Below are positions 1 to 48,813 of a DNA stretch of 48,813 nucleotides, one piece after another; positions within the stretch are counted from its first letter, which is position 1, and every line of letters starts with the position of its first letter. The notes below the pieces were generated by a model. The model worked only from the letters and a program-made list of their open reading frames with translations. It searched no databases and was not told where the DNA came from. Where the stretch lies: the NCBI GenBank assembly GCA_001785615.1, contig MFUG01000005.1:1-48813 (forward strand), in the 5' to 3' direction. The translations under genes and the position numbers were made by a program. Source of the stretch: Candidatus Nomurabacteria bacterium RIFCSPHIGHO2_02_FULL_42_19. Its GTDB lineage: Bacteria; Patescibacteriota; Minisyncoccia; Phycocordibacterales; UBA9973.

Positions 1-350
1 CCCACAGTTGCCACCGGCACTCCGGAAGGCATACTGACGGTCGAGAAAAGAGAATCAAGCCCGTCCAAACTTTTTGTTTTTGTGGGTATGCCGATGACTG
101 GCAGGGTCGTTAAAGATGCTACCACTCCTGCTAAATGTGCCGCCCCGCCGGCGCCGGCAATTATTACTTTTACTCCGTGCAGAGGCGCGTTGGTGGCATA
201 TTTATGTACTAAATTAGGAGCGCGATGCGCCGAGGCGACTGTTATATCATAAGCTATTCCAAACTCCTCAAGTACCTTCGCGGCTTCAGACATAACCTCT
301 AAATCCGAATCGGAACCCATGATTATCCCGACTTTGATATTCTTTTTCAT
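1..350 (-). CDS. purE: N5-carboxyaminoimidazole ribonucleotide mutase PurE, C-terminus cut by window edge
   Basis: Hand translation of the minus strand from ATG 350-348 gives [48 protein letters not shown]...[18 protein letters not shown], the PurE signature. It is missing from the ORF track because it runs off the window. Confidence 0.85.
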
Positions 351-362
351 TAGTCCATCTTA

Positions 363-1661
363 TTATTTTTTACCCTCTAAAGCAAGCGCTTTTTGGCCGA
401 TGTCTTTACGATATTGCATTCCCTCAAAAGAAATTTTCCCTATGGCTTTGTAGGCGTTGCCCAGTGCTTCCTTTAAAGTATTACCTGTAGCGCTAACACC
501 CAGCACCCTTCCACTATTAGTTGTGAGGCCTTGCCTCACAACTTTAGTGCCAGCATGAAAGATCACTATATCTGGCTCTTTTGCCGCGTCTTCAATGCCA
601 GAAATTACTTTCCCCTTTTCATATTTACCTGGATAACCGCCGGAGGCCAAAGCAATATTGCAAGCGAATTGTTTTTTCCATTTGATTTCTTGGTTCTCAA
701 GTCCCCCATCAATGCTTGCTTCAATAAGGTCTAACAAGTCAGAATCAAGTAGCCGCATGTAAACTTGTGTTTCCGGGTCGCCAAAGCGCGCATTAAATTC
801 AAAGACCTTCGGGCCCTCATCGGTCAACATTATTCCTGGATATAAAATTCCTACGAATGGCCTGCCTTCTTCGGCCATACCCTCGATAGCTGGTTTTACA
901 ATTTTCTTTTCAATGCGGGAGAGGAGCGTGCTATTTACGAATGGTAACGGCGCTACTACTCCCATGCCTCCGGTATTGGGACCGGCATCGTCGTCATAAA
1001 CGCGCTTGTGATCTTGCGATGCCGGAAAAATTTTCCACGATTTTCCGTCTGAAAGCGCGTGAATAGAAATTTCTGTGCCTTCTAAAAATTCTTCGATCAC
1101 AACTTCATTGCCGGAAGCGCCAAAAACTTTACCCACTAAGATTTTATGGAGCGCCTCAATTGCTTTTTCTTTTGTTTGCGCAACCGTTACTCCCTTGCCA
1201 AGCGCAAGCCCGCTTGCCTTAACCACGACGGGTACTGGTCCTTTTTCTATATAAATTTTTGCTTTTTCAAAGTTATTAAAGACCTCATGTCGGGCCGTTG
1301 GAATATTATGTCTTTTCATGAAGTCCTTGGCATACGCTTTTGACCACTCGAGTTCTGCCGCGGCCCGGGTCGGACCCCAAATACGGAGACCAGCTTTTTG
1401 AAATTCGTCTACTACCCCCTGCGCCAATGGGTCATCCGGAAGCGCTAAAGTAATATCAATTTTTTCCCGTTTTGCAAATTCAATTAATTTTGAGATATCT
1501 GTGGCAGAAATATTAATATTTTTTCCTAGTTCGGCAGTACCACCGTTTCCGGGAGCAAAGAAAATCTCTCTTGCTCGTTCTTCTTGCGCTATCTTCCAGC
1601 CGATCGCATGCTCCCTGCCTCCCCCGCCAATTATTAAAATTTTCTGTTTTTTTTCTACCAT
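363..1661 (-). CDS. purD: phosphoribosylamine-glycine ligase
   Basis: 432-aa ORF with N-terminal ILIIGGGGREHA and an ATP-grasp body (FNARFGDPE). It lies in the pur cluster. Confidence 0.95.
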   Translation of the reverse strand: MVEKKQKILIIGGGGREHAIGWKIAQEERAREIFFAPGNGGTAELGKNINISATDISKLIEFAKREKIDITLALPDDPLAQGVVDEFQKAGLRIWGPTRAAAELEWSKAYAKDFMKRHNIPTARHEVFNNFEKAKIYIEKGPVPVVVKASGLALGKGVTVAQTKEKAIEALHKILVGKVFGASGNEVVIEEFLEGTEISIHALSDGKSWKIFPASQDHKRVYDDDAGPNTGGMGVVAPLPFVNSTLLSRIEKKIVKPAIEGMAEEGRPFVGILYPGIMLTDEGPKVFEFNARFGDPETQVYMRLLDSDLLDLIEASIDGGLENQEIKWKKQFACNIALASGGYPGKYEKGKVISGIEDAAKEPDIVIFHAGTKVVRQGLTTNSGRVLGVSATGNTLKEALGNAYKAIGKISFEGMQYRKDIGQKALALEGKK

Positions 1662-1679
1662 GATTTTCGTTCTAATGTT

Positions 1680-2285
1680 CTAACGAACTTTAGAACATAG
1701 TTTCTCTAGGACCTCCACGTATAACTGATTTTCTTTTTTCTTTAGGCGGGCGTATAGCGACTCAACTGTATCGTTAACCATAATTTTTTCATATGTTCTT
1801 CCTAAAACCGGACCAAAATCAAAGTCCAAAGTTAAAAAATGTATCGAAGAGCCGGCATAAGTGCTCTTTTCGTCCAGAAAATTTTGAATGGCCTTGGTGG
1901 TAAGCATGCCTTTATTCCAGAGTGCCTCTGTGCCGTCGGGATTTTTAACTTTCCCAGCAACTGTGTCCGGGATTAACCCAGGGTGCAAATTCAAAATTTT
2001 ATTTGGATACACTAGAATAACCTCGTCTAAAATAATTTGTTTCCAACCAGTGAGGGCTATATAGTCGGGGTTTATTTTTTGTAAAAGTGGCAAGAGCTCC
2101 TCCTTCGCTCCACAAATTTCTATTTTTAGTTTGTGCGCTTTTGCGTGTTCTAGCCCTAAAGCATTTGGAGTGTCGGAAATTACCGCGCAAATTTCTGCTT
2201 TGATTCTGCCTTTTTCAATCCCGTCAATGATGGCCAGGAGATTAGTGCCGGCGCCAGTATTGGAAATAAGAATTGCTATCTGCAT
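1680..2285 (-). CDS. purN: phosphoribosylglycinamide formyltransferase
   Basis: 201 aa with formyltransferase motifs (ILNLHPGLIP). It sits between purF and purD. Confidence 0.9.
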   Translation of the reverse strand: MQIAILISNTGAGTNLLAIIDGIEKGRIKAEICAVISDTPNALGLEHAKAHKLKIEICGAKEELLPLLQKINPDYIALTGWKQIILDEVILVYPNKILNLHPGLIPDTVAGKVKNPDGTEALWNKGMLTTKAIQNFLDEKSTYAGSSIHFLTLDFDFGPVLGRTYEKIMVNDTVESLYARLKKKENQLYVEVLEKLCSKVR

Positions 2286-2294
2286 GAGTTGATT

Positions 2295-3704
2295 TTACTC
2301 CTTAGGTACGTCATAGTTTATTTCCTTAGCGCGTTCATGAATATCGATTGGATATACCCCGTCAAAAGAAGAAAGTGAAAGGCGCTCCTTCGGCAATTCG
2401 GTGGCTTCAATCATTCCGGGAATAGAGAGATAGGAGAGCGATGTAGCCCCTAGAAATTTACAGATTTCTTTTATGGTCTTCTTTGACCCTATCAATTCGT
2501 TTTGTTTAGGAGTATCAATGCCATAAAAGTCAGGAAACTTTATCGGCGCAGAACTTACCAAGAAGTGAACTTCTTTCGCGCCGGCTTCAAAAAGCATTTT
2601 TACGATTTGCTTGCTAGTGGTACCACGCACGATGGAGTCATCCATTACGGCGATACGTTTACCACGAATCACGTTTTGCAGTGGGGTAAGTTTTAGTTTC
2701 ACTTTTTCTTCGCGCACTTCTTGAATCGGCTCGATGAAAGTGCGATTAATATAACGATTTTTAGAAATAGCCATTTCAAATAAAATGCCTGATTCTTCAG
2801 CATAGCCCATGGCCGCGGAGATGGCGGTGTCGGGCACTGGAATTACCATATCCACATCTATTTTGTGCTCGCGCGCCAGCATCTTGCCGAGATTTTTTCT
2901 TACTTCATATACCAATTTACCAGCAATAACACTATCGTATCTAGCAAAGTAAACATATTCAAAGATATCAAGCTTAGGATCTGCCTTGGCCAGGATTCTG
3001 CTTTCTATTCCCTTCTTGGTTATAACTACCATTTCCCCGGGCTCAACTTCTCTTATAAATTTTGCTCCGATTGTCTCTAGGGCGCATGTTTCAGAAGAGA
3101 CGATTGTCTGCTTGCCTTTTTTACCGAGGACAAGCGGCCTAATACCGCAAGGGTCGCGAAAAGCGACCAGAGTATCGAGTCCAAGGGCTACGCAAGAAAA
3201 TGCTCCGGTGAAAAGCGGATAAGCCGCGGCTACCGCGTCCGGCAATGTTTTACCCCTTTTCATATAAAGACCTATCGCTCCGGTCATCAGTTTTGAGTCC
3301 GAATAATTCTCGGTTATTTCATTATTGCTTTTTAGAAAATCAATTAGGGCCTTTACGCTGGGCAAGTTGCCATTGTGTCCGAGCGCAAAAAGGTTGTCAT
3401 AGACAAATGGTTGGGCGTATTCAACTTCTAGGCCGGAAGAAGTTGAATAGCGATTGTGTCCGATTGCCGCGAAGCCCGGCAATTTGGTCAGAATTTCTTC
3501 AGTATAAATTTGGCTTACTAACCCTGCATCTTTATGTAAACGTAGTTTCTTGCTGTCGGTCGTGGCAATGCCGGAGTGTTCCTGTCCGCGGTGCTGAAGG
3601 GAAAACAGGCCGAAATACGTTTCCCTGGCAATGTCTGTAGGCGAAGAAGTCCCATTTCCAAAAATTCCAAAGACCGCGCATTTCTCGTTTAGATCTTTTT
3701 TCAT
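2295..3704 (-). CDS. purF: amidophosphoribosyltransferase
   Basis: 469 aa. An Ntn cysteine follows a short propeptide (MKKDLNEK-CAVFGIFG), and the PRTase motif VMDDSIVRGTT is present. Confidence 0.95.
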   Translation of the reverse strand: MKKDLNEKCAVFGIFGNGTSSPTDIARETYFGLFSLQHRGQEHSGIATTDSKKLRLHKDAGLVSQIYTEEILTKLPGFAAIGHNRYSTSSGLEVEYAQPFVYDNLFALGHNGNLPSVKALIDFLKSNNEITENYSDSKLMTGAIGLYMKRGKTLPDAVAAAYPLFTGAFSCVALGLDTLVAFRDPCGIRPLVLGKKGKQTIVSSETCALETIGAKFIREVEPGEMVVITKKGIESRILAKADPKLDIFEYVYFARYDSVIAGKLVYEVRKNLGKMLAREHKIDVDMVIPVPDTAISAAMGYAEESGILFEMAISKNRYINRTFIEPIQEVREEKVKLKLTPLQNVIRGKRIAVMDDSIVRGTTSKQIVKMLFEAGAKEVHFLVSSAPIKFPDFYGIDTPKQNELIGSKKTIKEICKFLGATSLSYLSIPGMIEATELPKERLSLSSFDGVYPIDIHERAKEINYDVPKE

Positions 3705-4477
3705 TTATTAAAGTAATTAATGGCGTTTCTAAAAATAATAATCCCCACTCCTCCCTCCTCCAATTTTCCTTCTTTTTTATTTTGATTTTTTCTAATTTGC
3801 CACAATGGACTCTGGTGGGCAAACGTTGCTCGCTCCGGGTGCGGCATAAGTCCGAGCACTCTCCCATTATATGCGTTTACGCCCGCAATGTCATGTTGCG
3901 AGCCATTTGGATTTGCTCCCAGGTTTTGGAATTTACAAATATCTCCTTTGGCGTAAGTGAAGGCGACTTGCCCTTTTTTCTTCATACTTTTATATTCTTT
4001 GGGGCTGATAACGTACCTGCCTTCACCATGCGCTATGGGAATTGAAAGCTGTTTTACCCCCTTAAGCCATGGACTGTTTCCTTCCACCTTCAAGTCAACC
4101 CAACGGTCAAGGTATTTCCCGCCACTGTTGTATGTAAGCGCGCCGGGTAAAATTCCTAAGTTGGTTATAATTTGGAATCCATTACAAATACCGATGGTTA
4201 AAGTGTCGCGTGTTAAAAATTCTTCCAGCTCTTTCGCTAAATGATTTTTGAATTTGTTAGCATAGGCCTTGCCGCTGCCGGTGTCATCTCCATAAGAAAA
4301 CCCGCCCGGGAAAGCCATGATTTGATAATCATTTAACAGTCCTGGACTCGCCACAAGATCATTAATGTGTACAATATCCGCCACACCTCCAGCCCGCTCA
4401 AAAGCGAATTTTGTTTCCTCTTCGCAGTTAAGCCCGTACCCCGACATTATTATTATTTTTGGTTTTTTATTTTTCAT
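3701..4477 (-). CDS. purQ: phosphoribosylformylglycinamidine synthase, glutaminase subunit
   Basis: 258 aa class-I amidotransferase (GICNGFQ nucleophile elbow, MPHPER). It overlaps purL and purF by 4 nt at each end. Confidence 0.9.
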   Translation of the reverse strand: MKNKKPKIIIMSGYGLNCEEETKFAFERAGGVADIVHINDLVASPGLLNDYQIMAFPGGFSYGDDTGSGKAYANKFKNHLAKELEEFLTRDTLTIGICNGFQIITNLGILPGALTYNSGGKYLDRWVDLKVEGNSPWLKGVKQLSIPIAHGEGRYVISPKEYKSMKKKGQVAFTYAKGDICKFQNLGANPNGSQHDIAGVNAYNGRVLGLMPHPERATFAHQSPLWQIRKNQNKKEGKLEEGGVGIIIFRNAINYFNK

Positions 4478-7392
4478 TTCATTGATTCAGAAAAACTGTG
4501 ATAAATGGTGTAAAGTTTTTTCACATCCGTATCCACGACTTTTTTTGTGTCGATAATTATCATTTTCCCATTTTTCGAGACCATGCCTAGCCGCGCACAT
4601 GAAGTTCCTCTCATTATCTTTTCAAATTTCTTTGTATTTTCCGGTGCGACAGAAACAAGAATTCTTCCTTGGCTTTCAGAAAAGAGTTTGGCATCTAACG
4701 ATTTTATTCTTCCTGGCAAGTCCTTAATTGAGATATCACACCCCACCATTCCACCTACAGAGGCCTTGGCAAGCGCGATTCCGAGCCCTCCAGAAGTAAC
4801 TGAAAGCGAGGAAGCCAGTAATTCTTGCTCTATAGCATGCTCTAAAGCAAGATAGGTCTTTAAGTTTTTCTTTAGATCCACTTTCGGCACAGTACTGCCA
4901 ATCCGTGAGCTTTTTTCTTTCGCGGCTAAAAATTTATAGTACACAGAGGCGCCAAGCTCTTCGTGTGTTTCTCCTAGTAAATAAATTATGTCACCCGAGT
5001 TCTTAAATTCCGGTGAAACGATTTTATAAATGTTTTTTATCACCCCAATAGTAGAGATAAGGAGAGTCGGTGGAATAGAAATTTTAATCGGTTTGCCTTT
5101 TTCATTATAACCCTGAAAGTCGTTAAACATACTGTCTTTTCCAGAAATAAATGGGGTGCCGTAACCGACAGCATAGTCATAGCAAGCCCGCACCGCGTCT
5201 ACAAGCTCAGCCAGACGCTTTTTATCATATGATGAGCACCAACAGAAGTTGTCTAAAATGGCTAGGTGGGTGAGCTTGCCGCCGGCACAAATTGCATTTC
5301 TAACTGCGGTGTCTAAAGAGCAGGCCGCCATATGGTAAGTATTAATGTCGGAATATGAAGGCGTCAGACCGGATGATAAGATTACTCCTTGGGGTGAAGA
5401 CAAAACCGGCTTGAAAACCTGCGCATCGGTATTGATGCGACCTCGGCCAGAGAGGGGCTTCAATACCGAGGACGCCTGTACTTCGTGGTCGTATTGCTCG
5501 GAGATGAACGAAAATCCGCTGACATTATTGTTGGAAAACAAGTCCTCTAAGATTTTTGTCCGGGCAGATCCGATTGGTAATTTAGGATTAGAATATTTAT
5601 GAATCGAAGGTGTGGTAGTAAGATTTTTTTTAGGCAAACCATTATGTAAAAATTCAAGTTCCAAATCCATAATGATCCTGTTTTCATAAGAAACCACACA
5701 CCTTCCAGAGTCAGTGAATTCTCCTATCATGGTCGCTTCCACGCCACGCCTCTCCATCAGGGCCTTAAATACCTCCCACTTTTTTTTAGGTATTGCTAGA
5801 GTCATTCGCTCCTGTGATTCGGAAATCCATATTTCCCAAGGCCGTAACCCAGGATATTTAAGCGGCACTTTCTCCAAAAACACTTTCGCCCCATTGCACT
5901 CCTTAGCCATTTCGGCCACAGAGCAAGAAAGCCCCCCAGCGCCGTTGTCAGTGATGCTATTGTATAAATTCATTGCTCGCGCTTCTTTTATGATGGCGTC
6001 GCTAAATTTCTTTTGAGTAATAGGGTCGCCAATTTGCACCGCGGTGGCCGGAGAATTTGAGTCCATCGCGACCGAAGAAAAGGTGGCGCCGTGTATACCG
6101 TCTGCCCCGACCCTGCCACCGACAACCACGACATAGTCCCCTGCCAGGGCCTCCTTTTCGTGCGAAAGTCGATCATTTATTTTTCTTGGAATAAGCCCGA
6201 CCGTGCCGGCAAAAACCAACGGCTTGGCCCGATAGCGATTGTCAAATTTTAGAAAACCGGAAAGAGTTGGAATGCCGGAACAATTTCCTCCCACATTAAT
6301 ACCCTTTATCGCTCCGTCCATAATTCTTTTTGGCAACATTGTCGGCTGGGTGAGATTTTTATCGGCAAAAAACTTTTTTTCATCCTTCGGTTCTCCAAAA
6401 CAAAAACCGTAAGTATTGGCTACCGGTTTAGCGCCTAAACCAAATCCGATGGTGTCGCGATTTACTCCCACAATTCCGGTCATGGCGCCACCGTAGGGGT
6501 CGAGCGCCGAAGGACTGTTATGCGTTTCTACTTTATGAGTGATTAAAAATTCGTCGTCAAAAATAATGCCACCGGCGTTGTCTGAAAAGACCGAAACGCA
6601 AAAATCGTCATTACCTTTTTCCCTGCGAATTAAATTGGTCGCGCCCTTAATGTAAGTTTTATACAAACCGTCTTTAATATCATCAATGGGATTTGCAAAA
6701 ATAGTGTGTTTGCAGTGTTCCGACCAGGTCTGCGCCAAGGATTCAAGCTCAATATCACTCGGGTCTCTTTCTAATTTTATAAAATATTCCTGAATGGTCT
6801 TCATGGACTCCAGGTCTAAAGCCAAAGGGCCCCTGCGGGTCCTTGTATCTATGTCCATAATTCCTTCTTTACCGATTCTAGTTAACTCTTCGTCTGGCAC
6901 AGAGAGTGGCACGCCCATAACAGGAGTACTTTTTCTTAAAACTACTTCGGGTACGTCTAAAAAAAGGTTTCTGTTTTTGGGAAAACCTTTAATACTCGTA
7001 ATATTAGACGTTTCAATCAGAGGATTGTAGAGCGAAGAAGCAATTTTCTTTACCCGGTCTATTTTCATAGAACTGGAAATTAAAAATAATTTGGAAGAGT
7101 AAACATTAAGATTGGGAGAGTCCTCTAGATGCAGCAAGTCCAGGATTGTTTCTTTCGCGGTGTGTCCCACATTGTCCGTCACTCCCGGCTTCAAGCCAAT
7201 CTCAATAACGTAGTTAAAGGACTTTACTTTAGGTATTGCGTTGATAGAAAATATTTCAATAATTGGATTAGTGAGTGAACGCGCAATCTTAAAGAGTGAA
7301 TCGCCCGGGAGCTCGTGTTCTATGAGATATGAAGTAATAATTTCCGTACCTGAGACCTTCCCTTTTTGCGCCACGTATACCCTTGAAATCAT
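4474..7392 (-). CDS. purL: phosphoribosylformylglycinamidine synthase subunit PurL with N-terminal PurS-like repeats (PurS-PurL fusion)
   Basis: 972 aa. The PurL core starts near residue 165 (WSEHCKHTIF, DNGAGG). The extra N-terminus of about 160 aa has PurS-like segments (LKPGVTDNVGHTAKE). Confidence 0.9.
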   Translation of the reverse strand: MISRVYVAQKGKVSGTEIITSYLIEHELPGDSLFKIARSLTNPIIEIFSINAIPKVKSFNYVIEIGLKPGVTDNVGHTAKETILDLLHLEDSPNLNVYSSKLFLISSSMKIDRVKKIASSLYNPLIETSNITSIKGFPKNRNLFLDVPEVVLRKSTPVMGVPLSVPDEELTRIGKEGIMDIDTRTRRGPLALDLESMKTIQEYFIKLERDPSDIELESLAQTWSEHCKHTIFANPIDDIKDGLYKTYIKGATNLIRREKGNDDFCVSVFSDNAGGIIFDDEFLITHKVETHNSPSALDPYGGAMTGIVGVNRDTIGFGLGAKPVANTYGFCFGEPKDEKKFFADKNLTQPTMLPKRIMDGAIKGINVGGNCSGIPTLSGFLKFDNRYRAKPLVFAGTVGLIPRKINDRLSHEKEALAGDYVVVVGGRVGADGIHGATFSSVAMDSNSPATAVQIGDPITQKKFSDAIIKEARAMNLYNSITDNGAGGLSCSVAEMAKECNGAKVFLEKVPLKYPGLRPWEIWISESQERMTLAIPKKKWEVFKALMERRGVEATMIGEFTDSGRCVVSYENRIIMDLELEFLHNGLPKKNLTTTPSIHKYSNPKLPIGSARTKILEDLFSNNNVSGFSFISEQYDHEVQASSVLKPLSGRGRINTDAQVFKPVLSSPQGVILSSGLTPSYSDINTYHMAACSLDTAVRNAICAGGKLTHLAILDNFCWCSSYDKKRLAELVDAVRACYDYAVGYGTPFISGKDSMFNDFQGYNEKGKPIKISIPPTLLISTIGVIKNIYKIVSPEFKNSGDIIYLLGETHEELGASVYYKFLAAKEKSSRIGSTVPKVDLKKNLKTYLALEHAIEQELLASSLSVTSGGLGIALAKASVGGMVGCDISIKDLPGRIKSLDAKLFSESQGRILVSVAPENTKKFEKIMRGTSCARLGMVSKNGKMIIIDTKKVVDTDVKKLYTIYHSFSESMK

Positions 7393-7439
7393 ATTAGTAT
7401 AGTATAATATGTTAAGGTTAAAGACAACAAAAAGAAAAT

Positions 7440-8417
7440 ATGATGAAGAATATAGTCACCGTAGGAGGAGGCACTGGAAGCTATACCATTCTCTCTGGCT
7501 TAAAAAACTTAAAAGACGTATCTTTAACCGCCCTTGTGTCCATGGCCGACGATGGCGGATCTACAGGGGTACTTCGGGACGAACTAGGGGTACTGCCCCC
7601 TGGAGACGTGAGGCAGTGCCTTGTTGCGCTCTCAGAGCATAGCGACATAATGCGAAAACTTATGAATTACAGGTTTGAAAATGGCGGTCTGGGGGGTCAC
7701 AATTTTGGAAATATTCTTCTTACAGCTCTTGAAAAAGTGACTGGAGATTTTGCCAAAGGGGTAGAAGTCGCCTCAGAAATTATGAAAGTGAGAGGTAAAG
7801 TAGTACCTATAACTACCAGCCCCGCAGAACTAAGTGTCCTTTTGTCTAATGGTAAAGTTCTAGATGGTGAAAATGAAATTCAAGGTGCTGCGTTACAGGA
7901 ATATGGTTTAGAAAAAATATTTTACAAAAATAATGTTACCTTAAATCCTCACGCAAGGGACGCTATACTAAATGCAAACGTAATTATTTTAGGCCCTGGA
8001 AATTATTATTGTTCAGTAATACCAAATCTGATCGTAAGTGGTTTTAAGGAAGCAATAAAAAAAAGCAAGGCAAAAATAATTTTCCCCGTAAACCTTACTA
8101 ATAAAATGGAACATACCGAAAATTGGAAAGTAAGTGATTACGTACGAGATATTGAAAAATACTTGGGTAAAAAAGTGGATTTTATTTTGGTAAATAGTGA
8201 AAAGCCATCGGAAGAACAAAGAAACTACTATGAGCTTGAAGAAGGAAAAGGTGTCTTAGTTCATGATGACATGGAAGACCCCAGAGTAGTAAAAAGTCAC
8301 CTTCTTTCAAATGTAATATTCAAACCGCAATATGACGAGCAGATGAAGGCAACACGTGGATTTATTCGTCACGATTCGGAAAAATTTACCCAGTGCGTTA
8401 ATAAAATAATAACATGA
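7440..8417 (+). CDS. YvcK/CofD-family protein (gluconeogenesis factor / 2-phospho-L-lactate transferase-like)
   Basis: 325 aa with VTVGGGTGSYTILSGLK and MADDGGSTGVLRDELGVLPPGDVRQC, typical of UPF0052/YvcK. Confidence 0.8.
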   Translation: MMKNIVTVGGGTGSYTILSGLKNLKDVSLTALVSMADDGGSTGVLRDELGVLPPGDVRQCLVALSEHSDIMRKLMNYRFENGGLGGHNFGNILLTALEKVTGDFAKGVEVASEIMKVRGKVVPITTSPAELSVLLSNGKVLDGENEIQGAALQEYGLEKIFYKNNVTLNPHARDAILNANVIILGPGNYYCSVIPNLIVSGFKEAIKKSKAKIIFPVNLTNKMEHTENWKVSDYVRDIEKYLGKKVDFILVNSEKPSEEQRNYYELEEGKGVLVHDDMEDPRVVKSHLLSNVIFKPQYDEQMKATRGFIRHDSEKFTQCVNKIIT

Positions 8418-9019
8418 AATATATTTTTGATTTTGATGACGTACTGTTCAATAACACTTCCCAATTCAAACCACACATGTATGAAGTGCTAGTGGATGCT
8501 GGAGTGCCTCTTGACGAAGCACGAGCGTATTATGAAGAAAAAAGAAAAAAAGAATTTTCATTGCGCAAATTTATAACTACCTTATTTTCTCGCCACGATG
8601 AAATTAAAAATAATGTAGAAGAGACGTATCAAGAAATAATGAGAGAATGTTCTAATTTTATAAATACCCAACTTTTAGAAGCAGTAAGGAGAATCGGTAG
8701 AGAAAACTGCTATATTGTCACGTATGGCGATAAAGAGTTTCAAAGAGATAAAATAAAGTATAGTGGAATTTTTAATTTATTTGATAAAAATAAAATTTAT
8801 CCAGTCACCGAAAGTAAGACAGAAACTATAAAAAAAATTTGTAAGGAAAATGCTGTGCACGAAGTGGTTTTTATCGATGATAAAATGCCTCACATAAAGG
8901 GTGTCGAAGAAGATATAAATAAAAAGGATTACCCAAACTTAACCACGATTCATTATAAGGACTTTGAGAGTTTGATGAGAGAAAAAGGTGTTGTTTCAGA
9001 ACTTAAAGGGCCCAGGTAG
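8414..9019 (+). CDS. HAD-superfamily hydrolase-like protein
   Basis: 201 aa with an N-terminal DxDxV/T motif (IFDFDDVLF) and a late FIDD motif. Its ATGA start overlaps the yvcK stop. Confidence 0.55.
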   Translation: MKYIFDFDDVLFNNTSQFKPHMYEVLVDAGVPLDEARAYYEEKRKKEFSLRKFITTLFSRHDEIKNNVEETYQEIMRECSNFINTQLLEAVRRIGRENCYIVTYGDKEFQRDKIKYSGIFNLFDKNKIYPVTESKTETIKKICKENAVHEVVFIDDKMPHIKGVEEDINKKDYPNLTTIHYKDFESLMREKGVVSELKGPR

Positions 9020-9074
9020 GTATCTTGTCTTTTGTCGTTGATACTGTCATACTTAATGGTTGAAGGAGTTCCCC

Positions 9075-9296
9075 ATGAACATCGTCTCCCCGAAGTACGA
9101 GCCAGATTTCTTCACGGATGACGAACTGCTGGAGACCCAAAAAATCCTCAGCATGAACGGCACGATACACACCGTCGATGGGAAAGTGACAGTGGTCCTT
9201 CCCATCGGCCACGGTTTTCTCGAGGTTAGCGGCATGTCTCTTGGTGATGCGTGTCGGGTTGCTTTCGCAACCCTGAACACGGTACGAGAGAACTAG
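9075..9296 (+). CDS. GC-rich orphan small protein (73 aa), island A
   Basis: ATG 9075 follows GAAGGAG (9062-9068) with a 6-nt spacer. The ORF is 52-57% GC on two hand-counted lines. A stem-loop follows. The track start 9060 is a TTG that overlaps this GAAGGAG, so it has no SD of its own. Confidence 0.55.
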   Translation: MNIVSPKYEPDFFTDDELLETQKILSMNGTIHTVDGKVTVVLPIGHGFLEVSGMSLGDACRVAFATLNTVREN

Positions 9297-9313
9297 CCCC
9301 CATCGTGTTCCAT

Positions 9314-9340
9314 GTGCCGGAGAGTTCAACTCTCCGGCAC
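9314..9340. terminator. 11-bp GC-rich stem-loop between convergent island A ORF and purA
   Basis: GTGCCGGAGAG-TTCAA-CTCTCCGGCAC forms a perfect stem, 18 nt after the island A stop and 8 nt before the purA stop. Confidence 0.6.
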
Positions 9341-9347
9341 CCACATT

Positions 9348-10727
9348 TTACCTCCAATACCGCTCCACCACGTGATGCTCTTCCACTCCGGTGCCTACAT
9401 AGATAATTTTAGCGCCTAAAGTTTTTTCCAAAAATTGAACATATTGAAGCGCTTCTTTGGGCAACTTTTTACCGTAATCCGACAACTCCCCTTTCCAGCC
9501 GGGAAATATTTTATAAATTGGTTTTATATCAACACGAGATAAATCAAAGGGGATCTGGTTTATTTTTTTTCCATTGACGACATAAGAAATACACACTTTT
9601 ATTTTCTTAAAACCATTCAGCACATCTAGTTTAGTTAAAACCAACTCTGTCGCATTGTTCATTTCTATGGCATATTTCAAAAGCGGAATATCCATCCACC
9701 CAGTCCGACGCAGACGCCCGGTAGTGGCCCCGATTTCATTGCCAAAATGCCTTAACGCTATTCCCTGCTCAAAATCACTTTTACTGTTTGGATTTGGTTT
9801 TGGGAATTTTGTTTTTTCATCTATCGCTTTTTTATCGCGGCACCAGATTGCCGAATCCTTGCCGCCAAGCTCTGTAGGGAAAGGTCCCTCACCCACTTTC
9901 GTCGTATAGGCCTTAAGAATTCCAATGGCGCCCCCGATGTAAGAAGGGGGAATGCCAAGGCCTGTACCCACTCCGCTTGAGATTGTGTGGGAAGATGTGA
10001 CGTAGGGGTAGTGTCCAAAGCGAACATCCAAGAGCGCTCCCTGCGCTCCCTCCGCTATCACTTTTTTCCCCAAAGAAAGGGCTCTTAGCACTATTCCTGA
10101 CGAGTTCTCTGATTTAATAGAGCGTAAAAATTTTACACCTTCAAAAAATTCCTTCTCTTTTCCCCTTAATTCTTGATTGGTCATTTTATATCCAAAATCA
10201 TTCCGCAAAGTTCTCTTGTGTTCGTCACAAAGAGTTTTATATTTATTTTTGAAATCATTATAAAAAATATCTCCGACCCGGAGTGCCCGGCGGAGAGTAA
10301 GGTCCGTATAAGACGGTGAAATTCCCTTCCCAGTTGAACCGATTTTTTTCTTTCCTTTAGTTTTTTCGGAAATGGAATCAAGAATGAGATGGGTGGGCAT
10401 GGTGAGAACCGCATGTGGGGAAACAGACATCCGTCCCAGAAAAGATACATTTCTCGGTATGGTCTTGGCTTCCCCTTTTAACGCGGCTGGATTAATAACC
10501 ATCCCGGCGCCCAAGTGTATTTGCGCTTGGCCGAAGACACCCGATGGAATCAAATGAAACACATAACACTTACCCTTGTGCCAAATAGTATGTCCCGCAT
10601 TATTTCCACCCTGAAACCTAACAATCAGATCTTCCGTCCTCAAACCGGAAGCGATACGAGCGACGCCTTTGCCCTTACCCTCATCTCCCCACTGGAGTCC
10701 TATAATTGGAGTAATTTTGGATCTCAT
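9348..10727 (-). CDS. purA: adenylosuccinate synthetase
   Basis: 459 aa with the QWGDEGKGK P-loop and GNNAGHT. Confidence 0.95.
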   Translation of the reverse strand: MRSKITPIIGLQWGDEGKGKGVARIASGLRTEDLIVRFQGGNNAGHTIWHKGKCYVFHLIPSGVFGQAQIHLGAGMVINPAALKGEAKTIPRNVSFLGRMSVSPHAVLTMPTHLILDSISEKTKGKKKIGSTGKGISPSYTDLTLRRALRVGDIFYNDFKNKYKTLCDEHKRTLRNDFGYKMTNQELRGKEKEFFEGVKFLRSIKSENSSGIVLRALSLGKKVIAEGAQGALLDVRFGHYPYVTSSHTISSGVGTGLGIPPSYIGGAIGILKAYTTKVGEGPFPTELGGKDSAIWCRDKKAIDEKTKFPKPNPNSKSDFEQGIALRHFGNEIGATTGRLRRTGWMDIPLLKYAIEMNNATELVLTKLDVLNGFKKIKVCISYVVNGKKINQIPFDLSRVDIKPIYKIFPGWKGELSDYGKKLPKEALQYVQFLEKTLGAKIIYVGTGVEEHHVVERYWR

Positions 10728-12256
10728 TACTGTTTTTTATAATTCGGTGCGGGAGTGACCATGAAAATATCATGCACGTGACTTTCATTTAGTCCCGCCG
10801 CAGTAATAGTGTAATATGAAGCATTTCGCATCAGTTTAATTTCTTTTGCTCCCAAATAACCCATCCCAGCGCGTAGCCCGCCTATGTATTGATGAATCAC
10901 TTCTCCTACTGCGCCCTTATAAGCGACATGGCCGGAAACACCCTCTGGCACTAACTTGATTGGGTCATACTGCTCATCCTGAAAATAACGGTCTTTGGAC
11001 CCTCGTTGCATAGCGCCCAAGGACCCCATGCCGCGATATTTTTTATATTTTTGGTTATTAATATCAATAGTATCTCCCGGGGATTCGTCCGTACCCGCAA
11101 AAGCGCTTCCGGACATTATTACATCCGCTCCAAAAACAAGCGCTTTGACCACATCCCCGCTATGTTTTATTCCGCCGTCCGCGATAACCGGAATATCAAG
11201 TGGTCCGCATACGCCGTAGACAGCAGCAATGGCTGAGAGCTGTGGTACCCCTACACCGGAGACAATGCGAGTGGTGCAGATTGAACCAGGGCCAATGCCA
11301 ACTTTTACCGCATCGGCTCCTGCTTTGATTAGGTCAAGGGCGGCCTGGCCGGTCGCAATATTGCCCGCAATGATATCAAGTTTCGGATAAGCGGCGCGAA
11401 TTTTTTTAACAACTTCCAATACACCTTTTGAATGTCCATGGGCTGTATCCACGCAAACGACATCCACCTGGGCTTCCACCAATGCCTTAACATGCGCGAG
11501 AGCGTGAACGCTTGTGCCGACAGCTGCTCCTACGCAGAGCCGACCTTCTTTATCTTTCGTAGCGTTTGGATATTCTTTGGACTTGGCCATGTCGCGATAA
11601 GTAATTAACCCCACCAATTTATTATTTTTATCTACCAATGGGAGTTTTTCAATACCGTGTTTTTTAAATAAATTATTTGCCTCGGATAAGCTTGTATCGG
11701 CAGTACCAGTAATAATCTTGGTCGTCATTATTTCTTTAATCGGAGTATTTTCATTTTTCTCCATCGTTTCAAAGCGCAGGTCGCGATTGGTGACGATGCC
11801 CATCAATTTTCCTTCTTTATCTATAATAGGAATGCCCCCGATTTTGTGTGTTTTCTGTATGCGCAGAGCATCTCCGACAGTGGCCGAGACAGGTAAAGTA
11901 ATTGGATTTGCAATCCGACCCGACTCGTATCGCTTTACTCTTTGTACTTCTTTTACTTGATCATCAATACCAAGATTTTTATGAATAATGCCGATACCTC
12001 CGTGTTGCGCCATAGCTATGGCCATGGTGCTTTCGGTGACTGTATCCATGGCGGCGGACATGAACGGAATATGTAAAGTTATATTTTTTGTTAGCTGGGT
12101 CTTGGTTATCACATCCTTCGGCAAAATTTCACTATACCCAGGTACCAGTAGAACATCATCAAAGGTAAACCCAGCTCCCAATACCTTTGGTATAGATATC
12201 TGCCCGAACGACCGTCCAGTCGGGCGGGTTTTCTTTTTTGATTTCCCAATAGCCAT
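10727..12256 (-). CDS. guaB: IMP dehydrogenase
   Basis: 509 aa with [14 protein letters not shown], tandem CBS domains, the catalytic [11 protein letters not shown] loop and GSLGAM. The N-terminal extension of about 20 aa is uncertain; an alternative TTG start lies near 12183. Confidence 0.93.
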
Positions 12257-12292
12257 ATGTCTTATCCAATATACACGGAAATGGTTTTTTCG

Positions 12293-13327
12293 TCAAATTG
12301 TGCTGATGTCGCTCCCCTTCGGGTAAATTATTAAATCATCAGTCCTGTTTTTCCAGGTTTGCTCTATGGCATCCAAGATTCGCCAGCTCTCCAGCACTTC
12401 ACCGCTTGAGATAAATAAATCATGATTCCCGGACATGGTGGCGGAAATGACTCGTTCATACGCCTCCGGTTCATGTTTGATGTTAAAAATTTTTTCAGTA
12501 CCGTTTTTGTATTTAATTTTTATTTGGGTCAATTTTTCACTTAGGGCCTTACCGGTAGAGAGTACTATTCTAACCCCACGCCAAGCCGGATCATTTGATA
12601 CTAAATTAATCGAGACGAATGTTTCTGTCATACTGCCCGGATTATTTACTTCTTCCCGGTAGCCCGCATACTGTCCCCTCTTTACACACTCATTTTTATT
12701 AATATCACAGACAATCTCTAAATTTTTTAAGGCCTCATGGCGGCGAACGGTAACAAAAGATCCAGCCAAGACCGAGGCCGCCATTTCTAGAAGATGGCTT
12801 TGAACAAAGTCCTTCAATGCTCCGGTTTGTTCATAAAAATTAACTCGGCTTTCAATATCTATTTTTTCACTGGCAATTATTTCAATACTAGCGACATTGT
12901 TTCTATCCCATTTTTCGGTCATTACATTTTGCAAGGATTCTTTTGTCAGATAATGGTCAACCCGATAAATTTGCTCTTCAGAAAAATATTTATCAATATG
13001 TTCCACCAGGTCTTGAGCTGACTTCAAATCCTTCCCGAAAGGTTTTTCGAGCATTATTTTTACATTACTCTTATTCTCTTTGCCGAAGTTAGTACTTATT
13101 ATTTCTACGGCGTCCAGCACCCCCTCGGAAGGAATTGCTAAATGGAATATCTTTTCCCCACCTTCTTTAATTAAATTTTTCAAGTTACCATAATCTTTTC
13201 TGGAAACAGGAATAATGGCCCCACTATAATTCATATGTTGCATATTTCTAATGGCCGGCAACAAATAACGCCTTGCCAGATCCCCAGAGGCGCCGAAAAT
13301 TATATAGGTTGTTTGACTGCGTTTCAT
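12293..13327 (-). CDS. zwf: glucose-6-phosphate dehydrogenase, unusually compact (344 aa)
   Basis: Carries FGASGDLA, EKPFGKDL and RVDHYLTKE (equivalent to the RIDHYLGKE active-site motif). It is about 130 aa shorter than typical Zwf. Confidence 0.75.
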   Translation of the reverse strand: MKRSQTTYIIFGASGDLARRYLLPAIRNMQHMNYSGAIIPVSRKDYGNLKNLIKEGGEKIFHLAIPSEGVLDAVEIISTNFGKENKSNVKIMLEKPFGKDLKSAQDLVEHIDKYFSEEQIYRVDHYLTKESLQNVMTEKWDRNNVASIEIIASEKIDIESRVNFYEQTGALKDFVQSHLLEMAASVLAGSFVTVRRHEALKNLEIVCDINKNECVKRGQYAGYREEVNNPGSMTETFVSINLVSNDPAWRGVRIVLSTGKALSEKLTQIKIKYKNGTEKIFNIKHEPEAYERVISATMSGNHDLFISSGEVLESWRILDAIEQTWKNRTDDLIIYPKGSDISTI

Positions 13328-13364
13328 TTATTTTTGATTTATTTTATGCCCGTTGTGCCCACAT

Positions 13365-13715
13365 CTAAAAGGACAGAGTCACTTTTCGATACTTTTTCAG
13401 CTCTTTTTTTGTAAGACGAAAATCCGAATTTCCCCCGTCAATTAAAATACTATTCTGCGGAATTATTTTTAGCCAGAGATCTAGTTCTTCTTCCATACTT
13501 AGAGCAGGAATCATCAACCAAATGATTGCTCGCTCTTGCCCAAAGGCCGCCAGGACTTCTTCTTTTGTATAAGCAGACACCATTCCTAGATCTTTCGCTT
13601 CATCAACTTTTTCCCTGCTCCGATTGTGGGCGATAACAGTAAATTTATCTTCATGCAGTTTTCTTGCAACCTGCATTCCCATTTTTCCTAAACCAATTAC
13701 CGCAACTTTAATCAT
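13365..13715 (-). pseudogene. gnd: 6-phosphogluconate dehydrogenase N-terminal (Rossmann) remnant, 116 aa
   Basis: VAVIGLGKMGMQVARKL ... IDGGNS matches the NAD(P)-binding domain only. The ORF stops about 20 aa after GGNS, 37 nt before the zwf start. The catalytic C-terminal two thirds are missing. Confidence 0.6.
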
Positions 13716-13756
13716 AAGGGGATTATACTCTATATTTATTTGTCGTCTAGGAGAAG

Positions 13757-13785
13757 TTGATTTTCTTTTTTTTTTAAACTAATCT
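13757..13785 (+). promoter_or_regulatory. candidate sigma70-type promoter for island B (TTGATT-17-TAATCT)
   Basis: The -35 is at 13757-13762 and the -10 at 13780-13785, in the AT-rich spacer upstream of the ParB-like ORF. Confidence 0.35.
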
Positions 13786-13856
13786 TCTTTAAGAGTTACT
13801 GTACGAGCCCCCTGTGGGCTGTTGTTTGGAAACGTTCTTCAAAACAAGGAGCTCAC

Positions 13857-15272
13857 ATGGCAACTGCAGACAAGCAAGTTCGAGTTACCGGTGAACAGGA
13901 AATTAGCCAGGTACGTCGCATTCCGCGGAGTCAGATTCGGCGTTTCCCAGATCAGCCCCGCAATTTTTTCGATGCAAAGGACATGAATGACCTCGCCGCG
14001 AGCATTGAAGAAATTGGACAACAAACGCCCATCGTCGTCAAAGTCGTCACTGGCGATCCGAAGCATAGCTTCGAGTTGGTGGATGGCGAACGACGCTGGA
14101 TCGCCTGTGGAATGGCGAACGTGGATACCATGCTCGCCTGGGTGCGACCAATCGCAGACAGCGACGAACAGTTCATTGCGTCGGTGGTTGGCAACTTCGG
14201 ACGGTCCGGTCACACGGCACTCGAGATCTCTCAGGCCGTCGATCGCATCAGAAAGTCGAAGCGAATGCAGGAGCTTTCGCCCGGGGAACAAGTGGCGCGA
14301 ATCGCGAAGATCTTCGCCCGTTCTGAACCCTGGGTGTACTCACATCTCGCAATCCTGCGGCTTCACCCCGACGTGCAAGCAATGATGGCGCCGATGATCC
14401 CCGAAGAGGAGCGTCTGAGCCATACGCTTGGCGTGTTCATCTCGAGCTTGCACCAGGATCTCCAGCTCGAGATCGCCAAGGCGGTGCTGGCGAAAAAGAT
14501 GAGCCTCAACCAGGCGCGTCTCTACGCTCGGCAAGTTGCTGAGGAAGCGGGCGTGAAAGTTGGAACCAACCGAGGGAGAGCACCAGGTCTTCCTTCGCAA
14601 AGTTGGGTTCGTCTCAAGAACATGGTTCGAATCGCCCAAGAGGGACTCAACGCACTTCTCGTACCGGCCGTTCAGGACGCACTCAAGAAACGTGACCCGG
14701 CGGATCGTGCCGTCATGGCGACGGAACTGGAACAGTGTATTGCTCGTCTGAATCAAATGAGGGTAATTCTAATCGAAATGCCTTCAACTCTTGAGGTCGA
14801 GTGTCCACGACCTGTGTCGATACCCGCATCGGTGGTAGTCGACATCCGATTCCCACGCAAAGTGAAAGAGCTAACGACGCCGATTGCTCAAGCTCTTCCA
14901 CCTCCGCTGGCTCGAAAACCTGTTCCCACTCCCAACATACCAAAGGAGCAATCCATCGAGCTGTCACACAAGGTGCTGTCCGCATTGTTCTACCGGGACG
15001 GTCAACCTATCATGAACTTGGGTCGTCGTCGACTTCAAGAGGAACTGCCGGACATCGATGACTTGGATATTGCAGTAAGCCAAGCACTTCGGGCAGCGAA
15101 AAATCACTGGCGAATTACACCCGAAGGACCAAAGGAAAAACAGAATTTGATCCGGCTGATGCATCGTTTCCGGCATAACTACGGCAACTGCAAGGAATTT
15201 GCCCAAGCGCTGGAACATGCCAGGAAATGGGATGAATCGGACGATCCGGTTTCTCTGCATTTCAAAAAGTAG
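13857..15272 (+). CDS. orphan ParB/Srx-domain protein with ParB-type HTH and unassigned C-terminal half (471 aa), island B
   Basis: Motifs are FPDQPRNFFD, LAASIEEIGQQTPIVV and LVDGERRWIA (ParB box II-like), then an HTH segment VARIAKIFARSEPWVYSHLAILRLHPDVQ. AAGGAG lies 5 nt before the ATG. One hand-counted line is about 57% GC. Confidence 0.85.
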   Translation: MATADKQVRVTGEQEISQVRRIPRSQIRRFPDQPRNFFDAKDMNDLAASIEEIGQQTPIVVKVVTGDPKHSFELVDGERRWIACGMANVDTMLAWVRPIADSDEQFIASVVGNFGRSGHTALEISQAVDRIRKSKRMQELSPGEQVARIAKIFARSEPWVYSHLAILRLHPDVQAMMAPMIPEEERLSHTLGVFISSLHQDLQLEIAKAVLAKKMSLNQARLYARQVAEEAGVKVGTNRGRAPGLPSQSWVRLKNMVRIAQEGLNALLVPAVQDALKKRDPADRAVMATELEQCIARLNQMRVILIEMPSTLEVECPRPVSIPASVVVDIRFPRKVKELTTPIAQALPPPLARKPVPTPNIPKEQSIELSHKVLSALFYRDGQPIMNLGRRRLQEELPDIDDLDIAVSQALRAAKNHWRITPEGPKEKQNLIRLMHRFRHNYGNCKEFAQALEHARKWDESDDPVSLHFKK

Positions 15273-15343
15273 TACGCGCGCTTGGGCGCCAAACCAAGAT
15301 GCAAGCTCGACTTTTCGAGCAGGGCCGAGAGTCCAAACTCTCA

Positions 15344-15386
15344 ATAGCTAGCAACACCCGAAAGGAGAATGTTTGCTGGCTATTTT
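15344..15386 (+). terminator. stem-loop plus T-run after the ParB-like gene
   Basis: ATAGCTAGCAA (15344-15354) pairs with TTGCTGGCTAT (15373-15383) as 11 bp with one G-U pair. TTT then an AT-rich run follows. Confidence 0.5.
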
Positions 15387-15403
15387 AATTTCAGTAAACT
15401 TTT

Positions 15404-15447
15404 ATGAATTACCTAACTTATGCGACCGCTAGAGTTAGGTAATTCAT
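15404..15447. repeat. perfect 15-bp inverted repeat with 14-nt spacer
   Basis: ATGAATTACCTAACT (15404-15418) and AGTTAGGTAATTCAT (15433-15447). Confidence 0.9.
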
Positions 15448-15480
15448 CGAGTAATTTCGGCATATGCTGAAATCTTATAA

Positions 15481-16143
15481 CTATTTTTTATAGTCGGTAA
15501 AAATTGTTAATAAGGGGATTTTTTTTAATACTTGTGCCGGTTCGTCAAAGACGGGAATGTCTTTCTCTAAGTCCTGAAGCACCCACCACTTTTCCTTCCC
15601 CTGCATGAAAACTACCGCTTCGTCTAATTGTATTATTGTCTTAGGTGTGATAGTAATGCGCTCAAATTGTTTTGCCTTGTATCTATGGGCCAAGTCCGAC
15701 GAATTCACTGCGTCACTTTTGGGCATTATTCCTCCAGTGTGCGCATTGGCGCCAACGCCGAATAAACCAATTTTATAATTCGCTTTGGCCAACTCTTCTC
15801 GCAAGATAGTATTAAAATTTTTAGTCGTCGCGATAAGATCTTCTCCAGTTAAAATAGGAATGAGCTTGGACTGTGGGAGATTAAAACCATGCTCTTGTAT
15901 TTGCTGCCAATTTGAGTTCTGGTGCCCGACTGGTCCGTAACGCTCATCGGCCATAATGACAGTTAAATTTTTATGTGGATATTTTGAAATAGTTCTGGCT
16001 GTCTCTACGGCGACAGTAATAGCCGAACCGCCCGGCACAAACCATAAAACATTTTTCCCGGACTTCAATTGTTCTAGGATTTTACTTGCGAGAAATTTTG
16101 CGGCAACCCCAGTATTTGTTGTGGTTTGTATATTTAGTTGCAT
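15481..16143 (-). CDS. pgl: 6-phosphogluconolactonase
   Basis: 220 aa of the SugarP-isomerase/6PGL family, with VPGGSA and MADERYGP motifs. Confidence 0.8.
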   Translation of the reverse strand: MQLNIQTTTNTGVAAKFLASKILEQLKSGKNVLWFVPGGSAITVAVETARTISKYPHKNLTVIMADERYGPVGHQNSNWQQIQEHGFNLPQSKLIPILTGEDLIATTKNFNTILREELAKANYKIGLFGVGANAHTGGIMPKSDAVNSSDLAHRYKAKQFERITITPKTIIQLDEAVVFMQGKEKWWVLQDLEKDIPVFDEPAQVLKKIPLLTIFTDYKK

Positions 16144-16177
16144 ATTTTTTTAAATGATATCAAACTTCCGCGCAAAG

Positions 16178-16248
16178 CTGGGGGACTAGGATTCGAACCT
16201 AGATAGTGGGATCCAAAATCCCAAGTCCTACCATTAGACGATCCCCCA
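16178..16248 (-). tRNA. tRNA-Gln (anticodon UUG)
   Basis: The minus strand folds as a cloverleaf: acceptor TGGGGGA/TCCCCCA, anticodon arm TGGGA-TTTTGGA-TCCCA, T arm CTAGG-TTCGAAT-CCTAG. Confidence 0.9.
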
Positions 16249-16269
16249 GCTTTAGGCACAAGTTATTTG

Positions 16270-17346
16270 TTATTTCCCAGCAGTCTCATTATTTTGCCCC
16301 AAAATTCTGACCAGCGCAAGTTCGAGCGGAAGTTCGGCAATAAAAGCCCTGTCTATATTCTGATATTCCTCAAGCAGAATTGAGAGAGCGGGAGAGCGAA
16401 GTATTCCCTCTTTATCTTCCTTGATAAGTGATTTCAAGAATTCTCTGTCGCCTTTCGATAAATCCCCTGCCAGTTCGTTTTCAAGTTTTGGCGCGTAACG
16501 CATAATTATCGCCGTGCGGAATTTTTCTATAATAAGCTTAAAATAAAGTTTCAGGTCCAAGTTCTCTGCTGAGGCATTTCTTACAGCCGTAATTCCCTTG
16601 GATAGATCTTTAGACGCGATAGCCGAGATGAAATCGTTAACCAGAACTGTTTTGGGCGCACCGGTTATTTTTTCTACATCTTCTCTGGTTATTTTTACAA
16701 CTTTCTTACTTTTATTTTCTTTATCATGAAAATTTATAACTTTTTGCAGTTCACTTAGAGCGTCCCGAAATGATCCTTCGCCTAAAATAGCCAAGAGTTC
16801 CGCCGAACCATTGTCTAATTCATAGCCCTCACTTTTACTTACATTCAACAACATTTTCTTTGATACGCTGTCCGAAGCGCGCCTGAAAGTAAAAACCTGA
16901 CAGCGAGAAATAATTGTTTCTGGCACTTTATGAAATTCCGTGGTGGCTAAAATAAAAATAACATGGGCCGGTGGCTCTTCCAGGGTCTTCAGTAATGCGC
17001 CCCAGGCATCCTTGGAGAGCATGTGCACTTCGTCAATGATGTAAACCTTGTATTTTGAATCAAAAGGCAGGACCCGGACACCTTCGCGAAGTGTTTTAAT
17101 ATCTTCAATGCCCCTATTTGATGCGGCATCAATTTCGTAGAGGTCATTTTCCGAAACCCCAATTTCTCGCGCGAAAATCCTAGCTACGGACGTCTTACCA
17201 GTGCCTCGAGAACCGACAAAAAGATACGCGTGCGAGACCTTATTATTATCTATAGAACTCTCTAAAACATCCACGATGTGGTCTTGTCCCAGAACTTCTG
17301 TGAAAGTCTTTGGTCGGTATTTACGATATAAAGCCAAGTCGTGCAT
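16270..17346 (-). CDS. dnaX: DNA polymerase III subunit gamma/tau (short form)
   Basis: 358 aa with YRKYRPKTFTEVLGQDHI, the GSRGTGKTS Walker A, and the sensor SRCQVF. Confidence 0.92.
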   Translation of the reverse strand: MHDLALYRKYRPKTFTEVLGQDHIVDVLESSIDNNKVSHAYLFVGSRGTGKTSVARIFAREIGVSENDLYEIDAASNRGIEDIKTLREGVRVLPFDSKYKVYIIDEVHMLSKDAWGALLKTLEEPPAHVIFILATTEFHKVPETIISRCQVFTFRRASDSVSKKMLLNVSKSEGYELDNGSAELLAILGEGSFRDALSELQKVINFHDKENKSKKVVKITREDVEKITGAPKTVLVNDFISAIASKDLSKGITAVRNASAENLDLKLYFKLIIEKFRTAIIMRYAPKLENELAGDLSKGDREFLKSLIKEDKEGILRSPALSILLEEYQNIDRAFIAELPLELALVRILGQNNETAGK

Positions 17347-17358
17347 AAAAAGAGTATA

Positions 17359-18405
17359 CTAAACTTTAGCTAAAAAATCATTAACGATCTCGGCTACTTC
17401 TTTAGCGCTACTTGTCTCCATTAATTTCATCCGAAGTTCTTTTGCTCCAGCAAAACCGTTTACATACGCTTTATAATGTTTTTTCATAGTGGCGAAGTTT
17501 TTGTGCTGACCAAGCATTTTTTCAAAAAGTTTCGTGTGTTCTACCATAACTTGTAATTTCTCTGGCGTAGAGGGAACATGTTTATAAAAGCCTTGCGCAG
17601 GCCGACTGGGCCGAGCAGATAAAATTTTCAGCAGAAAATTATTTGTGCTTTTAGAAATATGTTCCCTCGAAGCAAACAACCATGGATTTCCAAATATTGC
17701 TCTGCCCAGCATTACTCCATCACACTTATATTCTTTTATTTTTTTTCTAGCATCTTCTAAATTTTCTACGTCTCCGTTGCCGAGTATCAGCGTCTCTTTC
17801 TTCATCTCATTCCTGATTTCCACAATCTTTTTCATCACATCCCAATGCGCCGGCACATCAGACATTTCTTTTCTGGTTCTCAAGTGAATTGTAAGCGCTG
17901 CTAAGTCCTCCTCCAAAAGAGCTGGAACTAATGTTTCAATTTCGTTTTTATTGTAACCGATTCGCGTTTTTACTGACACTGGCAACTCCCCTACTCCTTC
18001 TTTAGCCGCGCGAATAATTTTTTTAGCGAGTTCTAGATCCTTCAGGCAAGCTGCACCAGCGCACTGCTTTTCAACTGATTTATCCGGGCAACCCATATTT
18101 AAATCTATCCCGTCAAAGCCAAGCTTTTTGCACAGAGCCGCCGCTATTTTAATATTTTCTGGCTTGCCGCCGAATATCTGCGCCACTATTGGTCGTTCAT
18201 TTTTCGAATACTTTAAGTCAATTAAGAGTTTCTCGCGGGCCACAGGGTGCGTCAGGCCGTCAGCTGATACAAATTCTGTCCAGAAAATGTCTGGCTTGCC
18301 GTACTTGGCTATGATTTGGCGAAAAGCGCAGTCCGTAACGTCTGCCATCGGCGCCAAAGCAAAAACGGGTCTCTTAATTTTTCCCCAGAATCCCAAAGTA
18401 TTCAT
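17359..18405 (-). CDS. dus: tRNA-dihydrouridine synthase
   Basis: 348 aa with LAPMADVTDCAFRQI and IDLNMGCP motifs of the Dus family. Confidence 0.88.
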   Translation of the reverse strand: MNTLGFWGKIKRPVFALAPMADVTDCAFRQIIAKYGKPDIFWTEFVSADGLTHPVAREKLLIDLKYSKNERPIVAQIFGGKPENIKIAAALCKKLGFDGIDLNMGCPDKSVEKQCAGAACLKDLELAKKIIRAAKEGVGELPVSVKTRIGYNKNEIETLVPALLEEDLAALTIHLRTRKEMSDVPAHWDVMKKIVEIRNEMKKETLILGNGDVENLEDARKKIKEYKCDGVMLGRAIFGNPWLFASREHISKSTNNFLLKILSARPSRPAQGFYKHVPSTPEKLQVMVEHTKLFEKMLGQHKNFATMKKHYKAYVNGFAGAKELRMKLMETSSAKEVAEIVNDFLAKV

Positions 18406-19235
18406 TTAAATTTGTAGTAAACTTTATTCCCAAATCGCAGGTCAATGTAAACTAAAGAAGAAAATTTCTTTTTTAGTTCTGCCTGCAATGGGTCGGTTGT
18501 TAGAGCCGTTTCTAGATTTTCAGCTATTTTCTCCACGTCGTCACTTGATTTGAAAAGTATTTCTGGGTGTGAATCGTTTCCTCTTGAGAGAAATATTTTG
18601 GCATTTCCGTCCTCTGCCACATACAACGCGATGGGCTTTAGTCCCATGTTTTCTAAATTTTCTTTCAACAAAATTAACTGGCTAAAAATATCGGTATAAT
18701 TCTGGAAAACTTTTCCGTAAAACTTAAAATAAACTTCTCCGGAAAAGTACGGTGCTTCGTCGAAAATAAAACCGGCCTCATCCAAAAAATAGCATTTTTG
18801 ATCACTGTTACTTTTTTCGGGCGGCATAATTCCGCACCACGTGTATAGCGCGATTCTTTCAAAAACAGCAATCTGTAATATTTTCTGATTTTTTACACTA
18901 AGTGAAATATCTTTTAATGTTTTGAATTTATCGTAAAGATTATTTATGATTTTATTTTTTGGATAAAACAAAAAATTTGTCTTTGGGAAAAGCCATAGGT
19001 AACTTCCTGAAAGTTCGCTCTCGGCTGTCGCCCCTATCGTTTCGCCATCCACTATTTTATTACCAACCACTTCTATACCAGTAATATTTAATTTTTCTAG
19101 ACGAGATAAATACGCGAGACCGGTGATAATTAAGGAAAACCCAATTACAAAAAATAAAACTTTAATCAAAAAAACATTCCGTCTTTTTCTCTTTAACTCT
19201 GAAAGACGTGGAGAATGTAAAACATTTCGCTTCAT
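18402..19235 (-). CDS. FtsQ/DivIB-like cell-division protein (single TM plus POTRA-like region)
   Basis: 277 aa with a basic N-terminus, one TM helix, then ITGIEVVGNKIV, typical of a POTRA start. The call rests on architecture only. Confidence 0.45.
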   Translation of the reverse strand: MKRNVLHSPRLSELKRKRRNVFLIKVLFFVIGFSLIITGLAYLSRLEKLNITGIEVVGNKIVDGETIGATAESELSGSYLWLFPKTNFLFYPKNKIINNLYDKFKTLKDISLSVKNQKILQIAVFERIALYTWCGIMPPEKSNSDQKCYFLDEAGFIFDEAPYFSGEVYFKFYGKVFQNYTDIFSQLILLKENLENMGLKPIALYVAEDGNAKIFLSRGNDSHPEILFKSSDDVEKIAENLETALTTDPLQAELKKKFSSLVYIDLRFGNKVYYKFK

Positions 19236-19239
19236 AGAT

Positions 19240-20505
19240 TTATTTTATGGAGTCCTTGCCACCCATATATTTACGCAGAACTTCCGGGATTAAAACACCT
19301 TCGTTCCCCTGTTGGTAATTCTCCACCAGAGAGACCAAAATTCTAGGAGTAGCAATAGCTGTTTGGTTTAAGGAATGCGCATATTGCATTTTTCCGTTCT
19401 CGTCTTTATAACGTATGCCTAGGCGCCTGGTCTGAAAATCATGAAAATAAGAAGCTGAAGCAATCTCCCGATATTTATTTTCTTTTGGCACCCAGAGTTC
19501 GATGTCGTATTTTTTTACCTGACCTAGCCCCAGGTCGCCTCCACAATTCACCACTCGGCGATACGGGATACCTAGGGACTCAATAAATTCTTCGGTATTC
19601 TTGGTCAATTCTTCATGGAATTTTACCGATGTTTCATGATTTGCTTCACAAAGTACCACTTGTTCCAGTTTATAAAATTCATTTACTCTAATAAGACCCT
19701 TTACATCTTTACCATGGCTTCCCGCTTCCCGCCTGAAACAGGGCGAAAATCCTAAATATTTTATTGGTAGATTTTTTTTGTCTAAAATCTCACCCCCATG
19801 CATACCCATTAGCGGCACTTCGGCTGTACCAGCTAGGTAGTCCCCGTCTTGCGTTTTATATAAGTCCTCTTGTCCTTCCGGTAAAAATCCGGTTCCTAGA
19901 AAATTTTCTTTACGATTTAGCACTGGAGGAATAATTAAAGAAAAGCCGCGGGCAGTAAAAAAGTCAATAGCGTAATTCCAAATAGCAAATGATAGATGCG
20001 CGCCATCATTTTTTAAAAAGTATCCACGAAAGCCATGCGCCCTTACTCCTCGTTCAAGATCAAGCATGCCCAGTTTATTCATGATCTCTATATGGTTCTT
20101 GGGTTCAAAATTAAATTCTGGTTTTACGCCCCAGTTTTTTACTTCTTGATTTTCCGCATCACTCTTGCCTGCCGGCGCAGAAATATCTGGCACGTTGGGA
20201 ACTTGAAGCATCATCTTTTGCCATTCTTCCATTGTTTTTCTCCATTTTTCTTCCTTGGTCTTGATGTCTTCTTTAACAGCGCGCATTTCTTCAATTAGCT
20301 GGCCTTTGAGCGTGGCATCCTGATTGCGCGCAATGTCGTTCGAAACCCGATTCACTTCTGCTCGCAGATCTTCTACCACCTTTAATTCTTTTAACCGCTT
20401 GTCGTCAAGCATTACGAGTTTTTCGATATCGATGTTTATAAATTTTTTCTTCGCGCCCGCCGCCACTACTTCTTTATTTTCGCGGATAAACTTAATATCT
20501 AGCAT
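19240..20505 (-). CDS. serS: seryl-tRNA synthetase
   Basis: MLDIKFIRENKE is the usual SerRS N-terminus, with coiled-coil arm and class-II motifs. I prefer ATG 20505 over the track GTG at 20511. TATAAT lies 6 nt upstream of ATG 20505. Confidence 0.93.
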   Translation of the reverse strand: MLDIKFIRENKEVVAAGAKKKFINIDIEKLVMLDDKRLKELKVVEDLRAEVNRVSNDIARNQDATLKGQLIEEMRAVKEDIKTKEEKWRKTMEEWQKMMLQVPNVPDISAPAGKSDAENQEVKNWGVKPEFNFEPKNHIEIMNKLGMLDLERGVRAHGFRGYFLKNDGAHLSFAIWNYAIDFFTARGFSLIIPPVLNRKENFLGTGFLPEGQEDLYKTQDGDYLAGTAEVPLMGMHGGEILDKKNLPIKYLGFSPCFRREAGSHGKDVKGLIRVNEFYKLEQVVLCEANHETSVKFHEELTKNTEEFIESLGIPYRRVVNCGGDLGLGQVKKYDIELWVPKENKYREIASASYFHDFQTRRLGIRYKDENGKMQYAHSLNQTAIATPRILVSLVENYQQGNEGVLIPEVLRKYMGGKDSIK

Positions 20506-20544
20506 TTCCACATTATATATGAAAGTTGGTATAATGAAAAGGTT

Positions 20545-21411
20545 ATGAAATTTAATTTGAAGATTTTAGAGAAAGGAAATATCCCAAAGGACTTAAGGGA
20601 AATTCCCCAGCCGCCAAAGAAGCTGTATCTTGCAGGCGAACTTCCCCCTCTGGGAACAGTGTACTTGGCAGTCGTCGGTTCACGTAAATGCACGACTTAT
20701 GGCAAAGATGCGGTAAAGAAACTCATCTCTGGGCTGCGAGGTTATCCCATAGCTATCGTCTCGGGTTTGGCTGTGGGCATTGACGCGCTATCTCACGAAG
20801 CGGCTCTGGATACTGGGCTTTTGGCTGTAGGATTTCCCGGTTCGGGAATTTCAGAGCAGGCATTTTTCCCTCCTACAAGTTTGAAATTAGCTAAAAAAAT
20901 TTTAGATTCTGGGGGATGTTTGTTGTCTGAGTTTGAACCGAACTTTAAGGCACAATACTATACTTTCCCGATGCGTAACAGGTTGGTTGCTGGTATTTCT
21001 AAGGCAGCGCTCATAATAGAAGCACAAGAAAGATCCGGCACTCTTATCACTGCCCGTATGGCATTGGACTACAATCGCGAAGTACTTGCAGTGCCTGGAA
21101 ATATAAGTTCTGCATATTCAAAAGGGACAAACAGGCTGATCCGAAATGGCGCGACTCCGATAACTTGCTCAGACGATATTTTAGAAGCGTTGGGGTTTAA
21201 GATAGATGAAAAGAGCAAACAAGAAAGTTTATTTGAGGATGCCCGACCTGAAGAAAAATCTGTATTAAAACTTCTGGTGGAGCCAAGTACCCGCGACGAT
21301 TTAATTCGCGCCATGAAGATGCCGACAGCCGAAGCGAACTCCCTCCTTTCGGTAATGGAAATCAAAGGACTAATCAAAGAAGAAATGGGAGAAATTCGCG
21401 CAAGTTTTTAG
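20545..21411 (+). CDS. dprA: DNA-processing protein DprA (Smf)
   Basis: 288 aa with VVGSRKCTTYG, a Rossmann-like DprA core (SGLAVGIDALSHEAAL) and GTLITA. Confidence 0.88.
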   Translation: MKFNLKILEKGNIPKDLREIPQPPKKLYLAGELPPLGTVYLAVVGSRKCTTYGKDAVKKLISGLRGYPIAIVSGLAVGIDALSHEAALDTGLLAVGFPGSGISEQAFFPPTSLKLAKKILDSGGCLLSEFEPNFKAQYYTFPMRNRLVAGISKAALIIEAQERSGTLITARMALDYNREVLAVPGNISSAYSKGTNRLIRNGATPITCSDDILEALGFKIDEKSKQESLFEDARPEEKSVLKLLVEPSTRDDLIRAMKMPTAEANSLLSVMEIKGLIKEEMGEIRASF

Positions 21412-21525
21412 AGGTAAGTTTGCAAAAAAATTGTATTTCGTGTAATACTTGGAACTAGCTGATAGCTAATAGCTTTTAGGATTTAGTAAATTTTCATAAG
21501 CTAAGAAGCTAAAAAGCTAATTTCT

Positions 21526-23781
21526 ATGAAGCTACTCATTGTTGAGTCCCCATCAAAAGCAAAGACCATCGAAAAATATTTAGAGGGCGCTTTTACTGTG
21601 CGCGCCTCTGTTGGACACGTTCGCGATTTACCTAAATCAAATAAAAAAGCGATTGACGTGGAGAAGGGATTTGTCCCTTTTTATGAAATCTCAAAAGGTA
21701 AAGAAAAAGTCGTACGCGAACTCCAGCACCTAGGGGAAAAGGCGACTTCGATACTGCTCGCCACAGACCCCGACCGTGAAGGAGAAGCTATCGCCTGGCA
21801 CATAGAAACGCTCCTCCGCCAGGATAAAAAAATAAAAGCGCCTATTGAAAGAGTGGTCTTTCACGAAATCACCAAAGAAGCGGTAGAAGAAGCGCTAAAA
21901 AGTCCGCGCGAGATTGACACAGCTCTCCGCAAAGCCCAGGAGGCCCGCCGAGTGCTGGATCGGCTCGTCGGATATGATTTGAGCGGGCTTATCTGGAAGA
22001 AAGTTCGCTATGGGCTCTCGGCTGGTCGGGTGCAATCCCCTGCACTCCGTATAATCATGGAACGCGAGCGCGAGATTCGTGCTTTTATTCCGGAAAAATT
22101 TTGGAAAATATGGGGTGAATTTGAAACCAGCCGAGGAAAAAGGCAAGGCCTTAAGGGAGTCCAAGGTCTTGCCTTGGGGAATCGGCTGGTTTTAGAGTGT
22201 TCCGAAGAGCCGCGTGATGAAAAATTGGTAGGAAAAATAATGGACGCAGGTAAAAGCGGAATCTGGGTAGTAAAAGACGTAAAAGAGTCCGAACAGAAGC
22301 GCTCTCCCCGCGCACCGTTCACTACCTCCACCCTGCAACAGACGGCGAGTTCTCGTCTAGGATATTCCCCTTCACGCACCATGCAGATAGCGCAGAAACT
22401 TTACGAGGCGGGACACATCACATATATGAGAACAGACAGTACCAACTTATCCGCCGCCGCGCAGGGCCAAATTTTATCATTCGTTCAAAAAGAATATGGT
22501 AAAGAATATTTGCAAAACAGAATTTATAAAACAAAATCAAAAAATGCCCAAGAGGCGCATGAAGCAATCCGCCCGACACACATAAATCAATTGCACAGCG
22601 GACACGATGACTATGATAAACTCTACCGCCTCATTTGGGAGCGAGCTGTGTCTTCGCAGATGTCTGACGCAAAACTATTGAAGACAAAGATCACGGCGGC
22701 AGTAGAAGGTCACGAGGATTTGCCGGAATTCGGCGCAGTGGGTTCCCGCCTACTTTTTCCTGGTTGGCTCAAGGTAGAAAGCGGCGCTCGCGGTGAAGAT
22801 GTGGAACTACCTAAATGTGTTGCCGGAGAGAGATTAAAATTACTGGATTTAACCAGCGAGGAAAAGTTTACTGAACCACTGGGCCGATACAGTGAGGCAG
22901 GGCTGATTAAAGAACTAGAGGCCCGCGGCATCGGCCGGCCTTCTACCTATGCTTCTATTGTGAAGACCATTGAGGAGCGCGGCTATGTCAGCAAAGAAGG
23001 TAAGACGTTGTTCCCTACCGATGTGGGTGAAGTGGTGTCCGACTTTTTAGAAAAACATTTCGCTAATTATATTTCAGATACTTTTACCGCCGAGATGGAA
23101 GACGAACTGGATGAAATTTCCCGTGGGGAACGTGAATATGAAAAAACGCTGAAAGATTTCTATATACCATTCTCCAAAAATGTAAAATCAAAAGAAAAAT
23201 TGGAAAAAGCTACCAACCTGGGCGAGGCACCAGAGGATATGAAGTGTCCAAAGTGTGGCAGCGCCATGATTATCAAGCTCTCGCGCGCTGGTAAGTTTTA
23301 TTCCTGTTCCAAATATCCGGACTGCGATGGCGCGCTCATGCTAGATGGTACGGAACTGAAAGGGCCCATGAAGACCGGTGAAATGTGTCCGGAGTGCGGA
23401 GAGAAAAAAGAAAAGTCCGGTGGCGGGAAACTGGTGGTTAAAGAAAGACGCGACGGTACCGGTACCTTTATTGCTTGCTCCCGTTATCCGAAATGTAAAT
23501 TTATAAAAAAAGATGAAGCGGAGGAAGCTAAGAAAAGGACCGGGGTGATGTGTCCTTTATGCAAAACCGGTGACATTAGTGAACGCCGAGGCCGCTTTGG
23601 AATTTTTTATTCTTGTTCCAATTATCCTGATTGTAAATTTGCCATAAAGGCCAAACCAACCGGAAATATCTGTAAAGAATGTGGCAGCTTGATGATGGAA
23701 GGCACTAAAACCATTCCAGAGAGATGTAGTAAAAAAGATTGTCCAAACTTTCGCCCAGATAAATTAAACAAAATAAAGTAG
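21526..23781 (+). CDS. topA: DNA topoisomerase I
   Basis: 751 aa with a Toprim start (LLIVESPSKAKTIEKYL), active-site ITYMRTDS, and four C-terminal Cys4 zinc ribbons. Confidence 0.96.
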   Translation: MKLLIVESPSKAKTIEKYLEGAFTVRASVGHVRDLPKSNKKAIDVEKGFVPFYEISKGKEKVVRELQHLGEKATSILLATDPDREGEAIAWHIETLLRQDKKIKAPIERVVFHEITKEAVEEALKSPREIDTALRKAQEARRVLDRLVGYDLSGLIWKKVRYGLSAGRVQSPALRIIMEREREIRAFIPEKFWKIWGEFETSRGKRQGLKGVQGLALGNRLVLECSEEPRDEKLVGKIMDAGKSGIWVVKDVKESEQKRSPRAPFTTSTLQQTASSRLGYSPSRTMQIAQKLYEAGHITYMRTDSTNLSAAAQGQILSFVQKEYGKEYLQNRIYKTKSKNAQEAHEAIRPTHINQLHSGHDDYDKLYRLIWERAVSSQMSDAKLLKTKITAAVEGHEDLPEFGAVGSRLLFPGWLKVESGARGEDVELPKCVAGERLKLLDLTSEEKFTEPLGRYSEAGLIKELEARGIGRPSTYASIVKTIEERGYVSKEGKTLFPTDVGEVVSDFLEKHFANYISDTFTAEMEDELDEISRGEREYEKTLKDFYIPFSKNVKSKEKLEKATNLGEAPEDMKCPKCGSAMIIKLSRAGKFYSCSKYPDCDGALMLDGTELKGPMKTGEMCPECGEKKEKSGGGKLVVKERRDGTGTFIACSRYPKCKFIKKDEAEEAKKRTGVMCPLCKTGDISERRGRFGIFYSCSNYPDCKFAIKAKPTGNICKECGSLMMEGTKTIPERCSKKDCPNFRPDKLNKIK
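22125..22191. repeat. 67-nt nested-hairpin element embedded in-frame in topA
   Basis: Outer inverted repeat AACCAGCCGA (22125-22134) with TCGGCTGGTT (22182-22191). Inner inverted repeat GGCAAGGCCTT (22142-22152) with AAGGTCTTGCC (22163-22173). Confidence 0.7.
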
Positions 23782-23788
23782 ACGACTT

Positions 23789-23828
23789 GTGAGTAAATTC
23801 TGCATATGCGTAAATTACTCACTTTTTT
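23789..23828 (+). terminator. rho-independent terminator of topA
   Basis: GTGAGTAAATT...AATTACTCAC stem (23789-23822) followed by TTTTTT. Confidence 0.8.
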
Positions 23829-23868
23829 CTATTACAGTATTTTGCAAAATACTAGAATAGAAATATCA

Positions 23869-23894
23869 AAGGCCTGAACATTTTGTCAGGCCTT
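23869..23894 (-). terminator. 9-bp stem-loop downstream of island C ORF
   Basis: AAGGCCTGA-ACATTTTG-TCAGGCCTT. A second hairpin CCGGCG/CGCCGG lies at 23896-23916. Confidence 0.5.
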
Positions 23895-23943
23895 ACCGGC
23901 GAGTCATACCCGCCGGGGTCGCTTGAAGCTTCTGCTCCCTTGC

Positions 23944-24234
23944 TTATAGTCCGAGCGTGTACGCACAGACCGGACATCTGTAGTACACACTCGAGCGCAT
24001 TGTGGGTGTCATGCACATTGGGCACAGTGGCCCCGACGGTGCGACGAAAACGCTCGTCGCTGCCACGAATACTTTCGCTGGTTCTGCTGCTTCAGCGGCG
24101 AGTATTCCCGGAAAGTCGTAGCAGTACACTGTCACTCTGCACTTAGGGCACTTCCAGCCTCGCCCGTCATGGGTGATAAGCATGCCAGTGCCACATGTCT
24201 CACACGGCGGTAAACGCGCTTCTGACTCTGTCAT
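23944..24234 (-). CDS. GC-rich orphan protein with two CxxC...CxxC zinc-ribbon modules (96 aa), island C
   Basis: Cys pairs are C11/C14 with C29/C32, and C71/C74 with C87/C90. GAGAGAGGAGAG provides an SD 8 nt before the ATG, and the ORF has its own TTGACA-17-TAAATT promoter. Confidence 0.6.
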   Translation of the reverse strand: MTESEARLPPCETCGTGMLITHDGRGWKCPKCRVTVYCYDFPGILAAEAAEPAKVFVAATSVFVAPSGPLCPMCMTPTMRSSVYYRCPVCAYTLGL

Positions 24235-24259
24235 GTGTCACTCTCCTCTCTCTAATAAA

Positions 24260-24288
24260 AATTTAGAATTTCTTAGCAAATTTGTCAA
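24260..24288 (-). promoter_or_regulatory. promoter of island C ORF (TTGACA-17-TAAATT)
   Basis: The -35 is at 24288-24283 and the -10 at 24265-24260 on the minus strand. Confidence 0.55.
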
Positions 24289-24310
24289 CTAAGAAGTCGA
24301 GGAGTATAAT
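24282..24310 (+). promoter_or_regulatory. promoter of the Rel/SpoT homolog (TTGTCA-17-TATAAT), leaderless spacing
   Basis: The -35 is at 24282-24287 and the -10 at 24305-24310. The ATG at 24317 is 6 nt after the -10. The -35 hexamer overlaps the island C -35 on the other strand. Confidence 0.65.
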
Positions 24311-24316
24311 CGGCAC

Positions 24317-25795
24317 ATGCCAAGCGCAACGGTAAACATAAGCGAAATAATCGACTTCATGGGGAGTAAATTGAGCAGGAAAGAAGAGGAGCTTCTGCTT
24401 AAGGCCTATAAATTTTCAGAGCAAGCGCATGCTGGACAAAAAAGAATGAGCGGGGACCCATATTTCTTTCACGTTTTTGAAACAGCAAAAATATTAGCTA
24501 GACTTGGTATGGATACCCAGACGGTGGCCACAGGACTTTTACATGATTTGCTGGAAGATACAAAAATAACTGAAGCAGAAATCCAGAAAGAATTTGGCGA
24601 AGAGATTACCTTTTTAATTAAAGGCGTTACAAAACTTGGTACTCTAAAATATCACGGGCACGAAAGGCATGTGGAAAGCTTACGGAAGTTTTTCGTAGCC
24701 ATGGCAAATGACCTACGCGTGGTGATTATAAAATTCGCCGATCGATTACATAATTTACGCACGCTCGAGTTTATTCGAGAAGATAAAAGGAAAAGAATTG
24801 CCGTAGAATCGATCGAGGTGTATGCACCGCTGGCGAACCGTCTCGGTATGGGGAAATTAAAAGGTGAGATTGAAGACGCCGCTTTTCCCTATGCTTATCC
24901 GAAAGAATACGCGCAAATAGAAGAAATAATTAAAGAGAAAAAAGAATCATATGAAAAGTGTCTGGCTGAAGTACGCGAAATTCTGGAAAAAGAGTTGAAG
25001 AAAAATAAAATAAAAGTGGATGAAATAAGTTATCGGATGAAACATAAATATAGTTTGTACAAGAAACTGCTGAAATATGACATGGATATAGAGAAAATCT
25101 ATGACATCGTCGCGCTACGAGTGGTGGTAGAGAATGTAGAAGAATGTTATAGAATTCTAGGGCTGGTGCATTCTATCTGGAATCCTCTCCCCGGCCGCAT
25201 AAAGGACTATATTGCCATACCAAAGCCAAATGGCTACCGTTCTATTCATACTACAATTTTTACTGGCATCCTTGGTGTAGCCGAAGTCCAGATCCGGACG
25301 AAAGAAATGCACGCGGAAGCCGCTTATGGTATCGCCGCCCATTTTGCTTATAAGGAACAAAATAAAAAAAGTCGCGATGATAAATCAAAATTTAAGTGGA
25401 TTGAAGAATTGAAAGAATTGAAATATGTTCCCGGCGAGCCGAAAACCTTCATTGAGCACTTAAAAATGGATTTCTTTAACGATCGTATTTTTATTTTTAC
25501 TCCCAAGGGAGATGTGGTGGACTTGCCGGAGGAATCAACTCCGGTGGACTTCGCTTATTCTATCCACTCTGATATTGGAAATCACTTATTTGGCGCAAAA
25601 ATAAATAGTAAAATGTCCCAGATTTTTACAAAATTAAAAAATGGCGATATCGTGGAAATAATCACAAAAAAGGACTCTCGGCCTTCAAGTAAATGGCTAG
25701 AATACACCAAAACGACAATCGCGAAAAAACATATAAAGTCATATTTAGAAAAAAATAGTTTACTCTCTAAATTGAAATCCTTCGGCCGTAGTTAA
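24317..25795 (+). CDS. bifunctional-type (p)ppGpp synthetase/hydrolase (HD + synthetase + TGS), lacking the C-terminal regulatory domains
   Basis: 492 aa with an HD region (LLHDLLEDT), a synthetase region (RIKDYIAIPKPNGYRSIHT) and TGS (IFIFTPKGDVVDLPEESTPVDFAYSIHSDIG). It ends soon after TGS. Confidence 0.88.
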   Translation: MPSATVNISEIIDFMGSKLSRKEEELLLKAYKFSEQAHAGQKRMSGDPYFFHVFETAKILARLGMDTQTVATGLLHDLLEDTKITEAEIQKEFGEEITFLIKGVTKLGTLKYHGHERHVESLRKFFVAMANDLRVVIIKFADRLHNLRTLEFIREDKRKRIAVESIEVYAPLANRLGMGKLKGEIEDAAFPYAYPKEYAQIEEIIKEKKESYEKCLAEVREILEKELKKNKIKVDEISYRMKHKYSLYKKLLKYDMDIEKIYDIVALRVVVENVEECYRILGLVHSIWNPLPGRIKDYIAIPKPNGYRSIHTTIFTGILGVAEVQIRTKEMHAEAAYGIAAHFAYKEQNKKSRDDKSKFKWIEELKELKYVPGEPKTFIEHLKMDFFNDRIFIFTPKGDVVDLPEESTPVDFAYSIHSDIGNHLFGAKINSKMSQIFTKLKNGDIVEIITKKDSRPSSKWLEYTKTTIAKKHIKSYLEKNSLLSKLKSFGRS

Positions 25796-26796
25796 ATACT
25801 GAATTTTGAAATGTCGTATAGTTTAGCATCGTCTTCTTTTACTTCATCTTTACTTCTGTCATCTATGGCGTCCTGTGGCGCTTCTTCTTTATTCTCCGGC
25901 GTTATCTCTACCTTTGGATTAGAACTTTTCGCAATATGATTTTCCAGCATTTCCTCCGGCTTCTTTTCGCGCATTTCTTTTTTAATCAAGTCCAGAATAG
26001 AACGCAGGTCGTCCGTAGAAAAAAAATCAATTTTAATTTGCCCGCCTAATTCTTTTCTTTCGATATGCACCCGAGTACCCAGCTTATCTTGAAATTCTTC
26101 TTCTAATTCTAGAATTTCTGGATCCGGCAGAAACTCTTTCTTGCGCACGCGGTCAAAGGCAATCTTCCTGGCTAGACGTTCCGCTTCTCGTACTGTAATT
26201 TTCTTATATAAAATTTCTTTGAACAACACTATCTGTTCTTCGGGATGGTCCGCTAACATAAGGATGGGACGAGTATGTCCTTCAGTTATTTTACCCTCCG
26301 ATAAAGCAGTTAAGATTTCTTCCGAAAGGGTTAAAATACGGAGAGTGTTGGAGACATATTCACGGCTCCGACCTATCTTTTTCGCCACTTCATTATGAGT
26401 GAACTTAAACTCACTGACTAAACGAAAAAAGGCACGAGCGCGATCAACCACGTTCAAATCCTCGCGTTGCAAGTTTTCAATAATAGCAAGCTCCAGCTTC
26501 ATCATGGCCGTGTCGCCGGTGCGGATAATTACCGGTACTTGCAGAACCCCGGCAATTTTCGCCGCGCGCAGTCGGCGTTCTCCGGCAATGAGTTCATATT
26601 CAGTCACTAATCCTCCTTCTTCTTTTTCGACTTCCATTCTAGAAACTGTCAGAGGTTGCAGTACCCCGTACTGCTTTATGGAAAGAGCCAGGTCCGCTAG
26701 ACGCGCTTCGTCAAAATCCCTACGAGGTTGATAAGGGTTTGGTTTTATTTTATCGGTATCAATCCAGAAAATTGAGTTGGAATACAAGTTGGACAT
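25792..26796 (-). CDS. parB: chromosome-partitioning protein ParB/Spo0J
   Basis: 334 aa with IKPNPYQPRRDFD, LIAGERRLRAAKIAG, an HTH and an acidic C-terminal tail. No parA is adjacent. Confidence 0.9.
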   Translation of the reverse strand: MSNLYSNSIFWIDTDKIKPNPYQPRRDFDEARLADLALSIKQYGVLQPLTVSRMEVEKEEGGLVTEYELIAGERRLRAAKIAGVLQVPVIIRTGDTAMMKLELAIIENLQREDLNVVDRARAFFRLVSEFKFTHNEVAKKIGRSREYVSNTLRILTLSEEILTALSEGKITEGHTRPILMLADHPEEQIVLFKEILYKKITVREAERLARKIAFDRVRKKEFLPDPEILELEEEFQDKLGTRVHIERKELGGQIKIDFFSTDDLRSILDLIKKEMREKKPEEMLENHIAKSSNPKVEITPENKEEAPQDAIDDRSKDEVKEDDAKLYDISKFSI

Positions 26797-26868
26797 TCCC
26801 TAATTGTAATTGATTTTTTTTATAAATTCAAGTAAGATTGACTTTGCCCCCGATCGTCTGTTCGCTTT

Positions 26869-26952
26869 GCCCAGGTGGCGGAATTGGTAGACGCGATAGA
26901 CTCAAAATCTATTGATGGCAACATCATGAGAGTTCAATTCTCTCCCTGGGCA
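26869..26952 (+). tRNA. tRNA-Leu (anticodon CAA), long variable arm
   Basis: Acceptor GCCCAGG/CCTGGGC, anticodon arm ATAGA-CTCAAAA-TCTAT, T arm GAGAG-TTCAATT-CTCTC. Confidence 0.9.
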
Positions 26953-26973
26953 CAAAGTAAAATAATTTAAAAT

Positions 26974-28293
26974 ATGAAAGCACCATCAAAAAATTCAATG
27001 GATTTTGAGATAAATGGCGGGAAAAAATTGTCCGGCACTATTAATACTGGTTATTCCAAAAATGGCTCGGTAGGGCTTCTATGCGCTTCCGTTTTAAATC
27101 AAGGTACGACCATCCTTCACGGCATCGCCAGAATTGAAGAGGTTTATAGAGTTATGGAAATATTAGAGAGCATTGGGGCCAAGGTAGCTTGGACAAACAC
27201 CAATACAGTAACTATAAAGCCACCGAAGGAATTTAACGTAAAAAAATTAAATCGCGGATCAGCCGAAAAAACACGTTCCATTATAATGTTTATCGGACCA
27301 CTCGCGCACTTTCTTCCATCATTCTATATTCCGCATGCGGAGGGCTGCCACTTAGGCAAACGCACCATCGCTGCCCATCGCTATGCGCTGGAAGAATTGG
27401 GAATCAAGGTAGCGGTAACAGAAGATAGGTACGAAATAAGAACAAAAAAATTTACCCCGGGAAATATCATCATGTATGAAGCCGGTGACACGCCGATAGA
27501 AAATGTCCTTACCGCTGCGGCCTTAATCCCCGGTAAAACGGTTATAAAATTCACCAGCTCAAATTATCAAGTTCAGGAAATATGTTTTTTCTTGGAAAAA
27601 TGCGGGGTAAAAATTGAAGGCATCGGCACTTCTACCTTGATTATCCACGGAATAAAAAAGATTAATAAAAAAATAGAATATTATAATAGCGAAGACCCGA
27701 TAGAATCCATGACGTTTATTGCATCAGCCATAGCCACCGATTCCACGCTCACCATAGCCCGTTGCCCGATAAACTTTCTAGAATTAGAGCTATATAAACT
27801 TAAAAAAATGGGACTGCAGTATAAAATTTCAAAAGAGTATAAAGCAAAAAACAAAAGAACTAACCTCGTTGATATCACTATTTTTCCCTCAAAGTTCAAA
27901 GCCCTGGATGACAAGATTCACGCTAATCCATACCCAGGAATAAATATGGATAACTTGCCGTATTTTGTTATTCCAGCGATTAAGGCCAAAGGCCAAACCT
28001 TGATTCACGACTGGACGTACGAGAATCGTGCTATTTACTTGACAGAGTTGAACCGTATGGGTGCAAGTATAACCCTGGCCGACCCACATCGCCTCTACGT
28101 GGAGGGTGGAACCAAACTTAGGCCTGCTCAAATGGTATGCCCACCGGCCCTACGTCCTTCTATGGTCATATTGATTGCGATGCTCTCGGCACCCGGTGTT
28201 TCAATACTGCGAAATGTTTATATGATAAATCGTGGTTATGAAGAAATAGTCAAACGCCTTAATTCTATTGGCGCAGATATAAAAGTCATATAA
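26974..28293 (+). CDS. murA: UDP-N-acetylglucosamine 1-carboxyvinyltransferase
   Basis: 439 aa with an EPSP/MurA fold and an active-site Cys in AEGCHLGKRTI. Confidence 0.88.
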   Translation: MKAPSKNSMDFEINGGKKLSGTINTGYSKNGSVGLLCASVLNQGTTILHGIARIEEVYRVMEILESIGAKVAWTNTNTVTIKPPKEFNVKKLNRGSAEKTRSIIMFIGPLAHFLPSFYIPHAEGCHLGKRTIAAHRYALEELGIKVAVTEDRYEIRTKKFTPGNIIMYEAGDTPIENVLTAAALIPGKTVIKFTSSNYQVQEICFFLEKCGVKIEGIGTSTLIIHGIKKINKKIEYYNSEDPIESMTFIASAIATDSTLTIARCPINFLELELYKLKKMGLQYKISKEYKAKNKRTNLVDITIFPSKFKALDDKIHANPYPGINMDNLPYFVIPAIKAKGQTLIHDWTYENRAIYLTELNRMGASITLADPHRLYVEGGTKLRPAQMVCPPALRPSMVILIAMLSAPGVSILRNVYMINRGYEEIVKRLNSIGADIKVI

Positions 28294-28304
28294 AAATATA
28301 GGCG

Positions 28305-29201
28305 ATGAAAAAAGTTATAGTTATTTTAGGCCAAACCGCTATTGGGAAAAGTTATTTGGCGGTTAAAATTGCTAAAAAAATTAATCCGCCAGCTGGCGGA
28401 GAGGTGATTTCTGCTGACTCCAGGCAAGTGTATAAAGGCATTGACATCGGCACCGGGAAAATAACCCGAGCGGAAATGAAAGGTATTCCACACCACTTGC
28501 TCGATGTAGCCAATCCTAAAAATCAATTCACAGTAGCCCGATATAAAAAGTTAGCCGAAAAGAAAATTAAAGAGATAATCGCACGGGGCAAAATACCCAT
28601 CATCTGCGGGGGCACAGGATTTTATATTGACGCTCTAACTCGCGGCACGGTTCTGCCAGAAGTTCTGCCAAATAGAAAGTTAAGAAAAAAATTAATGACA
28701 AAATCAGCGATAGCATTGTTTGTCACTCTTAAAAAATTAGATCCTCGCAGGGCAAATAATATAGATCCTAAAAATAAAATTCGGCTTATCCGGGCTATTG
28801 AAATAGCCAAAGCGCTGGGCAAAGTTCCAAAGATTACCGAAATTAAACCTGTGTATAAATTTATAAAAATTGGCCTTAGAGTTCCGGAAGATAGCTTGAA
28901 AAGAAAAATCAGATCTCGCCTGCGAAAACGCATCCGCGGTGGAATGGCTGCCGAGCTATACGACCTAAAACATCAGGGGGTGCCGTGGAAAAGATTTATA
29001 GAACTTGGTTTTGACCAAAAATATATCGCTCTTTATCTGCGTGGAAAACTTAGCCAAAAAGAGATGTTTGAAAACCTTTTCAAGAATAATTGGCAATATG
29101 CTAAACGCCAAATGACTTGGTTCAAGCGCGACCCTGAAATAAAATGGTTTACGCCAGACCAATACAAAAAAATAGAAAAGTACCTAAAGAAAAAACTTTA
29201 A
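28305..29201 (+). CDS. miaA: tRNA dimethylallyltransferase
   Basis: 298 aa with ILGQTAIGKS P-loop, ISADSRQVYKGIDIGTGK and HHLLD. Confidence 0.9.
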   Translation: MKKVIVILGQTAIGKSYLAVKIAKKINPPAGGEVISADSRQVYKGIDIGTGKITRAEMKGIPHHLLDVANPKNQFTVARYKKLAEKKIKEIIARGKIPIICGGTGFYIDALTRGTVLPEVLPNRKLRKKLMTKSAIALFVTLKKLDPRRANNIDPKNKIRLIRAIEIAKALGKVPKITEIKPVYKFIKIGLRVPEDSLKRKIRSRLRKRIRGGMAAELYDLKHQGVPWKRFIELGFDQKYIALYLRGKLSQKEMFENLFKNNWQYAKRQMTWFKRDPEIKWFTPDQYKKIEKYLKKKL

Positions 29202-29791
29202 GATTTTTTCTGTCCCTCCGCCATTTCAAAAAAGATAGGTAGAACCGATATAAAAACTACCAATAGCACCATTACCCAGAGATAATCCTTTATTCCGGGA
29301 AAAACATGGCCGAGAAAATAGCCAAGCAGGGTGACTAGAAAAGACCAGAGGAATGAGCCAACGATATTGTACTTGATAAAAGAACGGTAGTTCATTTTTG
29401 CCACGCCGGCCACTATTGGCACGAAAGTGCGGACAATGGGCACAAAACGGGCGAAAGTGATGGCAATCTTGCCATGTCGGTTAAAGAATTCGTGCGCCTT
29501 GTCGATATGATCCTGCTTTAGTATTTTTTTGAAAAAGGAAAAATTCTGAAGCTTGATTAAGTGAACACCTATTTCATATCCCGCTAGTCCGCCTAAAAAG
29601 GTAGCCACAAAAATCATTGGGATTAGGAAAAAAATATTGAGCCCATACGCTCCAGCGAATAGTCCGGCGGTGAAAAGCAAACTGTCTCCCGGCAGAGGAA
29701 AAAATATTCCGGATTCCAAAAAAACAATAATAAAAATGCCGGTGTAGCCGAAAGTGGTGATAATGTGCGGAATGTCAAAAAGTTCAAGCAT
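29198..29791 (-). CDS. DedA-family membrane protein
   Basis: 197 aa, multi-TM, with the FARFVPIVRTFVPIVAGVAKMNYRSF signature. Confidence 0.8.
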   Translation of the reverse strand: MLELFDIPHIITTFGYTGIFIIVFLESGIFFPLPGDSLLFTAGLFAGAYGLNIFFLIPMIFVATFLGGLAGYEIGVHLIKLQNFSFFKKILKQDHIDKAHEFFNRHGKIAITFARFVPIVRTFVPIVAGVAKMNYRSFIKYNIVGSFLWSFLVTLLGYFLGHVFPGIKDYLWVMVLLVVFISVLPIFFEMAEGQKKS

Positions 29792-30060
29792 TATTTATTG
29801 TGGTTTTTTATCCACCATTTTTTAATAAATGGCAAAGATTGAACGGATAGGAAATATCCTATAGCCGGAACAAGGGCGTTTAGGAAATAATTTTCTGAAC
29901 CAATGAAATACATTACCTTGATTGCGATCACGTAAATGATCGCCGAAATCAAAAATACACGAAAGTAACTCGTCTCCCAGGCCTTATCAGCTTCCACTTT
30001 AGCATTCCTTTGCTTTATTACTTCTATTTCTTCTTCTAGTTTTTTAATTCGTTCTTCCAT
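29791..30060 (-). CDS. hypothetical small membrane protein (coiled-coil N-terminus, 2 TM)
   Basis: 89-aa ORF with host-like AT-rich composition. Its stop overlaps the dedA start. Confidence 0.5.
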   Translation of the reverse strand: MEERIKKLEEEIEVIKQRNAKVEADKAWETSYFRVFLISAIIYVIAIKVMYFIGSENYFLNALVPAIGYFLSVQSLPFIKKWWIKNHNK

Positions 30061-30193
30061 AATTATCTTTTAATTTTAAGCTTATTCTGGTATAATCACA
30101 AGACAACAAAGTGTTTTGTTGCATGTTCTTTTTAGTAAAGAAATGTGTTAGTTTATATTTCACGTTTCTGTGCTCCGCCGTAAGGCGGAGTAT

Positions 30194-30264
30194 GGGCGAT
30201 TAGTTAAGTGGTATAACTTCGGTCTCCAAAACCGATGTCGGGGGTCCGATTCCCTCATCGCCCG
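30194..30264 (+). tRNA. tRNA-Trp (anticodon CCA)
   Basis: Acceptor GGGCGAT/ATCGCCC, anticodon arm TCGGT-CTCCAAA-ACCGA, T loop TCCGATT. Confidence 0.88.
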
Positions 30265-30274
30265 CAAAATAAAG

Positions 30275-30433
30275 CTATTTCTTGGCCTCTTTATGCTTGG
30301 TCTGTTTACGACACCATTTACAGTACTTTTTAAGCTCAATCTTCTTGGTGACGAGTTTCTTGTTTTTGCTAGACCAGTAATTTATGCGTTTACAAGTTCC
30401 GCAGGCAAGCTTTATCAATCTATCTTGGGACAT
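30275..30433 (-). CDS. rpmG: 50S ribosomal protein L33 (52 aa; below ORF-track threshold)
   Basis: Hand translation gives MSQDRLIKLACGTCKRINYWSSKNKKLVTKKIELKKYCKWCRKQTKHKEAKK. The CxxC...CxxC pattern and LKKYC are typical of L33. Confidence 0.9.
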   Translation of the reverse strand: MSQDRLIKLACGTCKRINYWSSKNKKLVTKKIELKKYCKWCRKQTKHKEAKK

Positions 30434-30473
30434 GTGAGCATCCTAGTATAAAAATTTACAAAAAGCAACCGGG

Positions 30474-31271
30474 TTAAATTACCGCCTTTTTGGCTTGGAT
30501 ATTTTTCCTTAACAATTTACTTGCGACTTTAGAAAATTTTACGGGGTTCCCGGTGGTAAAATATAAAGTTTCTCCCGCCTTCTTTTCATTATTTTCCAAG
30601 AAATGGTTGGCGAGTAAACTGCCTGTTTGTCTGGCGATAGCCCGGCCACCGTCTATAAGTTTAATTGGTTTTTTAATTATTTTTTTTATAGCGAACTTAA
30701 GAAATGGGTAATGGGTGCAGCCCAAGACCAGACAGTCGGCCTTTGAATTTTTTACTTTTTGAAGATATTTTAGAAGCAGTTTATTTACTTCATTGCTATT
30801 TAGCTCCCCATGTTCCACCACGTCTTCAAGGTTTTTACAACCGATGTTGAAAATCTTGAAGCCCCCACAATAATTTTTTATCAGTTTTTTTAGTACTGCG
30901 CTTTTAGAAGTTGAAGGAGTTGAAATAACCGCCACGGTTTTAGAGATAGTTTTTTCCGCCGCTACTTTAATAGCGGGCACAGTACCTACAATCGGAAGTG
31001 AATATTTTTTACGAAGCTCACCTATCGCACTGCAAGTCGCGGTGTTGCAGGCCACCACCATTGCCTTGATACCATGATGTTTTATAAAGTAGTCAGTGAT
31101 TTTAGAAGTTAGTTTAACGAGTTCCTTTGCAGTTTTTTCTCCATAGGGCACATATAACTGGTCGGCTAAAAAAATAAAATTTTCATTCGGTAGCAGACGC
31201 TTGAGTTCTTTTAAGACAGAGAGCCCGCCCACGCCTGAGTCGAAAACTCCAATTGGCCGATTATTTTTCAT
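30474..31271 (-). CDS. murI: glutamate racemase
   Basis: 265 aa with IGVFDSGVGGLSV, VVACNTAT and LGCTHYP. Confidence 0.93.
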   Translation of the reverse strand: MKNNRPIGVFDSGVGGLSVLKELKRLLPNENFIFLADQLYVPYGEKTAKELVKLTSKITDYFIKHHGIKAMVVACNTATCSAIGELRKKYSLPIVGTVPAIKVAAEKTISKTVAVISTPSTSKSAVLKKLIKNYCGGFKIFNIGCKNLEDVVEHGELNSNEVNKLLLKYLQKVKNSKADCLVLGCTHYPFLKFAIKKIIKKPIKLIDGGRAIARQTGSLLANHFLENNEKKAGETLYFTTGNPVKFSKVASKLLRKNIQAKKAVI

Positions 31272-31276
31272 GGTAA

Positions 31277-32242
31277 TTATTTAACTGTGGTCTTTAGCTT
31301 TGACTCTCGTTTAAATCTGGCAATAGCAAGATCGATCAAAATGTCTAAAAGTTTAGGCAGTGGTATACCACTCGCCTCCCACAACTTTGGGTACATACTG
31401 ATATTAGTAAAGCCGGGAATAGTATTAATTTCATTCACCAATACCTCTCCGTTCTTTTTCAAGAAAAAGTCCACTCGTCCCATGCCTTCACAGTTTAGAA
31501 CTTCGAAGGTCTTTACGGCGAGTTCTTGAATTTTTTTAATAGTATTTTTATCAAGTTTTGCCGGTATTTCGGAAACAGAACTATGGTCAATGTATTTCGC
31601 ATCATAAGAATAAAATTCTTGGTTGGCAATAATTTCTCCAGGAATTGAAGCCGTCGGTGTTTCGTTTCCTAAAACCGCGCACTCTATTTCCCCGCCGTCT
31701 ATGAATTCTTCAATAACGATTTTTGTGTCAAACTTAAATGCTTCACGTAGTGCACGCTTAAATTCGGTTTCATTTCGCACCTTACTTACTCCCACCGAAG
31801 AGCCCATATTGGCGGGTTTGATAAAGAGTGGTAGGCCAAGTTCTTTTTTAATCTTTTTAAAATTTATTTTTTTGCCGTTAGAAATTGTAATAAATTTTCC
31901 TATCGGAATTCCGGCGTCTCGAAGAAGTCGTTTCATTACATCCTTGTCCATGCTTACTGCTGAGCCCAAAACCCCAGCGCCCACATATGGTATTCCTGCT
32001 AACTTTAAAAGCCCCTGCATGCTACCGTCCTCTCCAAACGGCCCATGCAATACTGGAAAAACCACATTAAAATTTTTAAGATTATTAAAATTAAACTGGC
32101 CGTCTTTGCCTATTTTGATAGGTTTTACTTTATATTTCTTCTTATTCAACGCAGATATTACGTTTTTGGCTGATTCTAAAGATACTTCATGTTCAGCTGA
32201 TTTTCCTCCAAAGAGTATTCCAATTCTTAATTTCTTTTTCAT
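31277..32242 (-). CDS. ddl: D-alanine-D-alanine ligase
   Basis: 321 aa with ILFGGKSAEHEVS, HGPFGEDG and an ATP-grasp C-terminus (NEINTIPGFT). Confidence 0.93.
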   Translation of the reverse strand: MKKKLRIGILFGGKSAEHEVSLESAKNVISALNKKKYKVKPIKIGKDGQFNFNNLKNFNVVFPVLHGPFGEDGSMQGLLKLAGIPYVGAGVLGSAVSMDKDVMKRLLRDAGIPIGKFITISNGKKINFKKIKKELGLPLFIKPANMGSSVGVSKVRNETEFKRALREAFKFDTKIVIEEFIDGGEIECAVLGNETPTASIPGEIIANQEFYSYDAKYIDHSSVSEIPAKLDKNTIKKIQELAVKTFEVLNCEGMGRVDFFLKKNGEVLVNEINTIPGFTNISMYPKLWEASGIPLPKLLDILIDLAIARFKRESKLKTTVK

Positions 32243-32979
32243 CTTGGCACCAGTGTAGCACTTTTTAGGTCTTTAGGAAAATTGGTGAGATTTTTACAGC
32301 CCTTCTGGGTTATTAGCACCATGTCCTCTATCCGCACTCCGCCCCAGCCCTTAAAATAAAGTCCGGGTTCTACTGTCATTACACAGCCCACCGGTAGTAC
32401 GTCCTCGCTTTTTGGTTTAAAATTCGGCCACTCGTGAATTACTGTGCCTATACCGTGGCCTAGCCCGTGCCCAAATCTTTTTACGCCGAACTTTTTATTT
32501 AGAAAATCTCGCGCTGTCTTATCTATGACTTTTGCTCTTTTCTCGCCACTTGAAATTTTTTTAATCGCACGGTTTTGCGCTTCTAGTACGCTCTGATAAA
32601 CTTTCTTTTGTCTCCTGCTTGGTTGCCCCCAGAAATAAGTGCGAGTCATATCCGAACAGTAATGATTTATAGTGCATCCAAAATCAAACATAATGGTGTC
32701 CCCTTTCTTTAGTTTTGTTTTGCCCGGTTCGTGGTGAGTGTTTGCCGTATTTTTACCAAATGAGACAATCGGTGGGAAAGCTAGCACTGAAGCGCCATAC
32801 CTCCGAAATCTTTCAGTGACAAATCTTGCGATCGCTAGTTCTGTCACTCCCGACTTGAGTTTCTTTATAACATCTTTTAAGACCCGCTCGCTTATCCTCT
32901 GCGCTTTTATAATATTCGCAAGTTCTCGCCTACTTTTAACTGCCCGAACTTCATGAATTAATTTTGTTTTCTTCTTCAT
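32239..32979 (-). CDS. M24-family metallopeptidase (Xaa-Pro aminopeptidase-like, catalytic domain only)
   Basis: 246 aa with DFGC..NHYCSDMTRT, HGLGHGIG and VEPGLY...GGVRIED metal ligand motifs. Confidence 0.8.
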   Translation of the reverse strand: MKKKTKLIHEVRAVKSRRELANIIKAQRISERVLKDVIKKLKSGVTELAIARFVTERFRRYGASVLAFPPIVSFGKNTANTHHEPGKTKLKKGDTIMFDFGCTINHYCSDMTRTYFWGQPSRRQKKVYQSVLEAQNRAIKKISSGEKRAKVIDKTARDFLNKKFGVKRFGHGLGHGIGTVIHEWPNFKPKSEDVLPVGCVMTVEPGLYFKGWGGVRIEDMVLITQKGCKNLTNFPKDLKSATLVPR

Positions 32980-33024
32980 TTTATGTATGTTATCACTTTT
33001 AGACGGCCGTCAAAATTGATAACA

Positions 33025-34734
33025 TCAATATACTTCTTGCTGATAACATTTTTCGCAGTAAATAATCGGTGCGTATTCTTCAGTATATACTGTCTCGACT
33101 TCTACGCTACACTCCGAACAACTTCGCTTAATAATTTTCAGAGGTGGACGTTTGTCCATTCGCCGGATATGCCTAATATCAAAACACACCCTTGGTAGAG
33201 GTAAATTCATTCTTCGATAAAAGGTCAATTCGTTTTGAGTTATGCGAAACGCTCCCACAGAGTTTGGATTATCCTTTTCAGCACACTCTATAATTTCACT
33301 TAAAATTGAATCGTTTACTTCAGAAATGGTTTCAGGTAATTGAGAGGCCTTTGTTGTGGTCTCATAATTTTTCTTCCCTTTACCCATCCAACGGTAACCC
33401 CTATCAAGTGCCTCCTCTTTAGTAAGAGGATGATAATAATTCGCGATTGTTTCATTGTAAGCAAAATCAGAAAAGTTTGCAGGAAAATTCTCTCCAAATC
33501 GATACTCCAAGCCCTTATTGTCCACGTAGGGTATTTTTTTCATCTGTTCGATAATTTCATTTTTTAGTTTTTTATATTCTTCTTTAGAATACTCCTTATT
33601 GAGAATTGAATATTTTCCTTTTTTCAAGCCCACGCAACCAAAGCAATCATGCGCTCCGGGGCAAGTATTGCAGTAATACAAATCATGCGCTCCCATCCAG
33701 CATTGATTGCAAAAATATAGTCGTGCGATATCAATGCCGCAATTTTCGCATTCGTAAATTTGTTCGGCCTTATTGCCCCATTCAAAGTAATCCATACAAT
33801 CTTCAGCATTGAAAACCATAAATAAGTACTTACCGTCCTTCACGTTTTCACAATCAAATGACTTAGTAACGTTTTTACTGTTCAAAAACCAGTTGCCCAA
33901 CACTTTTTCGGACTTAATAGACATGATAGCCCTTTGAGGAAATTTTTTTCTAAACCGCTCGAATTCTACTTTCATTTTTTCGAGCCCGGAAAAAGTATCA
34001 AGTTTCATTTCTTTTAATTTCTTTAAATATTCTTCTTTGGTATATTTTTTATTCCAAATACAATATTCTGCATTCACCAAATTTACGCACCCCACACAAT
34101 TCGAGGAATTTCTGCATGCGTAAATAAAATAGCAATCTCTCGAGTCCTTGCTTTCTTGTCCAAATTTTACATTGTAGCAGTTCGCACAATTCACACACTC
34201 GTAACATAATTCACATTCGTAAATCCACGAGCAATCACAACAGTCAAGAACATGCTTTTTGCCATTGTAAATATATAAGGAATTTTCCGGATAAGAACTA
34301 CGAAAAACCATATAAGAATTTTTTGGGTCCGTAACACGATGCGCATACGGGCTATTCACTGCAAGCCCTTGCCGAACTATCGACATCCTGGGTATTTTAT
34401 TTTGAAGTTCTAAAAATTGTTCAAGAAAAGGTCGGGCCGGATTATAATCCATCCCATACTGCCCTGGATCCCATTCGTCAGAGTACCAAATATCGGTCTC
34501 ATAAACCGGGAATGGCGCGTCTTCCGAATACATACTAAAAACTTCTTTGCCAGAAAAATCGCACTTTCTTTTGTACAAAACGGTCTCACTAGTGTGTAAA
34601 AAACGTCTCAAGAGCCGGCACTTCGGACAAAACGTTGGTGGAGAAACTTTTATTTTTTCATAAAAAGAAAAATCATCCGGCTCGATTACGAAGTCCTTTT
34701 TGCAATTTTGACAAATTTTAGTTTCGCTTTGCAT
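33025..34734 (-). CDS. large cysteine-rich protein with terminal zinc-ribbon motifs, function unknown
   Basis: 569 aa. N-terminal CxxC...CPKC, a central block of closely spaced Cys repeats (CCDCSWIYECELCYECVNCANCYN..CVGCVN), and C-terminal CSEC...CEKC. Confidence 0.6.
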   Translation of the reverse strand: MQSETKICQNCKKDFVIEPDDFSFYEKIKVSPPTFCPKCRLLRRFLHTSETVLYKRKCDFSGKEVFSMYSEDAPFPVYETDIWYSDEWDPGQYGMDYNPARPFLEQFLELQNKIPRMSIVRQGLAVNSPYAHRVTDPKNSYMVFRSSYPENSLYIYNGKKHVLDCCDCSWIYECELCYECVNCANCYNVKFGQESKDSRDCYFIYACRNSSNCVGCVNLVNAEYCIWNKKYTKEEYLKKLKEMKLDTFSGLEKMKVEFERFRKKFPQRAIMSIKSEKVLGNWFLNSKNVTKSFDCENVKDGKYLFMVFNAEDCMDYFEWGNKAEQIYECENCGIDIARLYFCNQCWMGAHDLYYCNTCPGAHDCFGCVGLKKGKYSILNKEYSKEEYKKLKNEIIEQMKKIPYVDNKGLEYRFGENFPANFSDFAYNETIANYYHPLTKEEALDRGYRWMGKGKKNYETTTKASQLPETISEVNDSILSEIIECAEKDNPNSVGAFRITQNELTFYRRMNLPLPRVCFDIRHIRRMDKRPPLKIIKRSCSECSVEVETVYTEEYAPIIYCEKCYQQEVY

Positions 34735-34771
34735 AATCTATTCTACAATTCTATAGAATATTAGAATACCT

Positions 34772-35896
34772 TTACACTAACTTCACAATATCGTGATAGG
34801 TAACCAGAACCATCAAGAGAATTAAAATCACGAAGCCGATTGTGTTCGCCGTGTTGGCAACTCTCGGATTCATGGCCGAGCCTTTGATTTTTTCAATCAA
34901 TAAAAAGAGCAACCGCCCGCCGTCGAGCGCTGGAAATGGAAGCAAATTTATAATCGCCAAGTTTATGGAAATAAGCGCCGCGAAGGACAAAAGGTAGGCA
35001 AAGCCGAATTCGTAAACGTCTCCCACTATACTCACCATCCCCACCGGTCCGGTAATAGCAGTCAGGTTGCCTTGACCCTTTATACTCTCTACAATAAGCG
35101 TATACAGCCCTAGAGCTGTGTCTTTGGTGAGAGCCAGGGTGAGCTTCATTCCTTCAGAAAATGCCCTTAAAATAGGCAATTTGGCCGTACCTACCTGATC
35201 CATGGATATACCTATCATTGGCCTGCCATCAACCACACTTTTGACCGGTATTATGTTTACGAACTTCACATCTTGATGATTTTTACCTCGGGTATAGCCG
35301 ATTTCAATTTCCTGGTTGGGGTGAGAAACAATAAAGGCCTTTAGAGTTTCCGGATTTATTTCTTGAAGATTTTTACCTTCTTCTCCGATTTCAGAAGACA
35401 AGATTGAAACCGTTACGATGGCATCTCCGGGCTTTAGGCCGGCAGTTTCGGCGGGTGAATTCGGCGCCACAGATACAACTAGTAAATTTACATTTTCAAG
35501 TTCATGGCCGGGTACGGCACTGCCTACCGAAGTCGGAATTCCGGACATAAAACCAAAAGAAAGCACCATCCAGGCTAGTAAAAAGTTCATAAAAACTCCG
35601 GCGAAAAGTATTATTGCTTGCTTCCACTTTGATTTATTTACAAAACTTCTTTCTCGGTCAGGCCCATTGAGGGACTCTTCATCCGGACTCTCGCCGAAAA
35701 TTTTTACAAAACCGCCGATGGGGAAAAGATTGAGGGTGTACTCCGTTTCCCCTTTTCGGAAACCAAAAAGTCGCGGCGGGAAACCGAAACCAAATTCATC
35801 CACCCGAATACCGAAACTTTTCGCGGTAAAAAAGTGCCCCCATTCATGGACTAGCACGAGGACGAGAAGTATTACGATGAAAATAACGATGCTCAA
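34772..35896 (-). CDS. rseP: site-2 (RIP) zinc metalloprotease RseP
   Basis: 374 aa with HEWGHF, a PDZ segment and NLLPFPALDGG. Confidence 0.9.
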   Translation of the reverse strand: MSIVIFIVILLVLVLVHEWGHFFTAKSFGIRVDEFGFGFPPRLFGFRKGETEYTLNLFPIGGFVKIFGESPDEESLNGPDRERSFVNKSKWKQAIILFAGVFMNFLLAWMVLSFGFMSGIPTSVGSAVPGHELENVNLLVVSVAPNSPAETAGLKPGDAIVTVSILSSEIGEEGKNLQEINPETLKAFIVSHPNQEIEIGYTRGKNHQDVKFVNIIPVKSVVDGRPMIGISMDQVGTAKLPILRAFSEGMKLTLALTKDTALGLYTLIVESIKGQGNLTAITGPVGMVSIVGDVYEFGFAYLLSFAALISINLAIINLLPFPALDGGRLLFLLIEKIKGSAMNPRVANTANTIGFVILILLMVLVTYHDIVKLV

Positions 35897-35924
35897 TTTT
35901 TAATTCGTAATTACTAATTTATAA

Positions 35925-36476
35925 TTAACCCAAAACTTCCTTCTCTTTCTTGCCAAAAATCGCTTCCAGATTTTTATTGACCCCGTCCACAACCTTCTGT
36001 AAATCATCTTTGGCTCTAAATTTTTCGTCTTCCGTCATTTTCCCCGCTTTTTCCTTAACCTGGACATCGTCCCAGATTCTTTCTCGTTCCCGGCGGACCG
36101 TAATTCTGGCCTCTTCTAATTTTTCTTTCAGAACTTTTACTAAAGTTTGCCTGGTTTCTGTGGTTAATTGAGGAAAAATAACGCGAATACCTGCATCATC
36201 GGTAGCAACTGACAACCCTAAATTGGAGGCAATGATGGCTCTTTCAATATCTTTAATTTGATTTTTGTCCCAGGGAGCGATGCGGAGGGTCTTCGGATCT
36301 TCAATGGAAACAGAAGCGACATTTTTGAGCGATACATGCGCGCCGTATGACTCCACGGATACGCCGTCTAAGACCGAGGGCGACGCCCGGCCCATGTTGA
36401 GTTGGTTGTATTCTTTTGCTAGAAATTCTTCCACTTTTTTTAATTCTGTTTTAAGATTAGAAAAGTTGTATTGCAT
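35925..36476 (-). CDS. frr: ribosome recycling factor
   Basis: 183 aa with a typical RRF layout (RASPSVLDGVSV, LTTETRQTLVK). Confidence 0.93.
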   Translation of the reverse strand: MQYNFSNLKTELKKVEEFLAKEYNQLNMGRASPSVLDGVSVESYGAHVSLKNVASVSIEDPKTLRIAPWDKNQIKDIERAIIASNLGLSVATDDAGIRVIFPQLTTETRQTLVKVLKEKLEEARITVRRERERIWDDVQVKEKAGKMTEDEKFRAKDDLQKVVDGVNKNLEAIFGKKEKEVLG

Positions 36477-36558
36477 CCCGTACGAAATTTCATTAAATTT
36501 GTAAATTGACCCATCCCTTATATGAAACCATGGTGGTAAGATTTCGTACGGGATTGCA
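36472..36558 (-). promoter_or_regulatory. 17-bp inverted repeat that includes the frr start codon
   Basis: TGCATCCCGTACGAAAT (36472-36488) and ATTTCGTACGGGATTGCA (36541-36558), with one indel. The ATG at 36476-36474 lies inside one arm. Confidence 0.55.
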
Positions 36559-36566
36559 TTTACCTA

Positions 36567-37343
36567 TTATAGCACAGGAATAATTAGAGCGACTGACTCC
36601 ATTAAATTTTTTACGGATGAGCCCGGCTGACGGAGAAATTCTCGGACCTTGAAAATCTGATGCAGACAAATTTGTAAAGAATTTTGAACGGGGAAGGTTC
36701 CATCCGAAGGATGGAGTAATCCGGAAAAATTATTTACAAATTTCTTGTGAAGCACGCTCTCTACTGCATTCAAAAATCTAAGCGCTTTGGACCGTGCAGA
36801 GTCCAGTGTGACATCTTTCCCGACCCCTGTCGGGATCCCGACTTCGGTCGGAACCTCCGCTTCAGTTACTAACTCTTTTATAAAATTAATTCTACTTTGG
36901 AGCGGCGTCTTAATAAATTCTTCCGCTTCTTTCAACTCAATCCCCTCTTTTGGTTTAATTACATAAAATCTAGAGGCGAAGGTTTTAAGGAGCGCATTGA
37001 CGTCCGGTACAACTAGAAAAAAATGAGTATTCTCTATCGGCTCTTCAAACATTTTAAGCAGAGTATTCTGCGCCTCTAGTAAAAAATTATTAGCCGAAAT
37101 TACAAAAATTTTTCTACCCGCAGAATTTGCTTTTTCTCGGCTGAAGGACTTTAGATTACGCGCATCTTCCACCTTAAAAGAGTCCGCTTTTAGGTGAACA
37201 AAGTCCGAATTGCCAACTGTCTTTATTCCTAAATCCTCTACCGCTTCCAGAATTTCAGGTAAAATTTCCTCCCCAATTCCTTCTATCAAATACGCATGAT
37301 GCAGATTATTCTTGTTTATATGTTTTGAAATTTTGGAGCTCAT
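36567..37343 (-). CDS. holB: DNA polymerase III delta-prime-like clamp-loader subunit
   Basis: 258 aa with HHAYLIEG and a degenerate AAA+ fold. It is weakly conserved and contains the GC hairpin element at 36816-36854. Confidence 0.6.
   Translation of the reverse strand: MSSKISKHINKNNLHHAYLIEGIGEEILPEILEAVEDLGIKTVGNSDFVHLKADSFKVEDARNLKSFSREKANSAGRKIFVISANNFLLEAQNTLLKMFEEPIENTHFFLVVPDVNALLKTFASRFYVIKPKEGIELKEAEEFIKTPLQSRINFIKELVTEAEVPTEVGIPTGVGKDVTLDSARSKALRFLNAVESVLHKKFVNNFSGLLHPSDGTFPVQNSLQICLHQIFKVREFLRQPGSSVKNLMESVALIIPVL
36816..36854. repeat. double-hairpin CCCGAC/GTCGGG element, copy 1 (inside holB, in-frame)
   Basis: TTTCCCGACCCCTGTCGGGATCCCGACTTCGGTCGGAAC matches 36 of 39 nt to 44238-44276. 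It encodes VPTEVGIPTGVG in holB. Confidence 0.8.
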
Positions 37344-37344
37344 T

Positions 37345-37386
37345 TTATTTTTTACTTATTATTTTTTACTTATTATTTTTTACTTA
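37345..37386. repeat. 3 x 14-nt perfect tandem repeat TTATTTTTTACTTA spanning the mreB stop
   Basis: Units are at 37345-37358, 37359-37372 and 37373-37386. The last unit carries the mreB stop codon and its final codons. Confidence 0.9.
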
Positions 37387-38386
37387 GGACGGTCTTTTTG
37401 TATACATCCAAATGTTCTAGCGCGATGCCGGTACCTTTAGCCACGCAGAAAAGCGGGTCTTCGGCCAGTATTGCTTTGACTCCGGTTTTGCGATAAACCA
37501 AATCCGTAAAATTACGCAAGAGAGATGAACCGCCGGTCATGATGATGCCGTAATCCATAATGTCGGAAGCAAGTTCCGGTGGGGTCTCCTGCAAAACATC
37601 TTTAATGGCTTTAATAATACGTTTCAATTCACCGTCTATGGCCCGCACTATTTCGTTGGTGCCGATTTGGGCCGAGCGGGGCAAGCCCTGGATAAAGTCC
37701 CGGCCTTTTATGGTAGCGCGTAGTTCTTCTTCCAGCGGCACCGCCGCGCCGATTTTTATTTTTACTTCTTCGGCAGTTCTGTCGCCGATGGCTAGGTTGA
37801 AAGTTTTTTTAATATAATCCGCGATGGCTTGGTCAATTTTATTTCCGGCGCATTTGACTGAAGTAGAAGCCACAATTCCCCCGAGCGATATTACCGCCAC
37901 GTCCGTCGTGCCTCCGCCAATGTCCACAATCATATACCCTCTCGATTCATGAATGGGAATGCCAGCGCCGATAGCCGCCAAGATGGGCTCTTTTACCACA
38001 TAAGCATTTTTAGCGCCGGCTTTTATCGCCGCTTCTACTACGGCTCTGCGCTCCGTAGATGTAACCCCGGCCGGAACCGACACCATCACATCCGGTTTGA
38101 AAAGATTGAAGCGCCCCATCGCTTTATTTATAAAATACTTAAGCATCGCCTCAGTCACCCGATAATCCGCGATCACTCCGTCTTTCATCGGACAATAAGT
38201 GATAATGTTCTCCGGGGTCTTGCCGATCATGTCTTTGGCTTCAAAGCCAATAGCTAGAATTTTATTATCCTGCTCGGACACCGCCACCACGGAGGGCTCG
38301 TTTAACACGATGCCTTTACCCGGCAAAAACACCAAAGTATTGGCCGTACCCAGATCTATGCCTAGTTTTCTTCCGAAAAATGCCAT
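37373..38386 (-). CDS. mreB: rod-shape-determining protein MreB
   Basis: 337 aa with GIDLGTANTLV, DIGGGTTDVAV and an actin-fold layout. Confidence 0.95.
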   Translation of the reverse strand: MAFFGRKLGIDLGTANTLVFLPGKGIVLNEPSVVAVSEQDNKILAIGFEAKDMIGKTPENIITYCPMKDGVIADYRVTEAMLKYFINKAMGRFNLFKPDVMVSVPAGVTSTERRAVVEAAIKAGAKNAYVVKEPILAAIGAGIPIHESRGYMIVDIGGGTTDVAVISLGGIVASTSVKCAGNKIDQAIADYIKKTFNLAIGDRTAEEVKIKIGAAVPLEEELRATIKGRDFIQGLPRSAQIGTNEIVRAIDGELKRIIKAIKDVLQETPPELASDIMDYGIIMTGGSSLLRNFTDLVYRKTGVKAILAEDPLFCVAKGTGIALEHLDVYKKTVLSKK

Positions 38387-38414
38387 TAAAGTAATATATC
38401 ACACTTGTGTTAGA

Positions 38415-38750
38415 ATGAAAGAATCAAAGAAAATTATGAATGATGACTTAAAAAATCCTTTCCGAAACTACATGGACAGCTTCAGGATACATGAAGAAGT
38501 GGAGAACCCTGTACACGAAATCGTCAACATATACTACGAGATGCGCAGGTGGGATAATATGCCAAAAAAATTTTACGAGAAAAAAGAACGAAGCTATCCG
38601 AAGCTTGCGCATGAAGCAAAAATGTTATACGAGGCCTGCGAGGAGGAGTTGGAAGATGCGGTCTGGGCACTGGATAAAATGAAATACTTGGCCGACAAAG
38701 GAGGATTCGATTGGTCTATAATTACTTGCTTAAAACATAAATTGAAGTAG
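38415..38750 (+). CDS. hypothetical protein (111 aa)
   Basis: In-frame ATG at 38415 just past the mreB start. The upstream part of track ORF 38199-38750 is antisense to mreB. Composition is host-like. Confidence 0.5.
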   Translation: MKESKKIMNDDLKNPFRNYMDSFRIHEEVENPVHEIVNIYYEMRRWDNMPKKFYEKKERSYPKLAHEAKMLYEACEEELEDAVWALDKMKYLADKGGFDWSIITCLKHKLK

Positions 38751-38785
38751 AGTGGAAAAATTAATTTAAATAAAATAAAAAGAGT

Positions 38786-38813
38786 TTGACTTCACGAGTA
38801 GATAGTTTATAGT
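38786..38813 (+). promoter_or_regulatory. promoter of island D (TTGACT-16-TATAGT)
   Basis: The -35 is at 38786-38791 and the -10 at 38808-38813. Confidence 0.6.
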
Positions 38814-38836
38814 TTTAGATGAGGAGGAGAGTTCCT

Positions 38837-39031
38837 ATGTATTACGTTTTACTGCAGAAAGTGCCTGTCTGGGGTATTCCAGGGTTGTTGAAACCTGTTT
38901 GGACCACAGACGTGGAGAGGGCTCGTGCAGAGATGATCACGAGCCCGCAAGGAAGCACTCTGCTCCAAGAGGTTCCTCCGCGACCAAGCAGAATAATCGA
39001 TCCGCAGAGGGAATACCACGCCGGCAAGTAG
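38837..39031 (+). CDS. GC-rich orphan small protein (64 aa), island D
   Basis: ATG 38837 follows GAGGAGGAGA (38821-38830). An alternative ATG at 38819 sits at the predicted transcription start site. A perfect terminator follows. Confidence 0.55.
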   Translation: MYYVLLQKVPVWGIPGLLKPVWTTDVERARAEMITSPQGSTLLQEVPPRPSRIIDPQREYHAGK

Positions 39032-39040
39032 TGCCCCGTC

Positions 39041-39090
39041 AGAGGACGCAGCAAGGGCAAACCCTCGCTGCGTCCTCTCGACACTTTTTT
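39041..39090 (+). terminator. rho-independent terminator of island D
   Basis: Perfect 12-bp stem AGAGGACGCAGC/GCTGCGTCCTCT (39041-39052 and 39068-39079), then TTTTTT at 39085-39090. Confidence 0.85.
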
Positions 39091-39093
39091 ATT

Positions 39094-39774
39094 TTAGGCC
39101 ACAATTACCGTAAACTCCCCTTTTTGTTTAACAGGATTTTCTTTTAAGTATTCCAAAAGTTCTGCGGCCTTCCCGGTCTTAAATTCTTCATAAATTTTCG
39201 TAAGCTCTCGAGCTAGGCATACCTTTTTTTCTGGACAAAATTTTGCAAGCGATTCCAGTGTTTTCAAAATACGGTGCGGGGATTCGTAAAACGCAATTGT
39301 CCTTTTTGCTTCGGTAATTTCCTTGAACAATGTTTCTCTGCCCTTCTTGTGCGGCAAAAATCCAAGGAAAGTAAATTCGTGTATGGGCAAGCCGCAAGCC
39401 GAGAGCGCAGCGATAACGGCCGAAGGTCCCGGCACCGGAATTACATCTACGCTATAGCGTAGATTGTCGTTGTCCTTGATTTGCGCCACTAGCATGGCCC
39501 CAGGGTCGGAAATCCCCGGTGTACCAGCGTCGGAGACCAATGCCAAGTCCTTGCCCTCTTCTAGAAGTTTAAAAATTTTATCTGTTTTTGCCAATTTGCT
39601 GTGAGTATGATAACTTAGCGTGGCCGTGCCAATTCCATATTTATTGAGAAGCTTTTTCGTCTCGCGGGTGTCCTCGCATAAAATCAAGTCCACATTTTTT
39701 AATGTTTCAATTGCGCGGAGGGTGATATCCCCCAGGTTGCCTATCGGAGTAGCTACTATATAGAGCTTAGACAT
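39094..39774 (-). CDS. rsmI: 16S rRNA (cytidine1402-2'-O)-methyltransferase
   Basis: 226 aa with LYIVATPIGNLGDITLRA and LILCEDTR, a tetrapyrrole-methylase fold. Confidence 0.9.
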   Translation of the reverse strand: MSKLYIVATPIGNLGDITLRAIETLKNVDLILCEDTRETKKLLNKYGIGTATLSYHTHSKLAKTDKIFKLLEEGKDLALVSDAGTPGISDPGAMLVAQIKDNDNLRYSVDVIPVPGPSAVIAALSACGLPIHEFTFLGFLPHKKGRETLFKEITEAKRTIAFYESPHRILKTLESLAKFCPEKKVCLARELTKIYEEFKTGKAAELLEYLKENPVKQKGEFTVIVA

Positions 39775-40240
39775 TTGCCTTGCTCTCTTTTAGAACAGGT
39801 AAGCTCGCTAGAATGATTACGGCAAGTGAGACAATGAGAATATTTTTTAAGATGTATTGCCCTTCCAGCGTAGGAATACCAAGACCCTGCCAAGTTAGTT
39901 CCGGTAAAATAAACAACGGCAGAATAGTTGTGATAAAATGAAATGCCAAAAGAAAAAGGCCTAGGCGGGTGAGGGATGGAGTTATAAAAATAAGACCAAT
40001 GATAATTTCAAGTACGCCAAAGGCAATTAAGAATGGTTCCGGTGCAACCGTGGGCATGGTCTTATTCAAGAGCGCTATGATCAGGGGATTCGCCGCGCCG
40101 TTAGCGGAGAAAATCTTAATTGCTCCGAAATAAACATACACAGCGAAAATGGCAAAGCGCGCAAATGGCACTGCTATTCTCCCCGCCCAACTCACCAGCA
40201 CTTCATCCCAATTTTCTATTTTTTGATTAAAGTTTTGCAT
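39767..40240 (-). CDS. hypothetical 4-TM membrane protein
   Basis: 157-aa hydrophobic ORF overlapping the rsmI start. It begins 7 nt after the island E small ORF stop. Confidence 0.6.
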   Translation of the reverse strand: MQNFNQKIENWDEVLVSWAGRIAVPFARFAIFAVYVYFGAIKIFSANGAANPLIIALLNKTMPTVAPEPFLIAFGVLEIIIGLIFITPSLTRLGLFLLAFHFITTILPLFILPELTWQGLGIPTLEGQYILKNILIVSLAVIILASLPVLKESKANV

Positions 40241-40247
40241 TTTGAGA

Positions 40248-40397
40248 TTATATAACGTCTGTATAAAAAGTTAAAGGGGAGTCAACGTATCCCTCGATTT
40301 TTATGGGGAAGCTGTAAGAACTGAACGCCATGATGGCATTCGTTCTTACTTCGTACCTATACTGGTACGCGAATATTTCTCTTTCCACTCTTTCCAT
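40248..40397 (-). CDS. candidate 49-aa ORF behind structured leader, island E
   Basis: Hand translation gives MERVEREIFAYQYRYEVRTNAIMAFSSYSFPIKIEGYVDSPLTFYTDVI. AGGAG (40410-40406) lies 8 nt before ATG 40397. The ORF is below the ORF-track threshold. Confidence 0.4.
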   Translation of the reverse strand: MERVEREIFAYQYRYEVRTNAIMAFSSYSFPIKIEGYVDSPLTFYTDVI

Positions 40398-40580
40398 TTT
40401 ATCATCTCCTCGGTCGATTGACCGAAGAAGCCAGTTCGCGACATGCGATTAACCGTTACCGGTTACTGGCATCGCCCTACTAGGGGCGAGTCTCGGCTTG
40501 AAGCCAGACGGTTAAGTAATTTTTGAAAACAACCTAACTGCCTGGCTCCAATTTTGGCGAGAATTCAAAGAACGCTATAT
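40398..40580 (-). promoter_or_regulatory. structured 5' leader of about 180 nt (candidate cis-regulatory RNA, class unknown)
   Basis: Read on the minus strand: a long irregular hairpin; an alternative pairing of CUGGCUU; hairpin UCGCCC/GGGCGA; a three-way junction GCCAGU[AACCG-GUAA-CGGUU][UCGC-AUGUC-GCGA]ACUGGC; and a final 8-bp helix CUUCGGUC/GACCGAGG that buries part of the SD. Confidence 0.5.
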
Positions 40581-40586
40581 CCTAGT

Positions 40587-40615
40587 AGTATAGCATGTTT
40601 CAAGTCAAAAGTCAA
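40587..40615 (-). promoter_or_regulatory. consensus-like promoter for island E leader (TTGACT-17-TATACT)
   Basis: The -35 is at 40615-40610 and the -10 at 40592-40587 on the minus strand. Confidence 0.65.
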
Positions 40616-40664
40616 GCCAAATTGGCTTATATTATAAGGGCTAATTGACCTAAATTTGTATTAC

Positions 40665-40922
40665 TCATTTATAGACATCATGGTCGCCAACAGTCATAAA
40701 TACAACCTCGTCTTTTTTTAGATAGCCAAAAACTATTCTATAACGATAATCTATAGAAAAACTATATCGGGAGGCAAATCGACCATGTAATTTATGGACT
40801 TTCAGCATTTTGTGATTTTTTCTATCTTTAAAAAGTTCAGTTTTTTCTAGAACTTCTTCTTGTAATTCATTTGGGAGATTATTATATTGTTTAATAAAAG
40901 ATTGAGTATAAGCAATCTTCAT
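40665..40922 (-). CDS. type II toxin, RelE/ParE superfamily
   Basis: 85 aa. Size, basic composition and the C-terminal motif YRIVF...V..VGDHD are typical of RelE/YafQ-like toxins. It starts 4 nt after the antitoxin stop. Confidence 0.75.
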   Translation of the reverse strand: MKIAYTQSFIKQYNNLPNELQEEVLEKTELFKDRKNHKMLKVHKLHGRFASRYSFSIDYRYRIVFGYLKKDEVVFMTVGDHDVYK

Positions 40923-40926
40923 AAAA

Positions 40927-41148
40927 TTACTTAAATTTTTTAGATATTTTTCGTAAATCGCCTCTAAAAATCAAACCATCTTTTATATCCTGTTCGGCTC
41001 TAAGTAAGGCAAAAACTGCTTCCTCCTCAGTAAGGCGAGTCAGAGCTTTGCGCATAACTGCAGCTTTATTTTCCGCGAAACCGGATTTGACTAAATTATT
41101 TAAGGATAATTCCAATTTTGAATTTAAGGGCACAGATATTGTAGACAT
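40927..41148 (-). CDS. type II antitoxin (RHH/ParD-like)
   Basis: 73 aa immediately upstream of the toxin. The N-terminal beta-strand and helix pattern (ISVPLNSKLELSLNNLV) is consistent with an RHH fold. Confidence 0.65.
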   Translation of the reverse strand: MSTISVPLNSKLELSLNNLVKSGFAENKAAVMRKALTRLTEEEAVFALLRAEQDIKDGLIFRGDLRKISKKFK

Positions 41149-41184
41149 ATGATTATATAATATTAACTTATAATACTATAATTC

Positions 41185-41213
41185 AGTATATACCTAGCTA
41201 CGAGAGTAGTCAA
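41185..41213 (-). promoter_or_regulatory. toxin-antitoxin operon promoter (TTGACT-17-TATACT)
   Basis: The -35 is at 41213-41208 and the -10 at 41190-41185. The near-palindrome TTATAATACTATAA lies in the 5' UTR. Confidence 0.6.
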
Positions 41214-41216
41214 GCA

Positions 41217-41663
41217 CTATTTTCTGTATTTCCTAGTCCTCCATTTATCCGCAATTTTTACGCGAGTAAGGGAGCGCTCAAGCTCGGCTTCGAAATGCTC
41301 GAAATCCACGAGTTCTTTGTTTTCCATTTTCTTTTTCAATTCTTCGGACTTCCTTTTTGCTTCTTCTATTTTTGCATCTGATATTTCTGAAACATGTTCC
41401 GCAAAGTCCGCTAGTACTGCAACTTCAGTAGTACCCTCTTCATTTTGTTTCACTTCTAAAAATCCGCCCGCCACTGCCATGGGGATATGCTCGCCACCTG
41501 AAGTAGCTACCACGTCTCCGGATTTAAGTCCCACCACTAGAGGAATATGATCCGGCAATACCGTGATCTCCCCTTCAGAAGTCGGCAAACTAACAAAGTC
41601 CACCATTTCTTCTAGGACGAGACGTTCTGGGGTAACTATTTTTAATTTTAATTGTTTTGCCAT
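41217..41663 (-). CDS. atpC: F1 ATP synthase subunit epsilon
   Basis: MAKQLKLKIVTPERLV is the usual epsilon N-terminus, so I prefer ATG 41663 over the track TTG at 41693. Confidence 0.88.
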   Translation of the reverse strand: MAKQLKLKIVTPERLVLEEMVDFVSLPTSEGEITVLPDHIPLVVGLKSGDVVATSGGEHIPMAVAGGFLEVKQNEEGTTEVAVLADFAEHVSEISDAKIEEAKRKSEELKKKMENKELVDFEHFEAELERSLTRVKIADKWRTRKYRK

Positions 41664-41820
41664 ATGTAAGTATTTTTGAATAGCTTCTCTCAAAATGCAA
41701 TCTGTCTAGCTAAGCTTAGCTAGCGAACTGCTCGTCGCTCAAGAAAATAATAATCGGATTACCTCTTTTCTTTTCTAAGCTCCTGCGCAAGGCATTTCTT
41801 AAGAACTATTCAAAAAAATT

Positions 41821-43266
<1,446 letters not shown>

Positions 43267-43326
43267 TTATAATAAATTACTTTATTCACAAAGCTTTTAG
43301 CTTTTTAGTTAACTAGCTATCTTCTA

Positions 43327-44229
43327 TCAGCTGACTGAAGCCATCCCTGCGCTGATCTCCGATATTTCTCTAGTAATATTCGACTGTCTTGCCTTGTTAA
43401 ATACCAGTGTTAAGTCATCAATCATTTCCCCCGAGGCCTCACTCGCATTCTTCATCGCTACCATCCTGCTCGACTGCTCGGAAGCATTGGACTCTAGGAG
43501 CATCTGGTATATCTGCATGCGGGTTAACTTTTCCGCCAAGGAAGTTATAAGCTCTTCCCGGTTTCCTTCAAATAAATAATTTACTCTTTTCATTTCCTTC
43601 GCTCCTTTTTTAGGGGCTAGATTTTCTATCAATTCCTTGAGCTCCGTCTTTGAAATCGGAAGGATCTGTTTTATATTCGGCCGCTGGGTCAGAGCTGAAA
43701 TAAAATCCGTGTAAGCTACTAAAACTTTATCATAATGTTCCAGGGTATATTCATCCATTATCATTTTGGATATCGGTAAAACATCCGAGAGAGAGATATT
43801 GTCTGGGAGTTCAGTGAAGCTGGCAATGATGTTTCGGCCCAAGCGACGCATCGAGGTATCGCCCTTTTTACCGATTGAAAGTATATCAATCTTAGTGTTT
43901 TTATTTTCTTCTTGATTTTTTAATATGGAAATCGCTTTTTTCGTTACTTGCGCGTTGTAGGCGCCACAGAGTCCGCGGTTGGAAGTAATGAGCACCAACA
44001 AAATATTTCTCGCTTCTCTTTCAATAAAAAGTGGATGGGTGGAGTCCTCTAAATTCCGAGCGATTGAGGTCAAGATTTCCCAAGAATATTCCGCATATAG
44101 TCGTGAGGCAAGTGTGGAAGAAACCGCGCGCTTCATTTTACTGGCTGCCACCAGCTCCATCGCCTTGGTGATTTTCTTGGTGCTTTTGACCGATTTTATT
44201 CTATTTTTAATTGCTTTACTGTTTGACAT
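43327..44229 (-). CDS. atpG: F1 ATP synthase subunit gamma
   Basis: 300 aa with IKNRIKSVKSTKKITKAMELVAASKMKRA at the N-terminus and ITREISEI at the C-terminus. Confidence 0.93.
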   Translation of the reverse strand: MSNSKAIKNRIKSVKSTKKITKAMELVAASKMKRAVSSTLASRLYAEYSWEILTSIARNLEDSTHPLFIEREARNILLVLITSNRGLCGAYNAQVTKKAISILKNQEENKNTKIDILSIGKKGDTSMRRLGRNIIASFTELPDNISLSDVLPISKMIMDEYTLEHYDKVLVAYTDFISALTQRPNIKQILPISKTELKELIENLAPKKGAKEMKRVNYLFEGNREELITSLAEKLTRMQIYQMLLESNASEQSSRMVAMKNASEASGEMIDDLTLVFNKARQSNITREISEISAGMASVS

Positions 44230-44237
44230 AATTTAAT

Positions 44238-44276
44238 TTTCCCGACCTCTGTCGGGATCCCGACTTTGGTCGGGAC
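44238..44276. repeat. double-hairpin CCCGAC/GTCGGG element, copy 2 (atpA-atpG intercistronic)
   Basis: TTTCCCGACCTCTGTCGGGATCCCGACTTTGGTCGGGAC. The hairpins are 44241-44256 and 44258-44275. Confidence 0.8.
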
Positions 44277-44285
44277 TTTTGTTCC

Positions 44286-45782
44286 CTAACTAAAACTATT
44301 CTTATAATCTTCTATCACTTTTTCTAATTCTTTCTCCCCTTTATTCGTCCACATTTTTGTATCTTTTATTTCTTTATAAAAGGTCTTGGCATTGCGCTCG
44401 CTGTAATCCGTGAGTCCTTGTTCAAATGCTTTTATTTTCTCCACTGGCACATCGTCCATGAAGCCCTTGGTTAGAGCGTATAGGGTAACCACTTGATGCT
44501 CGGTCTTTACTGGAGAATATTGGAGTTGTTTCAACACTTCCACCGCTCTTTTGCCGCGTTCAAGCTGACGCTTGGTGCTCTCATCCAAATCAGAACCGAA
44601 TTGGGAAAATGCTTCCAGCTCGCGGAACTGCGCTAAGTCCAGCTTGAGCGTTCCTGCCACTTTTTTCATTGCCTTAATCTGTGCATTTCCTCCCACGCGA
44701 GACACTGATGAGCCCACGTTTACCGCCGGGCGAATACCTTTATAAAAAAGATCGGTCTCAAGGAAAATCTGCCCGTCCGTAATAGAAATCACATTCGTTG
44801 GAATATACGCCGAAATGTCGCCAGCTTGGGTTTCAATAATAGGTAGCGCGGTGATAGACCCTCCGCCATACTTAGCATTTCTTCGGCAAGCTCTTTCAAG
44901 CAAACGAGAATGTAAATAAAAAACGTCACCCGGATATGCTTCACGGCCAGGTGGACGACGTAGTAAAAGAGAAATTTCGCGATAAGCCACAGCATGCTTG
45001 GACAAGTCATCGTAAATAATTAACACGTCCTTACCCTTATCCATAAAGTATTCTGCAACGGCAACTCCGGCATATGGCGCAATGTACGAGAGTGGTGCTG
45101 GTTCCGATGCGCCCGCAGAAACTATGACAGTGTAAGCCATAGCGCCACCTTCTTCCAGGCGCGCCTCGATCTTACGAAGTTTGGAATCCTTTTGCCCGAT
45201 GGAAACATAAACACAAATCATGTTCTGGCCTTTTTGATTTAGAATACTATCTATGCAGAGAGCGGTCTTGCCTGTTTGTCTGTCACCAATAATAAGTTCA
45301 CGCTGACCGCGACCGACGGGAATGATAGCATCAATTACTTTTATACCAGTAGCCACCGGCTCGGAAACACTCTGCCTGGTTACTACCCCTGTCGCAACTT
45401 TTTCAATCGGATAGGTCTTGTCCGCTTTGATAGCGCCTTTGCCATCAATGGCTTGCCCTAAAGGACTTACAACGCGGCCAAGTAACGAGTCCCCGACCGG
45501 AATTTCCAAGATTTTGCCTGTCGCTTTTACTTCATTGCCTTCTTTTATTTTTGAAAAGTCACCCAGAATAACGACCCCGACTGTGTCCTCTTCCAGGTTG
45601 AGCGCCACACCGGTCTCGCCATTTTGAAAAGTAACCATTTCGGAGGATTTGATGTCAGAGAGTCCAGAGATCTTGGCAATACCGTCGAAAACTTCAATAA
45701 CATGACCGACTTTCTCTGTCTTCGTATCTGCCTTGAAGGCCTCTATTTCTTTTCTTAAATTTTCTATGATATGGTTTGACAT
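44286..45782 (-). CDS. atpA: F1 ATP synthase subunit alpha
   Basis: 498 aa with GDRQTGKTA Walker A. Confidence 0.96.
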
Positions 45783-45791
45783 ATTCTTCTT

Positions 45792-46202
45792 TTATTTTCC
45801 TTGTATTAAAAATTTTTCTAACTGGTGAAGTTTGTTGCTATATGTAGTATCCAATACTTCGTCTCTGACCTCAACTCTCGCTCCGCCCAATAATTCTTCT
45901 TTTTCAAGAAATTCGCCCACTACAATCTGCGCCTTGTATTTTATTTTGATTTCATCTTCCAGCTTGCTTCTCTTCGGGTGCTCCATTCTCTTGGCGGTGG
46001 CAACTTTCATTCTAACAGTCCCTGTTTTTTTATCAAAAATATTTTGGAGAGCGTTCAGGACTTCCTCGGACTTGCCAAGCATGCGCTTGTTTTCAAGCAC
46101 CCGAACCGAACGCTTGAGTACGGCAGTCAAATCCTGTTTTGATTTGCCTTCTGTCGCTTTATACACCGCTTCTGCTATATTTTTTGGGGAAATTTTTGCC
46201 AT
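45792..46202 (-). CDS. atpH: F1 ATP synthase subunit delta (short, 136 aa)
   Basis: Called from its position between atpF and atpA and its OSCP-like C-terminus (LLGGARVEVRDEVLDTTYSNKL). Confidence 0.75.
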   Translation of the reverse strand: MAKISPKNIAEAVYKATEGKSKQDLTAVLKRSVRVLENKRMLGKSEEVLNALQNIFDKKTGTVRMKVATAKRMEHPKRSKLEDEIKIKYKAQIVVGEFLEKEELLGGARVEVRDEVLDTTYSNKLHQLEKFLIQGK

Positions 46203-46208
46203 AATTCG

Positions 46209-46664
46209 TTAATTTTTTTGATTTTTATCTTCCATAATTTTCTTGGCAGCCAGCATGGCAAGCGATACGAGTTCGCTTTTTGCTTCCTCGACTAAGGCCT
46301 TTTTATCGATTTCCATTTGCTCCGTTCTCTTCTTGGTCCATGCGTCGTTGTCTGCTTTTATCTTCTCTAGGTTTTTTTCTTTCAATCTTTCCAGGTCTTT
46401 TTGTAGTTCCGTTTGAGCATCTATCGATAGTTGTCTCAATTTAATTGTATTTTTTTCGTATTCTTCGGTGGCTTTTTGCAATAATTCATTGGACCTTTTC
46501 GCGTCATCCAGCCCTTTGGAAATTTCTCCCGTGCGGTCTTTCATTAATTTACTCAAGGGCTTGGCAGCGAGAAGATAAAATACCAAAAAAACCAGTCCGA
46601 AATTAACGGCTTGCGCCAGCATTAATTTCCAGTCAATGTGAAATGTTGCAATAAATTCATCCAT
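46209..46664 (-). CDS. atpF: Fo ATP synthase subunit b
   Basis: 151 aa with a single N-terminal TM helix, then a long charged helix. Confidence 0.8.
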   Translation of the reverse strand: MDEFIATFHIDWKLMLAQAVNFGLVFLVFYLLAAKPLSKLMKDRTGEISKGLDDAKRSNELLQKATEEYEKNTIKLRQLSIDAQTELQKDLERLKEKNLEKIKADNDAWTKKRTEQMEIDKKALVEEAKSELVSLAMLAAKKIMEDKNQKN

Positions 46665-46679
46665 TACTTCTTCAAAATG

Positions 46680-46931
<252 letters not shown>

Positions 46932-46976
46932 TTAAACTTATAATTTTTCGACTTATTAATAATTTTAATATTAATC

Positions 46977-47855
46977 TTAAACGCTGGCCAATTTTCCTTC
47001 ACTACGACTCCCCTCATGTTCCTCGTGATCCTGCGCTGCGATAGTGAAGTAAACCGTCGCTAATAAAGAAAATATCAAGGCCTGAATGAGTCCGATAAAT
47101 ACTTCCAGGAATAAAAACGGCCCGGGCAAAACATATAGAAATATCGCGGACATGGAAGCTAGTAGCACTTCCCCAGCAAAGATATTTCCAAAAAGTCGGA
47201 AAGAAAGCGAGGCCACTTTGGCCACCTCTCCGATAAGCTCGAGCAATCCTACGAAAACATTTATCGGCGCAACAATGAGCACCGCCGGATCCTTGCGAAC
47301 TTTCATCACTATCGAACCCAGCGCTTTGATATTAACATATTTATTAAAAGTTTTCCATAAACCAACAATTAAAATTCCGAAAATATTTGAGCCGATGACA
47401 ATCATAATGCTCAAGGAGAGGGTGGTGTTGACGTCCGCCGTGCCAGCGCGGAAAAGCGGTATAAAAAGGGAATGCCCTTCCTTGAGCGCCGTAAATCCGA
47501 CAGAGCCGACCATCGGCAGCAGCCCCAGCCAGTTATTTATCAATATAAAAACAAAAAGAGGTAGCACAAGTGGAAGAATTCTCAGAGAAAGCTTGCGGTC
47601 ATTAGTCACCTGATCGCAAAGTGAAAGCGCTCCTTCAAGCAGTATTTCAAAAACATGCTGGATTTTCCCAGGAATTTTTTTTAGTCGGAGCCGAAGTATT
47701 ATGCAAAATATTATTATTATAAAGACCGCCAGCCAGGAGGTCAGCAGTGAATTTGTAATATTGAATCCACCAGCTGGCGGACCGATATGAAAAACTGGTT
47801 CAGCAAAAATAGTTACCTCGTGAGTTATATTATTTTGTGTTGTATTATTTTCCAT
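46977..47855 (-). CDS. atpB: Fo ATP synthase subunit a
   Basis: 292 aa, multi-TM, with the LSFRLFGNIFAGE arginine motif. Confidence 0.92.
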   Translation of the reverse strand: MENNTTQNNITHEVTIFAEPVFHIGPPAGGFNITNSLLTSWLAVFIIIIFCIILRLRLKKIPGKIQHVFEILLEGALSLCDQVTNDRKLSLRILPLVLPLFVFILINNWLGLLPMVGSVGFTALKEGHSLFIPLFRAGTADVNTTLSLSIMIVIGSNIFGILIVGLWKTFNKYVNIKALGSIVMKVRKDPAVLIVAPINVFVGLLELIGEVAKVASLSFRLFGNIFAGEVLLASMSAIFLYVLPGPFLFLEVFIGLIQALIFSLLATVYFTIAAQDHEEHEGSRSEGKLASV

Positions 47856-48096
47856 CTTTTTCTTGCCCGTCTGTATCCTCAGGCGAAGGCGGGTCTAAGT
47901 CCTTTTTATATTGTCTTATTTCGCGGTAAATCCCGAAGCAAGTAACACAAAATCCCGCAAGCATTATGAGGAAAAAGAGTGCCTGGCTTCCGGTAAAACT
48001 TCCTACATATTTTCCCAATAAAACACCTAAGACCAAAGGAAATATTATCCAAGATGTCGTCTTGGTATAAAAAATGATTACTGGTTTCCAGTCCAC
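47845..48096 (-). CDS. small membrane protein at the head of the atp operon (AtpI/AtpZ-like)
   Basis: 83 aa with 2 TM helices and a GTG start at 48096, 6 nt after a TACAAT -10. It overlaps the atpB start. Confidence 0.45.
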   Translation of the reverse strand: MDWKPVIIFYTKTTSWIIFPLVLGVLLGKYVGSFTGSQALFFLIMLAGFCVTCFGIYREIRQYKKDLDPPSPEDTDGQEKDGK

Positions 48097-48102
48097 CCCT
48101 AC

Positions 48103-48131
48103 ATTGTAAATGAAAAATATATCGGATGCAA
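48103..48131 (-). promoter_or_regulatory. atp operon promoter (TTGCAT-17-TACAAT), leaderless spacing
   Basis: The -35 is at 48131-48126 and the -10 at 48108-48103. The GTG start is at 48096. Confidence 0.6.
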
Positions 48132-48140
48132 ATTGGTTTT

Positions 48141-48172
48141 ATACGTATTCGTATACGTATATATATACGTAT
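48141..48172. repeat. three phased copies of the 8-bp palindrome ATACGTAT (12-bp period)
   Basis: Copies at 48141-48148, 48153-48160 and 48165-48172, directly upstream of the atp -35. Confidence 0.85.
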
Positions 48173-48272
48173 AATTAACAATACCACCAGAGGAGCAGTG
48201 GCTCGTGGTGGCATATTACTATCTCTCGCGGGCGGGGCATCTCTGAAACGAGCCCCGCGCCCTTGAAGTTTT

Positions 48273-48536
48273 TCACTTTTTCTTTTTAATAAGCCGAAGA
48301 AATAGTGCCGACCCGGTCCAATCGTCGTCTTCGACGTCAAGACCGTCTTCCGCCGCTTTTTTTTCAGCATAGCGACGGAATGAGTCGTCTGCCACCTTTA
48401 GATCTGGTGGCGCGTCAGACAGGTAATCCCCGCCGACGAAGTGACCGCTAAGGCGGCTCACTCTCACGTAGCTGATCCCACTACGAAAGTCCAGCATCAG
48501 CCGTTGCCCCGCATGAAGCTTCGTGGCAACTGTCAC
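48273..48536 (-). CDS. GC-rich orphan small protein (87 aa), island F
   Basis: GTG 48536 follows GGGAGG (48548-48543) with a 6-nt spacer. A TTGACA -35 is at 48582-48577. GC-rich hairpins lie downstream at 48229-48263 and 48184-48211. Confidence 0.5.
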   Translation of the reverse strand: MTVATKLHAGQRLMLDFRSGISYVRVSRLSGHFVGGDYLSDAPPDLKVADDSFRRYAEKKAAEDGLDVEDDDWTGSALFLRLIKKKK

Positions 48537-48813
48537 GGAACACCTCCCAAACTTAGAATATATTAAAAAATAAAAGTGTCAAATATGGTTTTGTGGCTAC
48601 AAATAATTCCTCCCCGTCGTTCGGAATTTTCGCAGCCCGCCCCTCGCGGTTTTGTGTGCTCACAAAACATCGCTGCGGTCCTCACAACTAAAAAAGTAAA
48701 ACGGATTACTTTTTCTTGACGTTGTGATCTAATTATATCCTTTGCGCGAAATTATTTCGAGAACCAAAGCAACTAATCGCACGCTCCGCGTGCCTCCTTT
48801 CTCGAAATCAATT

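What the first reader, a model, noticed from the sequence alone, without database searches (positions are those of the whole stretch)
9060..48582. Six GC-rich, Shine-Dalgarno-led single-gene cassettes dispersed in intergenic gaps of an AT-rich genome
Islands lie at 9060-9345 (+), 13757-15390 (+), 23869-24288 (-), 38786-39090 (+), 40248-40615 (-) and 48184-48582 (-). Each holds one ORF whose DNA is visibly GC-richer than its flanks. Hand counts on 60-nt lines give 52-57% in islands A and B, against 23-48% in adjacent host genes. Every island ORF has a strong SD 5-9 nt before its start (GAAGGAG, AAGGAG, GGAGAG, AGGAGG, AGGAG, GGGAGG). Most end in a GC-rich stem-loop, and several have near-consensus sigma70 promoters built from AT-rich DNA. 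Host genes in the window essentially lack SDs. Five of the six products (49-96 aa) match no family I recognise. This looks like repeated acquisition of foreign one-gene modules, or an unrecognised class of dispersed accessory genes. It is my main candidate for the undescribed system.
Basis: partly seen in the sequence, partly recalled or inferred. Interest (0 to 1): 0.8.

Follow-up and report, generated by a model that had tools for sequence, protein, structure and literature searches.

The report
Moron-like single-gene cassettes in a CPR genome
Five small GC-rich genes, each with its own predicted promoter, ribosome-binding site and terminator, have been inserted between housekeeping genes of an AT-rich Nomurabacteria (CPR) chromosome, which looks like piecemeal horizontal gene acquisition at recombination hotspots and not one new coordinated system.

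Summary
Islands A, B, C, D and F are real compositional outliers: ORF GC is 0.53-0.56 against 0.41±0.04 for host genes, and GC3 is 0.56-0.68, above every host gene. All six ORFs have a Shine-Dalgarno match of at least 5 nt, against 6 of 46 host genes. Island E is not GC-rich; only its structured 178-nt leader is.

The five islands I looked up (A, B, C, D, F) recur identically in independent assemblies, so they are not chimeras. The host is a Nomurabacteria (CPR) bacterium. In about 160 related loci the same junctions are usually tight, and no relative encodes a homolog of A, C, D, E or F. The same junctions in other species hold different single-gene cassettes, so they are insertion hotspots.

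Island B encodes an atypical ParB/Noc/KorB-like protein. Its whole transcription unit recurs at different chromosomal sites in other CPR genomes, often as a pair with a σ54-type AAA+ gene. Its terminator is shared with an unrelated cassette that encodes a phage-family protein.

Best reading: self-contained, moron-like accessory cassettes from a GC-richer CPR mobile gene pool. They are not one system, because they share no motif. A, C and F are orphans; D has at most marginal similarity to other cassette ORFs at its site. Their functions are unknown.

The parts
9025..9053 (+). Island A: weak promoter candidate, TTGTCT-N17-CATACT
   Evidence: Read from the sequence. It matches only 8/12 of the consensus, so the scan did not report it.
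9063..9068 (+). Island A: Shine-Dalgarno AAGGAG, 6 nt before the ATG
9075..9296 (+). Island A ORF, 73 aa. An orphan with GC 0.53 and GC3 0.68.
   Evidence: The exhaustive HMMER search found only a strain variant, P0123. The variant matches to residue 62 and then diverges and reads on to 104 aa. My comparison by eye with the DNA suggests a 17-nt deletion.
9314..9340 (+). Island A terminator hairpin with a perfect 13-bp stem, lying between convergent islA and purA
   Evidence: I21.
13757..13785 (+). Island B promoter, TTGATT-N17-TAATCT. It is conserved in the L017 and L019 copies of the cassette.
   Evidence: alignment A1.
13806..13820 (+). Island B 5'-UTR inverted repeat AGCCC-N5-GGGCT, either an RNA hairpin or an operator. 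It is conserved in all 7 cassette copies examined, with one compensatory variant in L224.
13846..13851 (+). Island B Shine-Dalgarno AAGGAG
13857..15272 (+). Island B ORF, 471 aa. An atypical ParB/Noc/KorB-like protein with box I QPR, box II GERRWIA, an HTH, a disordered linker at residues 310-361 and a C-terminal helical domain with no match found.
   Evidence: Pfam ParB_N 4e-15. TIGR00180 scores 71.5, above its cut-off of 58.45. phrog_4715 1.5e-23. AlphaFold2 mean pLDDT 81.9. Foldseek matches to ParB, Noc and KorB with E down to 6e-13.
15273..15390 (+). Island B 3' UTR and GAAA-tetraloop terminator (hairpin about 15344-15383, then TTTTAATTT). The module is shared with cassettes in L017, L019, L173 and, at 94% identity, with an unrelated cassette in L047.
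24260..24288 (-). Island C promoter, TTGACA-N17-TAAATT. It lies back-to-back with the leaderless relA promoter.
23944..24234 (-). Island C ORF, 96 aa. An orphan with two zinc-ribbon motifs (CxxC-x14-CxxC and CxxC-x12-CxxC). SD AGGAG at 24243-24247.
   Evidence: Only a self hit among 5.8 billion proteins.
23869..23894 (-). Island C terminator hairpin followed by a T-rich tail
38786..38813 (+). Island D promoter, TTGACT-N16-TATAGT
38837..39031 (+). Island D ORF, 64 aa (SD AGGAGG at 38822-38827). It occupies a slot that holds diverse small SD-led ORFs in many relatives.
39041..39078 (+). Island D terminator with a 17-bp stem, followed by a T-run
   Evidence: (I10).
40587..40615 (-). Island E promoter, TTGACT-N17-TATACT, with an extended -10 TG
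40398..40575 (-). Island E structured 178-nt leader with four hairpins, the last of which partly sequesters the SD. This is the only GC-rich part of island E.
   Evidence: MFE -76.8 kcal/mol, z = -7.9. No Rfam match even at E <= 1.
40248..40397 (-). Island E ORF, 49 aa. Its GC (0.39) and codon usage are host-like, its coding status is doubtful, and it overlaps the promoter of h157.
48555..48582 (-). Island F promoter, TTGACA-N16-TATTCT
48273..48536 (-). Island F ORF, 87 aa with a GTG start (SD GGAGGTG at 48541-48547). An orphan.
   Evidence: Only a self hit.
48183..48260 (-). Island F 3' hairpins, including the terminator-like 48183-48202

Best explanation
Islands A, B, C, D and F are independent, self-contained accessory gene cassettes. 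Each is a complete predicted transcription unit: a sigma-70-type promoter, a leader with a strong Shine-Dalgarno sequence, one ORF, and a GC-rich intrinsic terminator.

They were acquired horizontally by this Nomurabacteria (CPR/Patescibacteria) lineage from a gene pool of about 52-57% GC. They were inserted between, or even within operons of, conserved housekeeping genes at recurrent insertion hotspots.

They behave like phage 'morons' but sit in a cellular chromosome. They add DNA relative to related genomes, differ in composition, and bring their own expression signals, so they can be expressed independently of neighbours that are mostly leaderless or lack an SD.

No recombinase travels with them. 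Insertion is therefore inferred to occur by recombination after DNA uptake (the window itself encodes DprA). This could be homologous exchange through the conserved flanking core genes. It could also be recombination between shared regulatory modules, such as the terminator common to unrelated cassettes.

What is shown: the compositional deviation, the absence from orthologous sites, recurrence of the island B unit at different sites, and the shared terminator. What is inferred: expression, the direction and mechanism of transfer, and the functions. islB is probably a CTP-dependent DNA-binding clamp or regulator that may act on the AGCCC-N5-GGGCT repeat in its own leader. islC is a double zinc-ribbon protein. 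The functions of A, D and F are unknown.

Island E is a different object. It is lineage-specific junction DNA carrying a strongly structured leader RNA, next to a probable RelE-type toxin-antitoxin pair.
For: Real and not chimeric. Islands A, B, C, D and F recur identically, in the same context, in independent assemblies: 8-21 contigs each for B, C, D and F from JGI, ENA or Logan, and A in two of the contigs fetched for B. Island E was not looked up on its own, but L192 and L187 span it unchanged.

Composition and codon usage. GC and GC3 z-scores are about 2.5-4.5. Synonymous-codon log-likelihood ratios are +0.03 to +0.33, against -0.28±0.07 for host genes.

Absence at orthologous sites.
- topA-relA: conserved in 43 species, and the gap is at most 135 bp in 27 of them, against 535 bp in the window.
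- gndN-pgl: a 5-bp gap in L024.
- HAD-purA: gaps of -40 to 94 bp in 3 loci.
- mreB-rsmI: the smallest gaps are 372-411 bp, against 707 bp in the window.
- tRNA-Ile to atpB: 270-460 nt in about 12 loci, against about 870 nt in this species.
- No tblastn homolog of A, C, D, E or F in about 160 related loci.

Hotspots. Other species carry different SD-led single-gene cassettes with terminators at the same junctions. Examples are L047 and L077 at the C site, about 15 loci at the D site, and L166 at the F site. Their GC3 excess ranges from none to +0.39, as expected for acquisitions of different ages.

Mobility of a whole unit. The island B cassette is conserved from the -35 box to the terminator. 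It lies at different chromosomal sites in L017, L019, L021 and L223-L225. Genome RIFCSPLOWO2_12_FULL_44_11 has an empty gndN-pgl site but carries the cassette elsewhere.

Constant module composition. The module's GC stays at 0.51-0.61 in hosts of 0.37-0.57 GC.

Shared regulatory module. Island B's terminator is 94% identical over 48 nt to the terminator of an unrelated cassette in L047. That cassette's protein matches phage family phrog_4301.

Literature. HGT, genomic islands and competence genes have been reported in groundwater Patescibacteria (PMC12455944). Morons are defined as independent transcription units with deviant GC and their own promoter and terminator (PMC3594210).
Against: No donor has been identified. 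islA, islC and islF have no homolog in 5.8 or 1.8 billion proteins. Viral-contig scans found nothing close.

There is no expression or translation evidence, and the population is clonal, so no dN/dS test of the orphan ORFs is possible.

One strain variant of islA has a disrupted 3' end, which hints at weak constraint.

At the D site, small ORFs that are GC-richer than their genome recur in many species and often end in a similar C-terminus. That could instead mean one native, fast-evolving gene.

The insertion mechanism is entirely inferred. No target-site duplications or recombination sites were found.

The promoter matches are weak evidence in AT-rich DNA.
Confidence: 0.62

Rival explanations
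1. The islands are native, fast-evolving small-protein genes and not foreign DNA. On this view they are a resident class of small genes in Nomurabacteria. Their GC-rich coding sequence, strong SD and large terminators reflect functional demands such as mRNA stability or a separate SD-dependent translation regime, and their sequences diverge too fast for homology to be detected.
For: At the mreB-rsmI slot about 15 of 46 related species have an SD-led 32-80 aa ORF on the same strand. Most are GC-richer than their genome, and many end in ...HxGK...ExK or ...xDK. No donors were found for A, C or F. SD use is rare among host genes in all relatives examined, whatever their GC.
Against: The slot holds at least two unrelated families plus singletons, and it is empty in 6 species. 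GC3 excess is graded from zero to +0.39 and is not a constant property. The A, B, C and F sites are empty in most relatives. Island B demonstrably sits at different sites in different genomes.
Confidence: 0.2
2. Some of the small islands (A, D, F and the E leader) are structured non-coding RNA genes or RNA regulatory elements, and their ORFs are incidental. GC-rich intergenic islands in AT-rich genomes are a classic ncRNA signature.
For: The E leader folds with z = -7.9. Whole-transcript z-scores are -3.6 to -4.8 for A, C, D and F. GC-rich DNA gives long ORFs on both strands; islands A and D, for example, are stop-free or nearly so in other frames. A, C and F are orphans.
Against: No Rfam match at gathering score anywhere in the islands, and none at E <= 1 in the two stretches scanned permissively (38700-40700, covering D and E; 47900-48813, covering F), apart from one chance-level CRISPR-repeat hit. 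Every ORF has a well-spaced strong SD and a start codon. Codon-position GC patterns are coding-like for A, D and F (GC2 lowest). islC has two complete zinc-ribbon motifs. The z-scores include the strong terminator hairpins. The D-site families conserve protein motifs, not DNA.
Confidence: 0.1
3. The six islands form one coordinated dispersed system, for example a regulon of foreign cassettes controlled by the KorB-like ParB protein of island B through a shared operator.
For: islB is structurally similar to KorB, Noc and ParB. It carries a conserved inverted repeat, AGCCC-N5-GGGCT, in its own leader. Five islands have similar composition and codon usage.
Against: No k-mer of 9 nt or more is shared by three or more islands. 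GCCC-N(3-8)-GGGC occurs only in B and inside the E leader. The other genomes that carry the island B cassette had no tblastn match to the five small ORFs in the stretches fetched around it.
Confidence: 0.03
4. The islands are assembly chimeras or contaminating fragments joined to an AT-rich contig.
For: Sharp compositional boundaries. Contigs from several assemblies break near the island F end of the window.
Against: Junction-spanning sequence identical to the window is present in many independent assemblies from different samples and assemblers.
Confidence: 0.01

Closest known systems
Phage 'morons' (Juhala/Hendrix; reviewed in PMC3594210)
   Same: Extra DNA relative to related genomes, with a single gene. 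GC content differs from the neighbours. Each has its own promoter and terminator and so forms an independent transcription unit. They are inserted between conserved syntenic genes and spread by horizontal transfer.
   Different: Here the recipient is a cellular chromosome, and the insertions lie between housekeeping genes (pur, pentose-phosphate, topA/relA, mreB, atp). The window contains no prophage. No phage source was found.
T4-type phage PeSL (promoter-early stem-loop) mobile regulatory cassettes (Arbiol et al. 2010; from my own knowledge, not retrieved here)
   Same: Small ORFs are bracketed by a promoter and a stem-loop. Regulatory modules are shared between unrelated ORFs and could mediate shuffling by recombination; compare the terminator that is 94% identical in the islB and L047 cassettes.
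   Different: Only the terminator module was seen to be shared, in about 5 loci. No shared promoter module was found. The six islands of this window share no module with one another. The setting is a bacterial chromosome, not a phage hyperplastic region.
Chromosomal HGT hotspots or 'islets' between core genes (Oliveira et al. 2017; from my own knowledge)
   Same: Accessory genes concentrate at a few intergenic positions flanked by conserved core genes, with different content in different lineages. No integrase is needed if exchange goes through the flanking homology.
   Different: The units here are unusually small (0.3-1.6 kb, one gene). They are unusually dense (5-6 in 49 kb of core genome in a streamlined CPR organism). 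Their translation-initiation signals also set them apart from the host genes.
ParB/Noc/KorB family of CTP-dependent DNA clamps (island B only)
   Same: The ParB_N domain has box I (QPR) and box II (GERRWIA). The HTH DNA-binding domain and the overall fold match ParB, Noc and KorB structures.
   Different: No ParA partner is adjacent to it. No ParB_C dimerisation domain was detected. It has a disordered linker and a C-terminal helical domain with no match found, or, in the short form, an adjacent σ54-activator-type AAA+ gene. It is a second copy beside the canonical three-domain ParB at 25792-26796. It travels as a relocating cassette.
Integron gene cassettes
   Same: Single-gene mobile units that end in an imperfect inverted repeat.
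   Different: Integron cassettes have no promoter, share attC sites and sit in arrays next to intI. Here each unit has its own promoter. The hairpins are all different and are followed by T-runs, so they look like terminators. There is no integrase and no array.

Membership tests
Phage moron | Extra DNA that is absent at the same position in related genomes | tested here: met
   Orthologous junctions are empty or tight in relatives for the A, B, C, D and F sites.
Phage moron | Nucleotide composition differs from the surrounding genes | tested here: met
   GC 0.53-0.56 against 0.41, and GC3 above every host gene, for A, B, C, D and F. Not met for E.
Phage moron | Own promoter and terminator, i.e. 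an independent transcription unit | tested here: inconclusive
   Consensus-like promoters and hairpin terminators are predicted, and for island B they are conserved across copies. No transcript data are available.
Phage moron | Resides in a phage or prophage genome | tested here: not met
   The flanking genes are housekeeping genes. No phage genes are present in the window. Viral-contig scans found nothing close.
Integron gene cassette | A shared attC recombination site at the 3' end of each cassette | tested here: not met
   No shared k-mer of 9 nt or more, and no common inverted repeat, among the islands.
Integron gene cassette | A promoterless ORF in an array next to an integron integrase | tested here: not met
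   The islands are dispersed single units with their own promoter-like sites. No integrase is present in the window.
Classical genomic island / integrative element | Integrase, flanking direct repeats, insertion at a tRNA 3' end | tested here: not met
   No integrase or direct repeats were found for A-E. Only the F region lies downstream of a tRNA-Ile. A separate polymorphic insertion abuts that tRNA just beyond the window end.
ParB/RepB/Spo0J family (island B) | ParB N-terminal domain with the CTP-binding arginine patch (GERRxxA) and box I | tested here: met
   Pfam ParB_N 4e-15. TIGR00180 scores above its curated cut-off. GERRWIA and QPR are nearly invariant in alignment A4.
ParB/RepB/Spo0J family (island B) | Central HTH DNA-binding domain | tested here: met
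   Weak HTH_ParB hit. The AlphaFold model aligns to ParB, Noc and KorB, including the DNA-binding domain.
ParB/RepB/Spo0J family (island B) | C-terminal dimerisation domain (ParB_C) and a partner ParA ATPase | tested here: not met
   No ParB_C hit. The neighbours are gndN and pgl. The C-terminal region is a disordered linker plus a helical domain with no match found.
Known structured RNA families (Rfam) | A covariance-model match at or near the gathering score | tested here: not met
   Only three tRNAs in the window, all outside the islands. Nothing at E <= 1 in 38700-40700 or 47900-48813 except one chance-level CRISPR-repeat hit.

The most novel reading that the evidence does not exclude
CPR/Patescibacteria may harbour a pool of integrase-less, promoter-to-terminator gene cassettes that circulate between species. 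On this reading they shuffle through shared regulatory modules, in a PeSL-like way but in cellular chromosomes. They would be translated through a strong Shine-Dalgarno route that the largely leaderless or SD-less host genes do not use, which would give acquired genes a separate translational regime. Within that pool, the relocating 'ParB-like CTPase ± σ54-type AAA+' module, with its conserved AGCCC-N5-GGGCT leader repeat, would be a new mobile CTP-switch system.
Probability: 0.15. Interest if true: 0.7.

Novelty: new variant of a known kind. Interest (0 to 1): 0.42.

Why it matters
CPR bacteria have tiny, streamlined genomes, and little is known about how they innovate. This window shows gene gain at single-gene resolution. 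Complete expression units have been dropped between, and even into, housekeeping operons at recurrent hotspots. They have a distinctive composition and a translation signal that the host's own genes mostly lack.

If this is general, three things follow. It gives a simple sequence signature (GC3 excess plus SD plus terminator in a tight junction) for cataloguing recent acquisitions and orphan small proteins in CPR metagenome-assembled genomes. It points to an unsampled mobile gene pool of about 55% GC. It also flags a widespread, relocating ParB-like/AAA+ module whose function is unknown.

Tried and rejected
1. rRNA or other known structured RNA as the explanation for the GC islands. Rfam at gathering score and at permissive thresholds, and ARAGORN, found only three tRNAs, all outside the islands.

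2. Chimeric assembly. Rejected because independent assemblies carry identical junctions.

3. A phage source. Single-protein scans of viral contigs with islB, islC, islF and the L047 protein found nothing. An exact-pattern scan for the shared terminator also found nothing. An alignment-based scan found ParB relatives only at 35% identity or less. INPHARED tblastn gave only generic ParB hits at about 30%.

4. Anti-phage defence. PADLOC gave no hits.

5. GCATATGC-core palindromes as island borders or recombination sites. There are only two copies. Both lie immediately downstream of host genes (pgl, topA), so I read them as host terminators, and the count is not significant.

6. A common operator or repeat linking the islands. 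None was found.

7. Population-level dN/dS on the orphan ORFs. Impossible, because the available strains differ by 1 SNP in 10.4 kb.

8. Homologs of islA, islC and islF. Only self hits or strain variants. P0124 is a spurious repeat protein.

9. The genes upstream of the ParB-like gene in L017, L019 and L021 as part of the unit. They are unrelated to one another.

10. Literature on SD or leaderless usage in Patescibacteria. Nothing specific was found.

Full report
**What is there**

The window is 48.8 kb at 42.4% GC. It is a bacterial chromosome segment packed with housekeeping genes:
- purL, cofD, purA, guaB
- a zwf/gnd/pgl cluster
- holB, dus, serS, dprA
- topA, relA/spoT, a canonical three-domain parB
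- murA, miaA, ddl, map, rseP, frr, mreB
- the atp operon

There are three tRNAs and no other Rfam family at gathering score. The best relatives of its Dus protein (72-73% identity) are Candidatus Nomurabacteria/Paceibacterota MAGs, so the host is a CPR/Patescibacteria bacterium. The exact sequence occurs in Rifle-aquifer and other groundwater metagenomes.

**Checking the observation**

A sliding GC profile shows peaks at the stated coordinates. The table compares the island ORFs, in their correct frames, with 46 host genes.

| Measure | A, B, C, D, F | Island E | Host genes |
|---|---|---|---|
| ORF GC | 0.53-0.56 | 0.39 | 0.411±0.042 (max 0.51) |
| GC3 | 0.56-0.68 | 0.48 | 0.403±0.061 (max 0.53) |
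| Synonymous codon LLR (islB model vs host model, bits/codon) | +0.03 to +0.33 | -0.21 | -0.28±0.07 (max -0.11) |

- GC3 differs at Mann-Whitney p = 3e-7.
- Other patches of about 50% GC (atpD, mreB, guaB, topA) are conserved host genes that are GC-rich at codon position 1, not at GC3.
- All six island ORFs have an SD match of at least 5 nt, against 6 of 46 host genes (Fisher p = 4.5e-5). Many host genes instead have a TATAAT-like hexamer 4-16 nt before the start codon, which suggests leaderless mRNAs.
- GC-rich hairpins follow A, B, C, D and F.
- Island E is the exception. Its overall GC is 0.43 (59th percentile). Only its 178-nt leader is GC-rich, and that leader is very strongly structured (-76.8 kcal/mol, z = -7.9).
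- Promoter-like hexamers precede C, D, E and F at 10/12, but such matches are frequent in this DNA.

**Not an artefact**

- B, C, D and F each occur with the identical protein, in the same gene context, in 8-21 contigs from independent assemblies in JGI, ENA or Logan. B, C and D were seen in all three sources; the F places shown were from ENA and JGI.
- Island A is identical in two of the contigs fetched for B.
- Island E lies unchanged inside L192 and L187.
- The population is nearly clonal, with 1 difference in 10.4 kb.

**Presence or absence in relatives**

I fetched 80 related loci around Dus from one genome per species, and 80 around the rsmI-like gene from metagenomes. None encodes a tblastn-detectable homolog of islA, C, D, E or F. 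islB matches only their canonical ParB.

| Site | In the window | In relatives |
|---|---|---|
| C: topA-relA | 535 bp | adjacent in 43 species; gap ≤135 bp in 27 |
| B: gndN-pgl | 1765 bp | 5 bp in L024, so island B split an operon |
| A: HAD-purA | 328 bp | -40 to 94 bp in 3 loci |
| D: mreB-rsmI | 707 bp | minimum 372-411 bp, holding only a conserved 111-aa gene |
| F: tRNA-Ile to atpB | about 870 nt | 270-460 nt in about 12 loci |
| E: atpC to rsmI | atpC-h73-h85-E-h157-rsmI | either atpC-h157-rsmI or atpC-h73-h85-rsmI |

Island E sits at the seam between the two arrangements seen in relatives.

**The junctions are hotspots**

Other species hold different single-gene units at the very same junctions.
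- **C site:** L047 has a 166-aa GC-rich SD-led ORF, L077 has a 90-aa one, and L045 and L069 have AT-rich ones.
- **D site:** of 46 loci, 6 are empty. About 15 carry an SD-led 32-80 aa ORF with a strong terminator on the same strand. These fall into at least two unrelated families plus singletons, and L177 has two in tandem.
- **F site:** L166 has a 133-aa ORF at GC 0.56 in a locus of GC 0.40.

The GC3 excess of these cassettes ranges from none (L177, L138) to +0.39 (L160). That spread fits acquisitions of different ages undergoing amelioration better than an intrinsic property of the gene class. In the Dus-anchored loci of relatives, GC3-plus-SD outlier ORFs are sparse, with 17 ORFs in 14 of the 75 loci scored. 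This window has five or six cassettes in 49 kb, although that crude scan itself picked up only B and C here.

**Island B as the informative case**

- **Family.** islB (471 aa) passes the curated NCBIfam ParB/RepB/Spo0J cut-off and matches Pfam ParB_N and phage ParB-like PHROGs.
- **Motifs.** It keeps box I (QPR) and the CTP-binding GERRxxA motif.
- **Structure.** An AlphaFold2 model (pLDDT 81.9) aligns over the N-terminal ~230 residues to ParB, Noc and KorB structures. This is followed by a disordered linker and a confident helical C-terminal domain with no match found.
- **Relatives.** Full-length relatives at 55-68% identity exist, and those with a source name are CPR (Nomurabacteria and other Patescibacteria).
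- **Location.** The gene lies at a different chromosomal site in every genome examined. Genome RIFCSPLOWO2_12_FULL_44_11 has an empty gndN-pgl junction (L024) but carries the cassette between mur genes and a PIN gene (L017).
- **Extent of conservation.** DNA conservation runs from the -35 box through a leader inverted repeat (AGCCC-N4-6-GGGCT, with one compensatory variant) and the SD. In the long forms it continues to a GAAA-tetraloop terminator, so the conserved unit is the whole transcription unit.
- **Two builds.** A short form (about 310 aa) is followed within about 10-20 nt by a σ54-activator-type AAA+ gene in 4 of 4 contexts, and a fusion protein also exists. L173 shows that AAA+ gene ending in the island B 3' module.
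- **Composition.** Module GC stays at 0.51-0.61 in hosts of 0.37-0.57 GC.
- **Shared terminator.** The island B terminator is 94% identical over 48 nt to the terminator of the unrelated L047 cassette. That cassette's protein matches phage family phrog_4301, and it sits at the island C hotspot.

**The small ORFs**

- **islC.** It has two complete zinc-ribbon motifs (CxxC-x14-CxxC and CxxC-x12-CxxC), which argues for a real protein. It has no homolog among 5.8 billion clustered proteins.
- **islF.** It is likewise an orphan.
- **islA.** An exhaustive HMMER search found only a strain variant that diverges after residue 62 and reads on to 104 aa. My comparison by eye with the window DNA suggests a 17-nt deletion.
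- **islD.** It is at most marginally similar to other D-site ORFs.
- **Profile libraries.** No Pfam, NCBIfam, PHROG or PADLOC family matches A, D, E or F.
- **Folding.** Whole-transcript folding z-scores of -3.6 to -4.8 include the terminators and do not decide between mRNA and ncRNA.

**Is it one system?**

No k-mer of 9 nt or more is shared by three or more islands, and no common palindrome or repeat exists. The islB leader repeat does not recur in the other islands, apart from an unrelated GCCC...GGGC hairpin inside the E leader. I therefore reject a single coordinated system and any integron-like or repeat-element mechanism.

**Interpretation**

The best-supported reading (about 0.6) is that A, B, C, D and F are moron-like accessory cassettes. 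Each is an independent expression unit of deviant composition, added between conserved genes. This matches the definition of morons (PMC3594210), except that the recipient is a cellular CPR chromosome and no phage source is known.

Transfer is plausibly by DNA uptake followed by recombination. HGT, genomic islands and competence genes in groundwater Patescibacteria are documented (PMC12455944), and dprA lies in the window. The route could be the flanking core genes or shared regulatory modules. This step is inferred.

The main rival (about 0.2) is a native class of fast-evolving small-protein genes. An ncRNA reading remains possible for some small islands (about 0.1), and it is the most natural reading for the island E leader.

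**Verdict**

The 'foreign one-gene modules' interpretation is supported. The 'undescribed system' interpretation is not. This is a new variant of a known kind: moron or islet-type acquisition, unusually fine-grained and dense, in a CPR genome with a contrasting translation-initiation signal. Two by-products may deserve follow-up: the relocating ParB-like ± AAA+ module, and the structured island E leader.

Noticed in passing
window 48728-48813 and beyond (L183:1-182; L184:797-868): There is an insertion polymorphism at the 3' end of a tRNA-Ile. Contig L184, which is 100% identical to the window over 535 nt, has an RRM gene followed by tRNA-Ile abutting window position 48727. The window strain (also L182, L183 and L185) instead continues with different, GC-rich, coding-looking DNA that ends in a stop codon and a hairpin. 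Contigs from several assemblies end within about 50-330 nt upstream of islF. This may be an integrated element next to island F.
   Followed up: partly
window 48591-48727: This non-coding stretch lies between tRNA-Ile and the islF promoter. It is 85% identical over 139 nt to the DNA downstream of tRNA-Ile in L140 and L142. That is unusually high for intergenic DNA between species whose proteins are about 76% identical. It has no Rfam match.
   Followed up: partly
window 40398-40575 (-): A 178-nt leader RNA with four hairpins (MFE -76.8 kcal/mol, z = -7.9). The last hairpin partly sequesters the SD of a doubtful 49-aa ORF. It matches no Rfam family at E <= 1, and no homolog was found in about 160 related loci. 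It is a candidate novel cis-regulatory or small RNA.
   Followed up: partly
window 40665-41148 (-): h73 (73 aa) and h85 (85 aa) form an AT-rich gene pair. h85 is RelE/StbE-like (24.1 bits, just below the cut-off of 27.9), so this is probably a type II toxin-antitoxin module. It is present in L138 and L147 but absent from the atpC-h157 junction of L105, L129 and L178.
   Followed up: partly
L021:10001-11911, L223:3974-5905, L224:5001-6937, L225:5001-6918, L173:1-680: A conserved two-gene module consists of a short ParB-like gene (about 310 aa) followed immediately by a σ54-activator-type AAA+ ATPase gene (about 325 aa). It lies at a different chromosomal site in each CPR genome, and a fused version exists (P0029). 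Its function is unknown.
   Followed up: partly
window 48139-48174; L040:15078-15111: A palindromic TATACGTAT-type repeat lies upstream of atpI. A 97% identical copy occurs in a different species' locus, so it may be an operator or regulatory site. A chance-level CRISPR-DR Rfam hit overlaps it.
   Followed up: no
window 12293-13715 (-): The pentose-phosphate genes look atypical. One is a 116-aa ORF containing only the NAD-binding domain of 6-phosphogluconate dehydrogenase. Next to it is a 344-aa G6PD-like ORF whose N-terminal domain matches only positions 85-183 of the Pfam model. Both are identical across assemblies and have counterparts in L024.
   Followed up: no
window 13722-13785 and 24260-24310: Compact divergent promoter pairs occur at two island borders. 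The leaderless gndN promoter (TAGACG-N16-TATAAT) lies back-to-back with the islB promoter. The -35 hexamers of the islC and relA promoters overlap on opposite strands. In both cases the insertion left, or supplied, a promoter for the downstream host gene.
   Followed up: no
window 23789-23863 and 15404-15473: AT-rich palindromes lie directly after topA and pgl. Two of them have a GCATATGC core, and similar ones occur in L047 and L057. They appear to be the host's own terminator type, in contrast to the GC-rich hairpins of the islands.
   Followed up: partly
window 38415-38750 (+): A conserved 111-aa gene of unknown function, with no Pfam or NCBIfam match, fills the minimal mreB-rsmI gap in relatives. 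It lies directly upstream of the small-ORF hotspot that contains island D.
   Followed up: no

Follow-up and report, generated by a model that had tools for sequence, protein, structure and literature searches.

The chromosome of Candidatus Nomurabacteria bacterium RIFCSPHIGHO2_02_FULL_42_19, a Paceibacteria/Nomurabacteria-like CPR bacterium, carries a self-contained expression cassette of about 1.64 kb, made up of a putative promoter, a 5′ stem-loop, a single gene and a structured 3′ untranslated region (UTR) with a terminator. The gene encodes an orphan protein from the ParB/Noc branch of the ParB-CTPase fold and has been inserted into the oxidative pentose-phosphate operon of its host. The chances are about even that the protein is a regulator, a nucleotide-switch DNA clamp of the kind represented by KorB, BisD and VirB, and that it travels on a single-gene cassette that is mobile yet vertically persistent.

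ParB-CTPase-fold proteins are a recently recognised third class of nucleotide switches, whose orphan members are now searched for new biology. In CPR bacteria, where genomes are tiny and few regulators are known, a horizontally exchanged regulatory clamp would be informative. Orphan ParB-CTPase-fold proteins are an already known kind, and the family described here is a variant of these. To these, the family adds a putative ParB/Noc-like clamp core that is linked, by adjacency and by fusion, to an AAA+ ATPase of the sigma54-activator type, a C-terminal domain that is modelled with confidence but is without a match in Pfam, the PDB or viral structures, and a single-gene cassette, GC-rich in AT-rich CPR genomes, that brings along a putative promoter, a covarying stem at the 5′ end and a structured 3′ UTR.

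Insertion into the pentose-phosphate operon

The window analysed here is a 48,813-nt stretch of contig MFUG01000005.1 (assembly GCA_001785615.1). The gene and its surroundings are laid out as follows:

13365..13715, − strand: gnd remnant, flanking host gene (116 aa; Pfam NAD_binding_2 only)
13716..13756, no strand: left junction DNA, from the gnd start to the cassette, without counterpart in the empty site of L184
13857..15272, + strand: coding sequence (CDS) of the ParB-like protein (471 aa; identical protein on 18 read contigs)
15394..15480, no strand: right junction DNA, from the cassette terminator to the pgl stop (hairpin and palindrome)
15481..16143, − strand: pgl (6-phosphogluconolactonase), flanking host gene (Pfam Glucosamine_iso)

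The ParB-like gene is antisense to both of its flanks. In the relatives L184 and L183, pgl, gnd and zwf are contiguous and co-directional, with a full-length gnd of 300 aa, and L184 has the gene order serS-dus-holB...pgl-gnd-zwf...guaB-purA in common with the window. At the empty site in L184, pgl and gnd overlap by 4 bp, so the 1765 bp that separate them in the window have no counterpart. This comparison of the gnd-pgl spacer in relatives, which the first-pass annotation had suggested, bears out its view of an antisense insertion into a pentose-phosphate cluster.

The gnd remnant is 64% identical to the L184 gnd across 107 aa and has kept only the NAD-binding domain, whereas gnd in relatives is 300-301 aa long and includes the 6PGD domain. 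The truncation is at the C-terminal end, towards zwf. Since the end of gnd that faces the island is intact, the insertion was not the cause of the truncation. An operon split by an insertion, with gnd already truncated, bears on the metabolic annotation of the lineage. Homologs of pgl are found in Nomurabacteria and Paceibacterota. No island-free strain variant was found, and all eight listed loci with an identical pgl carry the island. The identical 471-aa protein is encoded by an intact ORF on 18 read contigs from several samples.

On the − strand, the left junction contains a site that resembles a promoter for gnd (13749 to 13722; TAGACG, 16-nt spacer, TATAAT). The right junction has, at 15404-15447, a perfect hairpin whose arms are 15 nt long and, at 15454-15473, a palindrome; neither is conserved in other cassettes. 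Palindromes centred on GCATATGC past the terminator, in the window (15454-15473) and in L185, were considered and set aside as chance or generic terminators, their matches being same-population copies only. A second GCATATGC lies after topA. The short inverted repeat that had been noted as bracketing the island (13794-13801 and 15392-15400) is not conserved in homologous cassettes and is treated as chance; a scan with a 10-nt threshold lists 28 other pairs in the same 2.3 kb, and the 8-nt imperfect repeat is not among them.

The gene is compositionally foreign. Its GC content is 0.544 across the ORF and 0.55-0.58 in the core, compared to 0.42 in the rest of the window. GC3 is 0.58; of eight neighbouring host genes that were checked, seven have values of 0.34-0.42 and one, a HAD-like gene, has 0.29. 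The codon usage is likewise foreign to the host. High GC content marks the whole family in all of its AT-rich hosts and is retained through long vertical residence. Two other GC-rich patches in the window were considered as related islands and rejected: 42000-43000 is atpD, and 9020-9347 holds a small cassette-like gene of its own, whose flanks differ.

The cassette frame

The conserved limits of the cassette, from the −35 box at 13757 to the end of the terminator T-run at about 15391, are near-identical to the limits first drawn (13757-15400). The elements that frame the gene are:

13757..13785, + strand: putative cassette promoter, −35 TTGATT (13757-13762), 17-nt spacer, −10 TAATCT (13780-13785)
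13806..13820, + strand: conserved 5′ stem-loop AGCCC-CCTGT-GGGCT, with covariation
13834..13856, + strand: conserved leader GTTCTTCAAAACAAGGAGCTCAC, including the Shine-Dalgarno (SD) sequence AAGGAG (13846-13851), near-identical in L001, L185 and L103
15273..15393, + strand: structured 3′ UTR ("type A"), with hairpins at 15278-15302, 15305-15320 and 15327-15342 and the terminator

Sequence similarity to the homologous cassettes, which lie at unrelated sites, begins at (C/A)TTGATTTT; together with a −10-like hexamer, this makes up their first conserved block. It is from this conservation that 13757..13785 would be a promoter; a simple consensus promoter scan does not list it.

The 5′ stem-loop is present in 12 distinct cassette sequences from 13 loci. 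In the stem, 88% of cells are paired, three of the five pairs change on both sides, and none of 500 shuffles scores as high for covariation. Apart from the cassette stem itself, the window has no match to RGCCCN5GGGCY. The stem may be a leader RNA hairpin or a DNA inverted repeat that acts as an operator; a hairpin for RNA stability is as plausible as a DNA-binding site. The leader GTTCTTCAAAACAAGGAGCTCAC is unique within the window and has similar counterparts in L005 and L186. The SD sequence, 5 nt ahead of the ATG, and the terminator hairpin (~15343-15384), followed by the T-run UUUUAAUUU, are present as the first-pass annotation described them.

The RNA fold of the 3′ UTR has an energy of −44.1 kcal/mol (z = −3.5). 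It shares about 90% identity with the 3′ UTR downstream of the AAA+ gene in L103, and hairpin 1 differs between the two by two compensatory pairs (15282/15297 and 15285/15294). The terminator stem covaries among L001, L005 and L024. At the other end, the 5′ 100 nt are conserved at least as well as the CDS (e.g., 0.79 vs 0.68). The window thus has the common cassette frame of a TTGATT promoter, an RGCCC-N5-GGGCY stem and a type A or B structured 3′ UTR, and among all fetched DNA these elements are confined to these cassettes. The types of 3′ UTR have been exchanged between ParB and AAA+ genes and are discordant with the protein tree. Neither this frame nor the link to a sigma54-type AAA+ gene had been recognised in the earlier reading.

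No Rfam family matches the cassette, even at E ≤ 1, and the 3′ UTR motif has no match in viral contigs. The 3′ hairpin was considered as an integron attC site and discarded, as the R″/R′ core motifs (RYYYAAC/GTTRRRY) are absent on inspection. Palindromes inside the CDS were considered as a conserved loading site; they recur near residues 67, 150 and 201, on conserved peptides with Lys and Phe or Asp, Leu and Gln, and are found in only 2-3 of 12 cassettes, which is about the expectation from codon choice, and this idea was rejected. A search for parS-like palindromes, as had been proposed, found no match to canonical parS (TGTTTCACGTGAAACA) in the window with up to three mismatches, and no palindrome within the cassettes is conserved across the family.

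The ParB-like protein

The protein is divided into the following parts:

13908..14171, + strand: ParB-CTPase (ParB_N) fold, residues 18-105 (Pfam PF02195, E = 4e-15; pLDDT ~90)
14217..14546, + strand: predicted ParB-type HTH DNA-binding domain, residues 121-230 (weak Pfam; Foldseek)
14592..14774, + strand: helical hairpin, residues 246-306 (AF2 helices 246-267, 270-277 and 281-306; pLDDT ~90)
14784..14939, + strand: Pro-rich disordered linker, residues 310-361 (pLDDT < 50)
14940..15251, + strand: C-terminal domain, residues 362-465 (modelled alone: pLDDT 92, pTM 0.85)

Residues 1-15 are disordered in the AF2 model. The Pfam HTH_ParB model falls under its cut-off at residues 147-227 (E = 0.003; 18.2 vs 22.6 bits). 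In the Foldseek comparison, about 210 columns of the model align with the N+HTH structures of ParB, Noc and KorB (best E = 5e-12; target-normalised TM-score ~0.7), which supports the presence of a ParB-type HTH in spite of the sub-threshold score. Among solved structures, the family profile matches Myxococcus xanthus ParB (7bnk) with E = 8.5e-32 and KorB more weakly (1.6e-13). The TIGR00180 parB_part model scores above its cut-off.

The motifs DQPRNFF, IGQQTPIVV and DGERRWIA, read from the sequence at the outset, were confirmed. They include box I (QPR, Q33-R35) and box II (GERRWIA, 77-83); box III is VGNFGR (111-116). Q33, P34, R35 and G77-E78-R79-R80 are invariant across the family. The deviation of box II that had been pointed out is real, although it is the third Arg of GERRxRA that is lost (Ile82), and a further deviation had been missed: the Glu of ENLQR in box III is replaced by Gly112 (GNFGR). 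According to PMC12704722, nucleotide specificity in the ParB-CTPase fold cannot be predicted reliably, either from sequence or with AlphaFold3.

The host encodes its own ParB (25792-26796, − strand) with canonical QPR, GERRLRA and ENLQR motifs. It is 26% identical to the island protein, in keeping with the earlier remark that the two are unrelated in detail. The window protein falls, in a distance tree built on the ParB core, in a clade with the named CPR family members from which the host ParB is excluded. By these comparisons, the ParB-like gene is not a recent copy of host parB. Its description as an orphan second ParB-family gene without a nearby ParA also stands: no ParA-type Walker A motif (KGGxGK[ST]) is found in six frames of the 48.8-kb window, and the N-terminus MATADKQVRVTGEQEISQV has no ParA-binding motif of the LG(R/K)GL type as defined in PMC12704722. 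The host's own ParB is likewise without an adjacent parA or a visible N-terminal ParA-binding motif.

The C-terminal half, at first left unassigned, proves to consist of three parts: the helical hairpin, a Pro-rich disordered linker of about 50 aa, and a compact domain of about 105 aa. They stand in place of the dimerisation domain ParB_C (PF23552) that canonical ParBs carry, which has no match in the protein at E ≤ 0.1. Short-form homologs end at the helical hairpin, which is presumed from the model to be a dimerisation module. The linker varies in length and sequence among homologs, and the C-terminal domain is followed by a conserved tail, D-x-S-x-DPVSLHF. The domain has no significant sequence match in Pfam or the PDB and no fold neighbour in the PDB or BFVD (all E > 1). 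A profile search with it found only 37 clusters among 1.84 billion representatives, always in a C-terminal position, and 17 of the 30 clusters scanned also contain ParB_N. In P0034, the same domain is joined to a different ParB half, and in the core tree, long and short forms interleave, which argues for a modular relationship between core and C-terminal domain. The domain itself gives no clue to function.

AAA+ partners in sister cassettes

Homologs without the C-terminal domain adjoin, or are fused to, a sigma54-activator-type AAA+ ATPase. A gene with Sigma54_activat and HTH_8 domains lies 10-21 bp downstream of the short form in all three loci examined, and an AAA+ cassette lies directly upstream of the closest full-length homolog, in locus L103. 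The two genes are adjacent, in either order, in L008, L009, L188 and L103. In P0029 they are fused, with the ParB core in the place where bacterial enhancer-binding proteins (bEBPs) carry a regulatory domain. Another fusion, P0032, joins three XRE-type HTH domains to the ParB core. No AAA+ partner gene is found in the 48.8-kb window by tblastn.

The partners consist of Sigma54_activat, AAA_lid_14 and a Fis-type HTH_8. All four have GAFTDA for GAFTGA, and in all four the Walker B Asp is replaced by Asn. In the window, four sigma54 −24/−12 promoters are found versus 2.3 expected, which is not above chance, and none is near the cassettes. Since the partners deviate in these motifs and there is no sigma54-type promoter signal, it is doubtful, even where the short forms are concerned, that sigma54 mediates activation of transcription. 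The pairing itself, as read from gene order and fusion, points to gene regulation rather than chromosome partition. It is unmentioned in the survey PMC12704722 and in a limited literature search.

Distribution and mobility

The family is rare and confined to CPR bacteria. Full-length matches occur in 3 of 185,579 species genomes, and a Saccharibacteria relative is a fourth. The cassettes occupy at least six different, unrelated chromosomal sites, at which the ParB-like gene is the only common element. At other sites, the cassette persists across host speciation, and same-site pairs indicate long vertical persistence under purifying selection, with the ParB-like gene evolving faster than its neighbours. 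Small upstream ORFs were considered as conserved partners and rejected, being unrelated to one another and to the window ORF at 9060-9296.

Proposed function and alternatives

We infer nucleotide binding, clamp behaviour, a DNA target and a regulatory role for the protein from its architecture and linkage. It would probably dimerise via the helical hairpin, and the dimer would recognise a specific DNA site, for which the inverted repeat in the leader of its gene is the one conserved candidate. The N-domains would then close into a clamp upon nucleotide binding. Since box II is without its third Arg and box III without its Glu, hydrolysis, and hence clamp release, is probably slow or altered. 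The flexible linker of about 50 aa would tether the C-terminal domain to the clamp, and the DNA-bound protein could serve through that domain as a regulatory platform, a working principle that it would have in common with KorB-KorA, BisD and VirB and not with chromosome partition. The AAA+ ATPase with its Fis-type HTH, to which this core is genetically coupled in sister cassettes, is absent from the window. An extension of this model, unlikely as it stands, is that clamp, bEBP-like AAA+ and structured UTRs form an undescribed, CPR-specific mobile two-NTPase regulatory module, a "sliding enhancer" that replaces DNA looping. If so, a CTP-type sliding clamp would position or gate an enhancer-binding-type AAA+ motor, the C-terminal domain of the long forms would be an alternative or additional docking module, and the window would hold the clamp half.

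Several other roles deserve comparison with the regulatory clamp. The protein might be a second chromosome-organising ParB paralog that binds and spreads like Noc, with the C-terminal domain tethering DNA to the membrane, divisome or pilus/competence apparatus. The core is indeed nearer to chromosomal ParB/Noc than to plasmid KorB, the gene is in every population read contig encoding the identical protein and elsewhere outlasts host speciation, and ParA-independent roles of ParB are plausible in this lineage, given that the host ParB has neither an adjacent parA nor a visible ParA-binding motif. However, the distribution of full-length matches is very patchy for such a role, the sites differ by lineage, codon usage is foreign and evolution is faster than that of the neighbours. 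The Noc model TIGR04285 gives only 72.9 bits against a cut-off of 315, and a transcription-type AAA+ with a Fis-type HTH and the XRE HTH fusion are better suited to regulation, which makes a Noc-like paralog improbable. Similarly low is the probability of an anti-phage, anti-plasmid or xenogeneic-silencing component, in which the clamp would load on foreign or marked DNA and the AAA+ or C-terminal domain would be the effector. A patchy, horizontally mobile and fast-evolving family of atypical composition that pairs with an NTPase would fit such a role, and at some loci the neighbours are typical variable-region genes (PIN, Fic/RhuM, DUF3800 and a PLD-family gene). These neighbours are not common to the different loci, though, and in the window the gene stands alone amid housekeeping genes. 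No nuclease, toxin or abortive-infection-type effector is conserved with the family, and the protein matches no defence family in PADLOC-DB 2.0 at E ≤ 0.1, which leaves the defence context suggested earlier unsupported.

The first-pass annotation had also raised the possibility of a mobile-element relic. That the gene is the surviving partition or regulatory gene of a decaying integrated plasmid, phage or ICE is very unlikely. Links to mobile elements are common among orphan ParB-like proteins (PMC12704722), GC content and codon usage are foreign, and PHROG ParB-like families match the core (best E = 1.5e-23). Against this, the six or more sites have nothing in common beyond this gene and the promoter and terminator that belong to it, the cassette adjoins no integrase, transposase or phage gene, and the best relatives in IMG/VR contigs, phage genomes and plasmids are at most about 34% identical (≤32% for plasmids) and in the core only. 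Nor do an ORF that is intact and identical on 18 read contigs, or same-site pairs maintained by purifying selection, resemble decay. A selfish single-gene element, in which the protein or the structured ends promote their own spread or retention, e.g., by UTR gene conversion or an addiction-like effect, would account for ends conserved above the CDS and for 3′ UTR types shuffled between genes, and the lasting GC-richness could reflect repeated replacement or GC-biased conversion. But the conserved ends coincide with ordinary expression signals, a promoter and a terminator, for which functional constraint would be explanation enough. Searches for a recombinase or nuclease motif, a target-site duplication or terminal inverted repeats found none, and this reading, too, has a very low probability. 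The regulatory clamp remains the preferred reading.

Comparison with known systems

The closest general parallel is the set of orphan ParB-CTPase-fold proteins surveyed by Kaljevic et al. (PNAS 2025, PMC12704722), in which lineage-specific fusions are described. Those proteins likewise have the PF02195 fold outside a parAB operon, lack a ParA-binding motif, are fused to non-Pfam domains and are linked to horizontal mobility, and the divergence of box III noted there is seen here as well. Unlike most of them, the present family retains a ParB-type HTH and is chromosomal rather than carried on a plasmid or prophage. The accessible part of the survey text makes no mention of CPR/Patescibacteria members, of a sigma54-type AAA+ partner or of the C-terminal domain.

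Chromosomal ParB/Spo0J and Noc give the best sequence and structure matches for residues 17-230, with QPR and GERR kept. The island protein differs from canonical ParB by having no ParA in the window, no ParB_C and no N-terminal ParA-binding motif, by GERRWIA for GERRxRA and GNFGR for ENLQR, and by the added Pro-rich linker and C-terminal domain. The models for PRTRC-system ParB (TIGR03734; 42.7 vs cut-off 278.6 bits) and the RepB plasmid partition protein (TIGR03454; 28.4 vs 201.5 bits) score well below their cut-offs. The sister-locus partners, for their part, have the same arrangement of Sigma54_activat, lid and Fis-type HTH as PspF-like bEBPs without a receiver domain, from which they differ by GAFTDA, the Walker B Asn and the absence of a −24/−12 signal.

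BisD of ICEclc and VirB of Shigella, as described in the accessible parts of PMC12409273 and PMC10770331, are ParB-like CTP clamps that activate or de-silence genes. They act at a distance without ParA and are precedents for clamps repurposed in regulation. As far as those parts go, they differ in being encoded in large mobile elements of Proteobacteria (an ICE and a virulence plasmid) and in having neither an AAA+ partner nor the C-terminal domain; the likeness drawn here is one of regulatory logic.

KorB of RK2 (PMC11790492; PDB 8qa8/8qa9) differs in detail: the island protein is closer in sequence to chromosomal ParB/Noc (8.5e-32) than to KorB (1.6e-13), has no KorB_C (PF08535) match and no KorA-like neighbour, and is not on a plasmid, and the partner of KorB is a small repressor, KorA, where that of the sister loci is an AAA+ ATPase. 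In architecture, however, KorB has the same combination of ParB-CTPase fold, HTH and separate dimerisation module, and with its clamp-locking partner KorA it is a regulatory sliding clamp (PMC11790492), as the ParB-like protein would be.

The insertion site

The ParB-like locus between pgl and gnd is an insertion. In the related locus L184, the gene order is that of the window (serS, a 278-aa ORF, dus, holB ... pgl-gnd-zwf ... guaB-purA), the flanking proteins are 57–79% identical to the window's, and gnd, full-length at 300 aa, shares a 4-bp overlap with pgl. In a second relative, L183, 91 bp separate the two genes; the window has 1765 bp from the pgl stop to the gnd start. The same arrangement occurs in 18 of 18 read contigs encoding the identical ParB-like protein and in all 8 loci shown for the identical pgl, drawn from several groundwater-type samples. 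Judged by homologs of the flanking pgl, the host belongs with the Nomurabacteria/Paceibacterota-like CPR bacteria. The features of the window are as follows.

13365–13715, minus strand: gnd fragment, 116 aa
13722–13749, minus strand: promoter-like site TAGACG-16-TATAAT facing gnd, 10/12 consensus matches
13757–13785: first upstream element, (C/A)TTGATTTT, ~17 nt and a -10-like hexamer
13806–13820: second upstream element, stem-loop RGCCC-N5-GGGCY
13834–13856: third upstream element, conserved leader GTTCTTCAAAACAAGGAGCTCAC
13846–13851, plus strand: SD AAGGAG ahead of the ParB-like CDS
13857–15272, plus strand: ParB-like CDS, 471-aa ORF
within 15404–15473: perfect hairpin with 15-nt arms, ATGAATTACCTAACT ... 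AGTTAGGTAATTCAT, between the cassette terminator and the pgl stop
within 15404–15473: 20-bp palindrome ATTTCGGCATATGCTGAAAT, in the same interval
15481–16143, minus strand: pgl
25792–26796, minus strand: host ParB, with canonical QPR, GERRLRA and ENLQR motifs

As the first-pass annotation had described, pgl and the gnd fragment run opposite to the ParB-like gene, which has both the SD and a stem-loop terminator. It had also taken gnd for a remnant. The gene is indeed truncated, to the NAD-binding domain alone (300–301 aa including the 6PGD domain in relatives), but at the C-terminal end next to zwf, with 37 bp from the stop to the zwf start; the island-facing end is intact, and the truncation is independent of the ParB-like insertion. 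With gnd cut to this one domain, step 3 of the oxidative pentose-phosphate branch seems to be interrupted despite intact zwf and pgl.

The promoter-like site facing gnd lies within the 41-bp spacer that separates the gnd start from the cassette, where it diverges from the cassette promoter; it could restore gnd-zwf transcription after the operon split. On the pgl side, the hairpin and palindrome DNA has no counterpart at the relatives' empty site and is not kept in other cassettes. Here pgl may have gained a new terminator, or the insertion may have brought this DNA in as junction sequence. An 8-nt inverted repeat once thought to bracket the island is not kept in homologous cassettes either and is treated as chance.

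The high GC noted for the island is real: the ParB-like gene has 54.4% GC (core 55–58%) versus 42% in the remainder of the window. Its GC3 is 0.58, against 0.34–0.42 in 7 of 8 checked neighbouring host genes and 0.29 in the HAD-like gene, a contrast that implies a bias at the nucleotide level, beyond an effect of amino-acid composition.

Two other GC-rich patches are present. One, a cassette-like island at 9020–9347, is flanked by the HAD-like hydrolase gene and purA. Its 73-aa ORF, with an SD (GAAGGAG), runs from an ATG at 9075 to 9296, and a strong hairpin, GTGCCGGAGAG-TTCAA-CTCTCCGGCAC, follows at ~9316–9342. The 9060–9296 ORF has a GC3 of ~0.70 and no Pfam match; the island's flanks are unlike the ParB cassette frame, and Rfam gives no match. 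The third patch is atpD (F1 beta subunit; 41821–43248, minus strand), in whose N-terminal region a 34-letter Pro/Gly/Arg-rich stretch looks, by eye, as if inserted when compared with typical beta subunits.

The cassette frame

Cassettes at unrelated sites share conserved non-coding flanks. The 5' 100 nt are conserved at least as well as the CDS, for example at 0.79 versus 0.68 between the window and L001 and 0.80 versus 0.66 between L005 and L186. In the 5' stem, 88% of cells are paired, three of the five pairs change on both sides, and 0 of 500 shuffles reached the observed covariation score, a result from just 12 related sequences that an RNA hairpin or a protein-bound DNA palindrome fits equally.

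RNA folding gives four hairpins in the 3' flank, the final one being the terminator. The window, L001, L005, L024 and L186 share a type A 3' UTR; type B is found in L187 and after the ParB gene of L103, and L185 and L025 have other types. The same UTRs follow genes for sigma54-activator-type (AAA+) ATPases in sister loci, type A in L103 and type B in L008. The window 3' UTR is ~90% identical over ~125 nt to that of the L103 AAA+ gene, the two ParB CDSs being 73% identical, and in hairpin 1 two compensatory pairs (U-A to C-G, G-C to A-U) account for four of the five substitutions. That UTR type is independent of protein similarity indicates recombination between cassettes. Among all DNA compared, the cassette elements are confined to these cassettes, and no Rfam family matches them.

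The ParB-like protein

The ParB N-terminal domain claimed for the 471-aa protein was recovered by Pfam (ParB_N, residues 18–105, E=4e-15), and the protein scores above the cut-off of NCBIfam TIGR00180 (parB_part). The proposed ParB-type HTH is sub-threshold in Pfam (HTH_ParB, 147–227) but is supported by Foldseek, in which ~210 columns of the ParB-CTPase and HTH parts align, with E down to 5e-12, to the ParB of M. xanthus, B. subtilis and C. crescentus, Noc and KorB. An AlphaFold2 model from a 17-sequence family alignment (mean pLDDT 79) has these parts:

residues 17–113: ParB-CTPase fold
residues 121–230: HTH domain
residues 246–306: helical hairpin
residues 310–361: Pro-rich disordered linker
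residues 362–465: compact C-terminal domain

Box I (Q33-P34-R35) and the box II core (G77-E78-R79-R80) are invariant in the family alignment. Unlike in canonical ParB, the third Arg of GERRxRA is Ile in most members, as in the GERRWIA of this protein, and the Glu of ENLQR is mostly Gly, Ser or Asp. In ParB, the ENLQR Glu, the GERR Glu and the QPR Gln contribute to CTP hydrolysis. On these grounds, the protein would be expected to bind nucleotide with altered hydrolysis. Which nucleotide a ParB-CTPase fold prefers is unpredictable from sequence, according to a 2025 survey (PMC12704722).

The C-terminal domain, left unassigned by the first-pass annotation, has no significant sequence match in Pfam or PDB and no fold neighbour in PDB or BFVD (all E>1). 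Modelled alone, it reaches a pLDDT of 92 and a pTM of 0.85. A search of 1.84 billion representative proteins with its profile yields only 37 clusters, in which the domain is invariably C-terminal; ParB_N is present on 17 of the 30 scanned, and the other 13, which have no ParB Pfam domain, are mostly short and may be fragments. The protein ends in a conserved tail, D-x-S-x-D-P-V-S-L-H-F (residues 457–471; 15225–15269), acidic and then hydrophobic, which we take, as a lead only, to resemble the short tails that dock partners, for instance the SSB tip or clamp-binding motifs.

Family and distribution

Family members come in a long form of 429–493 aa (full length) and a short form of ~310 aa that stops after the helical hairpin. 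All organism-named members are CPR (Nomurabacteria, Doudnabacteria, Minisyncoccia, Paceibacterota and Saccharibacteria); among 185,579 species, represented by one genome each, three have a full-length match. The Saccharibacteria relative is a long form with a masked N-run inside. In a distance tree of the ParB core, the window protein falls in the clade of named CPR members, where long and short forms interleave. One protein, P0034, joins a divergent ParB half with canonical motifs to the same C-terminal domain. This interleaving and the different ParB half of P0034 identify the domain as a modular addition.

The host ParB lies outside the clade, nearest canonical ParBs, and shares 26% identity with the island protein across 213 residues, in line with its earlier description as distinct. 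It begins directly at box I, without an N-terminal ParA-binding peptide, and has no adjoining parA. In this CPR lineage, even the housekeeping ParB may work independently of ParA. That no ParA partner is present holds for the whole 48,813-nt window, no frame of which has a ParA-type Walker A; a search of the window for canonical parS with up to 3 mismatches was also negative.

Long-form genes (X) occur in the following contexts.

pgl, X, gnd: window
murC ..., X, (PIN) S1: L001, L185
S9 (grpE, cutA) ..., X, DUF2914: L005, L186
prfA, X, rpsB: L187
prfA, AAA+, X, rpsB: L103
other surroundings: L024, L025

Upstream small ORFs were considered as a common partner and rejected, being unrelated among themselves. 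In Nomurabacteria-type and Doudnabacteria-type loci, the cassette lies 0.2–4 kb upstream of one conserved block made up of an S1-domain gene (opposite strand), then Lactamase_B_3, then gyrA (L001 12174–14081; L009 9230–11286; L185 5603–6694). Long and short forms alike show this proximity, a hint that the location is old and common to some of the CPR.

In nearly every host, the ParB-like gene has 51–58% GC versus 37–46% in its flanks. In three same-site locus pairs, the host neighbours are 76–94% identical and the ParB-like proteins only 59–73%, the genes being GC-rich still except in L186 (GC 0.48, GC3 0.43). Thus the cassette, besides moving horizontally between sites and classes, is also retained by vertical descent through speciation. 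It changes more quickly than the genes beside it, and its GC-richness is a maintained family trait, not merely a mark of recent transfer.

Linkage to an AAA+ ATPase

In three of three examined short-form loci, a gene with Sigma54_activat and AAA_lid_14 (+ HTH_8) domains, 322–328 aa, lies 10–21 bp downstream. P0029 fuses the ParB core and the AAA+ in a single chain, and P0032 carries three XRE-type HTH domains with the same ParB core. L103, whose ParB-like protein is the full-length homolog nearest to that of the window, has tandem cassettes at 700–3600 between prfA and rpsB: an AAA+ gene with the promoter and stem-loop frame of the L187 ParB gene, and directly downstream the long-form gene (2053–3417) with its type B UTR. 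The partner genes are:

L008, 8943–9911
L009, 4919–5905
L188, 5966–6937
L103, 824–1810

In all four, the GAFTGA of the L1 loop of classical enhancer-binding proteins is GAFTDA, and their Walker B Asp is Asn (GTLFFNEV), changes that suggest a non-canonical ATPase, one that may hydrolyse slowly. The window has no more sigma54-type promoters than chance would give, none was found near the cassettes, and no homolog of the partner is present in the window.

Possible functions

Four rival explanations can be considered. The protein may be a Noc-like chromosome-organising paralog: chromosomal ParB and Noc match the family profile far better (E=8.5e-32) than KorB does (1.6e-13). Against this, the protein scores far below the cut-off of the Noc NCBIfam model; it is also far below those of the PRTRC-ParB and RepB models. 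A defence or silencing function may also apply; against it, PADLOC matched nothing in the protein. The relic of a mobile element proposed at first, here of a larger one, is the least supported. ParB-like PHROGs families do match, and PMC12704722 establishes that orphan ParB-CTPase-fold proteins are common, carry fusions to lineage-specific domains and are in many cases associated with mobile elements. IMG/VR viral contigs, GenBank phages and PLSDB plasmids have no relative above ~34% identity, and that in the core only, and viral contigs also lack an exact copy of the 18-nt core from the type A terminator loop. The fourth rival is a selfish cassette.

The best-supported reading as a whole is that of an orphan ParB/Noc-type nucleotide-switch DNA-binding protein serving as a regulatory platform, carried by a self-contained single-gene cassette of a CPR-restricted family. 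We infer that it would bind nucleotide, behave as a clamp and regulate from a DNA target, for which the leader inverted repeat is the sole conserved candidate. The effector end would be the tethered C-terminal domain without detectable relative, a bEBP-like AAA+ partner, or both. The main interest lies in this clamp-AAA+ coupling, the C-terminal domain and the unusually conserved frame. CPR members, sigma54-type AAA+ partners and this domain are not mentioned in the accessible text of PMC12704722, and no title or abstract found in the literature describes the pairing. Such a platform would follow the logic of KorB, BisD and VirB.

Follow-up and report, generated by a model that had tools for sequence, protein, structure and literature searches.

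The window, by which we mean the whole 48.8-kb stretch of DNA that was analyzed, contains two copies of a short double-hairpin repeat, one within a holB-like gene and the other in an intercistronic spacer of the atp operon. The features at the two sites are as follows:

36567..37343, minus strand: holB-like gene, 258 aa, a short DNA polymerase III delta'-like clamp-loader subunit
36816..36854, minus strand: copy 1, core 36818-36853, hairpins 36818-36835 and 36836-36853
43327..44229, minus strand: atpG (ATP synthase gamma), downstream neighbour of copy 2, start at 44229
44230..44285, minus strand: atpA-atpG intercistronic spacer, 56 nt, holding copy 2
44238..44276, minus strand: copy 2, non-coding, core 44240-44275, hairpins 44240-44257 and 44258-44275
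44286..45782, minus strand: atpA (ATP synthase alpha), upstream neighbour of copy 2, stop at 44286-44288

Both sequences match those quoted in a first-pass annotation of this DNA, and its count of 36 shared nucleotides out of 39 was borne out (92% identity, with differences at 3 of 39 positions). It had also described two adjacent CCCGAC/GTCGGG hairpins per copy, and each core indeed consists of two abutting 18-nt palindromes, TCCCGAC-N4-GTCGGGA, with 7-bp stems and 4-nt loops; all stems are perfect except the last one of the copy 1 core, which holds one mismatch. A UUCG loop that it had assigned to one hairpin is present as TTCG on the plus strand, but this is antisense to holB, and the loops of the copy 1 mRNA are CGAA and AGGG. 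The motif CCCGAC-N3-6-GTCGG has seven matches in the window, where shuffled sequence would give 0.01. Both copies have the same orientation relative to transcription, and their predicted folds are stable (-23 to -25 kcal/mol, z-scores -2.9 to -5.2). Copy 1 was recovered in ten contigs and copy 2 in five, all of them independent metagenome assemblies of the same species that cover the sites, and because each copy is present in every covering assembly, an assembly artefact can be dismissed. An Rfam scan of the window returned three tRNAs only and no family at either copy.

On the sense (minus) strand copy 1 reads G-TTCCGACC-GAA-GTCGGGA-TCCCGAC-AGG-GGTCGGGA-AA, and its translation VPTEVGIPTGVGK forms residues 163-175 of the holB-like protein with the frame unbroken, as annotated. 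The nature of the host gene is evidenced by a match to DNA_pol3_delta2 (Pfam PF13177, 1.3e-17) and by a PDB profile match to the gamma/tau/delta' AAA+ domain; among 1267 homologs, the named ones belong to Paceibacterota/Nomurabacteria. In the AlphaFold (AF2) model residues 162-180 have pLDDT values below 50, placing the element peptide in a disordered linker between domains. The closest relative (P0002, 88% identical) does not carry the element, and while the flanking DNA is about 95% identical, the tract around the site is locally diverged. The annotation had proposed an alignment of orthologs as a check on whether these codons are an insertion, and in the closest ortholog the segment is indeed absent; the site is not a clean insertion, however, nor a simple indel, but a linker replacement with diverged flanks, a segment swap. 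A neighbor-joining tree of 120 holB homologs shows the element-bearing genes scattered, with some sister pairs differing in its presence.

In line with the annotation, copy 2 is flanked by the stop of atpA and the start of atpG, with 10 nt between stop and element and another 10 nt between element and the atpG ATG. In a syntenic relative (L174) the atpA-atpG spacer is 16 nt long and holds no element, and no CCGAC hairpin was found across its 20.7 kb of syntenic sequence. Intrinsic terminators close a transcription unit with a GC-rich hairpin and, on the transcribed strand, a U-tract behind it. For copy 2 this assignment was rejected, as the terminator-like call and the U-tract are on the antisense strand only, and the sense (minus) strand continues 3' of the element with AAAAUUAAAUU-AUG and no U-tract. 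Copy 1 is intragenic.

A dispersed family of double hairpins

The two copies are the only ones in the window, but they belong to a larger family with many more copies in related genomes. Scanning metagenomes with the 4-N pattern gave at least 119 stretches, and 94 distinct low-GC copies were obtained among the matches listed. The host genomes range from 32 to 49% G+C; note that the window itself, at about 42%, is not strongly AT-rich, contrary to the annotation, which had spoken of an AT-rich lineage. Viewed together with the holB relatives, the scan shows that the repeat is neither confined to two copies nor matched by the same peptide segment in the closest ortholog, which does not carry it. 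By the taxonomy that we infer for the metagenome contigs, the hosts of the family are Patescibacteria of the Paceibacteria/Nomurabacteria type. The number of copies per genome seems low, with two in the 48.8-kb window and, among the matches listed, one or two on several contigs of 150-585 kb; the viral contigs scanned held none.

The 18-nt unit is always seen as an abutting 36-nt dimer, equal to 12 codons, with the consensus (G)TCCCGACC-NNN-GTCGGGA/TCCCGAC-NNN-GGTCGGGA(A), where the slash marks the point at which the units abut. The center of the element is GGGATCCC, with GATC inside. As retrieval demanded intact CCGAC/GTCGG cores, conservation of the core is partly a matter of construction. 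Genome contigs also contain a related family with 17-nt spacing and a 3-N junction, in distinction from the 4-N junction of the window type (GTCGG-GATC-CCGAC). In the 16S rRNA of one locus (L115), the tips of the V1 and V2 hairpins both bear CTCCGACCTCGGTCGGAG; a reading of these as insertions was rejected, since alignment to Rfam shows both hairpins at their usual length.

With a simple gene model 77 of the 94 copies lie within a predicted ORF. Sorted by reading frame, 18 of 94, copy 2 included, are non-coding. Coding copies keep the frame, as the annotation had anticipated, and the possible frames are unequally used. In 55 of the 94 cases the element is read in the PTxVG frame of an ORF of 120 aa or more, and in 50 of these it lies 20 or more codons away from either ORF end; the resulting peptide is PTxVG-x-PTxVG, flanked by V and K (for example ...AEVPTEVGIPTGVGK), and its codons CCG, ACC, GTC and GGG are fixed. 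Beyond the TAG stop of atpA, copy 2 also runs on in this frame. The SRP frame (SRPxSGSRxxSG) accounts for 12 of the 94 copies, mostly in K/R-rich tails, and the PDxxRD frame for nine, seven of which sit 2-7 codons past an upstream stop, for the most part with a Met start within about ten codons downstream. Proteins with the element in a linker include L7/L12, RpoA, GatB, SecA and NusA, and the positions comprise the L7/L12 hinge, the RpoA NTD-CTD linker, an inter-domain linker of an exonuclease and a site between LepA domains.

Unrelated sites share the element at the level of DNA. An identical 36-mer of the CGAA/AGGG type is found in genes for a DnaQ-like exonuclease, RpoA and SecA, which are non-homologous and on separate contigs, and the holB copy of the window is a single nucleotide away from it. 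A second identical 36-mer, of the CGCA/AGAG type, occurs in GatB, NusA and L7/L12, in another frame at the N-terminus of L23, and in non-coding DNA. These observations bear on the notion that PTxVG-x-PTxVG is a selected protein linker module, either convergent or shuffled like an exon, with the DNA palindrome as an incidental feature. Although the predominance of the PTxVG frame among coding copies and the V and K flanks agree with such a module, we regard it as effectively refuted by the non-coding copies (copy 2 and at least 17 others) and by identical 36-mers in two other reading frames. The codons fixed across genomes of 32-49% G+C speak against it as well, and so does a covariation of silent positions that keeps base pairs intact.

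This covariation concerns stem pairs 6 and 7, which are of Watson-Crick type in 86-90 of 91 copies and covary inside each small hairpin to a degree that none of 2000 shuffles reached, two silent codon sites being included (GTC..GGG vs GTT..GGA). Loop bases that the search pattern left free show fixation too, with C in 90 and G in 84 of 91 copies. In these copies it is the structure that is conserved, and not the codons as such. On three of four strands ViennaRNA favours a long single hairpin, with the outer arms paired, an inner GTCGG/CCGAC stem and a GATC loop. As a conserved structure it was rejected, since pairs 6 and 7 do not covary across the outer arms and since the loops are anti-complementary. 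On the sense strand G.U and C.A pairs are equally frequent (5 vs 5), which is uninformative on RNA-specific selection, and as G.U pairs do not exceed C.A pairs, nothing specific to RNA is indicated.

Compensatory change in the stems also weighs against the view that the element is a cellular DNA recognition site, such as a signal for DNA uptake by the competence machinery on which these bacteria depend, or a site related to binding, methylation or restriction with GATC at its center, for it preserves a structure and not a fixed sequence. Such a site would fit the perfect dyad of two palindromes and the fixed 8-nt outer half-site GGTCGGGA, and the uptake sequences of Neisseria and Haemophilus, too, sit within genes in frames that are tolerated. 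Those sequences (DUS/USS) occur about once per kb as a fixed motif of 9-12 nt, however, a density that the element does not approach with two dimers in 48.8 kb, none in the 20.7 kb of the syntenic relative and, among the matches listed, one or two on long contigs of several hundred kb. We therefore hold a recognition site to be highly improbable.

A more serious alternative is that the hairpins have a function, as RNA or DNA structures under selection in each host gene, mobility being merely their origin. They could then serve in operon spacers as mRNA stabilizers, processing sites or translation modulators, as intercistronic REPs do in E. coli, and within genes they could pause ribosomes for co-translational folding. 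Several observations are consistent with this. Elements persist at orthologous positions in proteins that are only 42-80% identical, with compensatory changes keeping the stems, and this could equally well reflect long-term selection for function. The folds are stable, coding copies are located at domain boundaries, and intergenic copies lie less than about 20 nt from the stop and start codons of co-directional genes and in one orientation: purine-rich loops are on the sense strand in all 11 intergenic copies of determinable orientation and, by 50 vs 4, in PTxVG-frame copies. We nevertheless consider this explanation unlikely, in view of close relatives that are devoid of the element at the same sites, the patchy distribution in the holB tree, the lack of an RNA-specific pointer in the G.U and C.A counts, and a sense strand with neither a U-tract nor an Rfam family. 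Note also that tolerance alone predicts the location in linkers equally well.

Known repeats and GIY-YIG nuclease cassettes

The annotation had likened the repeat to Rickettsia palindromic elements (RPEs), reportedly the subject of work by Ogata et al. In the account given by PMC3733652, RPEs are palindromic repeats that occur between and, in frame, within Rickettsia genes, RPE-1 measuring about 100-150 bp. The likeness is supported by intergenic copies alongside in-frame ones in tolerated regions of housekeeping genes, in a bacterium with a reduced genome and with a patchy distribution among relatives. It does not extend to the holB site, where a linker was replaced, nor to the length of 36-39 nt, the patescibacterial host or the predominance of intragenic copies and of one frame among those sampled; length and host set the element apart from the RPE families, whose sequences we assume to be unrelated.

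Nor is the kind as such new, because intragenic REPs are known outside Rickettsia (PMC3733652). REP units of 20-40 bp are predominantly extragenic and carry a GTAG or CGTC tag at one end (PMC3733652), and Di Nocera et al. 2013 described intragenic GTAG/CGTC REPs, with dimers in replication and repair genes that encode 20-30 aa, probably within linkers (PMC3733652). The present element resembles REPs, BIMEs and REPINs in its GC-rich stem-loops, mostly dimeric, with conserved stems and variable loops, and in its location between co-directional genes near stops and at times inside replication and repair genes. Its 18-nt unit is slightly below the REP range and the 36-nt dimer within it. The tag is missing, with GTAG/CTAC near an end in only 6 and CGTC/GACG in 7 of 91 copies, and at least 50 of the 94 copies are located well within long ORFs. 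In addition, the units are perfect 7-bp palindromes that abut directly, whereas paired REPs are inverted with a spacer, and the candidate partner is a GIY-YIG nuclease, whereas that of REPs is RAYT, a REP-flanked HUH tyrosine transposase of the IS200/IS605 type. With E. coli RayT as query, phmmer gave one spurious hit (E=0.013) among 2675 ORFs of the low-GC loci (L001-L175); this search was insensitive and covered about 5 kb around each element. MITEs have terminal inverted repeats, a target-site duplication and a length of 50-500 bp, while the element is 36 nt long and shows no consistent duplication.

Double-hairpin elements have reportedly been described in Allomyces by Paquin et al. 2000. 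Other short GC-rich repeats in compact, AT-richer genomes are the GC42 clusters of yeast mitochondria (PMC4478555) and the RHE hairpins of sponges (PMC2800124). These mitochondrial elements share with ours the conserved stems and variable loops, the merging or nesting of elements, an exchange by recombination of flanks with co-conversion tracts, and occasional copies in rRNA or protein genes, such as a 48-nt cluster in var1/rps3. They differ in being organellar and mostly intergenic, whereas the present element is bacterial and mostly intragenic, with a frame-neutral 18-nt unit. Searches of the literature for REP, MITE or palindromic elements in CPR/Patescibacteria brought up no relevant work, and the 36-base double-hairpin repeat, widespread in Patescibacteria, is apparently undescribed.

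At other loci, small GIY-YIG nuclease genes lie beside tRNA genes, and all 12 such loci that were examined have element-type hairpins at the 5' junction of the nuclease gene. In the loci selected by their hairpins, all seven GIY-YIG-motif ORFs are 18-65 nt from an element. Five homologs picked on protein similarity alone all have CCGA(C)-type hairpins just upstream, within or beside a 5' fragment of the tRNA that stands intact beyond the ORF. The encoded proteins of about 80-100 aa comprise little beyond the catalytic domain. One locus (L059) combines such a cassette with three solo elements in 10.6 kb. A supposed insertion of the element into the D-loop of tRNA genes was rejected, as ARAGORN and Rfam call no tRNA there and the sequences proved on inspection to be truncated 5' fragments beside GIY-YIG ORFs. 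The duplicated 5' fragment at one flank of the predicted cassettes and the intact tRNA at the opposite flank suggest that these home into tRNA genes. SegB of phage T4 is a free-standing GIY-YIG homing endonuclease in a tRNA gene cluster (PMC2330249); the cassettes likewise place a small GIY-YIG gene among tRNA genes and differ in their size, their chromosomal location in Patescibacteria and the double hairpin at the junction. More speculatively, the nucleases are a candidate mobilizing partner of the hairpins. As all cassettes are at tRNA genes and none at copies in coding genes, the adjacency might have another cause, such as a homing site or a terminator. No GIY-YIG-motif ORF is present in the window, hence no endonuclease gene beside either copy, and because the association is seen only at other loci, the copies of the window are classed as solo elements.

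Proposed mobility and its implications

The reading that we favor, with reasonable if not strong confidence, is that the repeats are a mobile palindromic element, non-autonomous, which persists within coding sequence only at sites that tolerate the encoded peptide. The two repeats of the window would be solo members of a dispersed family of double hairpins of about 36 nt, selfish DNA of the kind of REPs, RPEs and mitochondrial GC clusters. In its favor are the membership in a family, the presence of the element in some relatives and its absence from others, identical DNA at unrelated sites, the covariation within hairpins, the filtering of frames, the location in linkers and the bias in orientation, to which the link with the GIY-YIG cassettes may be added. 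Mobility, which we infer to be the cause of the dispersal, would involve the pasting of copies into new sites and, by way of recombination in conserved flanks, exchange among related genomes. With a length equal to 12 codons, an insertion never shifts the frame, and selection would purge those copies whose peptide is harmful. Survivors would be found between genes, and there frequently in very short intercistronic spacers like that of atpA-atpG; in flexible inter-domain linkers, as in holB, where the frame is the neutral PTxVG-x-PTxVG; and in a few cases in the SRPxSGSRxxSG frame of Lys/Arg-rich tails. The stems would be kept at the level of the nucleic acid, either as a structure recognized by the mobilizing enzyme or through correction within the palindrome. 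Neither a transposition event nor a target-site duplication nor a clean empty site turned up in the material analyzed; AAG flanks the element on both sides in 14 cases vs 7 expected, a weak AAG/AA excess, and 4-mers show no excess. The seemingly low number of copies per genome and the persistence of elements at orthologous positions weigh against mobility as well.

A further step, in which GIY-YIG nucleases of about 90 aa from the tRNA-adjacent cassettes would mobilize the hairpins, is more speculative. On this basis we tentatively raise the possibility of an undescribed patescibacterial superfamily of frame-neutral double hairpins, with 18- and 17-nt variants, in which the cassette homing into tRNA genes would be the autonomous form and solo hairpins would have colonized, and continue to be exchanged among, the linkers of dozens of essential genes as well as operon spacers and tRNA-like loci. 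Such a system would be REPtron-like, with a structure-specific GIY-YIG nuclease in place of the HUH transposase.

Small palindromic repeats within genes have been seen mainly as a curiosity of Rickettsia, with scattered intragenic REPs elsewhere. They are now found in the Candidate Phyla Radiation, to our knowledge the most genome-reduced free-standing bacteria, and most of the sampled copies reside in essential information-processing genes. For the alignment, annotation and modeling of CPR proteins, this would mean that 12-residue PTxVG inserts are to be read as DNA parasites and not as lineage-specific motifs, and since the sites are polymorphic between close relatives, they offer strain-level markers. 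The tiny GIY-YIG cassettes at tRNA genes provide a concrete and testable candidate for the mobilization of hairpin repeats, a question that CGTC REPs, RPEs and mitochondrial GC clusters raise as well. Even heavily streamlined genomes, it would appear, still carry selfish DNA if it is frame-neutral.

The element and its two sites in the window

Both copies of the repeat agree letter for letter with the first-pass annotation, and 3 mismatches over 39 positions separate them. As described there, each consists of two adjacent hairpins, the core being two abutting 18-nt units TCCCGAC-N4-GTCGGGA that form perfect 7-bp palindromes, with one mismatch in the last stem of copy 1 (GTCGGAA). The assignment of copy 1 to translated holB sequence and of copy 2 to an intercistronic spacer was equally borne out:

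36816-36854, inside the ORF 36567-37343 (minus strand): copy 1, read as VPTEVGIPTGVGK
36567-37343, minus strand: host of copy 1, a 258-aa DNA_pol3_delta2 protein (Pfam 1.3e-17)
44238-44276, between genes on the minus strand: copy 2, in the 56-nt spacer from the atpA stop to the atpG start

Of the proposed UUCG loop, the sequence TTCG is indeed present, but on the plus strand, antisense to holB, and the mRNA loops of the holB copy are CGAA and AGGG. With a G+C content of about 42%, the window is not strongly AT-rich. Copy 1 was found in ten assemblies made independently for this species, and copy 2 in all five that reach the atp operon. In the window, CCCGAC-N3-6-GTCGG has 7 matches against 0.01 expected, and relaxing the pattern to at most 3 mismatches added a single match at chance level. 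Note that perfect GC-rich hairpins (6 bp or more in the stem, 3-6 in the loop) in general amount to about 28 distinct ones in the window versus about 9 in shuffles, among them 519-543, 9314-9340 and 30173-30190, the last directly upstream of a tRNA.

The syntenic relative L174 (L numbers denote loci fetched from other genomes and metagenomes) matches the window in the C-terminus of atpA and the start of atpG but has a spacer of 16 nt, and contains no CCGAC hairpin in 20.7 kb; copy 2 is thus an insertion of about 40 nt relative to L174. If translation is continued past the TAG stop of atpA (stretch 44238-44288), copy 2 stays in the frame encoding PTxVG-x-PTxVG and gives GTKVPTKVGIPTEVGKIKL; at odds of 1 in 3, this may be coincidence. 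The relative without the element shares the atpA C-terminus.

At the holB site, the closest ortholog, P0002 (250 aa, 88% identical), reads EIEESEEEMVS in place of the EAEVPTEVGIPTGVGKDVT of the window protein. The flanking DNA is about 95% identical and the segment itself is replaced, with raised divergence over about 15 nt to its left and 45 nt to its right. Judged from this alignment, the site looks like an imported or co-converted tract, not a clean insertion. Those holB homologs that are named belong to Candidatus Paceibacterota and Nomurabacteria. In a neighbor-joining tree of 120 homologs, PTxVG segments, intact or decayed, are scattered over at least 12 places. Some near-identical sister pairs differ in the presence of the element (P0001/P0002 and P0005/P0023), and one small clade (P0070/P0074/P0108) retains it with expanded loops, so that, within the limits of neighbor-joining, the tree indicates both turnover and some vertical inheritance.

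In an AlphaFold2 model (40-sequence alignment, mean pLDDT 79.7), pLDDT drops below 50 solely at residues 162-180, the peptide encoded by the element, which has helix 148-159 on one side and helix 180-206 on the other. An AAA+ match to gamma/tau/delta' stops near residue 128, and by the offset from this match we locate the insert where the lid (domain II) meets the C-terminal collar (domain III). Other short inserts recur in the same linker of the homologs P0029, P0075, P0082, P0089, P0012, P0094 and P0110 (LPAQAG, LSAQAGG, EALPSQGESK), and could be encoded by other small palindromes. A second perfect hairpin in holB, TCCATCC-GAA-GGATGGA (36699-36715, residues ~205-217), lies in another segment modelled with low confidence, NFSGLLHPSDGTFPVQNS, which varies between homologs and is missing from some; a probably divergent holB ORF in locus L060 is similar to it in peptide and DNA. 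It may be another in-frame hairpin module.

A dispersed family with paired dyads

Beyond the window, a search for the dimer retrieved at least 119 stretches with correct 18-nt spacing from metagenome contigs and no match from viral contigs. Among the matches listed, 94 distinct copies on contigs of at most 50% G+C were taken as the family set, with the consensus (G)TCCCGACC-NNN-GTCGGGA-TCCCGAC-NNN-GGTCGGGA(A). Two loop positions left free in the search pattern are nearly invariant, the first loop base of hairpin 1 (C in 90 of 91 copies) and the last of hairpin 2 (G in 84 of 91). Watson-Crick pairing holds for stem pairs 6 and 7 in 86-90 of 91 copies, with compensatory variants (TCCCGAC/GTCGGGA, CCCCGAC/GTCGGGG, CTCCGAC/GTCGGAG, TTCCGAC/GTCGGAA). 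ViennaRNA yields an alternative long hairpin of about equal stability (-23 to -25 kcal/mol). As evidenced by the covariation of pairs 6 and 7, which is found inside each small hairpin at a value reached in 0 of 2000 shuffles and was not seen between the outer arms, this long form is ruled out as the conserved structure, and what is conserved is therefore a two-hairpin structure or two dyad sites. Where the copies are coding, pair 6 links two silent codon positions (GTC..GGG versus GTT..GGA; 41 CG, 6 TA, 3 other), which means that nucleic acid, not protein, is what selection or correction acts on. Sense-strand mismatches, with G.U and C.A at 5 versus 5, gave no sign favouring RNA over DNA.

The 94 copies among the matches listed represent 69 sequence types, a few of which recur exactly. 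TCCCGACCGAAGTCGGGATCCCGACAGGGGTCGGGA, one base away from copy 1, occurs seven times, in exonuclease, RpoA, SecA and other genes on different contigs, and TCCCGACCGCAGTCGGGATCCCGACAGAGGTCGGGA likewise seven times, in GatB, NusA, L7/L12, the tail of L23 (in a different frame) and non-coding DNA. An explanation at the protein level cannot yield identical types in unrelated genes, in another frame and in non-coding DNA.

Outside the 36-nt core the element is asymmetric, one strand having purine-rich loops, a G before and an A after. This strand is the sense strand in 50 of the 54 PTxVG-frame copies with determinable orientation, a bias that could reflect amino-acid selection for K/E/G, and the same polarity is seen in all 11 intergenic copies for which both orientation and the direction of the flanking gene were determinable, copy 2 included. 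The polarity may stem from strand-specific insertion coupled to replication or transcription, from RNA-level selection on the loops, or from loops shaped by local strand composition. The copies share no consistent target-site duplication, and at the window elements no Rfam family matches and no terminator stands on the sense strand; a weak search of the surrounding loci detected no RAYT.

Some elements are nested or merged, a double hairpin being enclosed by the loop of a further CCCGAC...GTCGGG hairpin, or a dimer being abutted by extra hairpin arms (L066 ~1680-1750, L107 ~1100-1150, L179 1400-1450), similar to the merging of mitochondrial GC clusters. In the 16S rRNA gene of L115, the hairpin tips of V1 (helix 6) and V2 (2845-2862 and 2946-2963) carry one and the same sequence, CTCCGACCTCGGTCGGAG, which is a monomer of the element's hairpin type. 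The Rfam alignment shows both helices at their normal length, so that the tips are replacements or convergence, not insertions.

Reading frames and host genes

As a unit of 18 nt and a dimer of 36 nt, the element is frame-neutral in any phase of insertion. Among the 94 low-GC copies from the matches listed, 55 are in the PTxVG-[I/T/V]-PTxVG frame of ORFs with 120 aa or more, 50 of them at least 20 codons from both ORF ends. A further 12 are in the SRPxSGSRxxSG frame, mostly in Lys/Arg-rich N-terminal tails (ribosomal protein L23, a sigma-factor-like protein), 9 are in the PDxxRDPDxxRD frame and 18 are non-coding. Seven of the nine PDxxRDPDxxRD copies lie 2-7 codons past an upstream stop, and most have a Met start within about 10 codons downstream, which locates them in short spacers, as with copy 2. 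Purifying selection on the peptide would produce such a skew towards one frame; the sense-strand logo of the peptide is (E/K)-V-P-T-(K/E)-V-G-(I/T/V)-P-T-(E/G/K)-V-G-(K). We also observed in L095 (41-652) a strongly Lys/Arg-rich ORF with two or more segments that derive from the element and are in the SRPxSGSR frame (PRPLSGSRLRSG ... SRPLAGSRPKAG), which may be a basic protein partly made of elements, or not a real gene.

The hosts are housekeeping genes: VirD4/TrwB-like ATPase (5), L7/L12 (4), GatB (3), holB (3), ATP synthase gamma (2), LepA, NusA, GreA, DnaG, RpoA, SecA, UvrD and a DnaQ-like exonuclease. Wherever domain limits are known, placement is inter-domain, for example in the L7/L12 hinge, the RpoA NTD-CTD linker, between the exonuclease and its C-terminal domain, between LepA domain III and the EFG_C domain, and in the Cys-cluster loop of GatB.

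GIY-YIG cassettes and relation to known elements

A scan of the genome collection used the pattern CCGAC-N4-GTCGG-NNN-CCGAC..., with 17-nt spacing instead of that of the window type, and among the matches listed it revealed a related family, GTCCGACC-NNN-GTCGGAC|TCCGAC-NNNN-GGTCGGAG (L011-L051), concentrated in MAGs of Nomurabacteria, Paceibacterota, Saccharibacteria and Doudnabacteria. It is mostly non-coding and located in tRNA clusters, with a few copies within long ORFs (L026, L039, L044, L047), and GTAG follows in about half of the copies. Other matches were chance ones in high-GC genomes. The same pattern fits an unrelated high-GC REP-like family of Anaerolineales/Anaerolineae MAGs, (CTGTAGCG)CCGACTNNAGTCGGCNGCCGACTGAAGTCGG(CGCTACAG), with GTAG/CTAC in its outer arms (L012, L021, L029, L031, L049, L050).

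All seven ORFs with a GIY-YIG motif in the low-GC loci (~90 aa; PF01541, 7e-15 to 8e-16) start 18-65 nt from a double hairpin, of the 17-nt family in L024, L030, L034, L035 and L042 and of the window type in L059 and L127. For a reverse test free of hairpin selection, five homologs were picked by protein search alone and their loci fetched; four are 55-66% identical and P0178 49%, the named ones stemming from Taga-, Roizman- and Levybacteria. GC-rich hairpins of CCGA(C) type stand directly upstream of the ATG in all five: two canonical 17-nt double hairpins, one nested, one single TCCCGA...TCGGGA and one complex array with GGGATCCCGA. In L178-L181 they lie in or beside a 5' fragment of the same tRNA that is found intact right after the ORF, whose stop overlaps the 5' end of the intact tRNA, and in L182, where no tRNA fragment was identified, the hairpin array is repeated after tRNA-Glu. 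The recurring order is a tRNA 5' fragment whose D-arm contains or adjoins a double hairpin of CCGAC type, the GIY-YIG ORF (~85-100 aa) and the intact tRNA (Ile, Gly, Thr, His, Ala, Phe or Glu):

L059, 4870-5240, minus strand: cassette, with three solo elements in the same 10.6 kb
L127, 3060-3470: cassette
L178-L182, ~1380-1870: cassettes at the protein-chosen loci
L024, L030, L034, L035, L042: further cassettes

The cassette has the appearance of a Patescibacteria family of free-standing endonucleases that home into tRNA genes. It resembles T4 SegB and similar free-standing GIY-YIG homing endonucleases of tRNA clusters (PMC2330249), and its architecture recalls REPtrons. By this analogy the nuclease is a candidate mobilising partner of the hairpins, and no GIY-YIG gene is found in the window. 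Alternatively, the hairpin could be a homing site or insulator of the cassette.

The original REP/RPE-like reading is supported, in that the element functionally represents the RPE or intragenic-REP phenomenon. In genes for replication and repair, REP dimers are reported to encode 20-30 aa that probably fall in linkers (PMC3733652), and mitochondrial GC clusters and hairpin elements are alike in conserved stems, variable loops, merging, co-conversion of flanks and occasional in-gene copies (PMC4478555, PMC2800124). Membership in the REP superfamilies is ruled out by the absence of their GTAG or CGTC tags from the family, membership in the RPEs by size and host, and a MITE is ruled out as well. 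Nothing relevant on REP, MITE or palindromic elements in CPR, Patescibacteria or Parcubacteria was found, and the family appears to be undescribed in the literature searched. It is set apart by its minimal, frame-neutral double-hairpin design, by its predominantly intragenic spread over essential genes of Patescibacteria, as seen in the copies among the matches listed, and by a possible GIY-YIG partner.
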